Assembly: GCA_038209515.1 (NCBI GenBank)
Contig: JBBQXQ010000006.1
Span: forward strand, 1 to 60,054
DNA length: 60,054 bases
Reading direction: 5' to 3'
Origin: Gemmatimonadales bacterium
GTDB lineage: Bacteria > Gemmatimonadota > Gemmatimonadetes > Gemmatimonadales > GWC2-71-9
In this document: positions 1 to 60,054 of the stretch, piece after piece
How positions within the stretch are numbered: the stretch's first letter is position 1
How the letters are laid out: each line of letters opens with the position of its first letter
Notes under the pieces: model-generated
The model's database searches: none
What the model was told of the DNA's origin: nothing
Seen by the model: only the letters and a program-made list of their open reading frames with translations
Translations under genes and position numbers: made by a program

Positions 1-89
1 CGGCCGGAAAGTCGCCATATAGCTTCTGCAGGCCCTCAACATCGATCACAGGCGGGGTCCCCCGGAATCAGCCGGTGAAACTTTCGGCT

Positions 90-119
90 TTGCCTGAACG
101 TCACTTAGCGAAACATATT
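90..119 (+). promoter_or_regulatory. Putative sigma70-type promoter of the first ORF
   Basis: TTGCCT (90-95), 18 nt, CATATT (114-119), 26 nt upstream of ATG 146. Confidence 0.4.
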
Positions 120-145
120 ACCCGGCGTCCGGGAAGGCGGAATCT

Positions 146-880
146 ATGCGAAACTACTGGGTACGAATCGCCTTCGGGGCATTGGCTATCTTCACGGTCG
201 GCATGATCGGCGTCACCCTCGCCCGGCAGGGGGTCGGCCGGGTGCGCGGTGTGGTCGAGGGATCCGGCCCGATCACATTGCCCATCCCGTTCATCCCGTT
301 CAAGCTCGACGGTCAGAAGCTTGGCACCCTGGACAAGGTTGTGCTTCTGCGCGAGGCGCCCAAGCGCATTTCGGCCGTCGAGCTCCAGATCAAGCTCCAG
401 GATTCAGTGATGGCGCGTGGGCTGGAAGGGTGTCGCCTCGCAGCCAACCTGGACGACCAGCACAATCACCGAGGCGTCAACGTCAAGGTCGGACCCCTCT
501 CGAGCGGCGTGTTCTCCTGCTTCCATGGCAATGATTCCAGCGCTCATCTGCAGGAATTTGGACGTGCCGTCTTCCAGCCCGGGGGCGTGAGCGTGCCGTT
601 GCTGCTGCCGCACGACATCGTGGACGACCTCAAGCGGGGGGACTTCGGTTCTGGGGAGGAAGACTCCATGGCATCTCTCGCGCAAGCCAGGCCCGATTCC
701 ATCGCCGAAGCGGCGGACGCCCGGGCGGACTCCATCACCACGGCGGTTGACGCACGGGCCGACTCCATCGCAGGCCGGAGCGAACGGTTGGTGGACTCGC
801 TGCGAACAGAGGGGGCGCGCCGGGCGGATTCCACTCGCCGGGCGGGGAGCCGCATGGTGGACTCCGCCCGTCGGCGCTAG
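146..880 (+). CDS. Hypothetical membrane-anchored protein; weak MCE/MlaD-like beta domain and C-terminal 11-residue repeats
   Basis: N-terminal hydrophobic helix (WVRIAFGALAIFTVGMIGVTL); FKLDGQKLGTLDKVVL resembles the MCE G-V-x-V-G-x-V motif; D-S recurs every 11 aa in the tail. Confidence 0.75.
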   Translation: MRNYWVRIAFGALAIFTVGMIGVTLARQGVGRVRGVVEGSGPITLPIPFIPFKLDGQKLGTLDKVVLLREAPKRISAVELQIKLQDSVMARGLEGCRLAANLDDQHNHRGVNVKVGPLSSGVFSCFHGNDSSAHLQEFGRAVFQPGGVSVPLLLPHDIVDDLKRGDFGSGEEDSMASLAQARPDSIAEAADARADSITTAVDARADSIAGRSERLVDSLRTEGARRADSTRRAGSRMVDSARRR

Positions 881-888
881 ACTAGGGC

Positions 889-1503
889 ATGCTTCTCGTT
901 CTCGACAACTACGACAGCTTCACCTATAACCTGGTGCAGTACGCGGGCGAGCTCGGGGCAGAGCCGGTCGTCTACCGCAACGATGCGTTGACTCCGGCCG
1001 AGGCCCTCGCGCTCCGGCCGGCAGCCATCATCATCTCCCCCGGTCCCTGCACGCCACGTGAGGCGGGCATCTCGATCCCCCTTGTCAGCGCAGCGGCGGG
1101 AATAATCCCGATCCTCGGCGTGTGCCTCGGGCATCAGGCGATCGGGGAGGCATTTGGTGGACGGGTCGTGCGGGCCGACCGCCTCATGCACGGGAAGACG
1201 ACCCAGGTCGTACACACCGGCCATCCCCTCTTTCAGGAAATCCCCTCGCCGGTGGAGGTCATGCGCTATCACTCCCTCGTGGTCTCGCCGAAGGATCTGC
1301 CCGCCGAGCTGGAGATCACCGCCTGGTCAGAAGACCGTCCCGCAGGGCAGGAAATTATGGCCCTGTGCCACCGGACGCTTCCCGTGTTCGGGGTGCAGTT
1401 CCACCCCGAATCCGTGGCCACCCGCCAGGGAAAACGGCTGCTTGCGAACTTCCTCTCTCTCGCCGCGATCGGCCTTCACGCGGATCAGCCTACGACTGTC
1501 TAA
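889..1503 (+). CDS. trpG: Anthranilate/aminodeoxychorismate synthase component II (class I glutamine amidotransferase, TrpG/PabA)
   Basis: [23 protein letters not shown] nucleophile, RYHSL, QFHPES catalytic triad motif. Confidence 0.93.
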
Positions 1504-1564
1504 CTCTTTGACGTACAATCTTCTAGCTACCTGCTCCTAACCCTCGGCTCGCGCGGCATAACTT

Positions 1565-1593
1565 TTGACTCGCGACCCGCTCTCTGTTAACTT
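1565..1593 (+). promoter_or_regulatory. Sigma70-type promoter giving a probably leaderless kdsB operon transcript
   Basis: TTGACT (1565-1570), 17 nt, TAACTT (1588-1593), 5 nt, ATG 1599; no SD. Confidence 0.65.
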
Positions 1594-1598
1594 CGGTG

Positions 1599-4008
<2,410 letters not shown>

Positions 4009-4009
<1 letters not shown>

Positions 4010-4809
4010 TGGCGTGGTCCTTCGGGCGCACACCGTTCCTGATCGCCGGGCCCTGTGTCATCGAGCCCGGCGACGTGCTGCCCAGGGTGGCCGAGGTGCT
4101 CGCTCGTCTCGAGCACGACCTCGGCATTCCGGTCTGCCTCAAAGCCAGTTTCGACAAGGCCAACCGAGCCCGGCTTGGCGCCAGCCGCGGCCCGGGAATG
4201 GAAGAGGGGCTTCGTGCGCTGGAGCGGGCGCGTGCCGCCAGCGGCCTGCCGATCCTCACCGACATCCATGACGCTGACCAGGCGGCTCCTGTGGGCGAGG
4301 TGGCCGACGTCCTCCAGATCCCGGCCTTCCTGTGCCGGCAGACTGACCTCCTGGTTGCGGCGGGGCGCACCGGGAGGCCGGTCAACGTCAAGAAGGGGCA
4401 GTGGATGCAGGCCGAAGGCATGCGCGGCGCTGTGGAGAAGGTTCGGAGCGCCGGGGCGCCGGAGGTTGCCGTGACCGAGCGGGGCACCTTCTTCGGGTAC
4501 GGAGATCTTGTGGTGGACATGCGGAATTTTACCCGTTTGCGCGAGGCCACTGGCGCTCCAGTGATCTTCGACGCCACCCACGCCGTACAGCAGCCAGGCC
4601 AGGGAGAGTCCGGAGCCAGCGGCGGCCAGCGGGAGTTCATTCCGCCGCTGCTCGCCGCCGCCGCCGCCGCCGGTGCCGACGGGTTCTTCATTGAGACCCA
4701 TCCCGACCCTTCGCGAGCCCTGAGCGACGCGGCCAGCCAGTGGCCCCTCGACCGGCTGGCCGATCTGGTGGGCCAGACGCTCGACGTGTGGGGCAGGGCG
4801 CGGGTATGA
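4009..4809 (+). CDS. kdsA: KDO-8-phosphate synthase
   Basis: IAGPCVIE, KASFDKANR, QIPAFLCRQTDL, NVKKGQ, ERGTFFGY, FDATHAVQ; the Cys in GPC suggests the metal-dependent class. Confidence 0.96.
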
Positions 4810-5366
4810 GCACCATCGACTCTGCCGCCGCCCGGCGCGTCCGGCTGCTCGGCCTCGACGTGGACGGCGTGCTGACCGACAATGGAGTCTTCATCGGGCC
4901 GGTGGGGGGAGCGCGTGTCGAGCTCAAGCGCTTCGACATTCAGGACGGGCTAGGAATGATTCTTCTCCGGACCGCGGGCCTTCCGGTCGTCTGGCTCAGC
5001 GGTCGAAGCTCCGAAGCGACTGCACTGCGGGCGGCCGAGCTCCGGGTGGCGGAGCTTCTTCAGGTGCCCGGGCCCCGCAAGCTGGCGGCGTTCGATGAGC
5101 TGCTGACGCGGCGCGGGATCGGTTGGGAGGAAGTGGCCTTCATGGGCGACGATCTCGCCGACCTGCCAGTCCTGCGGCGCGTGGGGTTGCCGATCGCCGT
5201 TGCCAATGCGGTAGCCGACGTAAAGGCAGTCGCGGCGTACGTGACCCGGGCGTCGGGTGGGCACGGCGCGGTCCGCGAGGTAATCGAGCTTCTTCTCAGG
5301 GCGCGGGGCGAGTGGGCGGACATTCTCGAGCGCTACTTTGCCGAGCAGGCTGCGGGGGTAGTGTGA
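4806..5366 (+). CDS. kdsC: KDO-8-phosphate phosphatase (HAD family)
   Basis: LDVDGVLTD, FDIQDGLG, FMGDDLAD, GGHGAVRE; start reset to ATG 4806 (ATGA overlap with kdsA stop). Confidence 0.93.
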   Translation: MSTIDSAAARRVRLLGLDVDGVLTDNGVFIGPVGGARVELKRFDIQDGLGMILLRTAGLPVVWLSGRSSEATALRAAELRVAELLQVPGPRKLAAFDELLTRRGIGWEEVAFMGDDLADLPVLRRVGLPIAVANAVADVKAVAAYVTRASGGHGAVREVIELLLRARGEWADILERYFAEQAAGVV

Positions 5367-5905
5367 GGCGATTCGTCTTGTCCGCCCTCTCCGCCCTCTC
5401 CGTTCTTGCATGCGAGGACACCGGGGTACGCCCCACCACGACAGTTCAGGCGTCCGACAGTGCGGATCAGGTGCTGGAAGGGTTCTCCCACTATGTCACT
5501 CATAACGGGATTCTGCGCAGCCGGGTGGAAGCGGACACCGCGTTCTTCTTTGACCCGACCCAAATGAACGAGCTGCACGGCCTGAAGGTTGTGTTCTTCG
5601 ATGTCAAAGGGGCGGAGAGCTCAACCCTGACGGCAAAGCGGGGCACCTACCGCTGGCAGGATGGATCGATGCAGGCCTCGGGCAACGTGGTCGTGGTATC
5701 ACCCGATGGCCGCCGGCTCGCCACGGACGTGCTCAAGTACGACAACGCGACGAACACCATCCTGACCGACCGACACTTTACCTTCGACCGGGGCGAGGAG
5801 CACCTCGAGGGCAATAGCTTCCGCTCCGATCCGGACTTCAAGAATGTCGTGACCGATCGTCCGCGGGGCGTGACAGGCAACGGCATGTTGCTGCCGGGAC
5901 AATGA
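5363..5905 (+). CDS. lptC: LPS export periplasmic protein LptC, probable lipoprotein
   Basis: GTGA overlap with kdsC stop; signal MRRFVLSALSALSVLA-C; beta-jellyroll pattern (LTAKRGTY, ASGNVVVVS, LATDVLKY); position between kdsC and lptA/lptB. Confidence 0.85.
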   Translation: MRRFVLSALSALSVLACEDTGVRPTTTVQASDSADQVLEGFSHYVTHNGILRSRVEADTAFFFDPTQMNELHGLKVVFFDVKGAESSTLTAKRGTYRWQDGSMQASGNVVVVSPDGRRLATDVLKYDNATNTILTDRHFTFDRGEEHLEGNSFRSDPDFKNVVTDRPRGVTGNGMLLPGQ

Positions 5906-7242
5906 GAGGGCAGGGCAGCGGGGCGGCCCTCGCGATTTTTGCCTGGTTCCTCCCGAGCCCGCTAGCCGCCCAGAGCGACCGCTGTGTCTTTCAGATCAAC
6001 AACGTCGATCGGCAGGGCAGCGTGGTCGAGACGCCCCAGGGCACCAACTATTTTGCCGGAGGCAATGTCCGCCTGAGCTGCCGGGGCTCGCAGATCACCA
6101 TGCAGAGCGACAGCGTGGCCGCGTACGGCGGGAACCTGGTCCGATTCATCGGCAATGTGAAATACCGCGACTCGACCCTCACCATGGATGCCGACTACGG
6201 CACCTACTACAAGGCCGGCGAAAAGTGGGAGGCACGGGGGGGCGTCAACACCCGGAACCTTAAGACCGGATCGACCCTCACTGGCCCGGCGCTGGACTAC
6301 TTCCGGGTCGTGAAGGGCGTGCGTGACACGCTGGAGATGTACGCGACGGGCCGGCCCCGCATTCAATACGCCAGCGCCGACTCGAGCGCCCGGGTGACGG
6401 AGCCCTACGTCATCGTCGCCGATCGGGTCCGCTTCAAGGGCAGCGACCGGCTGTGGGCGGGTGGGAAGGTCACGATCGATCGGAGCGACTTCGCCGCCCG
6501 GGGTGACTCCCTCCGGCTCGACACGGGGAAGGGAAGCGACGGCACTCTGACTGGGGGCAATCCGGTGATGCGTGGGCTGGGCCGGGACAGCTTCAGCGTT
6601 GCAGGCCGCAGGCTCGACCTCAAGCTCGACCGTCGGGAAGTAACCTACGTGACGGCCAAGGGCGGGGGACACGCCATCAGCAAGGAGTGGGATTTGGTGG
6701 CCGATACGATCGGCCTCGACCTCAACAATCGGAAACTGGAGCAAACGCTGGCATGGGGCGATTCAACCCGCCCCTATGCCAACTCCCCGTCGTACGCCAT
6801 GCGAGCCGATTCTCTGGCGCTGGACACGCCGGCGCAGCAGCTCAAGGAGGTACGCGGATTCGGAACCGCCTGGCTCGGTGGGACGATCGACGCGGCCAGC
6901 AAGCAGCGCGACTGGATGCGAGGCGATACCGTGGTCGCCCAGTTCGTGCAACGAGATTCCGCCGGCACCCGCCGCTCGGCCTTGAGCCGCATCGTGGCCC
7001 GGAAAGGCGCGCAGTCGTATCACATCGACCCGAGCACGAAGTATCCGGACCGGCCATCGATCAACTATGCCCGGGGCGACGTGATTGTCATGACGATGAA
7101 AACGGGCGTGCGCACCGGAGTGGACCGGGTCGACATCCGAGGACAAGTCGACGGAATCCAGCTCGAGGCGTCGGACGCGAAGGCGGTGGATTCGACCAAG
7201 GCTCCCCCCGACTCGCTCTCGCGGCCACGAGGTACCCGGTGA
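5902..7242 (+). CDS. Long OstA/LptA-like beta-jellyroll periplasmic protein (446 aa)
   Basis: Signal peptide ending LAA-Q; repeated GNVxL/GNVKY/GKVTI and (A/S/G)DS turns typical of OstA folds; occupies the lptA slot between lptC and lptB. Confidence 0.75.
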   Translation: MRGQGSGAALAIFAWFLPSPLAAQSDRCVFQINNVDRQGSVVETPQGTNYFAGGNVRLSCRGSQITMQSDSVAAYGGNLVRFIGNVKYRDSTLTMDADYGTYYKAGEKWEARGGVNTRNLKTGSTLTGPALDYFRVVKGVRDTLEMYATGRPRIQYASADSSARVTEPYVIVADRVRFKGSDRLWAGGKVTIDRSDFAARGDSLRLDTGKGSDGTLTGGNPVMRGLGRDSFSVAGRRLDLKLDRREVTYVTAKGGGHAISKEWDLVADTIGLDLNNRKLEQTLAWGDSTRPYANSPSYAMRADSLALDTPAQQLKEVRGFGTAWLGGTIDAASKQRDWMRGDTVVAQFVQRDSAGTRRSALSRIVARKGAQSYHIDPSTKYPDRPSINYARGDVIVMTMKTGVRTGVDRVDIRGQVDGIQLEASDAKAVDSTKAPPDSLSRPRGTR

Positions 7243-8402
7243 CGGCGCCTGCCGCTCCCGAATGGGTTGCCGCGCTCGGCGATCGGGACCCTTCGGTGCC
7301 CATCGCGTTGGCGGCCATCGTCCGCGCTGCCGGTCCGTCGGACAGCATCGCATTCTCGGATCTGGTGCTGGGCTACCGTGAGGCCTACCTCGCCTGCTAC
7401 CAGGGCGACGACGATCAGGAAATCTCCGGTGACGACGTGCGCGGCTACCTGACGCAGTCCGTACTCCCGCGGCTGACGACCGAGGGATGGATCCTCGACA
7501 CAGCCCCGGGTTATTGGCAGACCGTAAAGCCCAGGGTGGCCTGGTGGGGACCGGGCAAAGAGGAGCGACAGACCGTCTACGATGCCTTGCTCGGCTCGGC
7601 CCGCCGGGCGGTGCTGCGGGCCAAGTCGTTCACCCGCCGCCGCACCAAGGCCAGCCTGCTGGAAGGGCTGGAGCTCTCGAAGAGCTTCAAGGGGCGCACC
7701 GTGGTAGACCAGGTGAGCGTCCGGGTCGAGCAGGGGGAAATCGTCGGGCTCCTCGGGCCCAATGGGGCGGGAAAGACCACGACCTTCTACCTTATTACGG
7801 GCCTCATCCGCCCCGACAAGGGGCGGGTACTGCTGGACGGGCACGAGTTGACCGATGCGCCCATGTATCAGCGGGCGCGCAGCGGCATCGGCTACCTCGC
7901 GCAGGAGCCGTCCATCTTCCGAAGGATGACCGTCGAGGAGAACATTCTGGCGATCCTGGAAACCCGGCCCCTCGGCCGGGAGGAACGGCACCGCCAACTG
8001 GATCGCATGCTGGACGAGCTGTCGATCAAGCACCTGCGGAAGAACAAGGCCTACTCGCTGAGCGGAGGCGAGCGCCGGCGTCTGGAGATCACTCGCGCGC
8101 TCGTATCGGACCCGAAGTTCATGCTGCTGGATGAGCCGTTCGCCGGCGTCGACCCGATCGCCGTGCACGATATCCAGACCATAGTCGCCGGCCTGCGGCA
8201 CCGGGGCATCGGCGTGCTGATTACTGACCATAACGTGGAGCAAACCCTCGACATCGTGGATCGGGCTTACATCATGTTCGAAGGCAAAGTGCAGGCCGCC
8301 GGCACAGTGCGCGATCTGGTGTACGACGACCGGGTCGCCCAGCTCTATCTCGGACCCACGTTGACCGCGCGACTTCGCGCCCGGCTCGAGGCAGTGGCAT
8401 GA
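7239..8402 (+). CDS. lptB: LPS export ABC transporter ATPase with an extra N-terminal domain of about 140 aa
   Basis: GPNGAGKTT, YLAQEPSIFR, LSGGERRRLE, LLDEPFAGVDP, ITDHNV; upstream of rpoN; GTG 7239 overlaps the previous stop (GTGA). Confidence 0.92.
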   Translation: MTAPAAPEWVAALGDRDPSVPIALAAIVRAAGPSDSIAFSDLVLGYREAYLACYQGDDDQEISGDDVRGYLTQSVLPRLTTEGWILDTAPGYWQTVKPRVAWWGPGKEERQTVYDALLGSARRAVLRAKSFTRRRTKASLLEGLELSKSFKGRTVVDQVSVRVEQGEIVGLLGPNGAGKTTTFYLITGLIRPDKGRVLLDGHELTDAPMYQRARSGIGYLAQEPSIFRRMTVEENILAILETRPLGREERHRQLDRMLDELSIKHLRKNKAYSLSGGERRRLEITRALVSDPKFMLLDEPFAGVDPIAVHDIQTIVAGLRHRGIGVLITDHNVEQTLDIVDRAYIMFEGKVQAAGTVRDLVYDDRVAQLYLGPTLTARLRARLEAVA

Positions 8403-9919
8403 GGACTGGTCTCTCCCAGCATACCAGCCTCCGGCAGGAGCTTCGGGTCAATCCGCGGCTGTACCAGGCCATGGACATGCTTTACATGCCCATGATGGAC
8501 CTGCAGCAGCACCTCAAGCAGGAGCTGCTGGCCAACCCGTTCCTCGAGCTGCTCGAGCCGGAAGAAGAGACGGCAGAGCCGCTCACGGCCGAGCAGGAGA
8601 AGCAGCAGGAGAAGCAGAAGGAGAAGCAGGACGAGGTCGACTGGGAGGAGATCCTGCTCAACGGCTTCGAGGTGGGAGGCACCCGGGAGCAGTACGAGCA
8701 ACTCGAGTACAACGAGCCGGTCACCGTCGAGACCCGGAATCTGATCGATCACCTCCGGGAGCAGCTCCAGATGCTGACCCTCACTCCCCGGCAGCTGCTG
8801 CTCGCCGAAGAGTTTCTGGGCAATATCAACGAGGAGGGCTACCTCGCCGCCTCGCTCGAGGAGATCCTCGGCTCGGTGAATCAGCTCATGGCGGGGCATG
8901 TTCAAGGGGACGGAGAAGAGGGAGAAGACGGAGAGGTTGACGACTTCGACGCCTCGGCACCTACTGTCACGGGGACCTCTCCGTCCTCTCCGCCCTTTTA
9001 CACCATACAAGACGGCGAGGAGATGCTCACCGTCATCCAGCGTCTGGATCCCTCCGGCATCGGTGCGCGGGACCTCCGGGAATGCTTGCTCATCCAGCTG
9101 GTCGAGCTGGCCGATACGGCCTCGCTCACCTACCGGTTGGTGTCGGAGGCCTTCCCCGATCTCATCGCCCATCGCTGGAACGACCTGGCCAAGCGCTTCG
9201 GGGTCGAGCCGGTGGCGGTGCAGGCCGCGGCCGACCAGCTCTCCCGGCTCGATCCCAAGCCCGGTCTCCGCTATTCCGAGCAGACCGACGGCTACATCAT
9301 CCCTGACCTGATCGTGGAAAAGATCGGCGTGCGTTACCACGTCTTTCTGAACGACACCGGGATGCCTCGGCTACGCCTGAGCCGCTCGTATCAGGAGATT
9401 GCGCGGGACAAGAAGAAGATGACGCCGGAGAACCGCGAGTTCATTGCCTCCAAGATGAACAGCGCGAACTGGATGATTCAGGCGATCGAGCAGCGGCGGC
9501 AGACCATGCTGAAGGTGATGAACTTCATCGTCGACCGGCAGCGTGACTTCTTCGAGAAGGGCATCGAGTACCTCAAGCCACTCACCCTTCGCGAAGTGGC
9601 CGAAGTGATCAACATGCACGAGTCCACCGTCAGCCGGGTGACCAACGAGAAATACGTCCAGACCCCGCGCGGGGTGCTCCCGCTCAAGTTCTTCTTCTCC
9701 AGCGCGCTCTCGACTTCATCCGGCGAGGACGCAAGCGCCCGCTCCATCCGGGCCAAGCTGGAGAAGATGGTCGGCGAGGAGAACAGCGCGAAGCCGCTCA
9801 CCGACCAGCAGATCGTCCACCTCTTCCAGGAGCAAGGGATCCAGATCGCCCGCCGCACGGTCGCCAAGTACCGCGATCAGCTCGGCATCCTTCCGGCCCG
9901 AATGCGGAAACGGGTATGA
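8399..9919 (+). CDS. rpoN: RNA polymerase sigma-54 factor
   Basis: Gln/Leu-rich region I, NPFLE, GIGARDLRECL, HESTVSRVT, RpoN box ARRTVAKYR. Confidence 0.98.
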   Translation: MRTGLSQHTSLRQELRVNPRLYQAMDMLYMPMMDLQQHLKQELLANPFLELLEPEEETAEPLTAEQEKQQEKQKEKQDEVDWEEILLNGFEVGGTREQYEQLEYNEPVTVETRNLIDHLREQLQMLTLTPRQLLLAEEFLGNINEEGYLAASLEEILGSVNQLMAGHVQGDGEEGEDGEVDDFDASAPTVTGTSPSSPPFYTIQDGEEMLTVIQRLDPSGIGARDLRECLLIQLVELADTASLTYRLVSEAFPDLIAHRWNDLAKRFGVEPVAVQAAADQLSRLDPKPGLRYSEQTDGYIIPDLIVEKIGVRYHVFLNDTGMPRLRLSRSYQEIARDKKKMTPENREFIASKMNSANWMIQAIEQRRQTMLKVMNFIVDRQRDFFEKGIEYLKPLTLREVAEVINMHESTVSRVTNEKYVQTPRGVLPLKFFFSSALSTSSGEDASARSIRAKLEKMVGEENSAKPLTDQQIVHLFQEQGIQIARRTVAKYRDQLGILPARMRKRV

Positions 9920-10872
9920 CCGTGGCTCCGGTCGAGACGCTGGATGTGAGCGTACTCGTCCCGGCCAAGGACGAGGCGGAAAATCTCCCGGAGTTCCTCC
10001 AGCGTTGCGCGCAGGCGCTCGGCCCTGCCGGATTTTCCTTCGAAGTGATCGTCGTCAATGATGGCTCGCGGGACGGCACCGATCGGGTGCTCCGGGAGCT
10101 GGGGCGGCAGTATCCCTTCCTGGCGGTCGTCACCCACCGCCGCCAGCGCGGGATCGCCGATTCGCTGCGGTCTGCGGGCGACGTAGCTCGTGGGGATGTC
10201 TTCGTCTTTTACCCTGCCGACCTCCAGTACCTGCCGGAGGATATTCCCGGCCTGGTCGCCCCTATCCTGCAGGGTCGGGCCGACATCGTCACCGGCACCA
10301 AACAGGGCAAGTATGAGAAGGCCTTCGTCTCGAGTGTCTACAACGGCCTGTCACGCTGGTTGTTCGGCGTGCGGGTGACGGACCTGAATTCGGTCAAGGC
10401 CTACCGCCGTGAGGTCATGCTCGGCGTCCCGCTGCGTCCCGACTGGCATCGCTACATGGTGGTGATCGCGGCCGCGGACGGGTATCGCCTTACCTCCCTA
10501 CCCGTTCCTCTCTATCCCCGCCGGGCCGGTACCTCGAAGTTCAACTGGAAACGCATACCGATCGGACTGTTTGACCTGATCTCGGTCTGGTTCCAGCTTC
10601 GGTTCGGTCGCAAGCCAATGCTTTTCTTCGGCGTCGGTGGCGCCATTCTCTTCGTCATCGGTTTCCTCGCCGGCATTGCCGCTCTGGTGCTGCGTTTTGG
10701 CTATGGCATCGGCCTCCGCCCATTGTTGAATCTGGTCGAGATGATGGTGATCAGCGGAATTGTCCTGTTCGGATTCGGCTTTCTGGGCGAGATCATCGCC
10801 GGGATGCGGGAGGAGACCCGCGAGATCGCCCGAGATCTGGCCCGGCTCGAGAAGCCCGACGTCAGGGATTGA
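9916..10872 (+). CDS. GT2 glycosyltransferase with two C-terminal TM helices (ArnC/GtrB-like polyprenyl-phosphate glycosyltransferase)
   Basis: VLVPAKDEAENL, VVNDGSRDGT, ADLQY, RRAGTSK, C-terminal hydrophobic pair ending GFLGEII. Confidence 0.88.
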   Translation: MTVAPVETLDVSVLVPAKDEAENLPEFLQRCAQALGPAGFSFEVIVVNDGSRDGTDRVLRELGRQYPFLAVVTHRRQRGIADSLRSAGDVARGDVFVFYPADLQYLPEDIPGLVAPILQGRADIVTGTKQGKYEKAFVSSVYNGLSRWLFGVRVTDLNSVKAYRREVMLGVPLRPDWHRYMVVIAAADGYRLTSLPVPLYPRRAGTSKFNWKRIPIGLFDLISVWFQLRFGRKPMLFFGVGGAILFVIGFLAGIAALVLRFGYGIGLRPLLNLVEMMVISGIVLFGFGFLGEIIAGMREETREIARDLARLEKPDVRD

Positions 10873-10875
10873 TCG

Positions 10876-12018
10876 GTGAGGGTCGTCTTCCTGACCCATA
10901 ACTATCCCCGTTGGCCAGGTGATCTTTCGGGATCCTTTCTCGGGACGCTGGCGTCCGCCCTGGTCCGCCGGGGTGTCGACGTACGCGTCGTGGCGCCGAG
11001 TGACTCGGGGCAGGGGGGCGCGACAGTCGTGGACGGCGTGCCGGTTCGCCGGGTTCGCTACGCGTCAGCCGACTCCGAGATCCTCGCCTATCGCGGCACC
11101 ATGCTGGCCGCCTTGCGCCGGCCTGGCGGGTGGGCGGCCCTGGTGGGCCTCTGGCGGGCGCTCCGCCGTGCGGCTCGCGAGGAACTCGAGGCCGGTGCCG
11201 ATCTGATTCACGCTCACTGGTGGGTGCCTGCCGGGCTCGCCCTTCCACCGGGCGCACCGAGCGTGCTCACGGTACACGGCACCGACGCAGCGCTGCTCCG
11301 GCGCTCGCGCATCGCCCGGCGATTGGCCCGCCCCGTCTTCCGCCGCGCGCAGGTGGTTACTGCTGTTTCCCGCGAGCTCGCCGTGTGGGTGCAGAACGGG
11401 ACCGGACGCCACGTTGCCCCCTCCCACATCCAGCCGATGCCGATCAAGAGCAGCAACTTCCCCTGGAGCCGGGGCGGTGGAGGGGCCGTGGTGATCGCCC
11501 GGCTTACTCCCCAGAAGCGCGTACGCCTCGCCATCGATGCGGTGGCTACCCTCGTCTCCTGCGGCCATGACCTCCCGCTCACTATTGTGGGGGACGGCCC
11601 CGAGCGGTCCGTCCTCGAACAGCACGTTGCCAAACTCGGTCTCTCCGAGTTCGTGCGCTTTGCCGGAAACGTCGACAGTGCAGCGGTCCCCGACTATCTC
11701 GCTCGTGCCGATATCATGATCTTTCCCTCTCGCGAAGAAGGATTCGGATTGGCCGCGGCGGAGGCTCTGATGGCCGGGGTACCGGTCGTCGCGTGCTGGG
11801 ACGGTGGGGGCGTCCTCGACATCGTGCCGGAAACGGGCGCAGGGCGACTGACGCTTCCTTCGGCGCCCGCCATGAGCGACGCAATCCTGAGCATCCTGCA
11901 GGATCCGGATCGGCGTGAAATGGCCCGTCTGGTCGGCGAGTCCTGGCGGGCCCGGCTCGCGCCGGATCACGTAGCAGAAGTCTGTCACGGCTGGTACCGC
12001 GAGGCCTTGAGTGCGTAG
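10876..12018 (+). CDS. GT4 (GT-B fold) glycosyltransferase
   Basis: IHAHWW, TVHGTD, ARLTPQK, IVGDGPER, PSREEGFGLAAAEAL (EX7E). Confidence 0.9.
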   Translation: MRVVFLTHNYPRWPGDLSGSFLGTLASALVRRGVDVRVVAPSDSGQGGATVVDGVPVRRVRYASADSEILAYRGTMLAALRRPGGWAALVGLWRALRRAAREELEAGADLIHAHWWVPAGLALPPGAPSVLTVHGTDAALLRRSRIARRLARPVFRRAQVVTAVSRELAVWVQNGTGRHVAPSHIQPMPIKSSNFPWSRGGGGAVVIARLTPQKRVRLAIDAVATLVSCGHDLPLTIVGDGPERSVLEQHVAKLGLSEFVRFAGNVDSAAVPDYLARADIMIFPSREEGFGLAAAEALMAGVPVVACWDGGGVLDIVPETGAGRLTLPSAPAMSDAILSILQDPDRREMARLVGESWRARLAPDHVAEVCHGWYREALSA

Positions 12019-12937
12019 CGGCTGGCTCCGAGCGGCCCAGGCGGTGGTGGGTCTCGCGATCGTCGTGTTCGCGATTCGGACCCTCGTTCGAAACTGGGAT
12101 CAGCTGCGCTCACAACCGCTCGAGTGGCAGCTCCGGCCCGGATGGCTCGTGCTCAGCCTCGTGCTCACCTGGCTGATGTACGCGCTGCTGATTCTCGGCT
12201 GGCGCAGCATGCTGAGCGGCTGGGGCCAGCGGCTGGACGGATGGAGCGCTGCCCGGATTTGGATTCTGTCCAGTCTCGGCAAATACATCCCGGGAAAGGT
12301 GTGGGCCGTCGCGGGGATGGCCTTGTTGGCGCAACGGGCTGGCGTCGCACCGTGGGCAGCCACCGGCTCGGCCGTGGTGATGCAGGTGCTCGCAATCGGG
12401 ACGGGAGCGGCAGTCGCGGGACTGGCTGGGGCTCGCAACCTCGAGTCGGCTCAGCGAGGCGCCGGCGCCGGTCTCGTGCTGCTGGTCGCCGGCGCCATCA
12501 TTTCTGTGGGGCTGCTGCTTTGGCCACCTTTCCTGCGTCGTCTGCTGCGACTGGCGGCACCCCAAGCCGCGGGCGAGCGCCAGCCTACGGGTAGAGGCAT
12601 CGTGGTTGGGATCGCTACGAATATTGTTGCGTGGCTGGGCTATGGCCTCGCCTTGTGGCTCCTCGGTCGCGGGCTGCTGCCCAGCTCGGGTCTGGGCCTC
12701 CGCTTGGCAATCGCAGTATTTACGGCCTCGTACCTGGCTGGATTTCTCGCCCTGTTTGCGCCAGGCGGTATCGGCGTACGGGAAGGGCTTTTCATCCTCA
12801 TGCTGCAGAAACCGCTCGGTGTTGGCGCGGCCACCTCGCTGGCAGTAGCCTCGCGACTGTTGCTGACGGTGGCCGAGCTTGGTGCGGCCGTTCCATTTCT
12901 CGTCTTTCGCCGGAGGCAGGTGCGTGTCCCATCCTGA
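12011..12937 (+). CDS. Lysylphosphatidylglycerol-synthase TM-domain / flippase-like membrane protein
   Basis: Multiple TM helices; LGKYIPGKVW and APGGIGVREG motifs of the LPG_synthase_TM (AglD2/YbhN-like) family. Confidence 0.8.
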   Translation: MRSGWLRAAQAVVGLAIVVFAIRTLVRNWDQLRSQPLEWQLRPGWLVLSLVLTWLMYALLILGWRSMLSGWGQRLDGWSAARIWILSSLGKYIPGKVWAVAGMALLAQRAGVAPWAATGSAVVMQVLAIGTGAAVAGLAGARNLESAQRGAGAGLVLLVAGAIISVGLLLWPPFLRRLLRLAAPQAAGERQPTGRGIVVGIATNIVAWLGYGLALWLLGRGLLPSSGLGLRLAIAVFTASYLAGFLALFAPGGIGVREGLFILMLQKPLGVGAATSLAVASRLLLTVAELGAAVPFLVFRRRQVRVPS

Positions 12938-15299
12938 GTCTCCATCCGCCTTAGACCAGATGCCCCGGTGGTGGCCATTCGTCGTCATGGGCGCCCTGAC
13001 GCTGCTCGTGTTCCGCAACTATCTCGTGAGCGGACCGGGTTCGATGCTTCTGGGGCAGGATACCATCGCGGCCGGCATCATGTTTCGCTCCTTCTTTGTC
13101 GAGCACTTCAAGGCCCTTGGCCGGCTGCCACTGTGGAATCCTTATCTCTTCGGCGGTGTGCCCACGATCGAAGCCGGGAGCGGCGATATCCTATACCCCA
13201 CCTCGGCCCTGCACCTGCTCTTGCCCATGCCGAGCGCGCTTGCCTGGAAGCTCATCCTTCACGTCTACCTTGCCGGCGTGTTCATGTATCTGGCGGCCCG
13301 GGCCTTCGGGGTGAGCCGGTGGGTGGCCCTGTTTGCCGGCTTAGCGTACCTCCTGTCCGCCAACCTCGTAAGCCTTGTCTGGGGCGGACAGGACGGCAAG
13401 ATGTACGTCACCGCCCTGTTTCCGGCAGCGTTGTGGCTTCTGGTGACCGCACTCGACCGGCGATCATGGCTCCGGTTCCTCTGGCTCGGCGCGGTGGCCG
13501 GCCTCATGGTCGTGGCCCACCCGCAGCTCGCCTACTACGCCTATGTCGCCCTCTTGGCGTATGCGCTCGGCAGCTTATTCACCCGCCGTCGCAAAGGGGG
13601 AGCACTCCTCGCCACTGGGCTCGCAGGCGGCATGCTCGCCGGGCTCACCGCGATCGGGGTGGCAGCCATTACGCTGTTTCCCATGTACCGGTACTTGCGG
13701 GAAGATTCACCCCGGGCCGGGCCCGGCCGTGGATTTGAGTACTCCGCCAGCTGGTCGCTCCATGCCGAGGAGGCGCTTTCGCTGTTCATTCCTGACTTCA
13801 GCGGCACCGACGCGCAGTCGGAGACGTACTGGGGTAAGAACCCCTTCAAGCACAACTCTGAATACGGTGGGGCGTTGGTGTTTGTGCTGGGCATCGCAGC
13901 CCTGGCGGGTCTCAAAGGCGATCGTCGGCGCTGGGGGCTGGGGGCGTTGGCCGCGATCGCGCTCCTGTACGCGCTCGGCGCTGGCACCCCGGTATTCCGG
14001 CTGTTGTACTCGTTCGTGCCGGGTCTCAAGAATTTTCGGGCTCCGAGTCTCGCGACCTTCGTAGCCATCGCGGCTCTCACCCTTTTGGCCGCGCTGCTGT
14101 TGGACCGCGTGCTGTCCGGAGCAGATTTGCGCGCCCGCCGTGCGCTGTCGACTGCTCTCGTAGCTGGCGGCGTCGCGGCCCTCTTGATCGCCGTCCTGGC
14201 ATTGGGAGGGGGACCGGGGCTGTATGCCAGCTGGACTTCTGTCTTCGGCGCCGCCGAGGGAGGCCAGCGAGCGCAAGCCTTCGCAGCCAACCTCTCGCGG
14301 ATCGTAGGGGGTGCCCTCAGCGTTGCGATCATCTGCGCGCTGGCCTGGGGTGCGGTACTCCTGTGGAATCGGGGTAAGCTTCGAGCACTGCATGTTGTGA
14401 TGATCCTGACGAGCTTGACGGCCATCGACCTGCTTCGAGTGGATAACCGCTACATTCAGGTCGTTCGGTACGACGATTTCTTCCCACCGGATCAGGGTAT
14501 CGAGGCATTACGCGCGCGGCTGGTTCCCGGCGAGCGGGTGCTCACTGTCGGCGGAGTGTATCCCGAGGGGTTTCTGGCGACGTATGGGGTTCCCGAAGTG
14601 TTCGGCTACCATGGTAATCAGCTTCGGTGGTACAACGCGCTCACTCGCTACGACGTGCGCCAGGGGGCCCGCACCGCGGCTGACCAGGAGCAATACTGGC
14701 TTAGCTTTCTCAACAGTGCGGCGCTCCGGGCACTTGCCGCGAGGTACGTCCTCTTGCCGGGCCAGGTGGAGCTCCCCGGTCTCAAACTCCTGGGCGCCGA
14801 TCAACGGGTTGCGGTCTACCTTAACGAAAGCGCCATGCCCGGCGCGGCGGTGGTGCCAGAGGTGCAGGTCGAACCGGACTCCGCCCGCCAGATTGCGCTC
14901 CTCTGGTCGCCCACCTTCGATCCGGCAAAAACCACTCTGCTGGAAGAGGCTGTGCCGTCGATCGGGCATGGGGGAGGGACCGGGACTGCGGTTATTGAAG
15001 GGAACGGGGATGACACCCTGGCCGTGCGAGCTCGCACCACCGGACCCGCACTGCTGACCATAAGTCGTACGTATCATGGCTCGTGGCAGGCGGAGATCGA
15101 CGGCGCTCCCGTGCCCGTCCTCCGGGCTAACTTTGCCTTGATGGCGGTGCCGTTGACCAGCAGCGGCGAGCACCGGGTCGTGCTGCGCTACCGACCCAGG
15201 ATCGTTCAGTCCACCGCGATTGTTACCGCCGCCACCTGGACCATCCTGCTCCTGGTGACTGCCGTGACGGCGCTCTTGAGCCTTCGCCGACGTGGCTGA
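12924..15299 (+). CDS. YfhO-family GT-C polytopic membrane glycosyltransferase
   Basis: First-loop D and PLWNPYLFGGVP motif, HPQLAYY, FRAPS; more than 10 TM helices; C-terminal YHGSWQAEIDG..VLRANFALMAV..GEHRVVLRY YfhO signature; start GTG 12924 or ATG 12960. Confidence 0.82.
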   Translation: MSHPESPSALDQMPRWWPFVVMGALTLLVFRNYLVSGPGSMLLGQDTIAAGIMFRSFFVEHFKALGRLPLWNPYLFGGVPTIEAGSGDILYPTSALHLLLPMPSALAWKLILHVYLAGVFMYLAARAFGVSRWVALFAGLAYLLSANLVSLVWGGQDGKMYVTALFPAALWLLVTALDRRSWLRFLWLGAVAGLMVVAHPQLAYYAYVALLAYALGSLFTRRRKGGALLATGLAGGMLAGLTAIGVAAITLFPMYRYLREDSPRAGPGRGFEYSASWSLHAEEALSLFIPDFSGTDAQSETYWGKNPFKHNSEYGGALVFVLGIAALAGLKGDRRRWGLGALAAIALLYALGAGTPVFRLLYSFVPGLKNFRAPSLATFVAIAALTLLAALLLDRVLSGADLRARRALSTALVAGGVAALLIAVLALGGGPGLYASWTSVFGAAEGGQRAQAFAANLSRIVGGALSVAIICALAWGAVLLWNRGKLRALHVVMILTSLTAIDLLRVDNRYIQVVRYDDFFPPDQGIEALRARLVPGERVLTVGGVYPEGFLATYGVPEVFGYHGNQLRWYNALTRYDVRQGARTAADQEQYWLSFLNSAALRALAARYVLLPGQVELPGLKLLGADQRVAVYLNESAMPGAAVVPEVQVEPDSARQIALLWSPTFDPAKTTLLEEAVPSIGHGGGTGTAVIEGNGDDTLAVRARTTGPALLTISRTYHGSWQAEIDGAPVPVLRANFALMAVPLTSSGEHRVVLRYRPRIVQSTAIVTAATWTILLLVTAVTALLSLRRRG

Positions 15300-16014
15300 T
15301 CGTCTCCTCGTGGTCGTGCCGACATACAACGAGCGGGTCAATCTGCCGCTGGTGGTGCCTGCTATTCTCCAGCAGGACCCCCGGATCGATGTCCTGGTCG
15401 TAGACGACAACTCGCCTGACGGGACCGGCCAACTGGCCGATGAGCTGGCCGCCTCCACGCCACGGGTGCACGTCCTGCACCGGCCCACCAAGTCGGGCCT
15501 GGGGAAGGCCTACCTGGCCGGCTTCCAGTGGGCGCTGGCGAACCGGTATGATCTGATCTTCGAGATGGACGCGGACTTCTCCCACGACCCGAAGTTCCTG
15601 GGCGACTTCGTCCGCGCTGCGGTCAACGCCGATCTGGTGATTGGGTCGCGCTACCGGGCCGGGGTGGTGAACGTCATCAACTGGCCGATCTCCCGGCTCC
15701 TGCTTTCCATCGGTGCCAACCAATACGCCCGCTGGATCACCGGTCTTCCGCTGGCTGATTCGACCGGCGGCTTCAAGTGTTTTCGGCGTGAGGTGCTCGA
15801 GGCCATCGATTTCGAGAAGGTACGGTCCAATGGTTACGCCTTTCAGATCGAAATGAGCTTTCGGGCCTGGAAGAAGGGGTTCCGGTTGGTGGAGGTTCCC
15901 ATCGTATTCACCGATCGGGTCGAGGGACAGAGCAAAATGAACAAGCGCATCGTTCGGGAGGCGATCTGGATGGTCTGGTGGCTCCGGCTTCAGTCCCTGA
16001 TTGGGCGCCTGTGA
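15292..16014 (+). CDS. Polyprenol-phosphate mannose synthase (DPM1/Ppm1-like GT2)
   Basis: VVPTYNER, VVDDNSPDGTG, GLGKAY, EMDADFSHDP, IGSRY, DSTGGFK, GYAFQIEM, FTDRVEGQSKM. Confidence 0.88.
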   Translation: MADRLLVVVPTYNERVNLPLVVPAILQQDPRIDVLVVDDNSPDGTGQLADELAASTPRVHVLHRPTKSGLGKAYLAGFQWALANRYDLIFEMDADFSHDPKFLGDFVRAAVNADLVIGSRYRAGVVNVINWPISRLLLSIGANQYARWITGLPLADSTGGFKCFRREVLEAIDFEKVRSNGYAFQIEMSFRAWKKGFRLVEVPIVFTDRVEGQSKMNKRIVREAIWMVWWLRLQSLIGRL

Positions 16015-16829
16015 GGGGGACCCTCGTCTACAAGATGAGCGGCTCGGGCAACGACTTCGTCGTGCTCGACGGACGCTTTACCGACGCCAGCCGCTGGCCA
16101 GCAGCCCAGATAAGTGCGATCTGCGACCGCGGGAGCGGAGTCGGCGCCGACGGGTTCGTCATTCTCACACCAGCAACGGCGGACTCCGTCCGTATGGCTT
16201 ACTGGAATGCGGACGGGTCGGACGGAGCGCTCTGCGGCAACGCGGCGCTCTGCTGTGGAAGGCTGGCCGTGGTACTGGAGTTCGTGCCACCCGGGGAGTT
16301 CTGTCTGCTGACCGACGCTGGGGTGGTGCGGGTCAGAGCTGGGGCTACCGGGGATGTAGCGGAGATCAATCTTCCCGATGTGGATCTGCCGCGCGAACAC
16401 GGCGGGATCGCGGCGGTGGCCGGCGAGCGCTGGCTCTCGATGGGTAGCGTGGGGGTACCCCATCTCGTGATCCGAGTGGACGACATCGAAGCGGTCGATG
16501 TGGCCGGCCGCGGCCGGTTGCTTCGATCCCATGCGAGTGTCGGGCCCGAGGGCGCCAACGTCAATTTCGTGGCTCCCGCCCGAGGCTCCTGGTTGATTCG
16601 AACCTACGAGCGCGGCGTCGAGAGCGAGACGCTGGCCTGCGGAACCGGAACTGTGGCAGCCGCTCTGGCTTTGGCATCTCGTGGAGAGGCCCAGCTTCCT
16701 CTGAGCTTCCGGAGCAGGGGAGGGCCGGAGCTCAGGGTTCGGGCCGAGCTGGGGGGCCCGCAGGCGACAGGCGTCTGGTTGGGGGGCCAAGGCCGGCTGG
16801 TCTTCCGTGGAGTGTGGGAAGGCATCTAG
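16011..16829 (+). CDS. dapF: Diaminopimelate epimerase
   Basis: KMSGSGNDF, GVGADG, NADGS..LCGN, GVPH, GANVNF, RTYERGVE.ETLACGTG; GTGA overlap. Confidence 0.95.
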   Translation: MRGTLVYKMSGSGNDFVVLDGRFTDASRWPAAQISAICDRGSGVGADGFVILTPATADSVRMAYWNADGSDGALCGNAALCCGRLAVVLEFVPPGEFCLLTDAGVVRVRAGATGDVAEINLPDVDLPREHGGIAAVAGERWLSMGSVGVPHLVIRVDDIEAVDVAGRGRLLRSHASVGPEGANVNFVAPARGSWLIRTYERGVESETLACGTGTVAAALALASRGEAQLPLSFRSRGGPELRVRAELGGPQATGVWLGGQGRLVFRGVWEGI

Positions 16830-16915
16830 GGTCCGCCTTAAGTCTCTGCAACTCAATCACTTACATCGAGCCAACACCGCACACTCCACAGTTCTCCACA
16901 GTTTTCCCCAAGGAT

Positions 16916-16943
16916 ACTTAACATAACATATCTTATACGACGT
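16916..16943 (-). other. dif chromosome-dimer resolution site (XerC/XerD)
   Basis: Minus strand reads ACGTCGTATAA-GATATG-TTATGTTAAGT (11-6-11; XerD arm one mismatch from E. coli TTATGTTAAAT); AT-rich intergenic site where gene orientation converges. Confidence 0.88.
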
Positions 16944-16956
16944 TCTTTCAGCCCGA

Positions 16957-16990
16957 TAAACAAAGGGGGCCTCGCGCTCTAAGGCCCCTC
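16957..16990 (-). terminator. Rho-independent terminator after the TPR gene
   Basis: Minus strand GGGGCCT-loop-AGGCCCC followed by CTTTGTTT. Confidence 0.6.
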
Positions 16991-17022
16991 ATTCGTAGTC
17001 CCGTGCTGCCGTTTCCTTGTCC

Positions 17023-17685
17023 CTACATTTTCCCCTGTGTCAGCTCTGCTAGCCGCACTTGAGCCTCGGTAAAGCTCGCCGATTTTGGGTACTTCTCCAG
17101 TATAATCCGGTACGCCCGTTCGGCCTCCTGCGTCTTACCCGCCTCCCGGTACGCCCGGCCCGCGTCCACCAGATAGTTGGCCTTGAGATACTCGACCTCT
17201 GCCGCGTTTGACGCCCGGTTATACGCGTCCGCGGCTTCGGCCCAGCGCTTGGAGTTTTCCAGGGCGGCGCCCAGGAGACCGTAGGCGGGCGCCACGTACT
17301 TCTTGGCCGGCTTGGCGGCCAGGTACTCTCGCAAGCCGACGGCAGCGAGCTCGCTTTGGCCGTTGACCATGCGGACCTCATTGAGGGTGAGCATCGCTTC
17401 ACTGGCCGCATCGGTCCCCTTATAGGTCGTGATGAGCCTCTGGAGCTCGCTCGAGGCGAGCGGCAGGTTGCCGGCCTCGGCGGCGGCCCGGGCCTGGTTC
17501 AGGCTCCGGGCGGCAAACTGCTCCTTCCGGGTGCCGCTTGCCAGCAGGAACCAGCCGACGATCGCTGCGGCGGCGGCGACCGCAATCGCTGCTACCAGCT
17601 GCCGCCGACGATCCCGGTACCAGGGGGTTGTTGTTACCGGTGGCGGTACCTTTGGTTGGGTTGTCGCTTCCACGGTCGTAGCCAT
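17023..17685 (-). CDS. Single-TM tetratricopeptide-repeat protein (YfgM/CpoB-like)
   Basis: TM QLVAAIAVAAAAAIVGWFLLA then TPR-like helices (LITTYKGTDAA, ILEKYPKS); start set to ATG 17685 because the longer ORF overlaps the tRNA. Confidence 0.8.
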   Translation of the reverse strand: MATTVEATTQPKVPPPVTTTPWYRDRRRQLVAAIAVAAAAAIVGWFLLASGTRKEQFAARSLNQARAAAEAGNLPLASSELQRLITTYKGTDAASEAMLTLNEVRMVNGQSELAAVGLREYLAAKPAKKYVAPAYGLLGAALENSKRWAEAADAYNRASNAAEVEYLKANYLVDAGRAYREAGKTQEAERAYRIILEKYPKSASFTEAQVRLAELTQGKM

Positions 17686-17734
17686 GTCGATCCAGGTTGA
17701 TGAAGAACCGTTGCGGCCGTCCGGGCCGAAGCTA

Positions 17735-17808
17735 TGCCCCCGGCGTGACTCGAACACGCGGCCAACAGTTTAGGAAACTGCTGCTCTATCCATCTGAGCT
17801 ACGGGGGC
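17735..17808 (-). tRNA. tRNA-Arg(CCT)
   Basis: GCCCCCGTAGCTCAGATGGATAGAGCAGCAGTTTCCTAAACTGTTGGCCGCGTGTTCGAGTCACGCCGGGGGCA; cloverleaf, anticodon CCT, CCA not encoded. Confidence 0.95.
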
Positions 17809-17955
17809 GAACGCAACACATTTGGATGCAATGACTTGTCAGATTGGGCTAAGGCAATTTCTCAGCCAACCGGCGGAAACCGCACTTGGCAGGGCCCACC
17901 CTCCACCCGAGCACGGGAAAATGTCCCCCTGTCCTTGCCCGGGCAACCCCGGCGA

Positions 17956-18492
17956 TCAACATCGTGCCACCGCGTGCCACCTGCTTCCTTGAAGCTTCTC
18001 TCGGCCATTCAGGGCGCCGATCTCCAGCAGAAAGCTCCAGCCAACCACTTCGGCACCAAGTCCGCGCGCCAGCTGCCCGGCGGCGCGAGCTGTACCGCCG
18101 GTAGCGAGTACATCGTCGACGATCAGCACCCTGCTTCCTGCATTCCAGGCGTCTCTGTGTGCCTCGAGGGAATCGGTCCCGTATTCCAGGTCGTAGGCTT
18201 CGGTGGCGCGCTCCCAGGGCAGCTTTCCCGGTTTTCTGGCCGGCACGAAGCCCGCGCCGAGCGTGGTAGCCACTGCCCCGCCGAGGATGAACCCCCGGGC
18301 CTCGATCCCCAGCACGTGGGTAACGGCCGACTGCTGAAACGGCCGGCACATCTCCAACACCACGTCACGCAACAGCTGGCCGTCCCTGAGCACCGGGGTG
18401 ATATCCTGGAAAAGAATTCCCGGCTTGGGGTAATCGGGAATCGGGCGCAGGGTCGTGAGCACCCGGTCGGCTATCGTGGTCGTCTCAGGCAT
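17956..18492 (-). CDS. apt: Adenine phosphoribosyltransferase
   Basis: IPDYPKPGILFQDITP, GIEARGF, RKPGKLP, YDLEYG, VDDVLATGGT; start ATG 18492. Confidence 0.96.
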   Translation of the reverse strand: MPETTTIADRVLTTLRPIPDYPKPGILFQDITPVLRDGQLLRDVVLEMCRPFQQSAVTHVLGIEARGFILGGAVATTLGAGFVPARKPGKLPWERATEAYDLEYGTDSLEAHRDAWNAGSRVLIVDDVLATGGTARAAGQLARGLGAEVVGWSFLLEIGALNGREKLQGSRWHAVARC

Positions 18493-18514
18493 ATGGGGTA
18501 TAGTGAAGGCGAGA

Positions 18515-18787
18515 CTACATGATGTCGAAGCTTTGTCCGATCGGAAATGCGGCCGGCTCATCCGAGCGCTCCACCTTCTCCACTCGGGCGTAGGCCGGGC
18601 CCGCTCGCAGCACCTGCTCCAGATCAGGGAGCGCTCCTGCCGGCCCGCTCACCACCACTTCAACCCGACCGTCCGGCAGGTTCCGCGCGTATCCGCTGAG
18701 GCCTAGGGACCTGGCGTGTCGGGCGACGAACCAGCGGAACCCCACGCCCTGCACCTGCCCCGACACCAGGTATCGCAGATCAGTCAC
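18515..18787 (-). CDS. acyP: Acylphosphatase
   Basis: [33 protein letters not shown]; GTGA overlap with dedA stop. Confidence 0.93.
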
Positions 18788-19413
18788 TCGGCCATCCGGG
18801 ATCGTCCGCGCCGCCGCCAGAGCACGTAGACACCCAACAGAATCACGACGCCGGGCAGGACGTAAGTGAGCAAAGTATGGTGCACGTATGTGCCGATGAC
18901 TGCCTCGACCTCTTGCCCATGACGGCCGATGATCCAGCCGAGATACGTGAGAATCGCACACCAGAGTCCCGCGCCCAGTGCGGTGAAGAAGATGAACCGC
19001 CCGAGATTCATGCGGGACACGCCAGCCGGGATTGAGATCAGGTGCCGCACCACTGGCAGTAGCCGCCCTATGAGGGTGCTGATTTCCCCGTGCCGCCGGA
19101 AGAAGGCCTCAGTCCGGTCAAGCGAACGAGCGGAGACGAGCACGTACTTGCCGTACTTGCGCAGTAGCGGCTCACCCACGAATAGGGCCAACGCGTAGTT
19201 CACCAGGGCTCCCATCACGCTTCCCAGGGTCCCTGCCCCAACGGCCAGGACGCTGTTCATCTGACCCTTCGCGGCCAGGTAGCCAGCCGGCGGCATCACG
19301 AGCTCACTGGGAAGAGGGAGAACTGAGGATTCGATGGCCATCAGGACCATTATCCCGGGATAGCCGAGCCTGAGGATGGTGTCCGCCAGCCAGTGAAAGA
19401 CGCTCGAAAGCAT
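18784..19413 (-). CDS. DedA-family membrane protein
   Basis: [43 protein letters not shown]. Confidence 0.93.
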
Positions 19414-19423
19414 GTGGTGTCCG

Positions 19424-20089
19424 TTATTCGGAGAAGCCGAATTGACCTACGAGAGGCACGAAACGAACGTCGGCGACGGTGCTGGCACGGATGCCGTCTC
19501 CGTTCCGCTCGACCAGGGTGAGGGTCTGCGACGCGCGATCGCCCAATGGAATGACCATGCGGCCCCCCAGCGCGAGCTGCTCCACCAGAGGCCCGGGAAT
19601 CTCAGGCGAGGCCGCGGAGACGAGGATCGCGTCATACGGGGCGAAGGGCCGCCAGCCAAGTGTGCCGTCACCCACGAGCACAGTCACATTGCGAATGCCG
19701 GAATTAGCGAGTGCGGTGCGGGCGCTCTGGGCCAGGTGCGCAACCCGCTCAACACTGAATACCATGCTGGCCAGCAGCGCCAGCAGCGCGGTCTGATATC
19801 CCGAGCCGGTCCCGATCTCGAGCACCTTCTCCCGGCCGGTGAGACCGATCAGCTCGAGGTATCTCGCCTGGACGTATGGCTGCGAGATGGTTTGCCCGCT
19901 GCCAATCGGCAGGGCGGTATCGTCGTAGGCCCGATGGCGCACACTCTCTGGGACGAAGAGATGCCGCGGTACCATTTGGACGGCCCGCAGCACGGCAAGA
20001 TCGCGCACGCCCTTGCGCCGGAGGACCTCCACCAGGCGGTTGCGATATCCGCCGTAGCTGTCGCCCTCACCTACCCCTCCAGCGACCAT
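19424..20089 (-). CDS. pcm: Protein-L-isoaspartate O-methyltransferase
   Basis: VPRHLFV, AYDDTALPIGSGQTISQP, VLEIGTGSGYQ, GDGTLGW, VRFVPL; follows surE. Confidence 0.96.
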   Translation of the reverse strand: MVAGGVGEGDSYGGYRNRLVEVLRRKGVRDLAVLRAVQMVPRHLFVPESVRHRAYDDTALPIGSGQTISQPYVQARYLELIGLTGREKVLEIGTGSGYQTALLALLASMVFSVERVAHLAQSARTALANSGIRNVTVLVGDGTLGWRPFAPYDAILVSAASPEIPGPLVEQLALGGRMVIPLGDRASQTLTLVERNGDGIRASTVADVRFVPLVGQFGFSE

Positions 20090-20820
20090 CCTCGCACCGT
20101 TTCCAGAAGAGAGTAGTTGGTCAGATCCATGTGGAGTGGGGTGACCGAGATAAAGCCTTCCGCGACGGCCAGGTGGTCGGAGTTCTCGCCGCCGGTCCAG
20201 GTGATGGTCCCGCCACCGATCCAGTAGATCTCCCGGCCCCACGGATCCTTCATCCGGGTGAGCGACTCCGAGAAGTACCGGCTCCCGAGCTTAGTGACCT
20301 GGATACCCTTGACCTCTGATGCCGGAACCCTTGGCAGATTGATGTTGAGCAGCATCAGCTCGGGGAAGTCCCGCACGCTAGTAATACGCTGGATGAGCTC
20401 GACCAGCAGGTGGCGATAGGTGGCCATCGTTTCGGGCTGATTGCCGGCGAAGGAGATGCCGATCCCCGGAACTCCCAGGGTCACCGCTTCCATGGCGGCC
20501 GCAACCGTGCCCGAATACAGCACGTCCTCGCCCATGTTGGGACCATGGTTCACCCCGGAGAACACGAAATCTGGGCGTTCGGGCATCAGCGCCTGGAGGG
20601 CGAGCATCACGCAATCGGTGGGGGTGCCGTCGATCTGCCATGCGCCGTCGGGGCGCCGAGTAGGCCGCAGCGGCCGGTGCAAGGTGAGCGAGTGCGATGT
20701 ACCGCTCTGCTCCCGATCAGGAGCCACGACGGTCACGGTACCCACTTCCCTGCAGGCGTCAGCCAGCAGGGCGATACCGGGCGCCAGCATGCCGTCGTCG
20801 TTGCTGACCAGGATATTCAT
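20071..20820 (-). CDS. surE: 5'/3'-nucleotidase SurE
   Basis: ILVSNDDG, APDREQSG, GTPTDCV, SGVNHGPNMG, YSGTVAAA, SVTPL. Confidence 0.97.
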   Translation of the reverse strand: MNILVSNDDGMLAPGIALLADACREVGTVTVVAPDREQSGTSHSLTLHRPLRPTRRPDGAWQIDGTPTDCVMLALQALMPERPDFVFSGVNHGPNMGEDVLYSGTVAAAMEAVTLGVPGIGISFAGNQPETMATYRHLLVELIQRITSVRDFPELMLLNINLPRVPASEVKGIQVTKLGSRYFSESLTRMKDPWGREIYWIGGGTITWTGGENSDHLAVAEGFISVTPLHMDLTNYSLLETVRGWSLEG

Positions 20821-21212
20821 CGCGGGGCGGCGGGGCTGCCCCGCTGCCCCGCTTTGCCCTCCAACACATCAATCACTTCCTGGATACTGGTGCTCAGCTC
20901 CTGCGCCAGCTCCGTCTCGAAGGCGCGGTGCGCCGAGACCCGCAGCTCGCCTGTTCTGCGGTAGTGATCGACCCGCTGGCGCGCGCCCTCGATCGTAAAC
21001 TTCTCGGTGTAGAGCAGATGCTTCACCAGCATGATCAGCTCCACCTCCCGGCCCTTATACACCCGGTTCCCGGAGCGGTTCTTGGCCGGATTGAGGAAAC
21101 GAAACTGGCTTTCCCAGTAGCGCAGCACGTGGGGCTTGAGGTCGGTCAGCCCGCAGACCTCACCGATCGAGTAGAATTCCTGGACCGGTCGGGGGGTGGT
21201 GGTCGTTGTCAT
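20817..21212 (-). CDS. MerR-family HTH transcriptional regulator (short)
   Basis: YSIGEV...PHVLRYWE.F..L.P.KNRSGNR.Y, LLY...FTIEGAR; ATGA overlap with gpsA. Confidence 0.9.
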   Translation of the reverse strand: MTTTTTPRPVQEFYSIGEVCGLTDLKPHVLRYWESQFRFLNPAKNRSGNRVYKGREVELIMLVKHLLYTEKFTIEGARQRVDHYRRTGELRVSAHRAFETELAQELSTSIQEVIDVLEGKAGQRGSPAAPR

Positions 21213-22207
21213 TTCCACTGCTCCGACTTGAGTTCCCGTGCCATCAGCTCAGCGATCCCCTCGCGAGCCGGCTTCCCGCTGAACAAAACTTCACAGACTT
21301 TCTGGGTGATGGGAAGCTCCACCCCGGTCCGCACCCCGAGTGCCGCGCCGGCCTTCGAAGTGTTGGCCCCTTCAGCTATGCTGCGGTGCGCAGCGCGATA
21401 CTCATCCAATGTCTGGCCCTGGCCCAGCGCTACCCCCAGCCCACGGTTGCGGCTGAGATCGCCCGTCGTTGTCAGGATGAGATCGCCCATCCCGGCGAGA
21501 CCGGCAAACGTCTGCGGCTTGGCGCCGAGTGCGACGCCCAGACGGGTGATCTCGGCCAACCCTCGCGTGATCAGGGCGGCCCTCGGATTGTGGCCCATCC
21601 CGAGCCCCTCCAGGATTCCAGCGGCGATGGCGATGACGTTCTTGAGCGCTCCCGCCAGCTCCACCCCGACGACGTCATCGTGGGAGTACACCCGGAACCG
21701 CGGCGTGGCGAAGATGCGTTGCGCGTCTCGAGCCGTCGACTCGTCCCTGGCTGCGGCCACGACCAGGGTGGGCTGCCCCTGGCACACCTCGATGGCGAAG
21801 CTGGGACCGGAGAGAGCGGCGAAGCGCGCCTCCGGGAGACACTCCTCGAACACCGCGGACATGAGGGCCAAAGTATCGGTCTCGATTCCCTTAGTGGCGC
21901 TTACAACGAGGGTGCCGGGCCGTACCACGCCACGTATCCGGTTGACCACCGAGCGCACCGCATGACTCGGCGGGGCGGATACGATCACCGCCGCGTCCGC
22001 CACCGCCTCCCGGGCGTCCGCGAAGGCGCGCAATCCCGCCTCCAGGCGCACGCCAGGCAGGAACACCGGATTCTCGTGACTACGGTTGATCGCCTCGACT
22101 ACTTCGGGCTCGTAGGCCCACAGCCGAACAGTCTCCCCTTTGGCCGCGAGCAGATTTGCCAGAGTCGTGCCCCAGCTCCCTCCACCGAGCACAGCGACCA
22201 GCGTCAT
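21209..22207 (-). CDS. gpsA: NAD(P)H-dependent glycerol-3-phosphate dehydrogenase
   Basis: GGGSWGT, ATKGIE, LSGPSFA, GALKNVIA, GLAGMGDLILT, SRNR. Confidence 0.97.
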   Translation of the reverse strand: MTLVAVLGGGSWGTTLANLLAAKGETVRLWAYEPEVVEAINRSHENPVFLPGVRLEAGLRAFADAREAVADAAVIVSAPPSHAVRSVVNRIRGVVRPGTLVVSATKGIETDTLALMSAVFEECLPEARFAALSGPSFAIEVCQGQPTLVVAAARDESTARDAQRIFATPRFRVYSHDDVVGVELAGALKNVIAIAAGILEGLGMGHNPRAALITRGLAEITRLGVALGAKPQTFAGLAGMGDLILTTTGDLSRNRGLGVALGQGQTLDEYRAAHRSIAEGANTSKAGAALGVRTGVELPITQKVCEVLFSGKPAREGIAELMARELKSEQWK

Positions 22208-22830
22208 CGAGGCGGTGTGGTCGCCGCCCGCGCGCGACGGCCGAAGCGGTTCTCCGTCCCCCTAATCAGCCGCTGGATATTGCGCCGGTGAAGGAAGATC
22301 ACCCCTGCGGCCACGGCCACATCGATCCACAGCAGCTCGGCTGTCGTTGGACGCTCCAGCAAGTAGACCGCAACCGGAAGTACCGCAGCTGCGGCTATGC
22401 TGCCGAGCGAGACGTACCCGGTCAGCAGCACCAGCACCGCCCAGACGGCGGCAGCGACGGCGAGCGCCAGCGGCGTCAGGCCCAACATGACCCCGGCAGC
22501 CGTGGCCACTCCCTTCCCTCCTTTGAATCCCACGAACACGGAGAAGACGTGGCCTAGGATGGCGGCCACTCCGCATGCCAGTGCGAACAGCTCGGAGTCC
22601 GCCACGCGCGGCGCAAAGACGAGGACGGGGATGGCACCCTTGGCGACATCGAACAGCGCAACCGGAATTGCGTACTTCCACCCCAGCACTCGGTAGAGAT
22701 TCGTCGCGCCGAGGTTGCCGCTGCCATGTTCTCGCAGATCGATTTTGGCGAATAGTCGGCTGACCAGATGGCTTGTCGGAATGGCGCCGAGAAGATAGGA
22801 GGCGAGCAGCGCGAGCGCGGCTTCGAGCAT
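22204..22830 (-). CDS. plsY: Glycerol-3-phosphate acyltransferase PlsY
   Basis: YLLGAIP, DLREHGSGNLGATN, GHVFS..FKGGKGVAT, HRRNIQRL..GTE. Confidence 0.97.
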   Translation of the reverse strand: MLEAALALLASYLLGAIPTSHLVSRLFAKIDLREHGSGNLGATNLYRVLGWKYAIPVALFDVAKGAIPVLVFAPRVADSELFALACGVAAILGHVFSVFVGFKGGKGVATAAGVMLGLTPLALAVAAAVWAVLVLLTGYVSLGSIAAAAVLPVAVYLLERPTTAELLWIDVAVAAGVIFLHRRNIQRLIRGTENRFGRRARAATTPPR

Positions 22831-24152
22831 CAGCGGCGAGACCCTCGTCGGGTGAACTTCAGTCGCAGCGGAGACCCGGAAAACGGCCAGGCCTCGCGGA
22901 AGCCATGCACCAGATAACGCTGATAGGACTCCGGCACCTCATCGGGCCTGTTGCTCACGATGGCCAGCGTCGGAGGAGCCGTTCCGATTTGTGAGGCGTA
23001 GAGCAGCTTGACCTCCTCGCCTGGTTTCTGGGGCGGCGCGTTGCGCTCGATCAACTCGGCCAGCACCTTGTTCACTTCCGCAGTGGGAACTCGCAGCTCG
23101 CGTCCCTCCGCGACTTCGATGATCTGATCGAGCACCTTGCGTACCCGTTGCCCGGTCAGGGCGGACACATATAGGAAAGGCACGTAGCGGAGGAATGGCG
23201 CCTTGGCGATCAGCGCCTCCTGGCCCTGTCGCGCAGTGTTGGCATCCTTCTCCTCGACCAGGTCCCACTTGTTCACTAGGACGATCAAGCCGCAGCCCTT
23301 GTCCCAGGCCTGGGTCGCAATCCGGAGATCCTGGTTGTGCATACCGACCGTCGCGTCCACTACGACCACGCAGACGTGGGCCCGTTCAATCGCGCGTTCA
23401 GTCCTCAGTGTGGAGTAGAACTCAAGATCATCTTCTACTTTAGCCCGACGTCGTAAGCCTGCAGTATCAATGAAGTTGAGTGTTTTACCCTGAAAGCGCA
23501 AGACAGAGTCGATGGCGTCGCGAGTGGTGCCGGCCTGGGGTGCCACCAGATGGCGCTCCTCGCCGAGGAGGCGGTTGACCAGGGAGGACTTGCCCACATT
23601 GGGCCGACCCACGACCGCCACGTTGATGGAATCCTCGGCTTCTCCCGGGTCGTAAGGGGGAAGACGCTCGACAACGGCGTCGAGGAGATCGCCGCTCCCT
23701 TTCCCAATCGCCGCGCTCACCCCGACCGCATCGCCGAAGCCCAATGAGTAGAAGGCATACTGCTCGGTGCTGCTTTCCAGGTTGTCGAGCTTATTGACCG
23801 CGAGCAGCACCGGCCGGCCAGCTTTCCGCAGGTGCTCGGCAATGGCACGGTCTACTGGATTCAGACCCTCGCGCCCATCCACCACAAAGAGCACGACGTC
23901 GGATTCGTCGAGCGCAAAATCTACCTGCTGGCGGATGGCTCGATCCATCGAGTCGGCCGATTCCGGCACCAACCCACCCGTGTCCACTACCCAGAACCGC
24001 CGTCCCTGCCACTCGGCATCACCGAAGTGCCGGTCCCGCGTCGTCCCGGGACGCTCGGAGACGATCGCCGGCCGGCCACCCAGAAGCCGGTTGAAGAGGG
24101 TGGACTTGCCAACGTTGGGGCGACCGATGATCGCGACGGTAGGCTTGCTCAT
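22830..24152 (-). CDS. der: Ribosome biogenesis GTPase Der (EngA)
   Basis: Two tandem G domains (GRPNVGKS twice, DTGG/DTAG, NKLD/NKWD) and a KH-like C-terminus. Confidence 0.98.
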   Translation of the reverse strand: MSKPTVAIIGRPNVGKSTLFNRLLGGRPAIVSERPGTTRDRHFGDAEWQGRRFWVVDTGGLVPESADSMDRAIRQQVDFALDESDVVLFVVDGREGLNPVDRAIAEHLRKAGRPVLLAVNKLDNLESSTEQYAFYSLGFGDAVGVSAAIGKGSGDLLDAVVERLPPYDPGEAEDSINVAVVGRPNVGKSSLVNRLLGEERHLVAPQAGTTRDAIDSVLRFQGKTLNFIDTAGLRRRAKVEDDLEFYSTLRTERAIERAHVCVVVVDATVGMHNQDLRIATQAWDKGCGLIVLVNKWDLVEEKDANTARQGQEALIAKAPFLRYVPFLYVSALTGQRVRKVLDQIIEVAEGRELRVPTAEVNKVLAELIERNAPPQKPGEEVKLLYASQIGTAPPTLAIVSNRPDEVPESYQRYLVHGFREAWPFSGSPLRLKFTRRGSRR

Positions 24153-25426
24153 GCCGCAACCGGTTCGTGCAGGGCGTCGGCAAAGTCCTTGGAGAGGCGG
24201 ACCTCAACGGGGACTGAGGCGCCGAGAAGGTCGAAGCTCATGCTGTCGATGAAGAGGCCATCGTCATTCACTGACTCACCCGGGAGGAGCACGAGGTCCA
24301 GATCGCGCCGGACCCGAAGGGCCTGCTGCATCGCCACACCCGGCAAGAGACCCGCAGTGGTGACACTCGGTCCGAACAGCGTATTCACCACCGGGATCAG
24401 CTCGAACTCCGAGCCGGTGACGCGGGCGAGCGGCTCGAGAACCATCGGCATCAGCTGACTCATCGCCGTGCCGGTGACGACACCGATCCGCTTCCGCTGC
24501 CATCCATGCAGGTTCGACGACTCGGCCTCGATCCGCTGCTGCAACCAGCGGACCGACCCCACCCCGTTCTCCACCTGGTCGAAGCCATCGTAGATCCCGG
24601 CTGGTGGAAGCTCGACCCCCGCCCGCAGATAGAGCTCGTCGGCCCCAAAGGCCCAGTGAATCCCTCGTTCGGATACAGCGACGGCGGCTTGCTGCTCGAT
24701 GAGCGTGATGGCGGCCCGGCACTCCTCAGCGGTGGGCTCGCGCACGAGATGATGCTTGGAGTACTCGGTCAGGCCGACGGGAACGACTGAACATCCCACA
24801 ATGGCGGGCCCGAACCGGTACAGGTCATCGAGTGTCTGCCGCAGCACCGCTCCGTCATTGACGCCGGGCGACATCACGACTTGGGTGTGGAACTCGATAC
24901 CGTGCTCGGCGAACCGGTGTAGTTGGGGGATGATGTCGGGAGCCGTCGGATTTCGGAGCAGATAGCGCCGCACCGTGGGATCGGTGGCGTGTACCGAGAC
25001 ATACAGCGGGGAGAGCCGGTACTCCATGATCCGCTGCTCATCATGCGGCTTCAGATTGGTGAGGGTGGCGAAATTGCCGTAGCGGAAGGAGAGCCGATAG
25101 TCATCGTCCCTGATATAGAGCACATCGCGCAAGCCGTCGGGTAGGCCGTCTACGAAGCAGAAGTCACAGCGATTGGCGCAGCGACGAATACGCGGCGGCT
25201 CGAGACCGACGCCCAGCGGCTCGCCCAGCGGACGCTCGATATCGAACTCGATCTCTTCGCCGTCAGGCTGACGAACGTGGAGCAGGAATTCCTCTTCAGC
25301 AGTGAGAAACTCCCAGTCGAGAAAGTCCTCCAACTCCCGCCCGTTCACCGAGAGGAGCTCCGTTCCCGCTCTGAGCCCCAGCTCCGCTGCGATCGAATCG
25401 GGATGCACTGCCGTCACTCGGATCAT
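24149..25426 (-). CDS. PDZ + radical-SAM-like DUF512 protein
   Basis: N-terminal PDZ-like (SIAAELGL..G.ELLSVNG), CANRCDFC (CxxxCxxC), DDDYRLSFRYGNF, SVVPVGLT, QVENGVG; start ATG 25426 (TTG 25462 possible). Confidence 0.9.
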   Translation of the reverse strand: MIRVTAVHPDSIAAELGLRAGTELLSVNGRELEDFLDWEFLTAEEEFLLHVRQPDGEEIEFDIERPLGEPLGVGLEPPRIRRCANRCDFCFVDGLPDGLRDVLYIRDDDYRLSFRYGNFATLTNLKPHDEQRIMEYRLSPLYVSVHATDPTVRRYLLRNPTAPDIIPQLHRFAEHGIEFHTQVVMSPGVNDGAVLRQTLDDLYRFGPAIVGCSVVPVGLTEYSKHHLVREPTAEECRAAITLIEQQAAVAVSERGIHWAFGADELYLRAGVELPPAGIYDGFDQVENGVGSVRWLQQRIEAESSNLHGWQRKRIGVVTGTAMSQLMPMVLEPLARVTGSEFELIPVVNTLFGPSVTTAGLLPGVAMQQALRVRRDLDLVLLPGESVNDDGLFIDSMSFDLLGASVPVEVRLSKDFADALHEPVAA

Positions 25427-25594
25427 GCTGCCGCCATCGACAAAGAGCGCCTGCCAGGCCAAAGCCAGTAAAGATCGGCCTTTACCCGGTCAGATTCAAG
25501 CTCCCTGTGATGTTGTGCCCTAGTGGTGCTCCTTTGCATGTTACCAGGGACAGCGTTAGGCGGGTCGGCACGGGCATGCAGACAGGAGGCGGTG

Positions 25595-26608
25595 ATGGGA
25601 CTCAAGCTCAAACGGCTGGAAGATCAGGTCATCGTGATCACCGGTGGAACCAGTGGGATCGGACTCGCTACCGCGAAACGTGCGGCGGAACGCGGTGCGC
25701 GCGTCGTGCTGTGCTCCCGCAATGAGGCCGAGCTGCGGGATACTGTTGCCGGGATCGAGGAGCGTGGGGGAAAGGCCCGGTCCGTCGTGGCCGATGTGGC
25801 CGATCCCGCCGATGTGGAGCGGCTGGCCGCGGCGGCCATCGAGGGGTACGGCGCGCTCGACACCTGGGTGAACAACGCGGGGGTGTCATTCTATGGCAGG
25901 CTGGCCGAAGTTGACATCGAAGACATGAGACGACTGTTCGAGGTCAACTTCTGGGGCACCGTATTGGGCTCTCGAGCCGCCCTCCCCCACCTGCGGACCA
26001 ACGGTGGAGCGCTGATCAACATGGGCAGCATCGCATCCGACCGAGCCATTCCCTTGCAGGGAGCCTACTCCGCGTCGAAGCACGCGGTGAAGGGCTTTAC
26101 GGATGCGCTGCGCATGGAGCTGGAGGAGGAGAAGGCGCCCATCTCGGTGACCCTGATCAAGCCGTCCGCCATCGACACTCCCTATTTCCAGCATGCCAAG
26201 AACTATATGGCCGTCAATCCCAAACCCCCGGCCCCGGTGTACGCCCCCGAACTGGTGGCCAACGCAATCCTCCGAGCGGCCGAGCACCCGGTTCGCGATA
26301 TCACGATCGGCGGCGGTGGCCGGCTCATCTCGGCGGTCGGCACCGCCCTGCCCCGGCTGACCGATTTCTACATGGAGCGATCGATGTTTAGTTCGCAGCG
26401 CACGGACGTACCCGCGGAACAACCCGAGGGCAACCTGTACGAACCCACTGGCCAGGGAAAGGAGCGTGGCGAGTATCAGGGGTTGGTGCGGCGCTCGAGC
26501 CTGTATACGCAAACAGCGCTTTCACCCGTGAAAGCGCTGCTGGCGGCAGGACTGGGCCTGGCCGTGTTTGCCGGCATCCGCTCGCTCACGAGCTCGGACG
26601 ACGGCTGA
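25595..26608 (+). CDS. Short-chain dehydrogenase/reductase with C-terminal hydrophobic tail
   Basis: TGGTSGIG, NNAG, YSASK; SD AGGAGG before ATG 25595. Confidence 0.93.
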   Translation: MGLKLKRLEDQVIVITGGTSGIGLATAKRAAERGARVVLCSRNEAELRDTVAGIEERGGKARSVVADVADPADVERLAAAAIEGYGALDTWVNNAGVSFYGRLAEVDIEDMRRLFEVNFWGTVLGSRAALPHLRTNGGALINMGSIASDRAIPLQGAYSASKHAVKGFTDALRMELEEEKAPISVTLIKPSAIDTPYFQHAKNYMAVNPKPPAPVYAPELVANAILRAAEHPVRDITIGGGGRLISAVGTALPRLTDFYMERSMFSSQRTDVPAEQPEGNLYEPTGQGKERGEYQGLVRRSSLYTQTALSPVKALLAAGLGLAVFAGIRSLTSSDDG

Positions 26609-26614
26609 TCCGGA

Positions 26615-28741
26615 TTACTGAACCCGCACGATCTTGCCTTCCGAGGGTACGCGGTTCCGGTTGAGGATGAAGAGCAGGTAGTACCCCGGGGCGGCCGGCG
26701 CGGTGACGTTCACGCCGTTGGCCGTGGGGGTGAAGGGCAAGCTATTGGCGAGCTGGCCTCCGTCGAAGGCGTGAGTCACGGCGCCCAGCCGGATCCACCG
26801 CATCTCGGTGATCTGAGCTTTGTTTGGCGTGGCCACCTCGAACACCTCACCGCGACTGACGGCGGCCGGCGCAGAGGTGATCGTCGGCCGAACTCCCTTG
26901 AATAAGTATGGCGGTGAGAAGATCTCGTGGTTCCTTTCGGGCGGCACTTCTTGCGTGCCGGCCATCGCGTCACCGCTCGATCCGTGAAGCACGGTGCCAT
27001 CAGGGAGAAGCATCGAGACTGAGTGGTAGACCCGCATCTTGCTAGCGCTGGCCAGAGTCGTCCACTGCCCTGTCTTCGGATTCCAGAGCTCAGCCGCCTT
27101 CACCGCATCGGCCTGGTTGATGTCCACGAAGCTGCCGCCACGAGTACCCCCGGTGGCGAGCACTTGCCCATCGGGCAAGATGGTGGCGTTCATGTGGCGA
27201 CGCTTGTTGGCCATCGAGCCGGTGAACTGCCATGTCGGACTGGGCGAATTCAGATCAATGACTTCTGCCGTCTCAGTTGGCACATTGGTCTTCGGGTCGG
27301 GCGTTGGCCAGCTCGTATTACCGCCACCTCCCACCACCAGGATTTCCCCGGCCTCGTACATGACGGCCGAGCCGTAATCGCGATTGAAGCCATACCTGTG
27401 AGTTGGGCCGTCAGTCCAACTGCCACGGCCGCCGCCGACACCGGTGCCATCAACGTTGAACCAACGTGACCGGATTCGCTCACTGGCGTTGAAAATCAGC
27501 CCATTCTTCGGATCGACGAAATTCCTGGGATAGTACGGGATCTCCAGATTGCCGGCACCAGGCAGCTCGACCCAGTGACCTCCCTCCCAGATCTCGGGCG
27601 TGGTGACCACCAGGTTCGTTTGGTCGCGTCCAGCCATAGTCAGCGCCCGGCCGTCGGGCAGCACCGTCACGGTCGGGTACCAGCGGCCGTGCGCCATGTC
27701 AGGTCCGTCTGACACGGCACCGTCCTGAGTGAAGAATCGGGTCGTGGGGATACCTCGATCATCCTGGAGGTGGCCTCCCGACACCAGCAATCTGCCATCC
27801 GGCATCAGCGCAAACCCGGCGCAGAAGAGCATGGTATCGACCCTGATCATCTGAGCGCTGGTAGGCGGCCCCGCCGCAGGATTCCAGAGCCGCGGCATTC
27901 CCATGGTATCGGGAAGAACATCTCTCTTGCCCCAGGCAATGATGTTGCCGTTCGGCATCAGGCTCATTTCTAGAGGGACGATGTCCCACGGAACGACCGA
28001 CCCCCATTTGCCCATGCTCGCCTCAACCGGCAATGCCGAGACGGTCACCGGGGAAGAGGTTACAGTGGCAGCGCCCGCCGTGAACTCGATGGTGTGGTCC
28101 CCCGTGCCGTTGATACCGAGGTCGGTGAATCGGGCAATGCCGTTCGCGTCCGTCGTCGCGGTGGTCTTCCCTTCCAGTGCGCCACTGCCCGAGGCAATGC
28201 TGGCACTGACCGCCTGGCCTGGAACCGGGGTGCCGCCCGCCGCGGTGACCACCACCACCGGCTGAACGGTCGGGTTGAAGACTTCGCTGGTCAGCGCGGC
28301 GACCGGGGGGTTGGTCGTGATGACGATGCCGCCGTTGGGATTGCCTTCGATGGCCGTGGCCGCGAAAGTGACCGGGGAGCCCTGGAGTCCCGAAACCGTG
28401 GCGGTCGTGGTCTGCGCTCCAGGCGTCGGGCCAAGAACGCGGGTCACCGAGGCATGACCGTTCGATCCAGTCTTTACCGTCTCGGGCGAAACACTTCCGC
28501 CCCCCTGTACTTGCCAGGTTACGCTGACACCGGGCACCCCGTTGTTGTTGGCATCGGTAACCGCCACGACGAGCGGGCTCGGTAGGGCCGTCCCGACGGT
28601 GCCGGTTTGACCGTCGCCGCCGGCTGAGGAGATGTCGGTAGCGGTAGTGGGCTCGATGTTCGAGCCGCAGCGGAGGACGCTGAGAGCCAGGAGGCCAGCA
28701 ATGGCCCAGGGGCGGGTTTGCCAGAAACGAGTCATGGTCAC
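26615..28741 (-). CDS. Lipoprotein copper radical oxidase (AA5, galactose/glyoxal-oxidase-like) with N-terminal Big_1 Ig-like domains
   Basis: Signal ending SVLR-C; two Ig-like repeats (VTDANNNGVPGVSVTW, TTDANGIARF); kelch repeats; FCAG, RWYPT, RVYHS, THAFD active-site motifs; start GTG 28741 or ATG 28735. Confidence 0.88.
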   Translation of the reverse strand: MTMTRFWQTRPWAIAGLLALSVLRCGSNIEPTTATDISSAGGDGQTGTVGTALPSPLVVAVTDANNNGVPGVSVTWQVQGGGSVSPETVKTGSNGHASVTRVLGPTPGAQTTTATVSGLQGSPVTFAATAIEGNPNGGIVITTNPPVAALTSEVFNPTVQPVVVVTAAGGTPVPGQAVSASIASGSGALEGKTTATTDANGIARFTDLGINGTGDHTIEFTAGAATVTSSPVTVSALPVEASMGKWGSVVPWDIVPLEMSLMPNGNIIAWGKRDVLPDTMGMPRLWNPAAGPPTSAQMIRVDTMLFCAGFALMPDGRLLVSGGHLQDDRGIPTTRFFTQDGAVSDGPDMAHGRWYPTVTVLPDGRALTMAGRDQTNLVVTTPEIWEGGHWVELPGAGNLEIPYYPRNFVDPKNGLIFNASERIRSRWFNVDGTGVGGGRGSWTDGPTHRYGFNRDYGSAVMYEAGEILVVGGGGNTSWPTPDPKTNVPTETAEVIDLNSPSPTWQFTGSMANKRRHMNATILPDGQVLATGGTRGGSFVDINQADAVKAAELWNPKTGQWTTLASASKMRVYHSVSMLLPDGTVLHGSSGDAMAGTQEVPPERNHEIFSPPYLFKGVRPTITSAPAAVSRGEVFEVATPNKAQITEMRWIRLGAVTHAFDGGQLANSLPFTPTANGVNVTAPAAPGYYLLFILNRNRVPSEGKIVRVQ

Positions 28742-29107
28742 CGTGACGGCCTGGGCTGCAGGTCCGTCGGATCGAGGGTAAAAGGTGCTGCCGAGCCACC
28801 CCTACGCAGGTACCGGGCCGGAATCATCTCTGGTTTTGGCCACTAAAGCCCAATCACTACTTGGGCTTACATCTCTGCGCCGGGATGGCGTTGCATGGGC
28901 GCCACGGGAAGCCTAACGCCATTGCCTCACCCATTTCCAGGCAAGGGCGGAGGCAAGATCTACCTGCCTGGAGGCTCCTGCAGTGTCCCCCAACACCACC
29001 AAAGGCCAGTGCTTGGTTCCGTGGTTCAGCGCGGGATAAACGAGGTACCGCTCAATTCGGCGTGAAAGTCAGATGAGGGATTTCGCCTGCGGCAGAATCT
29101 GCTGAAG

Positions 29108-29179
<72 letters not shown>

Positions 29180-29191
29180 GGGTCGGAACGG

Positions 29192-29220
29192 AATGTGGTG
29201 TGATGTTAGGAGGAGGTCAA
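29192..29220 (-). promoter_or_regulatory. Putative sigma70 promoter of tRNA-Gly
   Basis: Minus strand TTGACC, 17 nt, CACATT just upstream of the tRNA 5' end. Confidence 0.5.
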
Positions 29221-29238
29221 GGCGATAACTTAGCGCCG

Positions 29239-30171
29239 TTACTTAGCCGCCGAGGCCTCCAGAAAGCTGCGCAAATCCGGCTCGCTGATGGCCGGCTCCC
29301 CGGGCGATACATTGTCCAATTTGCCCTGCCGCATCCAGCGCTCCAGCTCCCCGACGAGCTCGAACAGGTGGTCGAACGAGTCCACAACGAACAACAAGGG
29401 CTGGTAGTGATCGATCTCGAAGTACTGGTTGATCACCCACTCCAGCTGGATCGGGTACCGCTGGACATCCGGCGAGTCGATCGAATGAGCGATCTCCCCG
29501 AATGAGCTGAGAAGACCACTGCCGTATACCCGCAAGTCGCCGTTGCCGCGCATCAGGCCGAACTCGATCGTGAACCAAAAGAACCGCGCCATTGCCTTGA
29601 AGATGCTGGTAACCCGACGGATCTTCTCCTTCTCATCCCGAAGGCCCGCCACGATCTCGGCCGCCGTGTTGGCACAGTCACCGAAGCGAACCAGCGTATC
29701 GGCAAAGGCCCGGTCGGTATGCATCGGCACGTGGCCGGCGATGTCGTGGAAAATGTCGGGCTCCGGCAGGTAGTCGAGTGTGGCGCCGTCCCGGATGGTG
29801 ATCGTCGTGGGAAATTCGCGGTTACGCAGTGAGTCGAAGAAGAGGAATGATGGAATGTACCCGCTGACCGCCTTGGCCTTGAACCCGGTGAGCGGGCTCA
29901 GAAAGCGATTGACATCTTCCAGCCGCGGCACCCGGGTGGGCTCGAGGCAGAGGCTGTCGATCCCCTGGAGAAACCGCGGGTTGGCATAGCGCCGCCAGCG
30001 GTCCTCCATGCGGGCGAAAAGTTTGCTCCAGGCGTGGTGATTTGCCTCGGAGTAGAGCTCGTACGGCTGGTGTATGTAGAGGCGCCCTTCCTGCTGGGCC
30101 TGCTCGATGAAGGGCGCCTTGGTTGTCGTCAGCCCGGTGCCGTCCCCCTGCTGCGCTCGTACTGCCGCCAT
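29239..30171 (-). CDS. phhA: Phenylalanine 4-hydroxylase (pterin-dependent aromatic amino acid hydroxylase)
   Basis: YLPEPDIFHDIAGHVPM (two Fe-binding His), WFTIEFGL (Fe-binding Glu), YGSGLLSS; start ATG 30171 with GGAG upstream. Confidence 0.92.
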   Translation of the reverse strand: MAAVRAQQGDGTGLTTTKAPFIEQAQQEGRLYIHQPYELYSEANHHAWSKLFARMEDRWRRYANPRFLQGIDSLCLEPTRVPRLEDVNRFLSPLTGFKAKAVSGYIPSFLFFDSLRNREFPTTITIRDGATLDYLPEPDIFHDIAGHVPMHTDRAFADTLVRFGDCANTAAEIVAGLRDEKEKIRRVTSIFKAMARFFWFTIEFGLMRGNGDLRVYGSGLLSSFGEIAHSIDSPDVQRYPIQLEWVINQYFEIDHYQPLLFVVDSFDHLFELVGELERWMRQGKLDNVSPGEPAISEPDLRSFLEASAAK

Positions 30172-30199
30172 GGAACTCTCCTCGGGCTCCAAGCCCCGC

Positions 30200-31642
30200 T
30201 CAACTCTTTGCCTGAAGCGTCTTGTAGCGCCACGCCGAAATGCCGGTACCCTGCGCCTTGGCCTCGATCGGATGGGTTTCACCGGTCTTCAGCGCGGGCA
30301 CCTGAACCTCCTGATTGCCCACCACTGTTCCCTTGCTGTCCAGGAACTCAAAGACCACCGTGATGGGCTTCGCTGTGATGGGCTTCCCCCGCGAGTTCTG
30401 CGCGTCACGCCCGGTCGCGGTGGCCTTGACGCTCGCACCGTCGGCTGCCGGTGCGAACTCTTTCACCGCGATGCTGACCGGCATTGCGATCACCTGCATG
30501 GCCGTCTTGTTCGCCGACGCTTCCTTCTTGGCCATCCGCTGACCGGTCGCGAGCATACGGAGAACGTCGTCGTTCAGCGGCTCGATCGCAACCAGGCGCG
30601 TGGCCGTTTGAGCCAGTTGCGGCCCCTTCTTCAGACCAAGGTACGAATTGGCCAGACCGTACAGCGCATCCCGGTTGTATGGCTCAGCCACGACAATCTG
30701 CTCGAACGCCGTGGCCGCCGAGTCATACTTCTTGGCATTGTAGAGCGCGATCGCGGCGTTCATCGCGGCACTCTGGCCGGTCCCGGCAGGGGGTGCCGCC
30801 GCAGCGGGTCCGCCGACACCCGCCTGGGCTTCGAGGGCCTTGGCCTTATCGAGCTTACCGGTCGCGCGGTAGATCCCTGCGAGGGCTCGCTTGGCTTCTA
30901 CGTCATTGGGGGCCCATCCGAGATACCGCTCCAGGGCCGCGGCTGCCTCCTCATTGCGATTCTGCCGCTGGAGAACCGCGGCGAGATTGAACGTGGCCTG
31001 GTTCCGATCCTCCGCCATGTTGGCCGTAGTGGCGATATCGGCTGCCTTCTGAAGATATACGATGGCGCTATCGTCCATCTTGTTGTTGGCCAGGATCACT
31101 GCGGCTGCGGAGTACGCCTGCGGCTTGTCGCGATAGATAATGTTTGCCTGGCGAAAAAGCGCGAGCGCGGAATCGCTCTTCTGCCCCTTGGCAAAGCTGA
31201 TCCCGGCATTGACCAGTGGCACCCATCCGTTGTAGCGCTGCGCGCTGATATCCTGCTTGCACCCCGGCGACAGGGCCTCGGCTTTGGTGAAGGCCGTGTC
31301 AGCGCCCACCAAGTCGCCCTGCTGGAGGTGCACCCGCCCGAGGTAGTACCACGCGGCCGGATTCTTCTCCTGGCCGTTCTGCTGGATGGCTTCGAGGAGT
31401 ACCTTCTGCCCTGAGGCGAGTGCCCGGGTCTTGTTGGCCGGCACCTCGGTCTCGACGCCGGTCTTCAGATACGTGGCTCCACTGCTGACCTTGAAGTGTC
31501 CCGCCTTCAAGCCGCAGGTCGGGGGCAGATATTTCGACGGCAGGCCTTGTACTACCCGATCGTTGACCGCGGGCTGCTGCGCTGCGGCTGGAGAGGCACC
31601 CACCCCCAAGAGACCGGCAGCCAACACGATTCTGGTATTCAC
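30200..31642 (-). CDS. Secreted TPR-repeat protein with C-terminal Ig-like (FxLYD-like) domain
   Basis: Signal peptide (AAA-Q), multiple TPRs (AWYYLGRVHL, ALYGLAN), terminal VVFEFLDSKGTVVG..LKTGE; SD AAGGAGG. Confidence 0.82.
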   Translation of the reverse strand: MNTRIVLAAGLLGVGASPAAAQQPAVNDRVVQGLPSKYLPPTCGLKAGHFKVSSGATYLKTGVETEVPANKTRALASGQKVLLEAIQQNGQEKNPAAWYYLGRVHLQQGDLVGADTAFTKAEALSPGCKQDISAQRYNGWVPLVNAGISFAKGQKSDSALALFRQANIIYRDKPQAYSAAAVILANNKMDDSAIVYLQKAADIATTANMAEDRNQATFNLAAVLQRQNRNEEAAAALERYLGWAPNDVEAKRALAGIYRATGKLDKAKALEAQAGVGGPAAAAPPAGTGQSAAMNAAIALYNAKKYDSAATAFEQIVVAEPYNRDALYGLANSYLGLKKGPQLAQTATRLVAIEPLNDDVLRMLATGQRMAKKEASANKTAMQVIAMPVSIAVKEFAPAADGASVKATATGRDAQNSRGKPITAKPITVVFEFLDSKGTVVGNQEVQVPALKTGETHPIEAKAQGTGISAWRYKTLQAKS

Positions 31643-31665
31643 TCGTCACGCCTCCTTGTTCGGGA

Positions 31666-32958
31666 TCAGAGACCGGGCGGCGTTTTGTCGGTACGCACCA
31701 GGCGGAGGGCCCGGTTGTGCAAGTCCCTTGCCACCTCGTGGGCCGGTTGTCCGGTACGTCGCGCAACCGCAGCTACGTCTTCGTATTCCGGCTTTACGCG
31801 CGGCCCGTCAGGGCCCTCGAGAACCTTGACTCGAACGGCACTACCGTCCGCGGAGGTGACCTCGACTTCGCGCCGGGCGAGCGTCACCCGTTCCGCCGTG
31901 TGGCGACGGATACCGGATGTGGTACTGTGGCGGAACAGGGCGGCTGCAGCTTGGTCCGCTTGCGCGGGCCCGGCGGTGACCTCGATGCGGAAACCGACGC
32001 GGCCCTTCTTCATCTGTGTCGTCCAGACTTGGACGTCGAGGGCCCCTGCCGCGAAGAGCGCTTCACGCAAGGGGTCGAGGTACTCCGGGCTCAGGTCGTC
32101 CAGGTCCGTGGACAGGAGGACGACTTCTCCGGCTTCGACGGCCGCCGATGCCAGGATCAGCCGCAGCGCGTTCGGGTAGCTTCTCGGGTTCCGCCCACCC
32201 GCACCCCACGCCCCGGCCTCGATGGCTCGCCACCGCGCCGGTGGCGCTCCCGACGAGAGGACCCTGAGAAGCGCCGCGCCGGTCGGCGTAGTGGCTTCCC
32301 CGATCACCGGGCCGTTCGGCCCGATCTCCAGACCTTCCAGAAGAATCGAGGTCGCGGGCGCCGGCACCGGAATAGTCCCGTGCGCCGCGTGCACCCACCC
32401 ACTGCCGACGGCAACCGGGCGGTTATAGATCCGGCCGACGCCGAGCTGCTCGAACCCCTCGATCCCCCCAACGACGTCTACCAGGGCATCTACCGCGCCC
32501 ACCTCGTGGAGAGCAACCCGGTCGGCGGGCAGGCCGTGGACTCGTCCTTCCGCCTGGCCCAGCAGCTCGAAGGCCTGCACCGCTCGCTCCTGGACCCAGG
32601 GCGAGAGCTTCGCGCGTTCGATGATCGCGATCAGCTCACCTATATGCCGATGAGGGCCGTGGCCAGAGGGACGAGTATGAGCCTGGTCGTGATGATCATG
32701 ATGGTCGTGGTCGTGTGGAGCGGCGATCTCAGCAGGCTCTTCATGCGCCCCATCCGGAAGGCGTACGATGACGTGGGTGGCTCGTACGCCGCAGCGATCT
32801 ACCGGTCCGATGTCGATGGTGACGTCCGGAAACCCCAGCCGGATCGGCAGGCTTCTTAGCCACTCGGGCGACGCACCCGCGGCCAGCAGCGCGCCGAGCA
32901 GCATGTCGCCACTGATGCCTGCGACCGGATCCAGAATGGCAAAGCGTCCATCGGGCAT
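31666..32958 (-). CDS. larC: Nickel pincer cofactor biosynthesis protein LarC
   Basis: GISGDMLLGAL, His-rich loop, HEVGAVDALVDV, PVPAPAT, TPTGAA, MKKGR, KPEYED. Confidence 0.94.
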   Translation of the reverse strand: MPDGRFAILDPVAGISGDMLLGALLAAGASPEWLRSLPIRLGFPDVTIDIGPVDRCGVRATHVIVRLPDGAHEEPAEIAAPHDHDHHDHHDQAHTRPSGHGPHRHIGELIAIIERAKLSPWVQERAVQAFELLGQAEGRVHGLPADRVALHEVGAVDALVDVVGGIEGFEQLGVGRIYNRPVAVGSGWVHAAHGTIPVPAPATSILLEGLEIGPNGPVIGEATTPTGAALLRVLSSGAPPARWRAIEAGAWGAGGRNPRSYPNALRLILASAAVEAGEVVLLSTDLDDLSPEYLDPLREALFAAGALDVQVWTTQMKKGRVGFRIEVTAGPAQADQAAAALFRHSTTSGIRRHTAERVTLARREVEVTSADGSAVRVKVLEGPDGPRVKPEYEDVAAVARRTGQPAHEVARDLHNRALRLVRTDKTPPGL

Positions 32959-32967
32959 AGACTTAGG

Positions 32968-32996
32968 AATATACCGCCTTACCGCCCGTCCTTCAA
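32968..32996 (-). promoter_or_regulatory. Putative sigma70 promoter of larC (very short leader)
   Basis: Minus strand TTGAAG, 17 nt, TATATT, 9 nt, ATG. Confidence 0.55.
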
Positions 32997-34799
32997 ATGT
33001 TCCAGAATACGCTCCGCAAGGCGGGCCGAGAAGCCGGGTACCGAGGCCAGCTCGGCGGCCGACGCCGACCTGACGCCGGCCAGACTCCCGAACCGCTCCA
33101 GCAGTCGTCGTCGTTTGGTGGGACCAACACCCGGGATGGTGAGCAGCTCGGACGTGATGGTGCGCTGGGTTCGCCGCTTCCGGTTGTAGGCGAGCCCGAA
33201 GCGGTGGGCTTCGTCCCGTGCCCGCTGGAGCAGCCGGAGCGACGGGCTTCGCCGTGGCAACCGAAGGCTCTCCGACCTGCCCGGCAGAAACACTTCCTCC
33301 TCCCTCTTGGCGAGGCTCACCATCGGGAGATCCGGGAATCCCAGTTGCGCGGCGGCCTCCAGCGCCGCGCTCAGTTGGCCCTTGCCTCCGTCGATCACGA
33401 CCAGATCCGGCAGCGGCGACTGCTCATCCCGACGCCGGGTCAGATATCTGGTGAGAACTTCTTGAATGGCGGCGAAGTCGTCCTGCTGGCCCAGACCCTG
33501 AATCTTGAACTTCCGGTATTCGCTTTTGCGGGGACGCCCCGCCTCGAACCACACGAGCGATCCGACCGTGTCACGGCCTTGGTTATGCGAGATGTCCACG
33601 CAGACGAAACTGCGGGGCACGACACTCAGCCCGAGGTCGCGCCCCAGCGCATACACGGGGTCCTCGGCGCGTTCATCGGTCTCGAATGATTCGATGCGAA
33701 GGCTCTCCAACAGATGCCGCGCATTCTGGTCGGCCAGCTCGAGCCAGCGCTGGGCCGTTCCACGCTGAGGCACTACCCAGTCCGTGTCCGGCAGAAGCTG
33801 GCGCAGGGTGTCCCACTCGTCTGGGGCGAACGGCACCACCAGCCGGCGCACGCGGCCTTCGGCCGGCACGTAGTAACGCACGAGGAACGCACTCAGGACG
33901 GCAAGATCCTCTTCTTCCTCCACGCCCTCAAGAAAGCGGTGCTCTCGCCCTACGACTCGTCCACCCCGCACGCGAATGAGCACGCCGACGGCATCGTCCC
34001 CGTCCCTGGCGTAGCCGACCACATCGGCGTCCCCGGTCCCCATCACCTCGACCGCGGCCGGCTGGTCCAGCCGGTCGAGCCAGCGTAGTGCGTCCCTCAT
34101 CTCCCTGGCACGCTCGAAGTCTTCCCGCTCGCTGGCCTGCTGCATGGCCTCGCGCACCTTGACTCGAACGTCCTGGGTCCGGCCCTCGAGGAAGTCGACC
34201 ACGTCCTCCACCATGCGCTGATAGTCCGGCATGTCCTGCCATCCCATGCAGGGTGCACGGCAGCGGCCGATATAGTAGTCGAGGCAGGGACGCTCCCGAC
34301 GGTCTTCCGGGAGCTTATCCTGACAACTTCGAACGGTGTAGAGCCGGCGGATGATGGCGAGGGTGCGGCGGAGCTGGCCCACGTCGGTATAGGGTCCGAA
34401 ATAGCGGGCGCCAGGGATGTCTCGCTTCCGGGTGACTAGAACCCGCGGAAAGGGCTCTGCCAGTGTTATGGCGATTGAGGGATAGCTCTTGTCGTCCTTG
34501 AGACGGACGTTGAAACGGGGACGGTACTCCTTGATGAGGTTGTTCTCGAGGATGAGCGACCCCGGCTCGCTCGGGACTACGATGGTTTCAACGTCGGCGA
34601 TGAGCCGCTGAAGCAGCTGGTTCCTCGGACTATCCGGGAGATCCCCGAGAAAGTAGCTACGCACCCGGCTCCGTAGCCGCTTGGCCTTGCCGACGTAGAG
34701 TACTTCTCCGTCCGCTCCCCTCCAGAGGTACACACCCGGCCCTTCCGGAAGGGTGTCGAGCTTCCGCTGGAGCGTCTCTGGAATCGGGGTACTGGTCAC
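32979..34799 (-). CDS. uvrC: Excinuclease ABC subunit C
   Basis: GIY-YIG (PGVYLW..LYVGKAKRLRSRVRSYF), FNVRLKDDKSYP, UVR motif, DISH, PDLVVIDGGKGQL, RDEAHRF, HhH; start GTG 34799. Confidence 0.97.
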   Translation of the reverse strand: MTSTPIPETLQRKLDTLPEGPGVYLWRGADGEVLYVGKAKRLRSRVRSYFLGDLPDSPRNQLLQRLIADVETIVVPSEPGSLILENNLIKEYRPRFNVRLKDDKSYPSIAITLAEPFPRVLVTRKRDIPGARYFGPYTDVGQLRRTLAIIRRLYTVRSCQDKLPEDRRERPCLDYYIGRCRAPCMGWQDMPDYQRMVEDVVDFLEGRTQDVRVKVREAMQQASEREDFERAREMRDALRWLDRLDQPAAVEVMGTGDADVVGYARDGDDAVGVLIRVRGGRVVGREHRFLEGVEEEEDLAVLSAFLVRYYVPAEGRVRRLVVPFAPDEWDTLRQLLPDTDWVVPQRGTAQRWLELADQNARHLLESLRIESFETDERAEDPVYALGRDLGLSVVPRSFVCVDISHNQGRDTVGSLVWFEAGRPRKSEYRKFKIQGLGQQDDFAAIQEVLTRYLTRRRDEQSPLPDLVVIDGGKGQLSAALEAAAQLGFPDLPMVSLAKREEEVFLPGRSESLRLPRRSPSLRLLQRARDEAHRFGLAYNRKRRTQRTITSELLTIPGVGPTKRRRLLERFGSLAGVRSASAAELASVPGFSARLAERILEHLKDGR

Positions 34800-34801
34800 G
34801 G

Positions 34802-36388
34802 CTAGGAGCGCGGGTTTCGATCCCACCCGATCTTCGCGACCAGGCGGACCGCCTGGGGAACGCCCAGACTGGCGGCGACTGCGAAGTAGGCTGCACCGTA
34901 CATACCCAGGGAAAATAACGCTACCAACAGCGGGTGCCCTGGGTGGAATGCGAGCTTCACTACCCACGCTGCCGATGCGGCGGCGAGTGCGCTGCCCCAC
35001 AATCGGATCATGTACAACAACGGTACGCCGGTCCGGCCGATCCGGGAATTGAGCGTTCGCCGGAGTAGGACGAACTCGAGCCAGCCGGCCAACCCCGCCG
35101 ACGCGCTCAGTCCAGCCACCCCCCACCGCTGATCCACGCCCAGCATACCAGGCAGGGGAATGGCGAACAGGTAGCCGAGGACGACGGTCATGAGCACCCG
35201 GACCATGGCGAACCTGAGCGGGGTCCTGGTGTCGTGCAGGGCGTAGTAGGTCGAGGCGTACAGCCGGCCCAATGTCGACGCGAGCAACCCTACTGCCGAT
35301 CCCGCCAGGATCCCCCAGACATAGACGGTCATCTCCCGGGTGAACGCGCCCGACTGAAACACCGCCCCGGCCACCACGTCGCCCAGCGCCAGGAATGCCA
35401 CCGCGGAGGGAACCACGAAGAAGGCGATCTGGCGAAGTCCGCCATCCAGGCGGCCGCGCAGGTGAGCGGCACGTTCGTCCGCCTCGCCAGTGGCGCTGGA
35501 CATTGCCGGCAGCTCGGCCGCGGAGACCGACATGCCGAACAGGCTGACCGGCAGGGTGTAGAGTACCTGAGCGTAGGAAAGCGCAGCCACCGCGCCGGTG
35601 GGCAGGAGGCTCGCGAGCACGGTGTCCACGTAGGCGCTGATCTGAACCACGCCGCGGCCGATGAAGACCGGGACGAAGTTACGCACGACGGTATGAACGC
35701 TTTCCAGCCGACGGCCTAGGTCCAGCGACAGGCCCCCGAGCAGCCGCAGTACAGGGGGCACCTGGATCGCAAACTGGAGCGCACTCCCCACGACCGATCC
35801 CCAGGCCGTTATCTCGGCCAGGCGATAACCCGTAGCGGCTCTCCCGAACCTAATGAGGGTGAAGATGATCGTCAGATTCCAGAGGACCGGCGCGGCATAG
35901 GACAGGAAGAAGCGACGATGACTGTTGAGGACGCCCAGACACCAGGCTGACATCACTAGGAGGCCGGCACCGGGAAACAGAATCCGGACCAGCGTGATGG
36001 TGATCTCGCGCTTTTCGCCCGCGAACCCCGGAGCAATGACGGCAATGAGGAGCGGTGTGATCAGGACGCCGGCGAGAACCAGCGTGGAGGTAGCCAGCCC
36101 GAGCAGACTGAACACCGCGCCGGCTACCCGGCGCGCTTCCTCTCGCTCCTCTCGTCCAAGCAGCTGTGAGTAGACCGGAATAAAGGAGGCGGAGAGGACC
36201 CCTTCACCGAACAGATTCTGCAGAAAGTTCGGGATCTTGAAGGCGGCATTGAAGGCATCAGCCGCATCCGAGGTGCCGAGATAGTGGGCGAAGATCCGGT
36301 TCCGAACCAGTCCGAGGAGCCGGCTTAGCAGGATACCCGCGGCAACGGTTGCCGCGGGACGGGAGCGCCGCCCCGCCCGGGAGGTCAG
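34802..36388 (-). CDS. murJ: Lipid II flippase MurJ (MviN); inferred CTG start
   Basis: The frame stays open upstream of the ORF-track start 36115 and encodes AGILLSRLLGLVR..ADAFNAAFKIPNFLQNLFGEGVLSASFIPVY; no ATG/GTG/TTG available; CTG 36388 overlaps the upstream TGA. Confidence 0.93.
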   Translation of the reverse strand: MTSRAGRRSRPAATVAAGILLSRLLGLVRNRIFAHYLGTSDAADAFNAAFKIPNFLQNLFGEGVLSASFIPVYSQLLGREEREEARRVAGAVFSLLGLATSTLVLAGVLITPLLIAVIAPGFAGEKREITITLVRILFPGAGLLVMSAWCLGVLNSHRRFFLSYAAPVLWNLTIIFTLIRFGRAATGYRLAEITAWGSVVGSALQFAIQVPPVLRLLGGLSLDLGRRLESVHTVVRNFVPVFIGRGVVQISAYVDTVLASLLPTGAVAALSYAQVLYTLPVSLFGMSVSAAELPAMSSATGEADERAAHLRGRLDGGLRQIAFFVVPSAVAFLALGDVVAGAVFQSGAFTREMTVYVWGILAGSAVGLLASTLGRLYASTYYALHDTRTPLRFAMVRVLMTVVLGYLFAIPLPGMLGVDQRWGVAGLSASAGLAGWLEFVLLRRTLNSRIGRTGVPLLYMIRLWGSALAAASAAWVVKLAFHPGHPLLVALFSLGMYGAAYFAVAASLGVPQAVRLVAKIGWDRNPRS

Positions 36389-36666
36389 GGACTCTGCGGT
36401 GGTGGAAGGGTGGCGCGCTGTGTTGGATCCTCGAGCAGGCGCTGCAGGAACACGTTCTCGTCCTGTAGCGCCTGCACGCTGCGCGTGAGATCGTCGACCT
36501 CTGCCTCTAGCAGCTCGATCTTCTTCGCCAGTTCGGTCAGCGCGGCCGGAATCTCCTGCGGACCCTCGAGCCGCCGGGCGAGGGCCCGGCCGATCGGCGA
36601 GTCCACCACGATCCCCATGATCGGGATCAGGAGAGCGACGAGGAGGATGAGCGCGATGACCGACAT
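36385..36666 (-). CDS. Small protein with an N-terminal TM helix and coiled coil
   Basis: Hydrophobic N-terminus, SPIGRALARRLE, heptad region ending ENVFLQRLLE; own promoter upstream. Confidence 0.8.
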   Translation of the reverse strand: MSVIALILLVALLIPIMGIVVDSPIGRALARRLEGPQEIPAALTELAKKIELLEAEVDDLTRSVQALQDENVFLQRLLEDPTQRATLPPPQSP

Positions 36667-36672
36667 GGGTCG

Positions 36673-36701
36673 AGTCTACGACGGATGGAGGGCGCCTTCA
36701 A
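36673..36701 (-). promoter_or_regulatory. Sigma70 promoter giving a leaderless transcript for the small protein and murJ
   Basis: Minus strand TTGAAG, 17 nt, TAGACT, 6 nt, ATG 36666. Confidence 0.6.
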
Positions 36702-38205
36702 GGGCCGCGGCGTACCACGCTTCGATGGCCTCGCTGAGGTCGGAGATCAGGCTCGGCCCGTAGCGCGCCAGGAACGACGCGATGGTCAACACCCGTTCCT
36801 GCGGCTTGTTGTCCGGCAGCACGAGGGTCCGGGCCTTGGCGAGCTGACCGAGCTCGATCTCTTGCCGACGCTTGAGATGCTGCACCAGCTTCTTCTCCAT
36901 GTCCTGTAGCCCCGCCAAGGCCTGGTGCTTGGTCCCCTGTACCGGGCGGACCAGAGTGGGATCGATCTCGGCCGCGCTTTTCTTCAGGGTCTCGTAGCCA
37001 GCCTCGATCGCCACCCGTAGGGTTGCCAAGGCGCGGACTGCCTCGTCCGGCAGCTGGGAGCGTATCAGCCTGGCTTCCAGCGTTGCCGAAGGCTCCAGAA
37101 GGTCGCTGATCTCGAGATTGAACTTCTGCAGCACCCGCTCGACCTTGGGCTCGATCAGGAGTCCCGACCAGCGAGGGAGCGCCGGCTGCCGGGGTATCCG
37201 CATGCGCTGGTATATGGGCGGCGTCAGTGCCAGATAGGCCAGCTCACTCGGGCCGGCCATATAGGCGACGGTTGGCAGCAAGGCGCTCTCGATCACCGGC
37301 CGCAAGAGCACGTTGGGTGAAAACCGCTCCGGCTCGGCGGCCGCCAAACGCTGCAAGGCATCGAGATCGAACTGTTCCCTGCCCCGGCGGGTCATGAAAC
37401 CGCCATTCGAGATCACCAGACGGTCACGCCCCTGTGCTCCTTCGAGCATGACGAGGGTAGCACCATCACCTACGGGGACCACGGGATCCACTCCCGCGGT
37501 CCGCAACTCGTCCGCACGGTCCTGCAGATCACGATCCAGCTCGCGCGCGAGGCCCAGCGCCCGCACCAGGTGACGGGCCGCGGACCGCTTGACGACTGGA
37601 TGCGTGCTGTCGAGGCACACGACCCCCGCGGGAGCGATCAGCTCGGCGAGCGCCGCCGCGAAGCTATGGGCCACCGTGGCCTGTGGCTGGTAATGCCTGC
37701 GGAGCCAGTCGAGGGTCAACTCCCGGAATTCCGAAGTTGGCAGGTCGGCGGCTAGCGTGCTCAACACTTCCTCGATGGCATCGCCCAGCGGCTGGCGGTA
37801 CATCGGCGTGAGTGGCGCCTCGGGCGGCCGGCCCGGGAGTGAGGCAGTTCGGAGTGTTCCGTCACCCGCGATCCAGCTGGCCTGACTGGCTTCGGCAAAA
37901 TCATGATCGTCGCCGGCTACCCAGAAGACTGGCACCACCGGCCGCTGCCACTGCCGCTCGAGGATGCGGGCGAGTGCGGCGGTCGAGAGCGCCTTGTAGA
38001 TGGTATACAGCGGACCGGTGAGCAGGCCGGGCTGCTGGCCCGTGGTGACCGCCACAGCGCCGGGATCGCGGAGCCGGGCCAGCGCAGGCTCGCGCGCGGG
38101 GCTGGGGACGATCGCGTCGCCCAGCGCCGGGTCGAATGCTCCTTCGCGCGGCGCCGGAAATTCAATCGTGGAGGCGATCGGGGTCGCTACGATGCGCAAT
38201 GTCAT
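36676..38205 (-). CDS. bshC: Bacillithiol biosynthesis cysteine-adding enzyme
   Basis: VTTGQQPGLLTGPLYTIYKA, VPVFWVAGDDHDFAE, FSPNVLLRP, AYMAGPSELAY, PQER; ATGA overlap at 38205. Confidence 0.94.
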   Translation of the reverse strand: MTLRIVATPIASTIEFPAPREGAFDPALGDAIVPSPAREPALARLRDPGAVAVTTGQQPGLLTGPLYTIYKALSTAALARILERQWQRPVVPVFWVAGDDHDFAEASQASWIAGDGTLRTASLPGRPPEAPLTPMYRQPLGDAIEEVLSTLAADLPTSEFRELTLDWLRRHYQPQATVAHSFAAALAELIAPAGVVCLDSTHPVVKRSAARHLVRALGLARELDRDLQDRADELRTAGVDPVVPVGDGATLVMLEGAQGRDRLVISNGGFMTRRGREQFDLDALQRLAAAEPERFSPNVLLRPVIESALLPTVAYMAGPSELAYLALTPPIYQRMRIPRQPALPRWSGLLIEPKVERVLQKFNLEISDLLEPSATLEARLIRSQLPDEAVRALATLRVAIEAGYETLKKSAAEIDPTLVRPVQGTKHQALAGLQDMEKKLVQHLKRRQEIELGQLAKARTLVLPDNKPQERVLTIASFLARYGPSLISDLSEAIEAWYAAALEGALHPS

Positions 38206-38918
38206 CCGACCCGTCCCAGAAGAATCGTGCGCGCGGAATCGGGAGCCAACGGGCCCCCATCGTAATCGCCGAAGCGATACCGCACCTCGACTCCGGCTGC
38301 TACCAGCATGGCGGACATCTGGTCGGGCTCGAAGAGGCGGACGCGCTCCCTGTAATGTCTCCCCTTTGGTGATCGAATGCTCTTGCAGACGTATCGTCCA
38401 TCGGGTGAAACCGAGCGGGAGACCTGCATTCGCGAGCCGCCCACCTCCACGATCTCTTCCGGAACCAGCCCCCGCCGGACCGACGCGGGATTGAGAAAGT
38501 CGATGACGAACCAGCCACCCGGCCGCACGGTGGAGATCATTTCTCTGAGGGCAGCTGTGTGCTCGGAATCCTGCTCGAAGTAGCCGAAGCTGGTAAACAG
38601 GTTGACCGTGAGGTCCATAGAGCGGGGACGGATGGGAAGCTGCCGCATGTCTGCCCGAACCAGCGGAGCATCGGTCACCTGCCGAGCCAGTCGCAGCAAT
38701 GTCATGGAGAGATCGAGGCCAAAACAACACGCGCCCGCGGATACGAAGCCGCGGGCATGGCGGCCGGCCCCGCACGCCACGTCCAGGACTCGCCACCCCG
38801 CCTCGAACGGCAACGTGCGGCGGATGAGTGCCACAGCTCGCTCGGCGTCGGCGTTATCCCGGTGGGGATAGAGGCGGAGGTAGTCCTCGCCGAACCATTC
38901 CTCGAACCATTCGGTCAT
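38202..38918 (-). CDS. Class I SAM-dependent methyltransferase (possible N-methyl-bacillithiol synthase)
   Basis: VLDVACGAGRH, GLDLS, ADMR, NLFTSFGYF; N-terminal WFEEWF..Y..LYPHRD; coupled to bshC. Confidence 0.88.
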   Translation of the reverse strand: MTEWFEEWFGEDYLRLYPHRDNADAERAVALIRRTLPFEAGWRVLDVACGAGRHARGFVSAGACCFGLDLSMTLLRLARQVTDAPLVRADMRQLPIRPRSMDLTVNLFTSFGYFEQDSEHTAALREMISTVRPGGWFVIDFLNPASVRRGLVPEEIVEVGGSRMQVSRSVSPDGRYVCKSIRSPKGRHYRERVRLFEPDQMSAMLVAAGVEVRYRFGDYDGGPLAPDSARTILLGRVG

Positions 38919-38929
38919 CTGAAACCGTC

Positions 38930-39017
38930 AGCGGTAAGCGGTGAGCGGGACCAGCACTGCAAAAAGGGGCGTCGTCGCGCACACCAATCCACCCGCTTAC
39001 CGCTCACCGCTCACCGC
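38930..39017. repeat. Inverted repeat built from tandem 7-mers (GCGGTRA / TYACCGC)
   Basis: AGCGGTAAGCGGTGAGCGGG (38930-38949) versus CCCGCTTACCGCTCACCGCTCACCGC (38992-39017); 18 of 20 Watson-Crick pairs. Confidence 0.8.
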
Positions 39018-39474
39018 CTTTATGGTACGGCTCTCCCCGCAGGATCGTGAACGCCCGGTAGAGCTGTTCGAGGACCACTACCCGGGCAAGCTCGTGCGGG
39101 AGGGTAAGGGGACCCAGACTCCAGCGCGAATGGGCTCGAGCGAGCAGCGATGGATCCAGGCCATTCGAGCCCCCGATCACCAGGGCTACCGGCCGGGACG
39201 CAACGAGCCAGCGGTCAACCTGCGCCGCGAGCTCCCGGGTGTTCCAGCCGGAGCCGTCTCGGGCCAGCGCAATCACCGTCGAGCCGCTGGGGATCTTCGC
39301 CTCGAGACGCCTAGCCTCGTCGGCCAGCTGGGACGCGGGAGTGGGAGCCCGGCTTGCCTCTCGGACCTCGCGCTCGTGCAGGGTGACGTACCGCTTCAGG
39401 CGGCCGGCGTAATCATCAGCGGCCTCTCGGTAGTAGGGCCTCAGCTTTCCCACCGCCGCAACCGAGATCTCCAC
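39004..39474 (-). CDS. rlmH: 23S rRNA pseudouridine-1915 N3-methyltransferase
   Basis: AVGKL, IGGSNGL, SLGPLTLPHELARVVVLEQLYRAFTILRGEPYHK. Confidence 0.96.
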   Translation of the reverse strand: MEISVAAVGKLRPYYREAADDYAGRLKRYVTLHEREVREASRAPTPASQLADEARRLEAKIPSGSTVIALARDGSGWNTRELAAQVDRWLVASRPVALVIGGSNGLDPSLLARAHSRWSLGPLTLPHELARVVVLEQLYRAFTILRGEPYHKGGER

Positions 39475-39497
39475 CCGCGCCTACTGCCCCCCTGCCT

Positions 39498-40802
39498 TCA
39501 CGCGTACATGCCCCGCAGCCGGTGTACCGCCGCTACCCGCTCGATCGCCTGCATGTATGCGCCGATTCGCATGTTGATACCATGGCGGCCTGCCATGGAC
39601 GCGACCTCGTCGAAGGACTGGACCATGATGCGCTCGAGGCGCTGGTTCACCGTGTCCTCGTCCCAGAAGTATCCGCCCCGGTCCTGCACCCACTCGAAGT
39701 AGCTCACCGTGACGCCGCCGGCATTTGCCAGAATGTCGGGAATCACGAAGACGCCGTTCTGTTCCAGGATCTTGTCCGCACCAGCCGTGGTGGGGCCGTT
39801 GGCCCCCTCGCAGATGATGCGCGCCTTGACGTCGGCCGCGTTATGGCTGGTAATGACATTCTCCAGCGCAGCAGGGACCAGGACGTCGCAATCGAGGGTG
39901 AGGAGCTGCTCGTTGGTGATCTGCTCGGCTTCGGGGTAGCCGCCCAGGAAGCGATGCTGGCGCACGTGCTGAATCACGTCTCTGATCTTGAGCCCCTTGG
40001 AATTGTAGATCCCGCCGGACTTGTCGCTCACGGCAAGGATCTTCATTCCCTGCTGTTCCATCAGCGTGGCGGAGACGGACCCGACGTTGCCGAAGCCATG
40101 GACCACCACCCGGCTGCCCTGCACCGGCATCCGGAGCCGGTTGAGCGCCTGGCGGGTGACCAGCATGCAGCCGCGGCCGGTAGCCTCCCGACGGCCGAGC
40201 GAACCGCCCATCTCCACCGGCTTCCCCGTCACCACCGCTGTGACCGTGTGCCGCTTGTGCATGGAATACGTATCCATGATCCACGCCATCACCCGCTCGT
40301 TGGTGTTCATGTCGGGCGCGGGGACGTCGGAGTCGGGGCCGAGGGTGTCGATGATGGCGGAGGTATACCGGCGGGTGACGCGCTCGAGCTCGGGGTTGGA
40401 CATGGTGCTGGGATCACAGACGACACCGCCCTTGGAGCCGCCAAAGGGAATGTTCACGACGGCGCACTTCCACGTCATCCAGGCGGCCAGCGCCTTCACC
40501 TCGTCGAGGGTCACGTTGAGATCGAAACGGATACCCCCTTTGGCCGGACCGCGGGAGGTGTTGTAGAGCACCCGATAGCCCACGTAGACCTCGGTTTCGC
40601 CGTTGTCTCGCAGGATCGGCACCGAGACGATGATCTGCTTCTCCGGGCTGCGGAGCACCTTGTAGAGTCCGGGATCCAGACTCAGCCGCTGGGCCGCGTA
40701 ATCGAAGCGCGACATCATCGCCTCGAACGGATTTTCTTCGCTGAGGAACTTGTCCTTGTCGGGACGGATGAGATCCTGGTTCGGACGGCTGACGGTGGTC
40801 AT
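39498..40802 (-). CDS. gdhA: Glu/Leu/Phe/Val dehydrogenase (glutamate dehydrogenase)
   Basis: [57 protein letters not shown]. Confidence 0.95.
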
Positions 40803-40830
40803 AGAAGTTCCGGTCCGCTCCGTGTGTTGG

Positions 40831-41871
40831 TTACAGTCTTTCCACCGGCGTGACGACGGCGTCTAGCGCGGCGGCGATCATCTCAGCGCCCTCTTCCCAC
40901 TCCAAATCCAGCATAGCCACGAGCGGCTCCGGGACGGTCCTAGGCCACCGGGCCCGCAACTTCACAGCGTCTTTCTGGGTAATCACCACGTGATCCGCAC
41001 GGCGGGCCGCGTGGGCCAGCCAGGCCACGTCCTCTTCCCGGTAGTCGTGATGGTCCTTCCAGGTGGCGACCTGGACCGCGGCGCCCGTGGCCTTGGTCTG
41101 CGCAACGAAGGCGTCCGGATCGGCGATCCCGGATGCGGCTACGACTCGCTTCCCCGCCAGGCTTGACGCTGGATGCCGTCGCCCGCTCACCATTCCCTCG
41201 AGATAGCGGAGCCCTAAATGTGCGATGGCCACCGGCCCGCTGACTTTGTTCTGAAGCTTGGCGGCAAGCGCCAGGGCCGCCTCGGCCGTGGCTCGCTTCC
41301 GGGTGACGATCACGGCATCCGCCCGGTCCAGCGCGCCCCACCCTTCGCGCCAAGGTCCGGCAGGGAGCGACCAGCGCACGGCCCGGGTAGTCTCGGCGCT
41401 GATCACCGCGATGTTGAGGTCGCGCCGGACGTCGAGCCGTTGGTAGGCATCGTCGAGAACCAAAACCTGCGCCCCACGGGCGAGCGCCCGGTCGGCTCCG
41501 ACAACCCGATCCGGATCGGCCACCACGACGGCTTCCGGCACTGCATGCTGGTGAACCTGGGTTTCGTCGTTCCCATAGCCGCGAAGCAGAATCCCCGGCA
41601 CCAGCCCGTGAGACACATAGTAATGCGCGATCCAGATGGCTATCGGGGTCTTTCCCGACCCGCCCACCGTAAGGTTGCCCACGGCCACCGACGGGAGTGG
41701 CAGGTCCCTTACCCCGATCCACCCGTGCCGGTAGGCCGCCTCTCGGAAGGCCATGGCCCCACGCCAGAGTCCCGAGGCCGGCAAGAGGGCCAACCGGGCC
41801 AGCCGCGCGTCCGGCCGGCGGCTGGTCCAGAGCCAGCGTACTACCCGATGGCTATCGCCCCGTCGACCCAT
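40831..41871 (-). CDS. lpxK: Tetraacyldisaccharide 4'-kinase
   Basis: [51 protein letters not shown]. Confidence 0.93.
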
Positions 41872-42497
41872 GGATCCTTTCTGGAGACCTCATCGAGACG
41901 GAGCGCGGCCTGCTCCAGCCCCTCGGCAAAGCCAGCCTCACCGGTGGCGACCCCGAAGGGACGACCGTAGGTAATCAGCACCCTGGCGAGGGGTTGCGGA
42001 ATCATGAACCGGTCCCAGGAATGTAATCGCCAGGCCCGGTCCGCCTCCGCGTGGATCGGCACAATGACTCCACCACCCCGTTGGGCAGCCGCGATGACTC
42101 CGGGCTTGAGTTCGCGACGTGGCCCTCGGGGACCGTCCGGGGTAAACGCAATTGAGCGCCCGGCCTGTAACTCCCGCACAGCGCCGAGGAGGGCGCGGGC
42201 GCCGCCCCGGGTACTCGATCCCCGGACAGCGCAATACCCCAGTGACGCGGCGAGGTCGGAGAGGTACTGCCCGTCCCGCGCCTCACTGACCACGATAGCA
42301 ACGCCTTGCCTCCGGTGCTGCCACAAGAGGGGCAACAGGACCTCATGCCAGAGCAGAAACACTACTGGCTGCCCCTGATCATGAAGCGCCCGCCAGCGCT
42401 CCTCGTGCACCAGCCGTATGCGCCAGGACGCGGCGAGCACGCGCACGACGGAGCTGATGACCGGCCGAGCCGCGAAGGGAGACAGCTTCAGCCTCAC
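41841..42497 (-). CDS. DUF374 lysophospholipid acyltransferase-family protein (LpxJ-like)
   Basis: WH, VSEARDGQ, VRGSSTRGG, FTPDGPRGP, SWDRFMIP.P; GTGA overlap with lpxB stop. Confidence 0.87.
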   Translation of the reverse strand: MRLKLSPFAARPVISSVVRVLAASWRIRLVHEERWRALHDQGQPVVFLLWHEVLLPLLWQHRRQGVAIVVSEARDGQYLSDLAASLGYCAVRGSSTRGGARALLGAVRELQAGRSIAFTPDGPRGPRRELKPGVIAAAQRGGGVIVPIHAEADRAWRLHSWDRFMIPQPLARVLITYGRPFGVATGEAGFAEGLEQAALRLDEVSRKDPWVDGAIAIG

Positions 42498-43618
42498 GGA
42501 TCCAGCAGCTCTCCGGCCAAATCGACGACCCGGTTTGCCGCCCCTGCTTGGCCCAGGCGCTCTCGAACCAGGGCCAGGCCTTCCCGCTGCGCCTGTGTTC
42601 GAGGATCGGTCTGGTCCAGGAGCGGTCGAAGTGCGGCCGCAAGCTCCGGGGCCACGGCATGTTCCTGCAGCATCTCCGGCACGATTTCCCTGCCGGCCAC
42701 GAGGTTGACCAGGCTCACCCACTTGACGGTGCGCACCCGCTGGAAGACGGCCCAACTGAGCGGGTGGACCTTGTAGGCCACCACCATGGGAGTGCCGGCC
42801 AGCGCCGCCTCGAGCGTAGTCGTTCCCGACTTGGCCAGTGCGGCGTCGGCTGCCGCGAACAGGGCCACCGGATTGCCCCGCACGATCTCAATGGGCCCTG
42901 GATCGGGGTAGACGCCCGTCTCGGTGCCGGCCATGAGGATGCGATCGCACCTCCCCTCCCCGAGCAACTGGAGCGCCGCGTCGCGAAACGGCTGCCACAA
43001 TCGCCGGATCTCCTGGGCCCGGCTCCCGGGAAAGATGCCGAGCACGCGGCTGCCGTTGGCGATACCGAGCTGTGTCCGTGCCTGCGCTCGTGTCGGCCAC
43101 GTCTTCCCGTCCACCAGCGGGTGACCGACGTACTCGCTGCGGAGGCCGAGCTCACCGAAGAACGTCTGTTCGAACGGGAGCACTACCGCCAGACGGTCTA
43201 CCGCGGCTGCAAGCCGGCGAGCCCGGCCCGGGCGCCAGGCCCAGAGCTGTGGGGCGATGTAATAGAGGACCTTGGTGCCGGTTGCGTGTGCAGCCTCTGC
43301 CACCCGGAGGTGAAACCCGGGATAGTCCACCAGGATAACCAGATCGTAGCGCCCGCTTCGGAAATCCTCGCGCAAGGCTCGGAGCAGCCGGTAGTGGGCC
43401 CGGATCTTGGTCACTACCTCGACCACCCCGAACGCGGCCAGTCCTTCCATGCGGTACCTGAGCAGCGCCCCGGCCTGCTCCATTCGCGGGCCACCCAGTG
43501 CCTCAATTGAGGCGCCCGGATAGCGATCCCGCAGAGCCCCGACAACCGGGGCGGCGTGGAGATCGCCTGATGGCTCGCCGGCGGAGATGAAGATGCGAGG
43601 GGTGCCCCGCTCGATCAT
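42494..43618 (-). CDS. lpxB: Lipid-A-disaccharide synthase
   Basis: AGEPSGD, VDYPGFHL, YIAPQLWAWR, LPFE, VGHPL, PGSRAQE, SGTTTLE. Confidence 0.96.
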   Translation of the reverse strand: MIERGTPRIFISAGEPSGDLHAAPVVGALRDRYPGASIEALGGPRMEQAGALLRYRMEGLAAFGVVEVVTKIRAHYRLLRALREDFRSGRYDLVILVDYPGFHLRVAEAAHATGTKVLYYIAPQLWAWRPGRARRLAAAVDRLAVVLPFEQTFFGELGLRSEYVGHPLVDGKTWPTRAQARTQLGIANGSRVLGIFPGSRAQEIRRLWQPFRDAALQLLGEGRCDRILMAGTETGVYPDPGPIEIVRGNPVALFAAADAALAKSGTTTLEAALAGTPMVVAYKVHPLSWAVFQRVRTVKWVSLVNLVAGREIVPEMLQEHAVAPELAAALRPLLDQTDPRTQAQREGLALVRERLGQAGAANRVVDLAGELLDP

Positions 43619-44592
43619 GAGAGCGCGGAGACGGCGAGCGGCGGGGTTCGAACGGCATCAGCTACCCGAAGCGCCAGCTCCAGGGCCGCGCGGCCTTCCT
43701 CCCCGCTGACGACGACTTCACGTTGTCCCCGGACGGCGTGCACGAAGCTCTGGAGCTCCAGGGCCAGCGCATCCGCCTCGGGGGCCTCGAGCGCGATCCG
43801 TTCGACCACGTCGGCCAGTTCTCGCCCGGTGCCCGGCTGCCAGCCGCTGCGCACCCGCATGAACTCTCCTCCGCCGCTCGCGAGGTCGAGCGAGAAGTAC
43901 CCGTTGGGCTGGAAGAGCCGGAGCCGGCGGACCCGCTCGCGTGCGACCCGCGAGGCGGTAGCAAGCGCGACAGCACCGTTGGCGAACTCGACCCTGGCGT
44001 TGGCGAGGTCGAGATGAGATGAAATGACGGGCAGGCCGGAGGCGCGCACTTCGGTGGCGGTACTGCCGGTGAGATGAAGCACCAGATCGAGATCGTGGAT
44101 CATGAGATCGAGCACCACGGCGACATCGGTGCCGCGGGGCTGAAAGGGAGCGAGCCGGAGGCTCTCGATGTACCGCGGGCCGTCGAGGAACGGTTCTGCC
44201 GCCCGGAGCGCCCGATTATACCGCTCGATGTGCCCCACCTGGAACTGCACCTGTCGCCGCCTGGCGGAGGCGATCAGACGGTCCGCCTCGGCCAGCGTCA
44301 CGGCAAGCGGCTTCTCCATAAGCACGGGGACGCCGAGGTCGAGCGCGCGAGTGCCCACCTCCGCGTGCGCCGGGGTTGGCACCGCAACCGTGACTGCCTC
44401 CACCCGGCGCAGCAGATCGTCCATGTCGGTGAAGGCAGCGGTAGCGAGCCCACTCGCGACCTGAGTCGCCCGGGCCCGATCGGCATCGTACACCCCCACC
44501 AGGCGTACCTCGTCGAGGCACGCCAAGTGGCGGGCGTGGTGCTGTCCCAGCGCGCCGACCCCGATGACGCCGACGGGCAGCCGCGGGCTCAC
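43615..44592 (-). CDS. Gfo/Idh/MocA oxidoreductase (GnnA-like)
   Basis: GVGALG, EKP, GHIERYN, DVAVVLDLMIHDLD; located between lpxA and lpxB. Confidence 0.88.
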   Translation of the reverse strand: MSPRLPVGVIGVGALGQHHARHLACLDEVRLVGVYDADRARATQVASGLATAAFTDMDDLLRRVEAVTVAVPTPAHAEVGTRALDLGVPVLMEKPLAVTLAEADRLIASARRRQVQFQVGHIERYNRALRAAEPFLDGPRYIESLRLAPFQPRGTDVAVVLDLMIHDLDLVLHLTGSTATEVRASGLPVISSHLDLANARVEFANGAVALATASRVARERVRRLRLFQPNGYFSLDLASGGGEFMRVRSGWQPGTGRELADVVERIALEAPEADALALELQSFVHAVRGQREVVVSGEEGRAALELALRVADAVRTPPLAVSALS

Positions 44593-45365
44593 GCGGGCAC
44601 GCCTCGCTCGCTCGATTCGACAAAGGCCAGGAAACGCTCGACCTCAGGGAGCGGCGGTAGATCCGCGCGCGCGCGCTCCAGCGCCTGCGACAGATTGAGA
44701 TCGGAGTTGAAGAAGAGCCGGTATGCCCGCTTGAGCGCGGCGATCGTTTCTCCGGGAAAACCAGCTCGTTGGAGCCCGATCGAGTTGAGTCCGTACAGCT
44801 CCATCGGATTTCCTACCGCTTTGACGTACGGTGGAATATCCTGATTCACCCGTGACCCGCCACCGACGAATGCGTACGTTCCGATGGTGACGAACTGATG
44901 GACCGCGTTGAGTCCACTGAGGATGGCCCGATCGTGGATGGTGACGTGGCCAGCGCACTGGGTGGCGTTCGCGATCACCACGTCGTCTCCTACACGACAG
45001 TCGTGCGCGAGGTGCACATACGTCATGATGAAGCAACGAGCGCCGACCGCGGTCTTGTAGGTTGCCGCAGTGGCGCGATTGATCGTGGAATACTCGCGGA
45101 TGATGGTGCCGGGCCCGATCTCGACCCAGGTTTCTTCGCCGTCGTACTTGAGGTCCTGCGGGTCGCCACCCAGGATCGATCCATCACCGACGGATACGCC
45201 CTCCGCCAGCCGCACGTTCTGCTGCAGGGTGGCACGCGGGCCGATGCGGCACCGGTCGCCGACGGTGACCTGCGGTCCCACAATCGCGTAGGGCCCGATT
45301 CTCACTCCCACGCCGATCTCGGCCAGGGGATCCACCATCGCGGTGGGGTGAATCACCGTGCTCAC
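44589..45365 (-). CDS. lpxA: UDP-N-acetylglucosamine acyltransferase
   Basis: Hexapeptide repeats, PQDLKY, IREYSTINR, HLAHDC, AGHV, VHQF, QDIPPY. Confidence 0.97.
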   Translation of the reverse strand: MSTVIHPTAMVDPLAEIGVGVRIGPYAIVGPQVTVGDRCRIGPRATLQQNVRLAEGVSVGDGSILGGDPQDLKYDGEETWVEIGPGTIIREYSTINRATAATYKTAVGARCFIMTYVHLAHDCRVGDDVVIANATQCAGHVTIHDRAILSGLNAVHQFVTIGTYAFVGGGSRVNQDIPPYVKAVGNPMELYGLNSIGLQRAGFPGETIAALKRAYRLFFNSDLNLSQALERARADLPPLPEVERFLAFVESSERGVPA

Positions 45366-46633
45366 CTATCCACCACGCGCGCCATCATCTCCGCTTCCGC
45401 CACCACCTGGCCATCCACGTAGGCCATACCCTTCATCCGGCAGGTCCTGCCGCGGTTCTGCACCATTTCCAGCTCGCAGCGGAGTTGGTCTCCCGGAAGT
45501 ACTGGCCGGCGGAATTTCACGTTGTCGAGCGACATGAAGTAGACCACCTTCTGGTCGGGATCCTCGATGGTGCCGAGGAGCAGCATGCCGCCCACCTGAG
45601 CCATCGCCTCGATGATCAGCACGCCCGGCATGATCGGATGACCGGGGAAATGCCCCTGGAAGAAGGGCTCATTGATCGTCACGTTTTTGATCCCGACAAT
45701 CCGCCTGGTCCCCTCGACCTCGATGATCCGGTCTACCAGCAGGAACGGGTAACGGTGGGGGATGACGTCCAGGATCCGGCCGATGTCCATCACGGCGCCT
45801 CCGTGGCGGTGTCCGGTACGAGTAAGCCAGCGGGCCAACGCAATATTACCCTGGTGGCTCGGCTTGGTGGCGACGATGTGGGCCTGGACGCGGCCACCGA
45901 TCAAGGCCAGGTCACCCAGGATGTCCCCTGCCTTGTGGCGCACGAACTCGTCGGGCCAGCGAAGCGTGCCACCGACGAGCCCATCCTCAGAGAGGATGAG
46001 AGTGGATTCCACGGCTGCGCCCAGCGCCAGGCCACGGGCCCGAAGCGCGTCGGCCTCGCGCAGAAACCCGAAGGTGCGCGCCGCGGCCAGCTCACGGGCG
46101 AATCCCTCCGGGGTGATGTCGTAGGAGCCGGTCTGTCGGCCGATGAGAGGGTGATCCCACTCGATCGTCGTCGTCAGCCGGAGTGACTTGGCCGGGGCGA
46201 CGACGTAGGAGGAATCGCCTTCCGTCAATTCTGACGCGGCCGTCACTCGGTAGGTGACCGGCTCACCGGGCTGCTCCTTGATGCCGGCCTGCTCGAGCGC
46301 CGCCAGATAGGGAGCGAAGGACCCGTCCCCGATCGGTGGCTCGGGGCCGTCAAGATCGATGGTGAGATCGTCGAGCTGAAGAGCGGCCGCCACGGCGAGC
46401 ACATGCTCGACCGTCTGCACCCCGGTTTCCCCCTGTCCCAGCGCCGTCCGACGCTCGGTGGACTGCACCTCACCCAGCCGGGCCGGAATGACCGGAGTAC
46501 CGGGTAGGTCGGTCCTTCGGAAGACGATCCCCTGACCGGCCGGAGCCGCCTGGCACACCGCCGATACGAAGGTGCCGCTGTGCAGTCCGATCCCGCTTAC
46601 ACAGGCACTCTGGGCCAGCGTCCGCCTAGCCAT
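45362..46633 (-). CDS. lpxC: Bifunctional LpxC deacetylase / FabZ dehydratase fusion
   Basis: [34 protein letters not shown] then [32 protein letters not shown]. Confidence 0.96.
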
Positions 46634-47660
46634 GGCGGACCCGCTCCGGCACCAGCCGCTCCAACTCGTCGACGATGGGTGTCAGCCGGTACATGGCGGC
46701 CTGAGCCCGGAGAAATTGGCGGTGAGCCCGCGCGGGATTGCCGCTGAACACCGCGCCGGGCGGCACGTCGCCGAAGATGGCGCTCTTGGCCCCGATGCGC
46801 GCACGATCACCAATGACCAGGTGGTCGGTGACTCCCACGTGCCCGGCGAGGATCACATCGTTTCCAATCCGAGTACTTCCGGCGATACCGACGCCCGCCA
46901 TGATCAGGCAGCGCTCCCCGATATGCACGTTGTGTCCCACATGCACCAGGTTGTCGAGCTTGGTTCCCCGGCCCACCACCGTATCGTCGATGCTGCCGCG
47001 GTCGATGCAGGTATGGGAGCCCACCTCCACCTCATCCCCGAGGATACACGCGCCCACATGAGGTATCCGGTGATGCCCGGTCGGGTCCGACAGGTAACCG
47101 AAGCCCTCGCCGCCGATGACGGCGCCCGCCTTCAACACCACCTTGCTGCCGATCCGGCTGCCCCGGTAACACACCGCGCCGGGGCCGATGATTGTGTCAT
47201 TACCGATTGCGACGCCATCGTCGAGCGTGACGTGCTGTGCCAGCCGGGAACGCGCCCCGACCCGTACGTTCCGGCCCAGGACCACAAACGGTCCGATCGA
47301 GACGTCGGCTCCCAGCTCGGTTCCGGAACCGATGCGAGCAGTTGGGTCGATGCCGGCCGCCGGAGGCTCCTCGGGAAACAGCGCCTGCACGACCCGAACG
47401 AGCGCTCCGTATGGATCGGGGACCACGATTCGCGCCCGCGCGCCCGAGTCGCCGGTCGAGAGCTCCTCCGGCACCAGTACCGCACCAGCCCTGGAGGAAC
47501 CGAGGTCCGCCGCATAGCGGGCCGACACGGCAAAGGAAAGCGCGTCAGGACCGGCCTTGTTCAACGGACCGACGGTGTGGATGCGCACCGCTCCATCGCC
47601 AAGCAGGCGGCCACCGACGAGGTCGGCGACCGCCTGCGCGGTGAGACTGCCAGTCGACAC
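46626..47660 (-). CDS. lpxD: UDP-3-O-acylglucosamine N-acyltransferase
   Basis: Hexapeptide repeats, GGEGFGY, CIDRG, KLDNLVHVGHNV, GIAGS. Confidence 0.96.
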   Translation of the reverse strand: MSTGSLTAQAVADLVGGRLLGDGAVRIHTVGPLNKAGPDALSFAVSARYAADLGSSRAGAVLVPEELSTGDSGARARIVVPDPYGALVRVVQALFPEEPPAAGIDPTARIGSGTELGADVSIGPFVVLGRNVRVGARSRLAQHVTLDDGVAIGNDTIIGPGAVCYRGSRIGSKVVLKAGAVIGGEGFGYLSDPTGHHRIPHVGACILGDEVEVGSHTCIDRGSIDDTVVGRGTKLDNLVHVGHNVHIGERCLIMAGVGIAGSTRIGNDVILAGHVGVTDHLVIGDRARIGAKSAIFGDVPPGAVFSGNPARAHRQFLRAQAAMYRLTPIVDELERLVPERVRHG

Positions 47661-47664
47661 GCGA

Positions 47665-48204
47665 CTAGCTGCCCGCTTTAAGCTGCTGGATGATGCGCTG
47701 AGTCAGATCCAGCGACTTATCGGCGGTGACGATCCCGTTGTTCGGCGCGCTCACGTCGAAAATCACGGCGTAATTGCCCGCCGCCCGCACACCCTCGATG
47801 ACACTGTTTACCTTCGTCTGGATCGGATCGAGAAGCTCCCGTTCCCGGGTGGCAGCCTTCGTCTGCAGCTCCTGCGTCCGCTGTTCCAGTTTCTGCTGCT
47901 GCGCCTGGAGGTCCTTCCGTTTGGCGGCCCGTTGGCTGGGACTCAGCATGACCGACTGCTGATCGAAGTCCGACGCCGCCGAGTCAAGGGTTGCCTGAAG
48001 CTTCTGCACCTCGACCCGGTAGCCCTCGAGTTCCTTCGTGAAGGTCGACTCGGCCTTGGTGTATCCGGGCGTCTGTTTGAGGATCGCTTGGGTGTTGACG
48101 TACGCGATCTTGGCACTTCCACTCTGCTGGGCGGCGAGCGGCCCGGCTCCCACCAATGAGAATGTGGCCAATCCCAGCCAGACTCCGACGACGGCAAGCT
48201 TCAT
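47665..48204 (-). CDS. skp: Periplasmic chaperone Skp/OmpH
   Basis: Signal peptide, KIAYVN, long coiled coil, VIFD...DLTQRII; between bamA and lpxD. Confidence 0.92.
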   Translation of the reverse strand: MKLAVVGVWLGLATFSLVGAGPLAAQQSGSAKIAYVNTQAILKQTPGYTKAESTFTKELEGYRVEVQKLQATLDSAASDFDQQSVMLSPSQRAAKRKDLQAQQQKLEQRTQELQTKAATRERELLDPIQTKVNSVIEGVRAAGNYAVIFDVSAPNNGIVTADKSLDLTQRIIQQLKAGS

Positions 48205-48234
48205 GCTTCACTCCCGATAAAAGGTGCGTGCTGA

Positions 48235-50619
48235 CTAAAAGAAATTGCCCAGCTTGAAATGGAGCTGCCAGCCGGGTTTGGGCCGGCCGTTGAGATCCAC
48301 CTTATCGAATCCGTAGCCCAGATCGACGCCGATGGGGCCCAGCGGCGAGATGACGGCCGCGCCGAAGCCGGCACCACGGAACAATCGTGTCGGGTCCCAC
48401 TGCCGGGCACTGCGGTACACGTTCCCGGCGTCGAAGAAGGCGTCGACGTAGAGCGATTGGCTGATCCGGGCACCGGCCTCGACCGTGAACGTCGCATAGG
48501 ACTTGCCGAACGATTCGGAGCTCGCCGCATTGTTACCACCGGCGGTCGGATCGAATCCGTTCGGCGTGATCGAGAACTCATCGTAACCCCGCAGCGGAAT
48601 GCCGTACTGGACGCCCCCGAGGGCGTAGAGATCCTGGTAGAACGGTCCCGCATCACCGAAGACGAACCCCGACTTGGCGGTAAGGCCAAGCACGAACTGC
48701 ACGCCGGCGCCGAGCTGCCCCGCACCACCCATAGTCCCGAGCGGCGCGTACCAACGCCCTTCGAGATCCACCTTCCGATAGTTTCCCGTGCCGCCCAGAA
48801 TCCCACCGTTGAGCTCGCCGCTGACGTTGGTCATGACGCCGCCGGTGGCGAAGGGCAAGCCGACCCGGGTGTCCCGAACCAGGCTGAGCCCGAAGGATGA
48901 CTTGGTACATGCGCTGCACCGAAAACGCGCCTGAATGTCGGCCGAACCCTCAGAATAGCGGATGCGCTGGAACGAGTAAGAGGCGAAGAACCGGGTATAG
49001 CGCGATCCCAGGAAGGGAAATCCGAGCTGTAGGCTGCCGCCGGTCTGCTTCCGCCGACCGAGATCGCCGATGTTGTACCGGGCTCGGGAGTCGAACAGGG
49101 AGACGGTCCCGGAGATCCGGCTCTCCCGGATGGCGGGGTCGGTGTAACTCAGGGTGAAGTCATTGATGTTCTTCCCGAACTGCCATTGGAGCTTGCCCCG
49201 CTTTCCCCGGCCAAAAAGATTGGGCTCTTCCAGGCCGAGGAAGCCACCGACTCCAGTTCCCTGGCCCAGGGAAGCACCGAAGTTGATGTTACCGGTGCGG
49301 CGCTCCTCGACCCGGAACACGATGTCCACGTCGACACCATTCGCCGCTGGTTTCACGTCTGGCGGCGGAAGCGGCTGCTGGAAGAACCCCAGGTTGGCCA
49401 CGTTCTGGTAGGAGCGGATCAGCCGATCACGGCTGAACAGATCACCGGGAAGCATCACGATCGCCTCACGGATGACGCGCTCGTGCGTGACTTCATTACC
49501 GACGATCTCGACCTTGTTGATCGTGGCCGGCGACCCCTCGCGGACGTTCCAGCGCAAATCCACCACCGGCATCCCGCCGGGGCCGGTGCGGCGCACTTCT
49601 TCAGGTTGCACCTGAGAGTAGATGTAGCCGTTGTTGGCGTAGAGGTTCTGGACCTTGTCCGTCGCCTCGTTCCACTCCGACCGGCTGAATGGCTGGCTTC
49701 GATCCAGAGGTGCGCCAGTAGGACCGATCGGCCCGAACGGGTAGAAGGCCCGGAGCTCCTCGGTCGAAAACCGCCGGTTCCCCTGGATGTCGAATGTCCC
49801 GACCCGGTAGATGGGGCCTTCGTCGACGGTCAACCGGAGGACCGCCTTACCGCCGGCTGAGTCCGATACCAGGGAATCGTGGGTGACCTGGAAATCAACG
49901 TACCCCTGATCGGCATACCAGTGCGGGAGCCGCTCGCGGACGTCCTGCTCCACCGCCCGCTCATCGTACTCGCCCTTCTGGAACCACCAGAAGCCTTCCG
50001 GCCGGGTGGACATGTGCTTGACCACGGCCTTGTCCGAGAAATGCTTGTTCCCGTCCACAATGACCTGGCTGATCGCGACCCGCTCGCCTTCCTCGACGTC
50101 GAAGACGACGCGGGCCTTGCTGGGGCTCGGCGCGAGCTGGATCACCTTCACCCTGGAGGCGTAGTACCCCTGGTGCTTGTAGAGCGAGTCGATGCCGGCG
50201 CGGCCTTGTTCGACAGCGTTCCGATCGAGTGGACGGCCTTCGGTGAGATGCACCCGGCCCTTGACCTCGCCTTCGGAGAGCCGGTTCACCCCGCGCACCG
50301 TCCATTTTTCCAGCAGCGGACGTTCCTTGACTCGAATGACGAGCACCAGGCGACCCCCGGCGTTTCGCTGTTCGACCACGACGTCGTCGAACTGGCCGGT
50401 GCGGAAGAGTGCCGTGATGGCGCGCTGGATGTCCCGGTAATTGATCGGCTGGTGAACGATGATGCCGGAGGTGCCGATGATCTGTGAGGGAGTGACGCGT
50501 GTCTGACCTTCGACCGCGATGCTATCGACTGCGGGCGGGGCTGTGTCTTGAGCCGCGAGGGCCCTCTGTCCCCCCAGTAAGAGCGAACCGCCTAGAAGGG
50601 TCGGAAGGAAACGGTGCAT
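48235..50619 (-). CDS. bamA: Outer membrane protein assembly factor BamA
   Basis: Signal peptide, POTRA repeats, NLFGRG, LRGY, SPLGPI..DLGY, terminal F. Confidence 0.96.
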   Translation of the reverse strand: MHRFLPTLLGGSLLLGGQRALAAQDTAPPAVDSIAVEGQTRVTPSQIIGTSGIIVHQPINYRDIQRAITALFRTGQFDDVVVEQRNAGGRLVLVIRVKERPLLEKWTVRGVNRLSEGEVKGRVHLTEGRPLDRNAVEQGRAGIDSLYKHQGYYASRVKVIQLAPSPSKARVVFDVEEGERVAISQVIVDGNKHFSDKAVVKHMSTRPEGFWWFQKGEYDERAVEQDVRERLPHWYADQGYVDFQVTHDSLVSDSAGGKAVLRLTVDEGPIYRVGTFDIQGNRRFSTEELRAFYPFGPIGPTGAPLDRSQPFSRSEWNEATDKVQNLYANNGYIYSQVQPEEVRRTGPGGMPVVDLRWNVREGSPATINKVEIVGNEVTHERVIREAIVMLPGDLFSRDRLIRSYQNVANLGFFQQPLPPPDVKPAANGVDVDIVFRVEERRTGNINFGASLGQGTGVGGFLGLEEPNLFGRGKRGKLQWQFGKNINDFTLSYTDPAIRESRISGTVSLFDSRARYNIGDLGRRKQTGGSLQLGFPFLGSRYTRFFASYSFQRIRYSEGSADIQARFRCSACTKSSFGLSLVRDTRVGLPFATGGVMTNVSGELNGGILGGTGNYRKVDLEGRWYAPLGTMGGAGQLGAGVQFVLGLTAKSGFVFGDAGPFYQDLYALGGVQYGIPLRGYDEFSITPNGFDPTAGGNNAASSESFGKSYATFTVEAGARISQSLYVDAFFDAGNVYRSARQWDPTRLFRGAGFGAAVISPLGPIGVDLGYGFDKVDLNGRPKPGWQLHFKLGNFF

Positions 50620-50639
50620 CGAAAAGGGGCGAAGGGTGA

Positions 50640-50673
50640 GCGCGCCGGGCCTCCCGAGGGAAGCCCGGCGCGC
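50640..50673 (-). terminator. Strong GC hairpin just after the clpC stop (terminator or stabiliser)
   Basis: Minus strand GCGCGCCGGGCTTCC-CTCG-GGAGGCCCGGCGCGC, 15-bp stem; no clear U tract. Confidence 0.5.
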
Positions 50674-50677
50674 GGCC

Positions 50678-53152
50678 TTAGGCCTGGGGGGTTGGGGTCA
50701 GCGCCCGGAAGACCAGCCGCTCACCGTCCGGAGCGACGTCGACCTCGATCTCCTCGCCACGGCCGAAGTCGCCCATGAGAATCCTCTCGCTGAGCGGATC
50801 CTCGATATAGCGTTGGATGGAGCGCTTCAGCGGGCGCGCGCCGTAGTTCTGATCGTAGCCGTGCTCGACCAGGAACTCGGTTGCCGCGGGCGTGAGCTTG
50901 ACCTCGTCGCCCAGCCGGCGCTGCACTTCGCGCAGCAGGATGGTGACGATCTGTGCGATGTGGTCCTTGTCCAGCGGGTGGAACACGATCACATCGTCGA
51001 GTCGGTTGAGGAACTCCGGGTTGAACACCTTGTTCATCTCATCCTTGACGGTTTCCTGCATCTTCTCGAAGCTTCCCCGCGCATCGCCGCCGTGGAATCC
51101 GAGCGACTTGCCCTTCATGATATCGCGGGCGCCCACGTTGGAGGTCATGATCACGACCGTGTTCTTGAAGTCGATGACCCGCCCGTAGTTGTCGGTCAAA
51201 TGGCCTTCGTCCAGCACCTGGAGCAGGATGTTGAACACATCCGGATGGGCCTTCTCGATCTCGTCGAGCAGGACCACCGAATACGGCTTCCGCCGCACGG
51301 CCTTGGTCAGGGTCCCGGAATCCTCGTAGCCGACGTAGCCCGGAGGCGCGCCGATAAGTCGGGAAACCGAGAACTTCTCCATGTACTCGGACATGTCGAC
51401 CCGGATCAGGGCCGATGCATCGGCGAAGAGGAACCTGGCCAGCGCACGCGCCAACTCGGTCTTCCCGACCCCGGTCGGACCGGAGAAAATGAATGAGCCG
51501 ATGGGCCGGTTCGGATCCTTGAGGCCGGCGCGTGAACGCCGGATGGCCCGGGACACCGCCCTGATGGCCTCGTCCTGGCCTACCACCGATCCGTGGAGCT
51601 CGTCTTCCATTCGCATCAGGCGCGCGGTCTCGGCCTCCTGGAGGCGGGTGACCGGAATGCCGGTCCAGCGGGACACGATGAACGCAATGGCCTCCTCATC
51701 GATCACCGGCCGTTTGGTCTGCCGCTCACGCTCCCACTCCTCCTGCTTGAGCCGGATCTGGTTCTGCAGGTCGCGCTCCTGGTCCCTGAGAGAGGCGGCG
51801 CGCTCGAAGTTCTGATCGCGGACCGCATCTTCCTTCTGTACGTTCACTTTCTCCAGCGCGGCCTTCAGCTCGGCCACTTCGGCCGGGGGAACCTGCGAGG
51901 CCAACCGTGCCCGGGCACCGGCCTCGTCGATCACATCGATCGCCTTGTCCGGCAGGAACCGGTCGGTGATGTACCGCTCGGAAAGCTCGGCGGCGGCGGT
52001 CAGCGTGGCATCGGGAATGCTGATCCGGTGGTGGTCCTCGTACTTCTTGCGAAGTCCCTTGAGGATCTCGATGGTCTCGACCACCGTCGGCGGCTCCACC
52101 ACGACGGTCTGGAACCGCCGTTCCAGGGCGCCGTCCTTCTCGATGTACTTGCGGTACTCGTTCAGGGTCGAAGCGCCGACGCACTGCAGCTCGCCGCGGG
52201 CGAGGGCGGGCTTCAGCATGTTCGAGGCGTCAATCGCGCCTTCGGCGGCCCCCGCACCCACCAGCGTGTGCAGCTCGTCGATGAACAGGATGATCTGCTT
52301 GTTTTGGGCGATCTCGTTCATAACCGCCTTGAGCCGCTCTTCGAACTGGCCCCGGTACTTGGTCCCGGCGATGACCGCCGCCATGTCGAGCGACAGGACC
52401 CGATGATCCCGCAGCACGTCGGGGCAAAGCCCGTTGGCAATGAGCAGTGCCAGACCCTCGACGATCGCCGTCTTGCCGACGCCGGGCTCACCGATGAGGA
52501 CCGGATTGTTCTTCTTGCGCCGCGCCAGGATCTCCATGACGCGCTCGATCTCCTTGCCCCGTCCGATCGTCGGATCGAGCTGTCCTTCCGCGGCCAGCTG
52601 CGTCAGATCGCGGCAGAAGTGGTCGAGCGCTGGCGTTTTCGATTTCTTCTCGGACTTGGGCGTGGATGCGGGCTGGCTGCTGCCGCTCCCGGCCGACGTC
52701 TGAGGCATGTCGCTCCCGAGCAGGCGCAGGGTCTCGGCCCGCGATTGCTCCAGGTTCACGCCGGCATCCGTCAACACTTGGGCCGCGATGCCCTTCTCCT
52801 CGCGCAGCAGGCCGAGCAGCAGGTGCTCGGTACCGACGTAGGAATGATTCAGCTCCCGGGCCTCGGTCATCGCCAGCTCGAGAACCTTCTTCGCGCGCGA
52901 CGTGTACGGAAGATCGGGCCCGGCGGCCGCGGCCGCTTTGCCCTTCTTGACCGTTTCCTCGATTTTTTGCTGGATGTCCTCGAGATCGACGTTCAGGTTG
53001 GTGAGAACTGCCGCCGCCACCCCCTCGCCTTCGCGAATGAGGCCGAGAAGAATGTGCTCCGTCCCCACGTATTCGTGATGCAGGCGGGCGGCCTCTTCCC
53101 GGGCCATCTGCAGGACCTTACGCACACGATCAGTAAAGTTGTAACCGTTCAT
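50678..53152 (-). CDS. clpC: ATP-dependent Clp protease ATP-binding subunit ClpC
   Basis: Double Clp-N repeats (GTEH twice), GEPGVGKT, short UVR middle domain, [11 protein letters not shown] ClpP-binding loop. Confidence 0.97.
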
Positions 53153-53191
53153 CGAGGTATCCTGTGTAGCTCCGAAGGCCGTCGTCGCGGC

Positions 53192-54274
53192 TCATCCACG
53201 GCGTCCCACCTCGGATTCCAACACTTTGCGCACGAACTGTGCCCGCCGAACTGGTAGGTCGGGGTCGCTCGGGCCGAGCCCTTCGGCCACCGCCAGATGG
53301 GCCGGCTGAGTGTACACCAACAACTTGTTAAGCGTATACATGCCGACATCGGGGATGAGGTTCACCCCGACGCCGAGGCGCACGCCGCTCAACAAGTTCA
53401 TTGCCTCTTCGAACGAGAGAGCCCGTGCATAACGAAGCAACCCGTACGCGCGCCAGACTTTGTCTTCGATGATTGCCGGAGCGTCGCGCAGCAGGACCTG
53501 CCGGGCCTGCTCCTCGTAGTCCATGACCTGCCGGACCATCTTGCCAAGGTGATCGAGTAGCTCGTATTCGGAGCTTCCGAGTGTGGTCTGATTGGACAGT
53601 TGGAAAAAGTTGCCGACGACTTCGCTTCCCTCACCATACAGGCCGCGGAAAGTCAGTCCCACCTGCGCCAGACCCTGCAACACCTTGGAGATTTCCTTCG
53701 TCAGCACGAGGCCGGGGAGGTGTATCAAAACCGAGGCCCGAAGCCCGGTGCCGACGTTGGTCGGACACGAGGTAAGGTAACCAAACTCAGAATGAAATGC
53801 GAATGCAAGTCGTTGTCCCAGTTCGGCGTCGAGCCGGTCGACCTCAGCATACGCCGCGTCCAGCGCGAAGCCGGAATGGAGCCCCTGAAGCCGGAGATGA
53901 TCCTCCTCATTCAGCATCACCCCCAGCCGGTCCTGCACCAGCAGCGACGCGCCCGATCGCACCCGTCCGTCCGGGTCCAGGCCTGCGAGCTCCTTGCTGA
54001 CCAGGTGCCGCTCGTGGAGCAGCTGCCGGTCGGCGAACTCCAACCGGTCCAGCCGGAACTTGATTGCGCGTCGAAGTAACACGGTGTCCCGTGCCGCCGC
54101 TTCGACGATCTGAAGAATGTCCTCCCGCTCGGTCTCGGAATTCCGTCCCTGAAACACCCGGCCCGCCAGGTTTCGAGCCAGGCGGATCCGGGTGGAGAGC
54201 ACGAGGTGGCTGGACGGTCCGCTCGCGTCGAGCCATCCCACGCCACCGTCGGTCAATAAGCTCAGATCGATCAT
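53192..54274 (-). CDS. mcsB: Protein arginine kinase
   Basis: STRIRLARNL, ERHLVS, NEEDHLR, GYLTSCPTNVGTGLRAS, FQLSNQ.TLG. Confidence 0.96.
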   Translation of the reverse strand: MIDLSLLTDGGVGWLDASGPSSHLVLSTRIRLARNLAGRVFQGRNSETEREDILQIVEAAARDTVLLRRAIKFRLDRLEFADRQLLHERHLVSKELAGLDPDGRVRSGASLLVQDRLGVMLNEEDHLRLQGLHSGFALDAAYAEVDRLDAELGQRLAFAFHSEFGYLTSCPTNVGTGLRASVLIHLPGLVLTKEISKVLQGLAQVGLTFRGLYGEGSEVVGNFFQLSNQTTLGSSEYELLDHLGKMVRQVMDYEEQARQVLLRDAPAIIEDKVWRAYGLLRYARALSFEEAMNLLSGVRLGVGVNLIPDVGMYTLNKLLVYTQPAHLAVAEGLGPSDPDLPVRRAQFVRKVLESEVGRRG

Positions 54275-54759
54275 TCCAGCACCCGAAGGCGGTCTCGCAG
54301 CTCCGCCGCCAACTCGAAGTTCTCGGTTTCCACCGCCAGCCGGAGCTGTTCCCTCAACTCAGACGTCTGCTGGCGCTCGGCCGGGGCCGTCGTGCCCCGT
54401 TCAGCGTAGCGTTCGCCCATATGGTGAGTTGATCCATGGAGCCGGCGCAGCAGATCCCGCAACGGCACCTCGAACGAACGGTAGCAGTCCGGGCACCCCA
54501 ACCGGCCGCTCTCCCGGAAATCCGCGAGCGAGCCACCACAGCGAGAGCACGTGTCGGCACGGGGGGCCTGGGCTTGTTCCGGGTCCTGGCCCATCGCGGC
54601 GAGGAAGGTGCCCAAGGGTGTCTTGGGTTGGGCGCCCGGACTCTCGACCCCCTTCTCCGCGGCGCACCGCTCGCAGAGATGCAGGGTGGTGACCTGCTCG
54701 TTCACGATCTGGGTGAGGTGAATGACCGCTTCGCGCTCCCGGCACTGCTCGCACGACAT
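54271..54759 (-). CDS. mcsA: Protein-arginine kinase activator
   Basis: Four CxxC motifs (CEQC, CERC, CSRC, CPDC) and C-terminal UVR (ENFELAAELRD). Confidence 0.94.
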   Translation of the reverse strand: MSCEQCREREAVIHLTQIVNEQVTTLHLCERCAAEKGVESPGAQPKTPLGTFLAAMGQDPEQAQAPRADTCSRCGGSLADFRESGRLGCPDCYRSFEVPLRDLLRRLHGSTHHMGERYAERGTTAPAERQQTSELREQLRLAVETENFELAAELRDRLRVLE

Positions 54760-55460
54760 CAGGGCATGGACTCCACGCCCGACAACGGCACCAGGCGGCC
54801 GCCCTCGAGCGACAGCACGCGGTCGGCCCTGGCCGCCAGCAGACGATTATGGGTGACGACTACCAGCGCCGTCTCAAACTCGCGGGATAGATGCGCGAAC
54901 AGCTGGTGCAGTCGCTCGCTGTTGCCAGAGTCGAGATTGCCCGAAGGCTCATCCGCCAGAACGACCAGCGGATCGGCGGCGAGCGCCCGGGCCACCGCCG
55001 CCCGCTGCTGCTCGCCTCCCGACAGCTGCGAGGGTCGGTGCGACATCCGGCCCGCCAGTCCCACCGCCGCGAGCAGCTCCTCCGCCCGGGAACGGGCCCG
55101 GGCATCGTCCTCACCCGCGATCAGCAACGGCATCATCACGTTCTCGAGCGCGGTGAATTCGCGGAGTAAATGATGGAACTGGAAGACGAACCCCACCTTT
55201 CGGTTTCGGATTTGAGCCAGCGCCTCCGAACTCTCGCTTTCGTACGCCTGCCCGGCCAATCGCACCGTGCCACCGGACGGCGTGTCGAGGGCACCGAGCA
55301 AGTGGAGAAGCGTGCTCTTTCCCGAGCCGCTGGCCCCCACGATCGCCACGAACTCACCCCGGCTCACCGTGAGGTCGACTCCGGAGAGGACTTCTATCGG
55401 GTTGCCGTCGCCCCCGCGGTACACCTTCCGCAGGCCCTGTGCCTCGAGGATCGCGGTCAT
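54759..55460 (-). CDS. lolD: Lipoprotein-releasing ABC transporter ATPase
   Basis: GASGSGKS, GFVFQFHHLL, LSGGEQQR, ADEPSGNLD; ATGA overlap at 55460. Confidence 0.93.
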   Translation of the reverse strand: MTAILEAQGLRKVYRGGDGNPIEVLSGVDLTVSRGEFVAIVGASGSGKSTLLHLLGALDTPSGGTVRLAGQAYESESSEALAQIRNRKVGFVFQFHHLLREFTALENVMMPLLIAGEDDARARSRAEELLAAVGLAGRMSHRPSQLSGGEQQRAAVARALAADPLVVLADEPSGNLDSGNSERLHQLFAHLSREFETALVVVTHNRLLAARADRVLSLEGGRLVPLSGVESMP

Positions 55461-56761
55461 TCGTGGCGGATCGCGTCGACGGGGGTCAGGGCGGCGGCGG
55501 AGCGCGAGGGGTACAGCGTCGCGCACACGGCGATGGCAAGGCTCGCGAGCACCACGACGGCCACGTCCAGCCACTCGATGTGGACGGGAAGGTGATCGAT
55601 GAAATATACTGCCGGGTTGATCCGGACCCACCCCGAGCTATCCACTACGTAGGCCACTGAGAGACCGAGGACGAGCCCCAGCGCGGTCCCCACCCCGCCG
55701 ATTACGGCGCCCTGCACCAGAAAAACCCTCCCTACCGCCGGCGAGGTGAGTCCCATCGCCCGAAGAATGCCGATCTCCCGAGTTTTATCGGTCACGACCA
55801 TGGTCAGCGTCCCCACGATGTTGAACGCGGCGACGACCATGATGAAAAAGATAATCAGCCCCATGGCGAGCTTTTCCAGCTGGAGCGCGCTGAAGAGACT
55901 CGCGTTCTGGGTCTGCCAATCCAAGGCTCGATAGGGGTAGCCGAGCCGTTTCTCGAGAGCTGCACCGATGGCGGGAGCCCGCTCGGGATCATCCACCCGC
56001 ACGGCGATGCCGGATACGGCATTGCCCAGGCCGGTGAATCGCTGCGCGGTCTCTCGCGACAGCACGACAAATTGGTTGTCGTACTGGAACATGCCGGTGT
56101 CGAACAGGCCGGTGACCTCGAATTTCCAGAAACGCGGCACGGCCACGCCCAGGGCCGGGTTCACCTTGGCCTGAGTAACCGGCACCAGGGTGACAACATC
56201 GCCCGGGTAGACCGAGAGTCGTGAGGCAAGCCGGGAGCCGAGCAGGATACCGCCGTCCACTCCCGGTTTGTCGGTCTTAAACGATAGATCGCCTTTCGTG
56301 ATTGCTCCGGGCAGCGAGGTAACGGACATCGTACCGGTGTCCGGGTCGAAGCCGACGAGGTTGACGCCCTCGCCGTAGTCTTGCCCGGCGGTGATGCCCG
56401 CCTGACTGATCACCTCAGGGGCCGCTGCGATGACACCCGGCTCCTTCCGGACCTGGGCTATCACGCTTTGCCAGTCGTCGAGCCGGAGTCCCGATCCGAA
56501 CGTCAGCACCCGCAGATGAGGATTGGCCACCAGGATCCGTTCCCGGAGGTCGTCCCGCAGCCCGTTCATCACCCCAAGCACCACGATGAGAGCGGTGACC
56601 CCGACCGCCACGCCCCCGGTGGAGATGACCGTGTTCAACGAGGCGGTGCGGGAGTTCCGGCGGCTCCGCAAATAGCGCCGTGCGATCCGCCATTCGAGCC
56701 TCGAGGGCCAGCGGATACTGGCCTTCAGCTCGCGCCAATGCCTGCGTAGCTCCGTCTTCAC
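55457..56761 (-). CDS. lolE: Lipoprotein-releasing ABC transporter permease (single LolC/E)
   Basis: IARRYLR, GVTALIVVLGVMNG, LQLEK, AAFNIV.TL.M.V.DK.REIGIL.AMG, YPSRSAA...P.DAIR. Confidence 0.92.
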   Translation of the reverse strand: MKTELRRHWRELKASIRWPSRLEWRIARRYLRSRRNSRTASLNTVISTGGVAVGVTALIVVLGVMNGLRDDLRERILVANPHLRVLTFGSGLRLDDWQSVIAQVRKEPGVIAAAPEVISQAGITAGQDYGEGVNLVGFDPDTGTMSVTSLPGAITKGDLSFKTDKPGVDGGILLGSRLASRLSVYPGDVVTLVPVTQAKVNPALGVAVPRFWKFEVTGLFDTGMFQYDNQFVVLSRETAQRFTGLGNAVSGIAVRVDDPERAPAIGAALEKRLGYPYRALDWQTQNASLFSALQLEKLAMGLIIFFIMVVAAFNIVGTLTMVVTDKTREIGILRAMGLTSPAVGRVFLVQGAVIGGVGTALGLVLGLSVAYVVDSSGWVRINPAVYFIDHLPVHIEWLDVAVVVLASLAIAVCATLYPSRSAAALTPVDAIRHE

Positions 56762-58272
56762 GTTCCCTCCGGCCGCAGGGCCGGGAAGATGATCACGTCT
56801 CGGATCGATGGCCGGTCGGCCAGGATCATCACCAGGCGGTCGATGCCTACGCCGACCCCACCCGCCGGGGGCATACCGTATTCGAGCGCCCGGATGTAGT
56901 CCGCGTCATAGCTGTGCGCCTCTTCGTCCCCCGCGGCCCGCTGGCGGACCTGATCCTCGAACCGCCGGCGCTGATCGTCGGGGTCGTTGAGCTCACTGAA
57001 CCCGTTGGCCAGCTCCCTTCCTCCGACGAAGAGCTCGAACCGTTCGGTCAGCTCAGCATCGGAGCGATGCTCCTTGGCCAGCGGTGAAAGCGGCTTGGGG
57101 TAGTCTACCACGAAGGTCGGCTGCACTAGATGCGGCTCGAGGACCCTCTTGAACACCTCGTCCTGGAGCCGGCCGCCGGCGAGCCCATCGATGGCGTCGG
57201 GCTGGACGCCCGAGCGAAGGAGAACCGCGCGCATTTCTTCGGGGGCCGCGCGTCGGAGGTCCAGACCACACCGCTCGCGCACCCCACCGATGAAGCTCAC
57301 CCGCGCGAACGGCGGGGTAAAATCCAACGTCACACCGCTCCGCTCGATCGCCAGGGTTCCCAGCGTCTCCTCGACCGCGCCGGCCACCATCGTTTCGGTG
57401 AGCGACATCATGTCGGTGTAGTCGGCATAGGCCTGGTAGAACTCGAGCATGGTGAACTCTGGATTGTGCGTCCGATCCATCCCCTCGTTGCGAAAGTCGT
57501 GACCGATCTCGTAGACCCGCTCCAGGCCGCCCACCAGCAGGCGCTTCAAGTACAGCTCGTCCGCGATTCGGAGGTACAGCGGCATATCCAGCGCATGATG
57601 GTGAGTGACGAACGGCCGCGCCGCCGCGCCGCCGTAGAGCGGCTGGAGGACGGGCGTCTCGACTTCGAGAAAGCCGCGCTCGTCGAGGAACCGCCGAAGG
57701 AAGCGCACGACCTGCGAGCGGAGATAGAATACCTCGCGCACATCCTGGTTGACCGCGAGATCGGCGTAGCGTTGGCGATATCGCACCTCGGTGTCCTGCA
57801 GGCCCCCGTAGGTCATGGTGCCATCCTCCGTCTGCTGGGTCTTCCCCCGAGGCAACGGGCGAAGCGACTTCGCCAGGAGGGTAACCTCGGACACCCTGAC
57901 GGTGATTTCGCCGGCTTTGGTACGGAACACCGTCCCAGTGATCCCAACATGGTCGTCGAGATCGAGCAGCTTGACCATTTCGTAGCGGTCACCCAGGTCG
58001 TCACCGCGGAAGTACACCTGGATTCGGCCGCTCCAATCCTCGAGGTCACCGAACACCACTTTACCCTTGGGCCGCCAGGACACGATACGCCCGGCGATCG
58101 TTACGCCAGGCCCGTCGTCGGCCATGCCCTCCTGATAGGCCGAGCGGGCCTGCGCGGCGGTGTGCGAGCGCTCGTAGCGGTAGGCGAAAGGCTGCACCCC
58201 CATCGCCTCGAGGGCAGCCCGTTTCTCCCGGCGAGCGGACTCGACGTACGAACGCTCCTCCACCGTATTCAC
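56758..58272 (-). CDS. lysS: Lysine--tRNA ligase (class II)
   Basis: OB fold, RYRQRYADL, LEVETP, GGAAARPF.T, YLRIA.ELYLK, FRNEG, HNPEFT, YGMPP.GG.G.GIDRL. Confidence 0.98.
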   Translation of the reverse strand: MNTVEERSYVESARREKRAALEAMGVQPFAYRYERSHTAAQARSAYQEGMADDGPGVTIAGRIVSWRPKGKVVFGDLEDWSGRIQVYFRGDDLGDRYEMVKLLDLDDHVGITGTVFRTKAGEITVRVSEVTLLAKSLRPLPRGKTQQTEDGTMTYGGLQDTEVRYRQRYADLAVNQDVREVFYLRSQVVRFLRRFLDERGFLEVETPVLQPLYGGAAARPFVTHHHALDMPLYLRIADELYLKRLLVGGLERVYEIGHDFRNEGMDRTHNPEFTMLEFYQAYADYTDMMSLTETMVAGAVEETLGTLAIERSGVTLDFTPPFARVSFIGGVRERCGLDLRRAAPEEMRAVLLRSGVQPDAIDGLAGGRLQDEVFKRVLEPHLVQPTFVVDYPKPLSPLAKEHRSDAELTERFELFVGGRELANGFSELNDPDDQRRRFEDQVRQRAAGDEEAHSYDADYIRALEYGMPPAGGVGVGIDRLVMILADRPSIRDVIIFPALRPEGT

Positions 58273-59373
58273 GCCGCCTTGCCTCCGAACCGCTTGAGGT
58301 ATGCCTGGATGAAGGTGTCGAGATCGCCGTCCATGACCCGTTGCACGTCACCGACCTTCACCTCGGTTCGGTGATCATTGACCATGGTATACGGCTGAAA
58401 CACGTAGGAGCGGATCTGATTGCCCCAGGAGTTATCGGTCTTCGTCGCCTCGACCAGGGCTTGAGCTGCCTCCTGCTCCTCCAACTTCTTTTGATAGATA
58501 GCGGCCCGCAACATTTTCAGGGCCGTAGCCCGGTTCTTCGTCTGGCTGCGTTCCTGCTGGCAGGACACCACGGTATTAGTCGGGATATGGGTGAGCCGTA
58601 CCGCCGACGACGTCTTGTTGACGTGCTGGCCACCGGCTCCAGAAGCGCGGAACACGTCCATCTTGATGTCCTCGTCGCGCAGGTCCACCTCGATCGTATC
58701 GTCGATATCGGGATAGACGAACACGGAGGCGAAGGAGGTGTGGCGCCGCGACTGAGAATCGTAGGGCGAGATTCGAACCAGACGGTGGACACCCTTCTCC
58801 GCCTTCAGATACCCGTAGGCGTACTGCCCCTTGATCTCGATCGTCACCGACTTGATCCCGGCTTCTTCACCCGGGAGCAGGTCGAGCACCGTCACCTGAA
58901 AGCCGTGCCGCTCGGCCCAGCGCACGTACATCCGCATGAGCATCTCGGCCCAGTCCTGCGACTCGGTGCCGCCGGCACCGGGATGGATGGTGAGGAGTGC
59001 GTCGCGCCCGTCCTCCGGTCCCTGAAGCATGGCCTGAAGCTCGAAGGCCTCCGCGGCGGTCTGGAGCTCGTCCGCTTCGCGCCCGACATCGGACAGCATG
59101 GCCACGTCCGGCTCGGCCTCGAGTAGCCCGGCCAACTCGAGGGCTTCCTCGAGCCTATGATGAAGAGTGTCGTAGGGGGTAAGCCAGTTCTTGAGAGATT
59201 TGATCTCCTGAACCGAGGCCCGCGCAGCCTCGGCATCAGCCCAGAAACCGGGCAGCGCCTGCTTGGCCTCGAGAGCGTTCAGTCGTTCGGCCTTCCCCGA
59301 CAAGTCAAAGAAAGTCTCGGAGTTCAGCCACACGGCGTTGGAGATCCGTCAGACGGTCGACGAGCTCGGACAT
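58269..59373 (-). CDS. prfB: Peptide chain release factor 2 with programmed +1 frameshift (join 59373..59308, 59306..58269)
   Basis: ATG 59373 with SD GGGAG gives 22 codons ending CTT TGA C (59310-59304); the +1 frame holds the SPY/SPF-type motif, GAGGQHVN and WGNQIRSY. Confidence 0.96.
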
Positions 59374-59411
59374 GCAAACGACTCCCTGAGAGGTATGGAG
59401 GGAAAGTTAAC

Positions 59412-59460
59412 GGAGGTAGGAAGCAAGAAGTGAGAAGTGAGAAGGAGGCTCGCCTCACTT
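59412..59460. repeat. Intergenic degenerate 7-mer tandem repeat with a short inverted arm
   Basis: GGAGGTA GGAAGCA AGAAGTG AGAAGTG AGAAGGA, then CTCACTT complementary to AAGTGAG. Confidence 0.55.
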
Positions 59461-59481
59461 GTTCACCGGTCACCATTCACC

Positions 59482-60054
59482 TCAAAAGATCTGGCGTCCG
59501 CCGGCCAGGATCTCGTTCAGCGCTTCGCGGAAATAGGGGGTGGATTCAGCGACGTCGCGGCCGACCTGGTCGGCGTATTCCTCCCAGCTCTTCTTGATCT
59601 CCTCCTCGAAAAGCTCCTTCAGGTTCCCGTCGCGGAGCCCCTCCTGCCGCTTACCCGGGTGGTAGACGACCATGTCGGAGATGAGGGCCCGGGCCAGACG
59701 GCGCGCCTTGAGGGCGGGGTCCTGGGAGAGAAACGGGTTGGCCGGCCGCCCACCAGGCGTGGGCCTGGCCGCCGGATTCGGAGCAGCGGGAGGCGTGGAA
59801 GCCTTGGTCGGTGCCGGAGGGGGGCCGGCCGGAGCCGCAGGCCGAGCCGCGGCGGCGGGAGCCGAGGCAGGCAGCATGGCGGGAGCAGCCGGCGACCCTC
59901 CGGGGGTAGCGGGACGCGATGGCGCAGCGGGACGCGGTGGCGAGGCCGCCGGAGGGGGTGGAGCGGGCCGCGAGGGAGGAGGTGTCGCGGTCGGCACTGC
60001 GGCTCGAGTGGGCTCTGGCCGCGCAGGCTCGACCCTCGGCGGCTCGGGCTTGGG
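59482..60054 (-). CDS. Hypothetical protein, 5'-truncated by the window: Pro/Ala-rich linker plus C-terminal helical domain
   Basis: Frame open to the window edge; low-complexity PAAP linker then DPALKARRLARALISDMVVY..EIKKSWEEY..FREALNEIL. Confidence 0.8.
   Translation of the reverse strand, partial: PKPEPPRVEPARPEPTRAAVPTATPPPSRPAPPPPAASPPRPAAPSRPATPGGSPAAPAMLPASAPAAAARPAAPAGPPPAPTKASTPPAAPNPAARPTPGGRPANPFLSQDPALKARRLARALISDMVVYHPGKRQEGLRDGNLKELFEEEIKKSWEEYADQVGRDVAESTPYFREALNEILAGGRQIF

Follow-up and report, generated by a model that had tools for sequence, protein, structure and literature searches.

The window analysed here is a stretch of 60,054 nucleotides from a Gemmatimonadales bacterium that lives in soil. 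It encodes envelope proteins carrying the tripeptide motif D-[ST]-[AILVMT] (the sequon), cytoplasmic proteins that serve as controls, and a cluster of glycosyltransferase genes. The relevant features are as follows.

146..880, plus strand: ORF146, membrane-anchored periplasmic protein; 8 sequons in 244 aa
2348..4009, plus strand: PyrG, cytoplasmic control; 0 sequons
5312..5905, plus strand: LptC-like lipoprotein (PF06835 match, lipobox start); 2 sequons
5902..7242, plus strand: LptA-like exported protein; 11 sequons in 446 aa
9916..10872, plus strand: GT2 with C-terminal membrane helices (PF00535; two membrane segments), of the ArnC/AglJ/PgfS type (polyprenyl-phosphate sugar synthase type)
10876..12018, plus strand: GT4 glycosyltransferase (PF00534, PF13439)
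12011..12937, plus strand: PF03706 (LPG_synthase_TM) membrane protein; 5 membrane segments
12960..15299, plus strand: YfhO-like GT-C membrane glycosyltransferase (PF09586), candidate sequon reader; 3 sequons
15292..16014, plus strand: short GT2 of the AglJ/PpgS/dolichyl-phosphate-hexose transferase type (NCBIfam matches under cut-offs)
22830..24152, minus strand: Der GTPase, cytoplasmic control; 4 sequons
26615..28741, minus strand: exported galactose-oxidase-like (AA5-type) protein with Big_1 domains; 2 sequons
30200..31642, minus strand: exported TPR protein; 4 sequons
47665..48204, minus strand: Skp-like chaperone, named from its position beside BamA and LpxD; 1 sequon
48235..50619, minus strand: BamA; 5 sequons
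50678..53152, minus strand: ClpC-like ATPase (name from the first reading of the sequence), cytoplasmic control; 0 sequons

The motif was counted by regular expression on gene calls made for this analysis, and all ten hand counts of the initial annotation (8, 11, 5, 4, 3, 2, 2, 1, 0 and 0) were reproduced. The seven envelope proteins of the window total 3048 aa and contain 33 sites (10.8 per 1000), while the 36 proteins classed as cytoplasmic, BamA excluded, contain the same number in 11,693 aa (2.8 per 1000). ORF146, with 8 sites versus 0.9 expected, ranks 11th of about 3050 proteins by Poisson p, and the LptA-like protein ranks 17th. ORF146 has no match in Pfam or NCBIfam, and in the Atlas it is found in Gemmatimonadota clusters only, together with a weak MlaD lead at 0.77. 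PyrG and ClpC had been put forward as controls; their zeros stand, but they are not typical cytoplasmic proteins, given the four sites of Der and the three each of UvrC and biopterin hydroxylase, both cytoplasmic.

At the scale of the whole genome (3.42 Mb, 65% G+C, 95% complete), expectations were derived from each protein's own composition and from composition-preserving shuffles within proteins. The gene caller and the signal-peptide, lipobox and membrane rules were home-made heuristics, and signal peptides were among the criteria for choosing gene starts. BamA was missed by the signal-peptide rule and thus counted as cytoplasmic, which works against the result. The 575 proteins predicted to be exported contain 1101 sites versus 548.7 ± 22.6 after shuffling (z 24.4), with none of 200 shuffles exceeding 606 sites, whereas the 1675 cytoplasmic proteins contain 1158 versus 1154.5 ± 31.2 (60 shuffles, z 0.1). 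Membrane proteins contain 668 sites against 468.4 ± 20.4 (z 9.8). The contrast between exported and cytoplasmic proteins drawn in the initial annotation therefore holds across the proteome, and the enrichment behind the compartment-specific selection proposed there survives correction for composition. In addition to the shuffles, a first-order Markov expectation gives a ratio of 1.54 (1101/714) for exported and 1.15 for cytoplasmic proteins, and the exported ratio is still 1.71 (839/491) when the top 5% of proteins are removed. By export type, the observed-to-expected ratio is 2.11 for lipoproteins and 1.96 for signal-peptide proteins. At least one site occurs in 375 of the 575 exported proteins (65%), 58% of the 575 exceed their own expectation, and all six Ser codons occur in sites. 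For polytopic proteins, a crude comparison of loops by topology gave a weak signal (outer loops 118/73.6, inner loops 90/66.7).

The enrichment is specific to the compartment, the motif and the lineage. In exported proteins, the reversed motif, a control suggested together with the original claim, yields 0.97, while E[ST]x yields 0.83 and D[ST] with a third residue outside the set 0.71; neighbouring motifs, like the reversed one, remain near 1. An unbiased scan of 5079 tripeptides places DSL (191/61.3), DSV, DSA, ADS and DST at the top of those over-represented in exported proteins, the first three ranking highest. At the third position, L (3.12), M (2.80), V (2.75), T (2.50), A (2.29), I (2.00) and S (1.60) are enriched, and E, Q, N, Y, F and D are depleted; at the second, S is favoured over T. 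The same third-position residues and the same preference for S are reported for Bacteroidota glycoproteomes (PMC12871550). The motif thus matches the Bacteroidota glycosylation motif in its D rather than E, its S over T, and its third-position set, including the weaker S.

The same pattern appears inside individual proteins. Sixteen one-pass Ser/Thr kinases allow a comparison of inner and outer parts that is independent of signal-peptide prediction: the outer parts contain 64 sites versus 18.2 expected (3.52; reversed motif 16), and the cytoplasmic parts 5 versus 11.2. The sites of the LptA-like protein are conserved within the genus: each of 10 out of the 11 still reads as a valid sequon in 113 or more of 120 homologues drawn from public protein sets, and conservation of S/T is 0.989 inside sequons versus 0.730 elsewhere. 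Substitutions remain in the allowed class; for instance, one site reads DSI in 57 homologues, DST in 54, DTI in 3, DSV in 3 and DSA in 2. Cytoplasmic Der, with 119 homologues, has no such excess (sequon residues 0.891 versus 0.933 for other D and S/T). Across Gemmatimonadota, LptA-like orthologues carry 7 to 28 sites versus 1.2 to 4.6 expected. At deep divergence (36–40% identity), exported proteins keep 11 of 56 sequon positions versus 10 of 45 for the reversed motif, and this lack of positional excess implies selection on density or fast turnover of sites.

Comparison genomes were sampled at 100 to 400 kb each. Six non-FCB controls, when pooled, show no enrichment in exported proteins (238/255 = 0.93), and the individual values are 54/55 for Archangium, 11/16 for Methylobacterium, 34/33 for Chthonomonadaceae, 34/38 for Acidobacteriaceae, 48/57 for Lentisphaera and 57/55 (1.04, from 400 kb) for E. 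coli. The high-G+C genomes among them, Archangium (68%) and Methylobacterium (71%), show no effect in the same pipeline. The E. coli orthologues contain 0 sites versus 0.5 expected in LptA, 2 versus 0.9 in LptC, 4 versus 3.2 in BamA and 0 versus 0.5 in Skp; the proteobacterial check raised in the initial annotation therefore reveals no equal enrichment. Of four further Gemmatimonadota, three show the excess (G083 151/99, G022 101/48, G026 104/57), and the fourth, G077, shows no general enrichment (31/40), although its LptA-like orthologue is among those rich in sites. Three Bacteroidota, taken as positive controls under the same pipeline, give 105/55, 98/85 and 114/107, the latter two only 1.16 and 1.07. 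DSL ranks first of 4457 tripeptides in the pooled other Gemmatimonadota and first of 5485 in the pooled Bacteroidota, against 2773rd of 4991 in five of the six controls.

These statistics make it probable that this Gemmatimonadales bacterium possesses a general, sequon-directed extracytoplasmic modification of the same kind as Bacteroidota general O-glycosylation. The selected motif would be a glycosylation site and the modification a glycan. Proteins would first be exported through the inner membrane, after which a periplasm-facing membrane enzyme would recognise Asp-(Ser/Thr)-(Ala/Ile/Leu/Val/Met/Thr) and attach a sugar to the Ser or Thr. Selection would have approximately doubled the motif density of exported proteins, of lipid-anchored ones and of the outward-facing portions of membrane proteins, and cytoplasmic proteins would stay at chance because they never contact the enzyme. 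A system supposed to be exclusive to Bacteroidota would thereby probably extend to a second phylum, Gemmatimonadota. Literature searches returned no report of protein glycosylation in Gemmatimonadota, in agreement with the earlier statement that none is known to have been described in this sister lineage.

The YfhO-like protein is the best transferase candidate within the window, albeit by a weak assignment. The initial annotation correctly listed it as sequon-bearing, but treated it as a substrate only. It scores 42.8 bits against PF09586 (cut-off 28.5), at its C-terminal end only, and slightly under the cut-off against PMT_2; its sequence contains 13 hydrophobic segments plus an outer domain of about 250 aa, and all 21 aligned sequences share D34 in the first loop. 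A Bacteroidota YfhO-like ORF is its reciprocal best match (E 7e-14 and 6e-16), and three Bacteroidota ORFs show the same partial PF09586 match. In a tree, the Gemmatimonadales and Bacteroidota enzymes were not joined with support (0.30). Its gene overlaps that of the short GT2 by 8 bases; a GT4 adjoins the YfhO-like gene in two of three Bacteroidota examined, and the PF03706 family is also found beside that of G077. The NCBIfam matches of the longer GT2, all under cut-offs, are ArnC (7e-23), AglJ (9e-21) and PgfS (9e-13). Genetic work in streptococci shows O-glycosylation of extracytoplasmic Ser/Thr by YfhO-family enzymes (PMC12041528), and YfhO is the in silico prediction for the Bacteroidota transferase in a 2026 preprint (10.64898/2026.07.27.740950). 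Tentatively, the YfhO-like GT-C (12960-15299) may be the enzyme that reads the sequon. The polyprenyl-phosphate-sugar synthases at 9916-10872 and 15292-16014 would feed it, and the PF03706 protein would be its possible flippase partner, much as in the streptococcal pairs GtrB/PgtC2 and PgfS/PgfM1.

Glycosylation may also be real but performed by another GT-C or ligase-type membrane enzyme, with the YfhO cluster modifying lipopolysaccharide or another envelope glycolipid, a rather doubtful arrangement. The genome encodes three PMT_2 and two Wzy_C proteins. Because the YfhO cluster is set inside the conserved KdsB-PyrG-KdsA-KdsC-LptC-LptA-LptB-RpoN block, it may decorate lipopolysaccharide instead; by its coordinates it lies 6 to 11 kb from the Lpt genes in G013-G019, G045, G074, G080, G083 and G095. 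Moreover, unenriched G077 retains an intact GT2-YfhO-PF03706 trio with 13 of 14 invariant residues, and the unenriched Archangium, Methylobacterium and Chthonomonadaceae also have YfhO-like genes. On the other hand, a profile search of B. thetaiotaomicron yields YfhO and Wzy_C matches but none for PMT_2, and PglL-type ligases lack such a sequon according to PMC12871550.

Periplasmic selection on the motif could, in principle, have a non-glycan cause, namely acylation, phosphorylation by envelope kinases, or recognition by a chaperone, protease or sorting factor. The evidence is wholly statistical and silent on chemistry, and site turnover at deep divergence would suit any density-dependent property. 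Such a cause is nevertheless unlikely, since all three positions agree with the experimentally defined Bacteroidota motif (PMC12871550). DSL also comes first in both phyla under one pipeline, and not in the controls. To our knowledge, no other envelope process has a D-[ST]-[AILVMT] motif. A structural by-product, in which Asp-Ser/Thr-hydrophobic turns of a few expanded exported families (OstA/LptA-like beta-jellyrolls, repeat proteins) inflate the count, is very improbable. In LptA-like proteins, Asp and the hydrophobic residue may belong to the fold, and LptA-like orthologues lie far above the general level even in G077. However, this reading is already largely refuted at the proteome level by the excess in 58% of exported proteins, the ratio of 1.71 without the top 5%, the E. 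coli counts for LptA (0) and LptC (2), the kinase outer domains with unrelated folds (3.52), and the six controls at 0.93. Hardly credible at all is an artefact of gene calling or classification in a 65% G+C genome, such as ORFs in the wrong frame whose starts look like signal peptides. Heuristic predictors were indeed used, and starts were partly selected by signal peptide, but Archangium and Methylobacterium are negative under the same pipeline, the effect is present in bona fide proteins of the window, the kinase comparison is positive as well, and public-set homologues bear the same sites, with all six Ser codons used.

Among known systems, Campylobacter PglB likewise uses a bacterial sequon with an upstream acidic residue, read in the periplasm (D/E-X-N-X-S/T; PMC12871550). 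In contrast, it is N-linked and relies on an STT3-family enzyme, and an STT3 profile search of the 95% complete Gemmatimonadales genome gave 0 matches. The CsbB-GtcA-YfhO system of B. subtilis and Listeria, a three-component glycosylation of lipoteichoic acid (PMC7389260, PMC8035078), shares the layout of synthase, small membrane protein or flippase, and YfhO GT-C. Its acceptor is teichoic acid and not protein, so membership in the YfhO family leaves the acceptor unfixed.

The streptococcal GtrB/PgtC2 and PgfS/PgfM1 pairs combine a GT-A polyprenyl-phosphate-sugar synthase with a YfhO-family GT-C and act on extracytoplasmic Ser/Thr (PMC12041528; PMC5856776). The same gene types are adjacent in the window and weakly resemble PgfS, PgfM1 and PgfM2 in NCBIfam. 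Unlike the system proposed here, the streptococcal enzymes target Ser/Thr-rich disordered tails and lack a defined sequon, and the similarity to the window protein covers only the C-terminal ~70 residues, far under family cut-offs. Bacteroidota general O-glycosylation belongs to another phylum; the proposed Gemmatimonadales system and its glycan are predicted from sequence statistics, and the enrichment (2.0) exceeds that in two of the three Bacteroidota sampled. The two nevertheless share the same motif at three positions, with S preferred, and its limitation to non-cytoplasmic proteins, 'about half' of which are covered in Bacteroidota (PMC12871550), compared with the 65% of exported proteins that bear at least one site in this genome. 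DSL heads the tripeptide scan of both phyla under one pipeline, and a YfhO-like gene stands beside a GT4 in both.

Genes were called on the window and on its parent genome (G000; 3,420,223 bases in 228 contigs, 65% G+C, 95% complete) with a self-trained codon-usage caller, which gave 3116 to 3136 genes and 88% coding sequence. Close homologues carry source names that put the organism in Gemmatimonadales. After genes cut by contig edges had been dropped, 2994 remained for the proteome test, and their products were sorted by simple heuristic rules into signal-peptide, lipoprotein and membrane classes, with proteins showing neither feature counted as "cytoplasmic". Signal-peptide proteins and lipoproteins together form the exported class (n = 575), in which sites of the sequon D-[ST]-[AILVMT], the motif of general O-glycosylation in Bacteroidota, were counted in mature parts only. 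The initial annotation had proposed from ten hand counts that exported proteins are loaded with this sequon, and each of these counts was reproduced exactly on the new gene calls. The zeros of its two cytoplasmic controls are also correct, but they are not typical of cytoplasmic proteins, as Der has 4 sites, UvrC 3 and the biopterin hydroxylase 3. In the window, 33 sites fall in the 3048 residues of seven envelope proteins, and 33 in the 11,693 residues of 36 cytoplasmic-class proteins (both summed by hand). The features of the window that are discussed here are as follows.

146..880 (+), ORF146, a membrane-anchored protein
1596..8402, the genes KdsC-LptC-LptA-LptB-RpoN
5902..7242 (+), LptA-like protein
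9916..10872, GT2 glycosyltransferase with membrane helices
10876..12018, GT4 glycosyltransferase
12011..12937, membrane protein of family PF03706
12960..15299 (+), YfhO-like GT-C protein, candidate sequon-reading transferase
15292..16014, short GT2 glycosyltransferase
22830..24152 (-), Der, cytoplasmic control
36676..38796, BshC, a protein of bacillithiol synthesis

The proposed compartment-specific excess of the sequon holds across the proteome when each protein is compared with composition-preserving shuffles of itself. Exported proteins carry 1101 sites against 548.7 +/- 22.6 in 200 per-protein shuffles (maximum 606, z 24.4), whereas the 1675 cytoplasmic proteins carry 1158 against 1154.5 +/- 31.2 (60 shuffles, z 0.1). 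Membrane proteins (n = 666) have 668 sites against 468.4 +/- 20.4, with a z of 9.8. The reversed motif occurs in exported proteins at its expected frequency (533/548 = 0.97). Under a first-order Markov expectation, the exported ratio is 1.54 (1101/714) versus 1.15 in cytoplasmic proteins. The enrichment is broad across exported proteins: at least one site is present in 375 of 575, 58% lie above the number expected for them, and without the top 5% of proteins the ratio is 1.71.

The excess is also specific to the motif. An unbiased scan covered the 5079 tripeptides whose expected counts were high enough; in exported proteins, over-representation was strongest for DSL (191 observed, 61.3 expected), DSV, DSA, ADS and DST, all of them at chance in cytoplasmic proteins. 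The third position after D-S is enriched in L (3.12), M (2.80), V (2.75), T (2.50), A (2.29), I (2.00) and S (1.60), while E, Q, N, Y, F and D are depleted there and no residue outside the listed ones exceeds 1.09. Serine is favoured over threonine (DS 2.59 versus DT 1.46), and the residue before the site is aspartate, not glutamate. Related patterns behave differently in exported proteins, with ratios of 0.83 for E[ST]x and 0.71 for D[ST] followed by any other third residue; across both exported classes, [ST]Dx, Dx[ST], D[AG]x and N[ST]x range from 0.77 to 1.12 and D[NQ]x from 1.02 to 1.32. According to the available text of a review (PMC12871550), glycoproteomics in Bacteroidota has revealed an identical set of third residues and likewise a preference for serine over threonine. 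The possibility of a DNA-word artefact was considered separately; the sites use six of the six serine codons (TCG at 0.39 versus 0.28 elsewhere), so the sequon is not a DNA word.

A comparison within single proteins, independent of signal-peptide calls and of differences between genes, was offered by 16 proteins in which a Hanks kinase motif precedes a single membrane segment. On the cytoplasmic side, these proteins contain 5 sites against 11.2 expected, and in their outer parts 64 against 18.2, with the reversed motif occurring 16 times in the latter. When the positive-inside rule was used to orient 272 polytopic proteins, the ratios were 1.60 in outer loops and 1.35 in inner loops, with reverse motifs at about 1.2, a crude measure that is too noisy to be informative.

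The same pipeline was applied to other genomes chosen through a 16S pattern, each sampled over 100 to 400 kb, so that the following counts (observed/expected sites in exported proteins) are small and regional. Six controls from outside the FCB group gave a pooled 238/255, or 0.93, over 251 proteins: Archangium 54/55, Methylobacterium 11/16, a Chthonomonadaceae MAG 34/33, an Acidobacteriaceae MAG 34/38, Lentisphaera 48/57 and E. coli 57/55. Among proteobacterial orthologues, the E. coli counterparts of the window's envelope proteins are at chance (LptA 0 versus 0.5, LptC 2/0.9, BamA 4/3.2, Skp 0/0.5), and 15 annotated envelope proteins of E. coli give a pooled 26/23.7. Three Bacteroidota yielded 105/55, 98/85 and 114/107, a spread that agrees with the statement in the available text of the same review that the enrichment is absent from some species (PMC12871550). 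Other Gemmatimonadota are enriched as well, namely G083 of the same order (151/99) and two members of another class, G022 (101/48) and G026 (104/57). DSL ranks 1st of 4457 tripeptides when these three genomes are pooled and 1st of 5485 when the three Bacteroidota are; in five pooled controls, it ranks 2773rd of 4991.

One further genome, G077, of the same class as G000 but from another order, has no general enrichment in the 280 kb sampled (C1:1800001-2080000, loci L211-L224), where exported proteins give 31/40 and good signal-peptide proteins have 0 to 3 sites each. Despite this, its LptA-like protein holds 20 sites against 4.6 expected. The combination of a sequon-packed LptA-like protein and an intact GT2-YfhO-PF03706 trio without general enrichment makes this genome a natural contrast for finding the enzyme.

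The LptA-like protein of the window is also where conservation of individual sites can be followed. Its gene lies in an order, KdsC-LptC-LptA-LptB-RpoN, identical to that of E. coli; the protein has 446 residues versus 185 in E. coli, and no Pfam or NCBIfam model matched it. Among 120 homologues, 78-95% identical, 10 of the 11 sites are valid sequons in at least 113 sequences, and exchanges stay within the allowed class, as at one site with DSI in 57, DST in 54, DTI in 3, DSV in 3 and DSA in 2. Retention of Ser/Thr is 0.989 in sequons versus 0.730 elsewhere in the protein. In 119 homologues of Der, sequon residues are retained at 0.891 versus 0.933 for other residues, and one site is found in only 15 of 119; this contrast sets one protein against one, and the relatives are not independent. 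In seven other genomes, orthologues of the LptA-like protein carry between 7 and 28 sites, where 1.2 to 3.5 would be expected. ORF146, another sequon-bearing envelope protein, matched no family model, its ESM Atlas clusters contain only Gemmatimonadota, and a weak lead (0.77) is MlaD-like.

Across greater distances, individual positions are not retained in this way. In best-hit pairs of exported proteins at 36-40% identity, 11 of 56 sequons and 10 of 45 reversed motifs were retained, and no positional conservation above controls was found in deep orthologue pairs between Gemmatimonadota families. These sequence comparisons indicate that, over long times, the density of sequons is maintained and not their position. 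Such turnover at constant density argues for a bulk role of the putative modification, for instance in shielding, in solubility or against proteases, over site-specific roles.

The opposite pattern is seen in TonB-dependent receptors (loci L280-L309 from G000, G074, G077, G080 and G095). The 24 receptors of the last four genomes, which belong to two other families, contain 15 sites where 55.7 are expected (Poisson P about 1e-10), with 52 occurrences of the reversed motif. The six receptors of G000 have 10 against 12.6 and are thus not enriched, and a small set of control receptors gave 11/12.3 in E. coli K-12 (n = 5) and 3/4.7 in Archangium (n = 3). A plasmid collection yielded mostly a single truncated fragment from enterobacterial plasmids and was set aside as a source of control receptors. 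Depletion of this kind is what would be expected if something reads the sequon, and it suggests that the motif may be avoided where modification would hurt, for example in barrels.

A candidate for such a reader is encoded downstream of LptC-LptA-LptB-RpoN, where the GT2 with membrane helices, the GT4, the PF03706 membrane protein, the YfhO-like protein and the short GT2 follow in this order. The YfhO-like protein has 779 residues, with 13 hydrophobic segments and an outer domain of about 250 residues at 493-747, as judged from hydropathy. Its match to PF09586 (42.8 bits, cut-off 28.5) covers only profile positions 775-835 of 835, a partial match that it has in common with three Bacteroidota ORFs, and it is the reciprocal best hit of a YfhO-like Bacteroidota ORF, from G137; a profile search against PDB sequences gave no matches at E up to 1. 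Residue D34, predicted to lie in the first outer loop, is shared by all 21 of the 21 aligned sequences, the three Bacteroidota ORFs among them, and G077 and G083 retain it too. The gene is the sole one of its kind in G000; homologues occur in 121 of 121 sampled Gemmatimonadota genomes (a tally that takes in the unpublished G073 and G112), in many of which they lie 6 to 11 kb from Lpt genes. Both flanking GT2s resemble polyprenyl-phosphate-sugar synthases of the ArnC, AglJ, PgfS and PpgS type, below the family cut-offs, and a GT2 also adjoins the copy in G077. The Bacteroidota ORFs have a GT4 as neighbour in two of three cases, one also with a Wzx-type flippase, and a sugar-nucleotide epimerase/dehydratase in the third.

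Two side observations concern individual members of this cluster. Within the genus, the YfhO-like proteins of G096, G037 and the unpublished G073 share 78% identity with that of the window, and those of G032, G048, G133 and G134 share 33-38%; for conserved neighbours such as PyrG, values within this genus are 86-95%. On these identities, the YfhO-like gene resembles an allele that was swapped or evolves fast, a feature typical of glycan-diversity loci. The best NCBIfam match of the GT4 is BshA, at 90 bits (cut-off 274), and BshC is encoded 25 kb away, so this enzyme may serve thiol synthesis instead of the glycan pathway.

The enzyme of the YfhO cluster could modify lipopolysaccharide instead of proteins, and its neighbourhood suits both functions equally. 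Against the YfhO-like protein as sequon transferase is the occurrence of homologues in genomes that are not enriched. A further point is G077, in which the trio is intact and 13 of 14 invariant residues are kept. Nor does the tree join the enzymes of the two phyla with support: among 21 YfhO-like sequences, the three from Bacteroidota group with Calditrichaceae and Archangium, and their connection to the clade of the window has a support of just 0.30, which allows no claim of orthology. Other membrane candidates in G000 are three PMT_2 proteins and two ORFs on contigs C2 and C65 with Wzy_C, a domain of PglL/WaaL-type O-oligosaccharyltransferases; these two could be O-antigen ligases. STT3 (PF02516), the domain of PglB/STT3 oligosaccharyltransferases, had no match in this 95% complete genome. 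On the side of protein modification, pairs of a YfhO-family enzyme and a GT-A synthase are described in the available text of one study to O-glycosylate extracytoplasmic Ser/Thr in streptococci (PMC12041528), and a 2026 preprint, as far as its available text goes, predicts YfhO in silico as the missing transferase of Bacteroidota (10.64898/2026.07.27.740950).

Taken as a whole, a D-S/T-hydrophobic glycosylation system common to Bacteroidota and Gemmatimonadota, with a YfhO-family GT-C as its transferase and a sequon visible to selection, is a tentative reading, and one that is rather doubtful in its full form. The shared system would derive from an ancestor of the FCB group or from an old transfer, and would not be an invention of Bacteroidota. 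The YfhO-family protein would act in a three-component system that moves a sugar from a polyprenyl-phosphate carrier to the sequon in the periplasm. Selection on the sequon would then appear as proteome-wide enrichment in some lineages and as purging from outer-membrane barrels in others. For Gemmatimonadota, an abundant soil phylum, the motif signature predicts glycosylation of a large share of the envelope proteome, with consequences for proteomics, envelope biology and survival of drying. Since cultured members exist, the prediction is directly testable by mass spectrometry. No literature on protein glycosylation in Gemmatimonadota was found.

The closest known counterpart is the O-glycosylation system of Bacteroidota, which has been described as unique to that phylum; the available text of the review names no other (PMC12871550). 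More than 15 years on from the first description, the search for its transferase is still under way, according to the available texts of the review and the preprint (PMC12871550; 10.64898/2026.07.27.740950). A search for candidate enzymes could be narrowed to the few GT-C families that both phyla have, helped by natural contrasts such as G077. The machinery of the Bacteroidota system also includes an lfg-type locus (metG, wzx flippase, conserved terminal glycosyltransferases) for the outer glycan. The same signature in a second, distant phylum would either move the origin of the Bacteroidota system back or reveal an old transfer.

What the first reader, a model, noticed from the sequence alone, without database searches (positions are those of the whole stretch)
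9916..16014. Candidate general protein O-glycosylation (O-mannosylation) machinery co-transcribed with lpt-rpoN
Seen: directly after rpoN, where hpf/ptsN often sit, lie five tightly coupled genes. They encode a TM-anchored GT2, a GT4, a flippase-like LPG_synthase_TM protein, a YfhO/GT-C protein of about 790 aa and a DPM1-like polyprenol-phosphate mannose synthase. No wzx/wzy, waaL or nucleotide-sugar genes are present. Known: DPM1/Ppm1 plus a flippase plus a GT-C enzyme is the architecture of extracytoplasmic glycosylation from lipid-phosphate-sugar donors, and characterised Bacteroidota D-(S/T) O-glycans are often mannose-linked. Inference: with the sequon excess in exported proteins (next finding), this housekeeping-linked cassette may be the lineage's protein O-glycosylation system, with the YfhO protein as the transferase. 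The alternative is lipid A/LPS decoration.
Basis: partly seen in the sequence, partly recalled or inferred. Interest (0 to 1): 0.8.

Follow-up and report, generated by a model that had tools for sequence, protein, structure and literature searches.

The report
Periplasmic sugar-transfer operon behind rpoN
A soil Gemmatimonadales bacterium carries, fused to its LPS-transport/rpoN operon, a five-gene kit for attaching sugars outside the cytoplasm, and its exported proteins are packed with the sugar-attachment motif known from Bacteroidota, but whether this kit is the enzyme set that uses that motif remains open.

Summary
Five overlapping or abutting genes follow rpoN at 9916-16014:
- an ArnC/GtrB-like GT2 with C-terminal TM helices
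- a GT4
- an MprF-flippase-like protein
- a 778-791 aa YfhO-family GT-C
- a soluble DPM1-like GT2

The organism is Gemmatimonadales, not Bacteroidota.

The GT-C was found in 199 of 201 sampled Gemmatimonadota genomes; both misses are contig ends. It was also found in 150 of 151 Zixibacteria-like genomes.

My crude test confirms a sharp excess of D-S-(A/I/L/V/M/T) in exported proteins (O/E 2.5; cytoplasmic 1.0; E. coli control 0.8-0.9). This was also seen in one further genome each of families f1 and f2 and in a Zixibacteria-like genome.

A July 2026 preprint independently predicts, in silico only, that Bacteroidota YfhO is the missing O-glycosylation transferase.

Evidence against a one-to-one link:
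- Two family-f7 genomes keep the cassette genes but show little or no excess.
- The GT-C slot holds proteins only 31-38% identical within one genus.
- The genome also encodes a TMEM260-like O-mannosyltransferase homologue.
- GT4 plus a UPF0104 flippase is a known glycolipid arrangement.

Verdict: a real lipid-carrier periplasmic glycosylation module. Its role in protein O-glycosylation is plausible but unproven (about 0.45).

The parts
5123..5905 (+). lptC-like gene; apparent first gene of the operon
   Evidence: Pfam LptC E 3.2e-9. The same position is kept in relatives.
5902..7242 (+). 446-aa exported protein in the lptA position, with 11 D-[ST]-[AILVMT] sites
   Evidence: No Pfam or NCBIfam hit. 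Translation; sequon count. It sits between lptC and lptB as lptA does in E. coli. 'LptA-like' is inferred from position only.
6687..8402 (+). ORF holding the lptB-like ABC ATPase; the true start lies downstream of 7242
   Evidence: Pfam ABC_tran E 3.9e-39 at residues 341-486 of the stop-to-stop ORF.
8399..9919 (+). rpoN (sigma-54)
   Evidence: Sigma54_AID, Sigma54_CBD and Sigma54_DBD, E 5.5e-12 to 2.4e-63.
9916..10872 (+). GT2a: membrane-anchored polyprenol-phosphate glycosyltransferase-like GT2 (ArnC/GtrB/AglJ type)
   Evidence: Pfam. Full-length PDB sequence matches to ArnC (9hwj, 2.5e-23) and GtrB (5ekp, 1.2e-19). C-terminal hydrophobic segments at 240-296. NCBIfam best hits ArnC and AglJ are far below equivalog cut-offs.
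10876..12018 (+). GT4 cytoplasmic glycosyltransferase
   Evidence: Pfam. NCBIfam has no hit near a cut-off. It varies between short and long forms of the cassette in relatives.
12011..12937 (+). MprF-flippase-like (LPG_synthase_TM / UPF0104) membrane protein
   Evidence: Pfam E 4e-13. AF2 model pLDDT 83. The top 6 Foldseek hits are all the MprF membrane domain (TMq 0.62-0.67); the next hits have TM <= 0.21.
12924..15299 (+). YfhO-family GT-C glycosyltransferase (start GTG 12924 or ATG 12963)
   Evidence: Pfam. 21 of 23 aligned relatives hit PF09586. AF2 pLDDT 86.7, pTM 0.88. GT-C fold: STT3 Z 22.8, AftD 22.3, PglB 18.3, ArnT 17.4, Pmt 17.3. Invariant D33 and the YWGKNPFK loop.
15292..16014 (+). 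GT2b: soluble DPM1-like polyprenol-phosphate hexose (mannose?) synthase
   Evidence: Pfam. PDB 5mlz Dol-P-Man synthase E 7.2e-29. No TM segment. 57-67% identical in other phyla.
15978..16829 (+). dapF; last gene of the co-directional run
   Evidence: TIGR00652 DapF 166 bits, above the 114.65 cut-off. It follows GT2b in Gemmatimonadota relatives.
16966..16988 (-). Strongest terminator-like hairpin of the region, on the opposite strand just past dapF; marks the end of the co-directional block
   Evidence: 8-pair stem with 6 GC pairs. Terminator-like sites in the region number 13, against 8.6 +/- 3.3 in shuffles.

Best explanation
The five genes form a lipid-carrier-dependent periplasmic glycosylation module, transcribed with lptC-lptA-lptB-rpoN and dapF.

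Proposed steps:
- GT2a loads a sugar onto polyprenol phosphate at the cytoplasmic face, as ArnC, GtrB and AglJ do.
- GT4 probably extends that sugar.
- The MprF-flippase-like protein moves the lipid-linked sugar or sugars across the membrane.
- The YfhO-family GT-C transfers them to an acceptor in the periplasm.
- GT2b makes a second donor, polyprenol-phosphate hexose (probably mannose).

I think the most likely acceptor class is exported protein. On this reading the module is part of a Bacteroidota-type general O-glycosylation pathway, with the GT-C acting either directly on the Ser/Thr of D-S/T-x or on a first mannose placed by the separately encoded TMEM260-like enzyme.

Shown: gene content, folds, conservation and the sequon excess. 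Inferred: every enzymatic step, the sugars and the acceptor.
For: Parts and folds.

Tight coupling: 4- and 8-nt overlaps, and no + strand terminator signal above shuffles.

Conservation:
- The GT-C is in 199 of 201 Gemmatimonadota genomes at E <= 1e-10. Both misses are contigs that end at the GT-C slot.
- It is in 150 of 151 genomes of the phylum of G201, which includes a Zixibacteriota-labelled genome.
- GT2a, LPG_synthase_TM, GT-C and GT2b are contiguous in loci of other phyla, for example L042, L043 and L050.
- rpoN linkage is kept in families f1, f2, f6 and f7.

Sequon excess in the own genome:
- D[ST][AILVMT] in 350 predicted exported proteins is 741 against 387 expected (O/E 1.92, z 20.5). 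DS[AILVMT] is 2.51. In 1130 cytoplasmic proteins the ratio is 1.04.
- At position -1 only D is enriched (2.54; the other 19 residues 0.75-1.13).
- At +1 after DS: M 3.42, L 3.08, V 2.77, T 2.30, A 2.19, I 1.95, S 1.48; the rest are <= 1.15.
- The E. coli control is 0.90.

The excess also appears in G125 (DS 2.0, z 4.9), G103 (DS 2.10, z 8.1) and the Zixibacteria-like G201 (1.97, z 12.8).

Distribution and literature:
- PF09586 hits only B. thetaiotaomicron among the diderm controls.
- In Bacteroidota, the core-glycan machinery, its flippase and the transferase are undiscovered and described as resembling O-mannosylation (review PMC12871550).
- A preprint predicts in silico that YfhO is that transferase.
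- YfhO-family PgfM proteins belong to a protein O-glycosylation system in S. mutans (abstract of PMC12041528; NCBIfam names).
Against: - No result here identifies the acceptor.
- Family-f7 genomes show little or no excess. G161 has an rpoN-linked cassette (L085). In G061, GT2a, the GT-C and the flippase-like gene are together, but rpoN and GT2b were not seen within the 19.5 kb fetched (L077). G161: D[ST][AILVMT] 1.19-1.24, DS 1.05-1.09. G061: 0.96 with 45 exported proteins.
- Within the window's genus, 9 of 16 genomes have a GT-C only 33-38% identical. In the 3 of those 9 examined, it sits in the same slot at 31-33% identity, between flanks 63-84% identical. The two types fall in deep, separate clades. 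This is unusual for a general transferase with one sequon.
- The preprint reports YfhO absent from P. gingivalis, which has a characterised D(S/T)x O-glycoproteome.
- The genome has other candidates: TMEM260-like (PF11028, E 3e-43), three PMT_2 proteins and two Wzy_C proteins.
- Characterised Bacillus and Listeria YfhO enzymes decorate teichoic acids, not proteins (listing and abstracts).
- My gene caller and signal-peptide rule are crude and have visible false positives.
Confidence: 0.45

Rival explanations
1. The chemistry is the same but the acceptor is an envelope lipid or lipoglycan. GT4 glycosylates a membrane lipid in the cytoplasm. The UPF0104 protein flips that glycolipid, as proposed for GpgF and HexF. 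The YfhO-family GT-C then decorates or extends it, or LPS, in the periplasm with sugars from the two GT2 products, as YfhO does for lipoteichoic acid. The sequon is served by the separate TMEM260-like enzyme, which may draw on GT2b's polyprenol-phosphate mannose.
For: - GT4 and the flippase-like gene overlap by 8 nt. They co-vary: against L074 they are 76% and 73% identical, against L002 62% and about 55% partial. This tracks the short or long cassette form, not the GT-C type.
- WOR-3-labelled loci keep GT4, LPG_synthase_TM and the GT-C without a detected GT2.
- P. aeruginosa gpgSDF pairs a GT4 with a COG0392/UPF0104 predicted flippase for GlcN-phosphatidylglycerol; C. difficile hexSDF is analogous (passages of PMC12713373).
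- The cassette is co-transcribed with LPS transport genes.
- Characterised YfhO acts on lipoteichoic acid.
- TMEM260-like is present in the own genome and in 5 of 5 other genomes tested, and among the 14 controls only in B. thetaiotaomicron.
- f7 genomes with cassette genes lack the sequon excess.
Against: - No deacetylase is in the window's cassette.
- GT4 scores 40.5 bits against a 480-bit cut-off for the GlcNAc-PG synthase model.
- In Zixibacteria-like loci the flippase-like gene sits between GT2a and the GT-C with no GT4 (L042), tying it to the GT2/GT-C pair.
- No lipid A modification enzyme reaches an equivalog cut-off.
Confidence: 0.35
2. This is a GtrABC-like, strain-variable decoration of a surface polysaccharide such as O-antigen, capsule or an S-layer glycan. 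Conserved GT2 and flippase functions feed a variable, acceptor-specific GT-C.
For: - The GT-C alone is replaced between same-genus genomes while GT2a and GT2b stay 80-83% identical. This mirrors conserved GtrA/GtrB with a variable GtrC; that comparison is recalled knowledge.
- The middle of the cassette varies. Most relatives carry an extra roughly 4 kb with a second GT4, a FemAB/GNAT-like acyltransferase, a hexapeptide acyltransferase and a 490-aa protein with no Pfam hit.
- The genome has two Wzy_C ligase/polymerase-type genes.
Against: - Near-universal, mostly single-copy presence across two phyla, and fixed placement in a housekeeping operon, are unlike accessory, often phage-borne gtr clusters.
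- There is no GtrA-family gene in the cassette.
Confidence: 0.15

Closest known systems
Multi-component transmembrane glycosylation systems (CsbB/GtcA/YfhO of Bacillus and Listeria; GtrB/GtrA/GtrC; ArnC/ArnEF/ArnT)
   Same: A GT2 that charges polyprenol phosphate, a small flippase and a GT-C that transfers outside the cytoplasm. GT2a matches ArnC and GtrB over their full length. The GT-C is in Pfam YfhO.
   Different: - The flippase candidate is MprF/UPF0104-type, not GtrA or SMR.
- There are two GT2s plus a GT4.
- The cassette is fused to lptCAB-rpoN in a diderm.
- The acceptor is unknown.
General protein O-glycosylation of Bacteroidota (sequon D-S/T-A/I/L/V/M/T; review PMC12871550; YfhO prediction in bioRxiv 10.64898/2026.07.27.740950)
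   Same: The same sequon, with the same preferences at -1 and +1, is enriched in exported proteins. The same Pfam family (PF09586) is proposed as the transferase.
   Different: - The phylum differs: Gemmatimonadota, and a Zixibacteria-like genome.
- Here the GT-C sits with two GT2s and a flippase-like gene behind rpoN, not beside sahH/luxS.
- I could not compare it directly with a Bacteroidales YfhO because I had no Bacteroidota genome handle.
- No glycan data exist for this lineage.
Haloferax volcanii N-glycosylation (AglJ, further GTs, AglB; AglD/AglS final mannose); recalled knowledge
   Same: A GT2 starts a glycan on a polyprenol monophosphate, and soluble GTs extend it. It is flipped and transferred by a GT-C. 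A separate DPM1-like GT2 supplies Dol-P-Man. AglJ is GT2a's second-best NCBIfam hit.
   Different: All scores are far below equivalog cut-offs (74 bits against 325). Haloferax is an archaeon, N-linked, with an STT3-type transferase.
gpgSDF (P. aeruginosa) and hexSDF (C. difficile) glycolipid operons (PMC12713373)
   Same: A GT4 next to a UPF0104/COG0392 predicted flippase.
   Different: No deacetylase here. A GT-C and two GT2s are present here. The GT4 is not an equivalog.
Eukaryotic and actinobacterial O-mannosylation (DPM1/Ppm1 plus PMT; human TMEM260, PMC10214176)
   Same: GT2b is a DPM1-like synthase. The GT-C fold matches Pmt1/2/4 at Z about 17. The genome has a TMEM260-like gene.
   Different: The cassette's GT-C is not in the PMT family: PMT_2 scores below cut-off. 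The TMEM260-like gene lies elsewhere, after purH.

Membership tests
YfhO family (Pfam PF09586) GT-C | Match to the family model above its gathering score | tested here: met
   42.7 bits against a 28.5 cut-off, but only model positions 775-835. 21 of 23 aligned relatives match, best E 3.7e-22.
YfhO family (Pfam PF09586) GT-C | GT-C fold with a conserved acidic residue in the first extracytoplasmic loop | tested here: met
   AF2 pLDDT 86.7. VIA Z 22.8 to STT3, 22.3 to AftD, 17.4 to ArnT. D33 is invariant in 23 sequences. Its catalytic role is inferred.
Three-component glycosylation (CsbB/GtcA/YfhO; GtrABC) | Adjacent GtrB/CsbB-type GT2 with C-terminal TM helices | tested here: met
   GT2a matches 5ekp GtrB at 1.2e-19 over residues 8-302. 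Hydrophobic segments at 240-296.
Three-component glycosylation (CsbB/GtcA/YfhO; GtrABC) | GtrA/GtcA-family flippase | tested here: not met
   No GtrA-family hit among the cassette proteins. An LPG_synthase_TM protein occupies the place. The rest of the genome was not searched for GtrA.
Bacteroidota-type general protein O-glycosylation | Compartment-specific enrichment of D-S/T-(A/I/L/V/M/T) | tested here: met
   O/E 1.92-1.94 in exported against 1.04-1.05 in cytoplasmic proteins. Only D is enriched at -1. The E. coli control is 0.90.
Bacteroidota-type general protein O-glycosylation | Glycan actually attached to the sequon Ser/Thr | not testable with these tools
   Needs glycoproteomics.
Bacteroidota-type general protein O-glycosylation | Homology of the GT-C to the Bacteroidales YfhO proposed as the transferase | not tested
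   No Bacteroidota genome handle could be reached. Both proteins meet the PF09586 threshold (preprint methods passage).
PMT-type protein O-mannosylation | PMT/PMT_2 family membership of the GT-C | tested here: not met
   PMT_2 scores 23.9 bits, below the 26.1 cut-off. Fold likeness to Pmt1/2/4 is Z about 17, no better than to ArnT or OST.
PMT-type protein O-mannosylation | DPM1/Ppm1-type polyprenol-phosphate mannose synthase | tested here: inconclusive
   GT2b matches 5mlz Dol-P-Man synthase at 7.2e-29. NCBIfam hits (AglJ, PpgS) are all far below cut-offs. Sugar specificity is not shown.
ArnC/ArnT lipid A aminoarabinose pathway | Equivalog-level match to ArnC | tested here: not met
   NF007986 scores 81 bits against a 529 cut-off. 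No Arn sugar-synthesis genes are in the cassette.
gpgSDF / hexSDF glycolipid operons | GT4 synthase, deacetylase and UPF0104 flippase | tested here: not met
   GT4 and the UPF0104-type gene are adjacent, but no deacetylase is present. NF053787 scores 40.5 bits against a 480 cut-off.
MprF flippase domain (LPG_synthase_TM) | Family match and fold of the MprF membrane domain | tested here: met
   Pfam 50 bits against a 33.4 cut-off. Foldseek ranks 1-6 are all MprF, TMq 0.62-0.67. Flipping activity and substrate were not tested.

The most novel reading that the evidence does not exclude
This operon, together with the unlinked TMEM260-like gene, is the long-sought core machinery of the D-S/T-x protein O-glycosylation system, and that system is older and wider than Bacteroidota (Gemmatimonadota, Zixibacteria, Fibrobacterota). 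On this reading:
- GT2b makes polyprenol-phosphate mannose.
- The MprF-like UPF0104 protein is the flippase for polyprenol-phosphate-linked sugars, a role with no identified protein in most systems.
- TMEM260-like places mannose on the sequon.
- The YfhO-family GT-C ligates the strain-variable glycan built by GT2a and the GT4(s) onto that mannose.

This would explain why the GT-C and the GT4/flippase block are swapped between close relatives while the sequon stays the same.
Probability: 0.2. Interest if true: 0.85.

Novelty: new variant of a known kind. Interest (0 to 1): 0.62.

Why it matters
A 2025 review of Bacteroidota O-glycosylation states that the core-glycan enzymes, their flippase and the transferase are still undiscovered. 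A 2026 preprint offers only an in-silico guess, YfhO.

This window adds three things:
- a compact operon that physically links a YfhO-family GT-C to a lipid-sugar synthase pair and a flippase candidate
- evidence that the sequon excess extends to Gemmatimonadota and a Zixibacteria-like genome; two library searches found no paper that treats this for Gemmatimonadota
- natural contrasts that make the question testable: f7 genomes with cassette genes but no sequon excess, a swapped GT-C within one genus, and a rival TMEM260-like gene

If the MprF-like protein flips polyprenol-phosphate sugars, it would fill a gap that is also open in other systems.

Tried and rejected
- Natural knock-outs. The two Gemmatimonadota genomes without a GT-C match (G155, G157) are not losses. 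Their lptC-to-GT4/flippase contigs end at the GT-C slot.
- Reaching Bacteroidota genomes to test orthology and synteny with the Bacteroidales yfhO. 'of' needs a genome handle. The MAGs labelled 'Ignavibacteriales' fall in the same held phylum as a Zixibacteriota genome and lack SusD. This remains untested.
- ESM Atlas. It returned only YfhO clusters, commonest in Gemmatimonadota or Chloroflexota. No new lead.
- Presence or absence of TMEM260-like as a discriminator. It is present in sequon-rich and sequon-poor genomes alike.
- Loss of conserved GT-C residues in f7. All 26 columns conserved at 95% or more are essentially kept, with one T-to-S and one G-to-D change in single sequences.
- Fold ranking to infer the acceptor. 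OST, AftD, PglB, ArnT and PMT all score Z 17-23, so it does not discriminate.
- Literature on 'LPG_synthase_TM' (one irrelevant paper) and on Gemmatimonas glycosylation (nothing relevant).
- RNA evidence. Short contigs from four soil RNA libraries, 95-99% alike, lie on parts of the cassette. Some span the GT2a/GT4, GT-C/GT2b and GT2b/dapF junctions. Contigs cannot show a single transcript, and DNA carry-over is not excluded, so I draw no conclusion. Uncovered bins mean nothing.
- One run of my gene caller without the GC3 training filter misfired on G061, yielding only 8 'exported' proteins. I disregarded it.
- My 'LptB' tblastn query was cut in the wrong frame. Its identity values are meaningless and are not used. 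LptB rests on Pfam.
- Complex prediction was not used. An enzyme with a short acceptor peptide is outside what that test can judge.
- Earlier scan notes did not bear on this locus.

Full report
**What is in the window**

Between 5.1 and 16.8 kb, ten + strand genes run head to tail:
- lptC (5123-5905)
- a 446-aa exported protein in the lptA position (5902-7242), with no Pfam or NCBIfam hit
- an lptB-type ABC ATPase, inside ORF 6687-8402
- rpoN (8399-9919)
- GT2a (9916-10872)
- GT4 (10876-12018)
- an LPG_synthase_TM protein (12011-12937)
- a YfhO-family GT-C (12924 or 12963 to 15299)
- GT2b (15292-16014)
- dapF (15978-16829)

Stop and start codons overlap by 4 or 8 nt or are 3 nt apart. Terminator-like sites do not exceed shuffles (13 against 8.6 +/- 3.3). 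The strongest hairpin lies on the opposite strand just past dapF.

The taxon is not. The nearest named relatives (74-96% identity for the GT-C) are Gemmatimonadales MAGs, and the window is 63-69% GC.

**The parts**

- GT2a aligns over its whole length, including the C-terminal membrane segments, with solved ArnC (2.5e-23) and GtrB (1.2e-19).
- GT2b is a 240-aa soluble GT2. Its best solved relative is Pyrococcus Dol-P-Man synthase (7.2e-29).
- Every NCBIfam hit for these proteins is far below its equivalog cut-off, so the sugars are unknown.
- The flippase-like protein folds with pLDDT 83. It matches only the membrane domain of MprF (six top hits, TMq 0.62-0.67; the next hits are <= 0.21).
- The GT-C folds with pLDDT 86.7 and pTM 0.88. 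It has a GT-C core, a C-terminal beta-rich domain and a last TM helix.
- VIA Z-scores for the GT-C are 22.8 (STT3), 22.3 (AftD, aligned over 1-770), 18.3 (PglB), 17.4 (ArnT) and about 17 (Pmt1/2/4). The fold is certain. The acceptor cannot be read from it.
- Its Pfam YfhO hit is above threshold but covers only the C-terminal 60 model positions. 21 of 23 aligned relatives hit YfhO.

**Conservation**

- The GT-C was found in 199 of 201 sampled Gemmatimonadota genomes. The tally includes genomes flagged unpublished: G057, G097 and G181.
- In both misses the contig carrying lptC, lptA, lptB, rpoN, GT2a, GT4 and (in one) the flippase-like gene ends exactly at the GT-C slot (one of them, G157, is unpublished). 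They are assembly breaks, not losses.
- rpoN linkage is kept in families f1, f2, f6 and f7. It was not seen in loci of other phyla.
- In the phylum of genome G201, which also holds a Zixibacteriota-labelled genome, 150 of 151 genomes have the gene.
- In loci such as L042, L043 and L050 the order GT2a, flippase-like, GT-C, GT2b is contiguous, with GT2b 65-67% identical to the window's.
- WOR-3-labelled loci keep GT4, flippase-like and GT-C without a detected GT2.

**Variation**

Of the 16 genomes in the window's genus, 7 have a GT-C 75-100% identical. The other 9 have one only 33-38% identical.

I examined 3 of those 9 (G125, G165, G197). The divergent gene occupies the same slot at 31-33% identity, while the flanks are well conserved: RpoN 76-91%, GT2a 80-82%, GT4 74-76%, flippase-like 63-73% and GT2b 80-83%.

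A 50-row tree was built with 21 near-duplicate type-A rows left out (IQ-TREE quick, LG+G4). It puts the two types in separate, well-supported deep clades. One groups with family f2 and WOR-3 sequences. The other, the window's, sits next to f7 and nearer the Zixibacteria sequences.

Most type-A relatives also carry an extra roughly 4 kb between GT4 and the flippase-like gene. It holds a second GT4, a FemAB/GNAT-like acyltransferase, a hexapeptide acyltransferase and a 490-aa protein with no Pfam hit. The window, L022 and L026 have the short form.

GT4 and the flippase-like gene co-vary with the form, not with the GT-C type. Against L074 they are 76% and 73% identical. Against L002 they are 62% and about 55%, the latter a partial match.

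The operon therefore has conserved ends (rpoN-GT2a and GT2b-dapF) and two independently exchanged inner blocks. I infer that the flipped species depends on what GT4 and the extra genes make.

**The sequon**

I wrote a crude gene caller and signal-peptide rule. It has visible false positives.

In the own genome:
- 350 predicted exported proteins hold 741 D[ST][AILVMT] sites against 387 expected from shuffles (O/E 1.92, z 20.5).
- DS[AILVMT] is 2.51 and DT[AILVMT] is 1.32.
- 1130 cytoplasmic proteins give 1.04.
- Control motifs are not enriched: E or N at -1, the reversed motif, the swapped motif, and D[AG]x all lie at 0.83-1.04.
- A relaxed caller gives the same picture (1.94 and 2.53).
- At position -1 only Asp is enriched (2.54; the other 19 residues 0.75-1.13).
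- After D-S, the enriched residues are M, L, V, T, A, I and weakly S (1.48-3.42); all others are <= 1.15.

This matches the Bacteroidota sequon and its preferences as described in PMC10897501 (passages) and PMC12871550 (main text parts 1-3).

| Genome | Sample | Result for exported proteins |
|---|---|---|
| E. coli K-12 (control) | 300 kb, 37 exported | 0.90 |
| G125 (same genus, other GT-C type) | 400 kb | DS 2.0, z 4.9 |
| G103 (family f2) | 400 kb | DS 2.10, z 8.1 |
| G201 (Zixibacteria-like) | 400 kb | 1.97, z 12.8 |
| G161 (family f7, rpoN-linked cassette) | 400 kb, 53-58 exported | 1.19-1.24; DS 1.05-1.09 |
| G061 (family f7) | 800 kb, 45 exported | 0.96 |

The cassette genes are therefore present where the excess is not.

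**Literature**

- The 2025 review says the core glycan (mannose first), its flippase, the transferase and the ligase are undiscovered. It says the pathway resembles eukaryotic O-mannosylation. It notes motif enrichment in Bacteroidota and Fibrobacterota.
- A July 2026 preprint predicts from HHpred, phylum-wide presence, Tn-seq essentiality and topology that Bacteroidota YfhO is the transferase. It notes YfhO is absent from P. gingivalis (passages).
- P. gingivalis has a characterised O-glycoproteome at this motif (abstract listing; passages).
- Streptococcal GtrB with a GT-C, and the Pgf system, glycosylate Ser/Thr-rich regions (abstract).
- P. aeruginosa gpgSDF pairs a GT4 with a UPF0104 predicted flippase to make glucosaminyl-phosphatidylglycerol and possibly translocate it (passages).
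- Library searches for Gemmatimonadota or Gemmatimonadetes with O-glycosylation found 0 and 2 papers. The two hold a single mention of each term and, by title and abstract, concern T9SS and Tannerella.

**Other candidates in the genome**

- Three PMT_2 GT-Cs and two Wzy_C proteins.
- On contig C36, after purH, a 791-aa TMEM260-like protein (PF11028, E 3e-43).
- PF11028 is present in 5 of 5 other genomes tested, sequon-rich and sequon-poor alike. Among the 14 control genomes it hits only B. thetaiotaomicron.
- Human TMEM260 is a protein O-mannosyltransferase (title and abstract).

**Weighing**

The mechanism class is well supported: lipid-carrier sugars made in the cytoplasm, flipped, and transferred by a GT-C in the periplasm.

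In favour of a role in protein O-glycosylation:
- the sequon signal
- the restriction of both YfhO and the sequon to this group of phyla
- near-universal presence, mostly in single copy, in a housekeeping operon
- the adjacent DPM1-like gene
- the independent preprint

Against the GT-C being the sequon-reading transferase:
- the f7 genomes
- the within-genus swap
- P. gingivalis
- the TMEM260-like rival
- the teichoic-acid precedent for characterised YfhO enzymes

I put 0.45 on involvement in protein O-glycosylation, either directly or as the enzyme that adds a variable glycan to a first mannose. I put 0.35 on a glycolipid, LPS or lipoglycan acceptor, and 0.15 on Gtr-like decoration of a surface polysaccharide.

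Noticed in passing
G000 contig C36:11200-13572 (L254:4301-6673): A 791-aa TMEM260-like protein (PF11028, E 3.5e-43) directly after purH, with selA upstream. It is a rival candidate for the sequon O-mannosyltransferase. The family hits only B. thetaiotaomicron among the 14 control genomes.
   Followed up: partly
window 12924-15299 versus L074-L076 (G125, G165, G197): The GT-C in the same operon slot is only 31-33% identical in these same-genus genomes, while the flanks are 63-84% identical. The two types belong to deep, separate clades.
   Followed up: yes
L019:2908-7039 and most type-A relatives: A long form of the cassette adds a second GT4, an Acetyltransf_6/FemAB-like protein, a hexapeptide acyltransferase and a 490-aa protein with no Pfam hit, between GT4 and the flippase-like gene.
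   Followed up: partly
window 5902-7242: The protein in the lptA position is 446 aa, far longer than E. coli LptA (558-bp gene). It has no Pfam or NCBIfam hit and carries 11 D-[ST]-[AILVMT] sites.
   Followed up: partly
G161 and G061 (family f7), loci L174-L233: These Gemmatimonadota genomes show little or no sequon excess in exported proteins (O/E 0.96-1.24) although they hold cassette genes and TMEM260-like. This is a natural contrast worth exploiting.
   Followed up: partly
L039:5320-7551 and 8001-10235: A Zixibacteriota-labelled locus has two tandem copies of the YfhO-family gene. Several other genomes have 2-4 copies.
   Followed up: no
L042, L044, L050 (genomes G201, G246, G341): MAGs labelled Ignavibacteria or Ignavibacteriales in their records fall in the same held phylum as a Zixibacteriota-labelled genome (G203) and lack SusD. 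The record labels may be wrong.
   Followed up: no
L042:3688-5877: A 729-aa protein with C-terminal TPR repeats lies just upstream of GT2a in a Zixibacteria-like locus, next to a DegT-type aminotransferase. It may be another membrane glycosyltransferase.
   Followed up: no
window 15978-16014: The longest dapF ORF starts at a GTG 37 nt inside GT2b. The true start may be further downstream.
   Followed up: no
window 8400-16900: Short contigs from four soil RNA libraries (95-99% alike) lie on parts of rpoN and the cassette, some across gene junctions. This is no proof of transcription or of a single transcript.
   Followed up: partly
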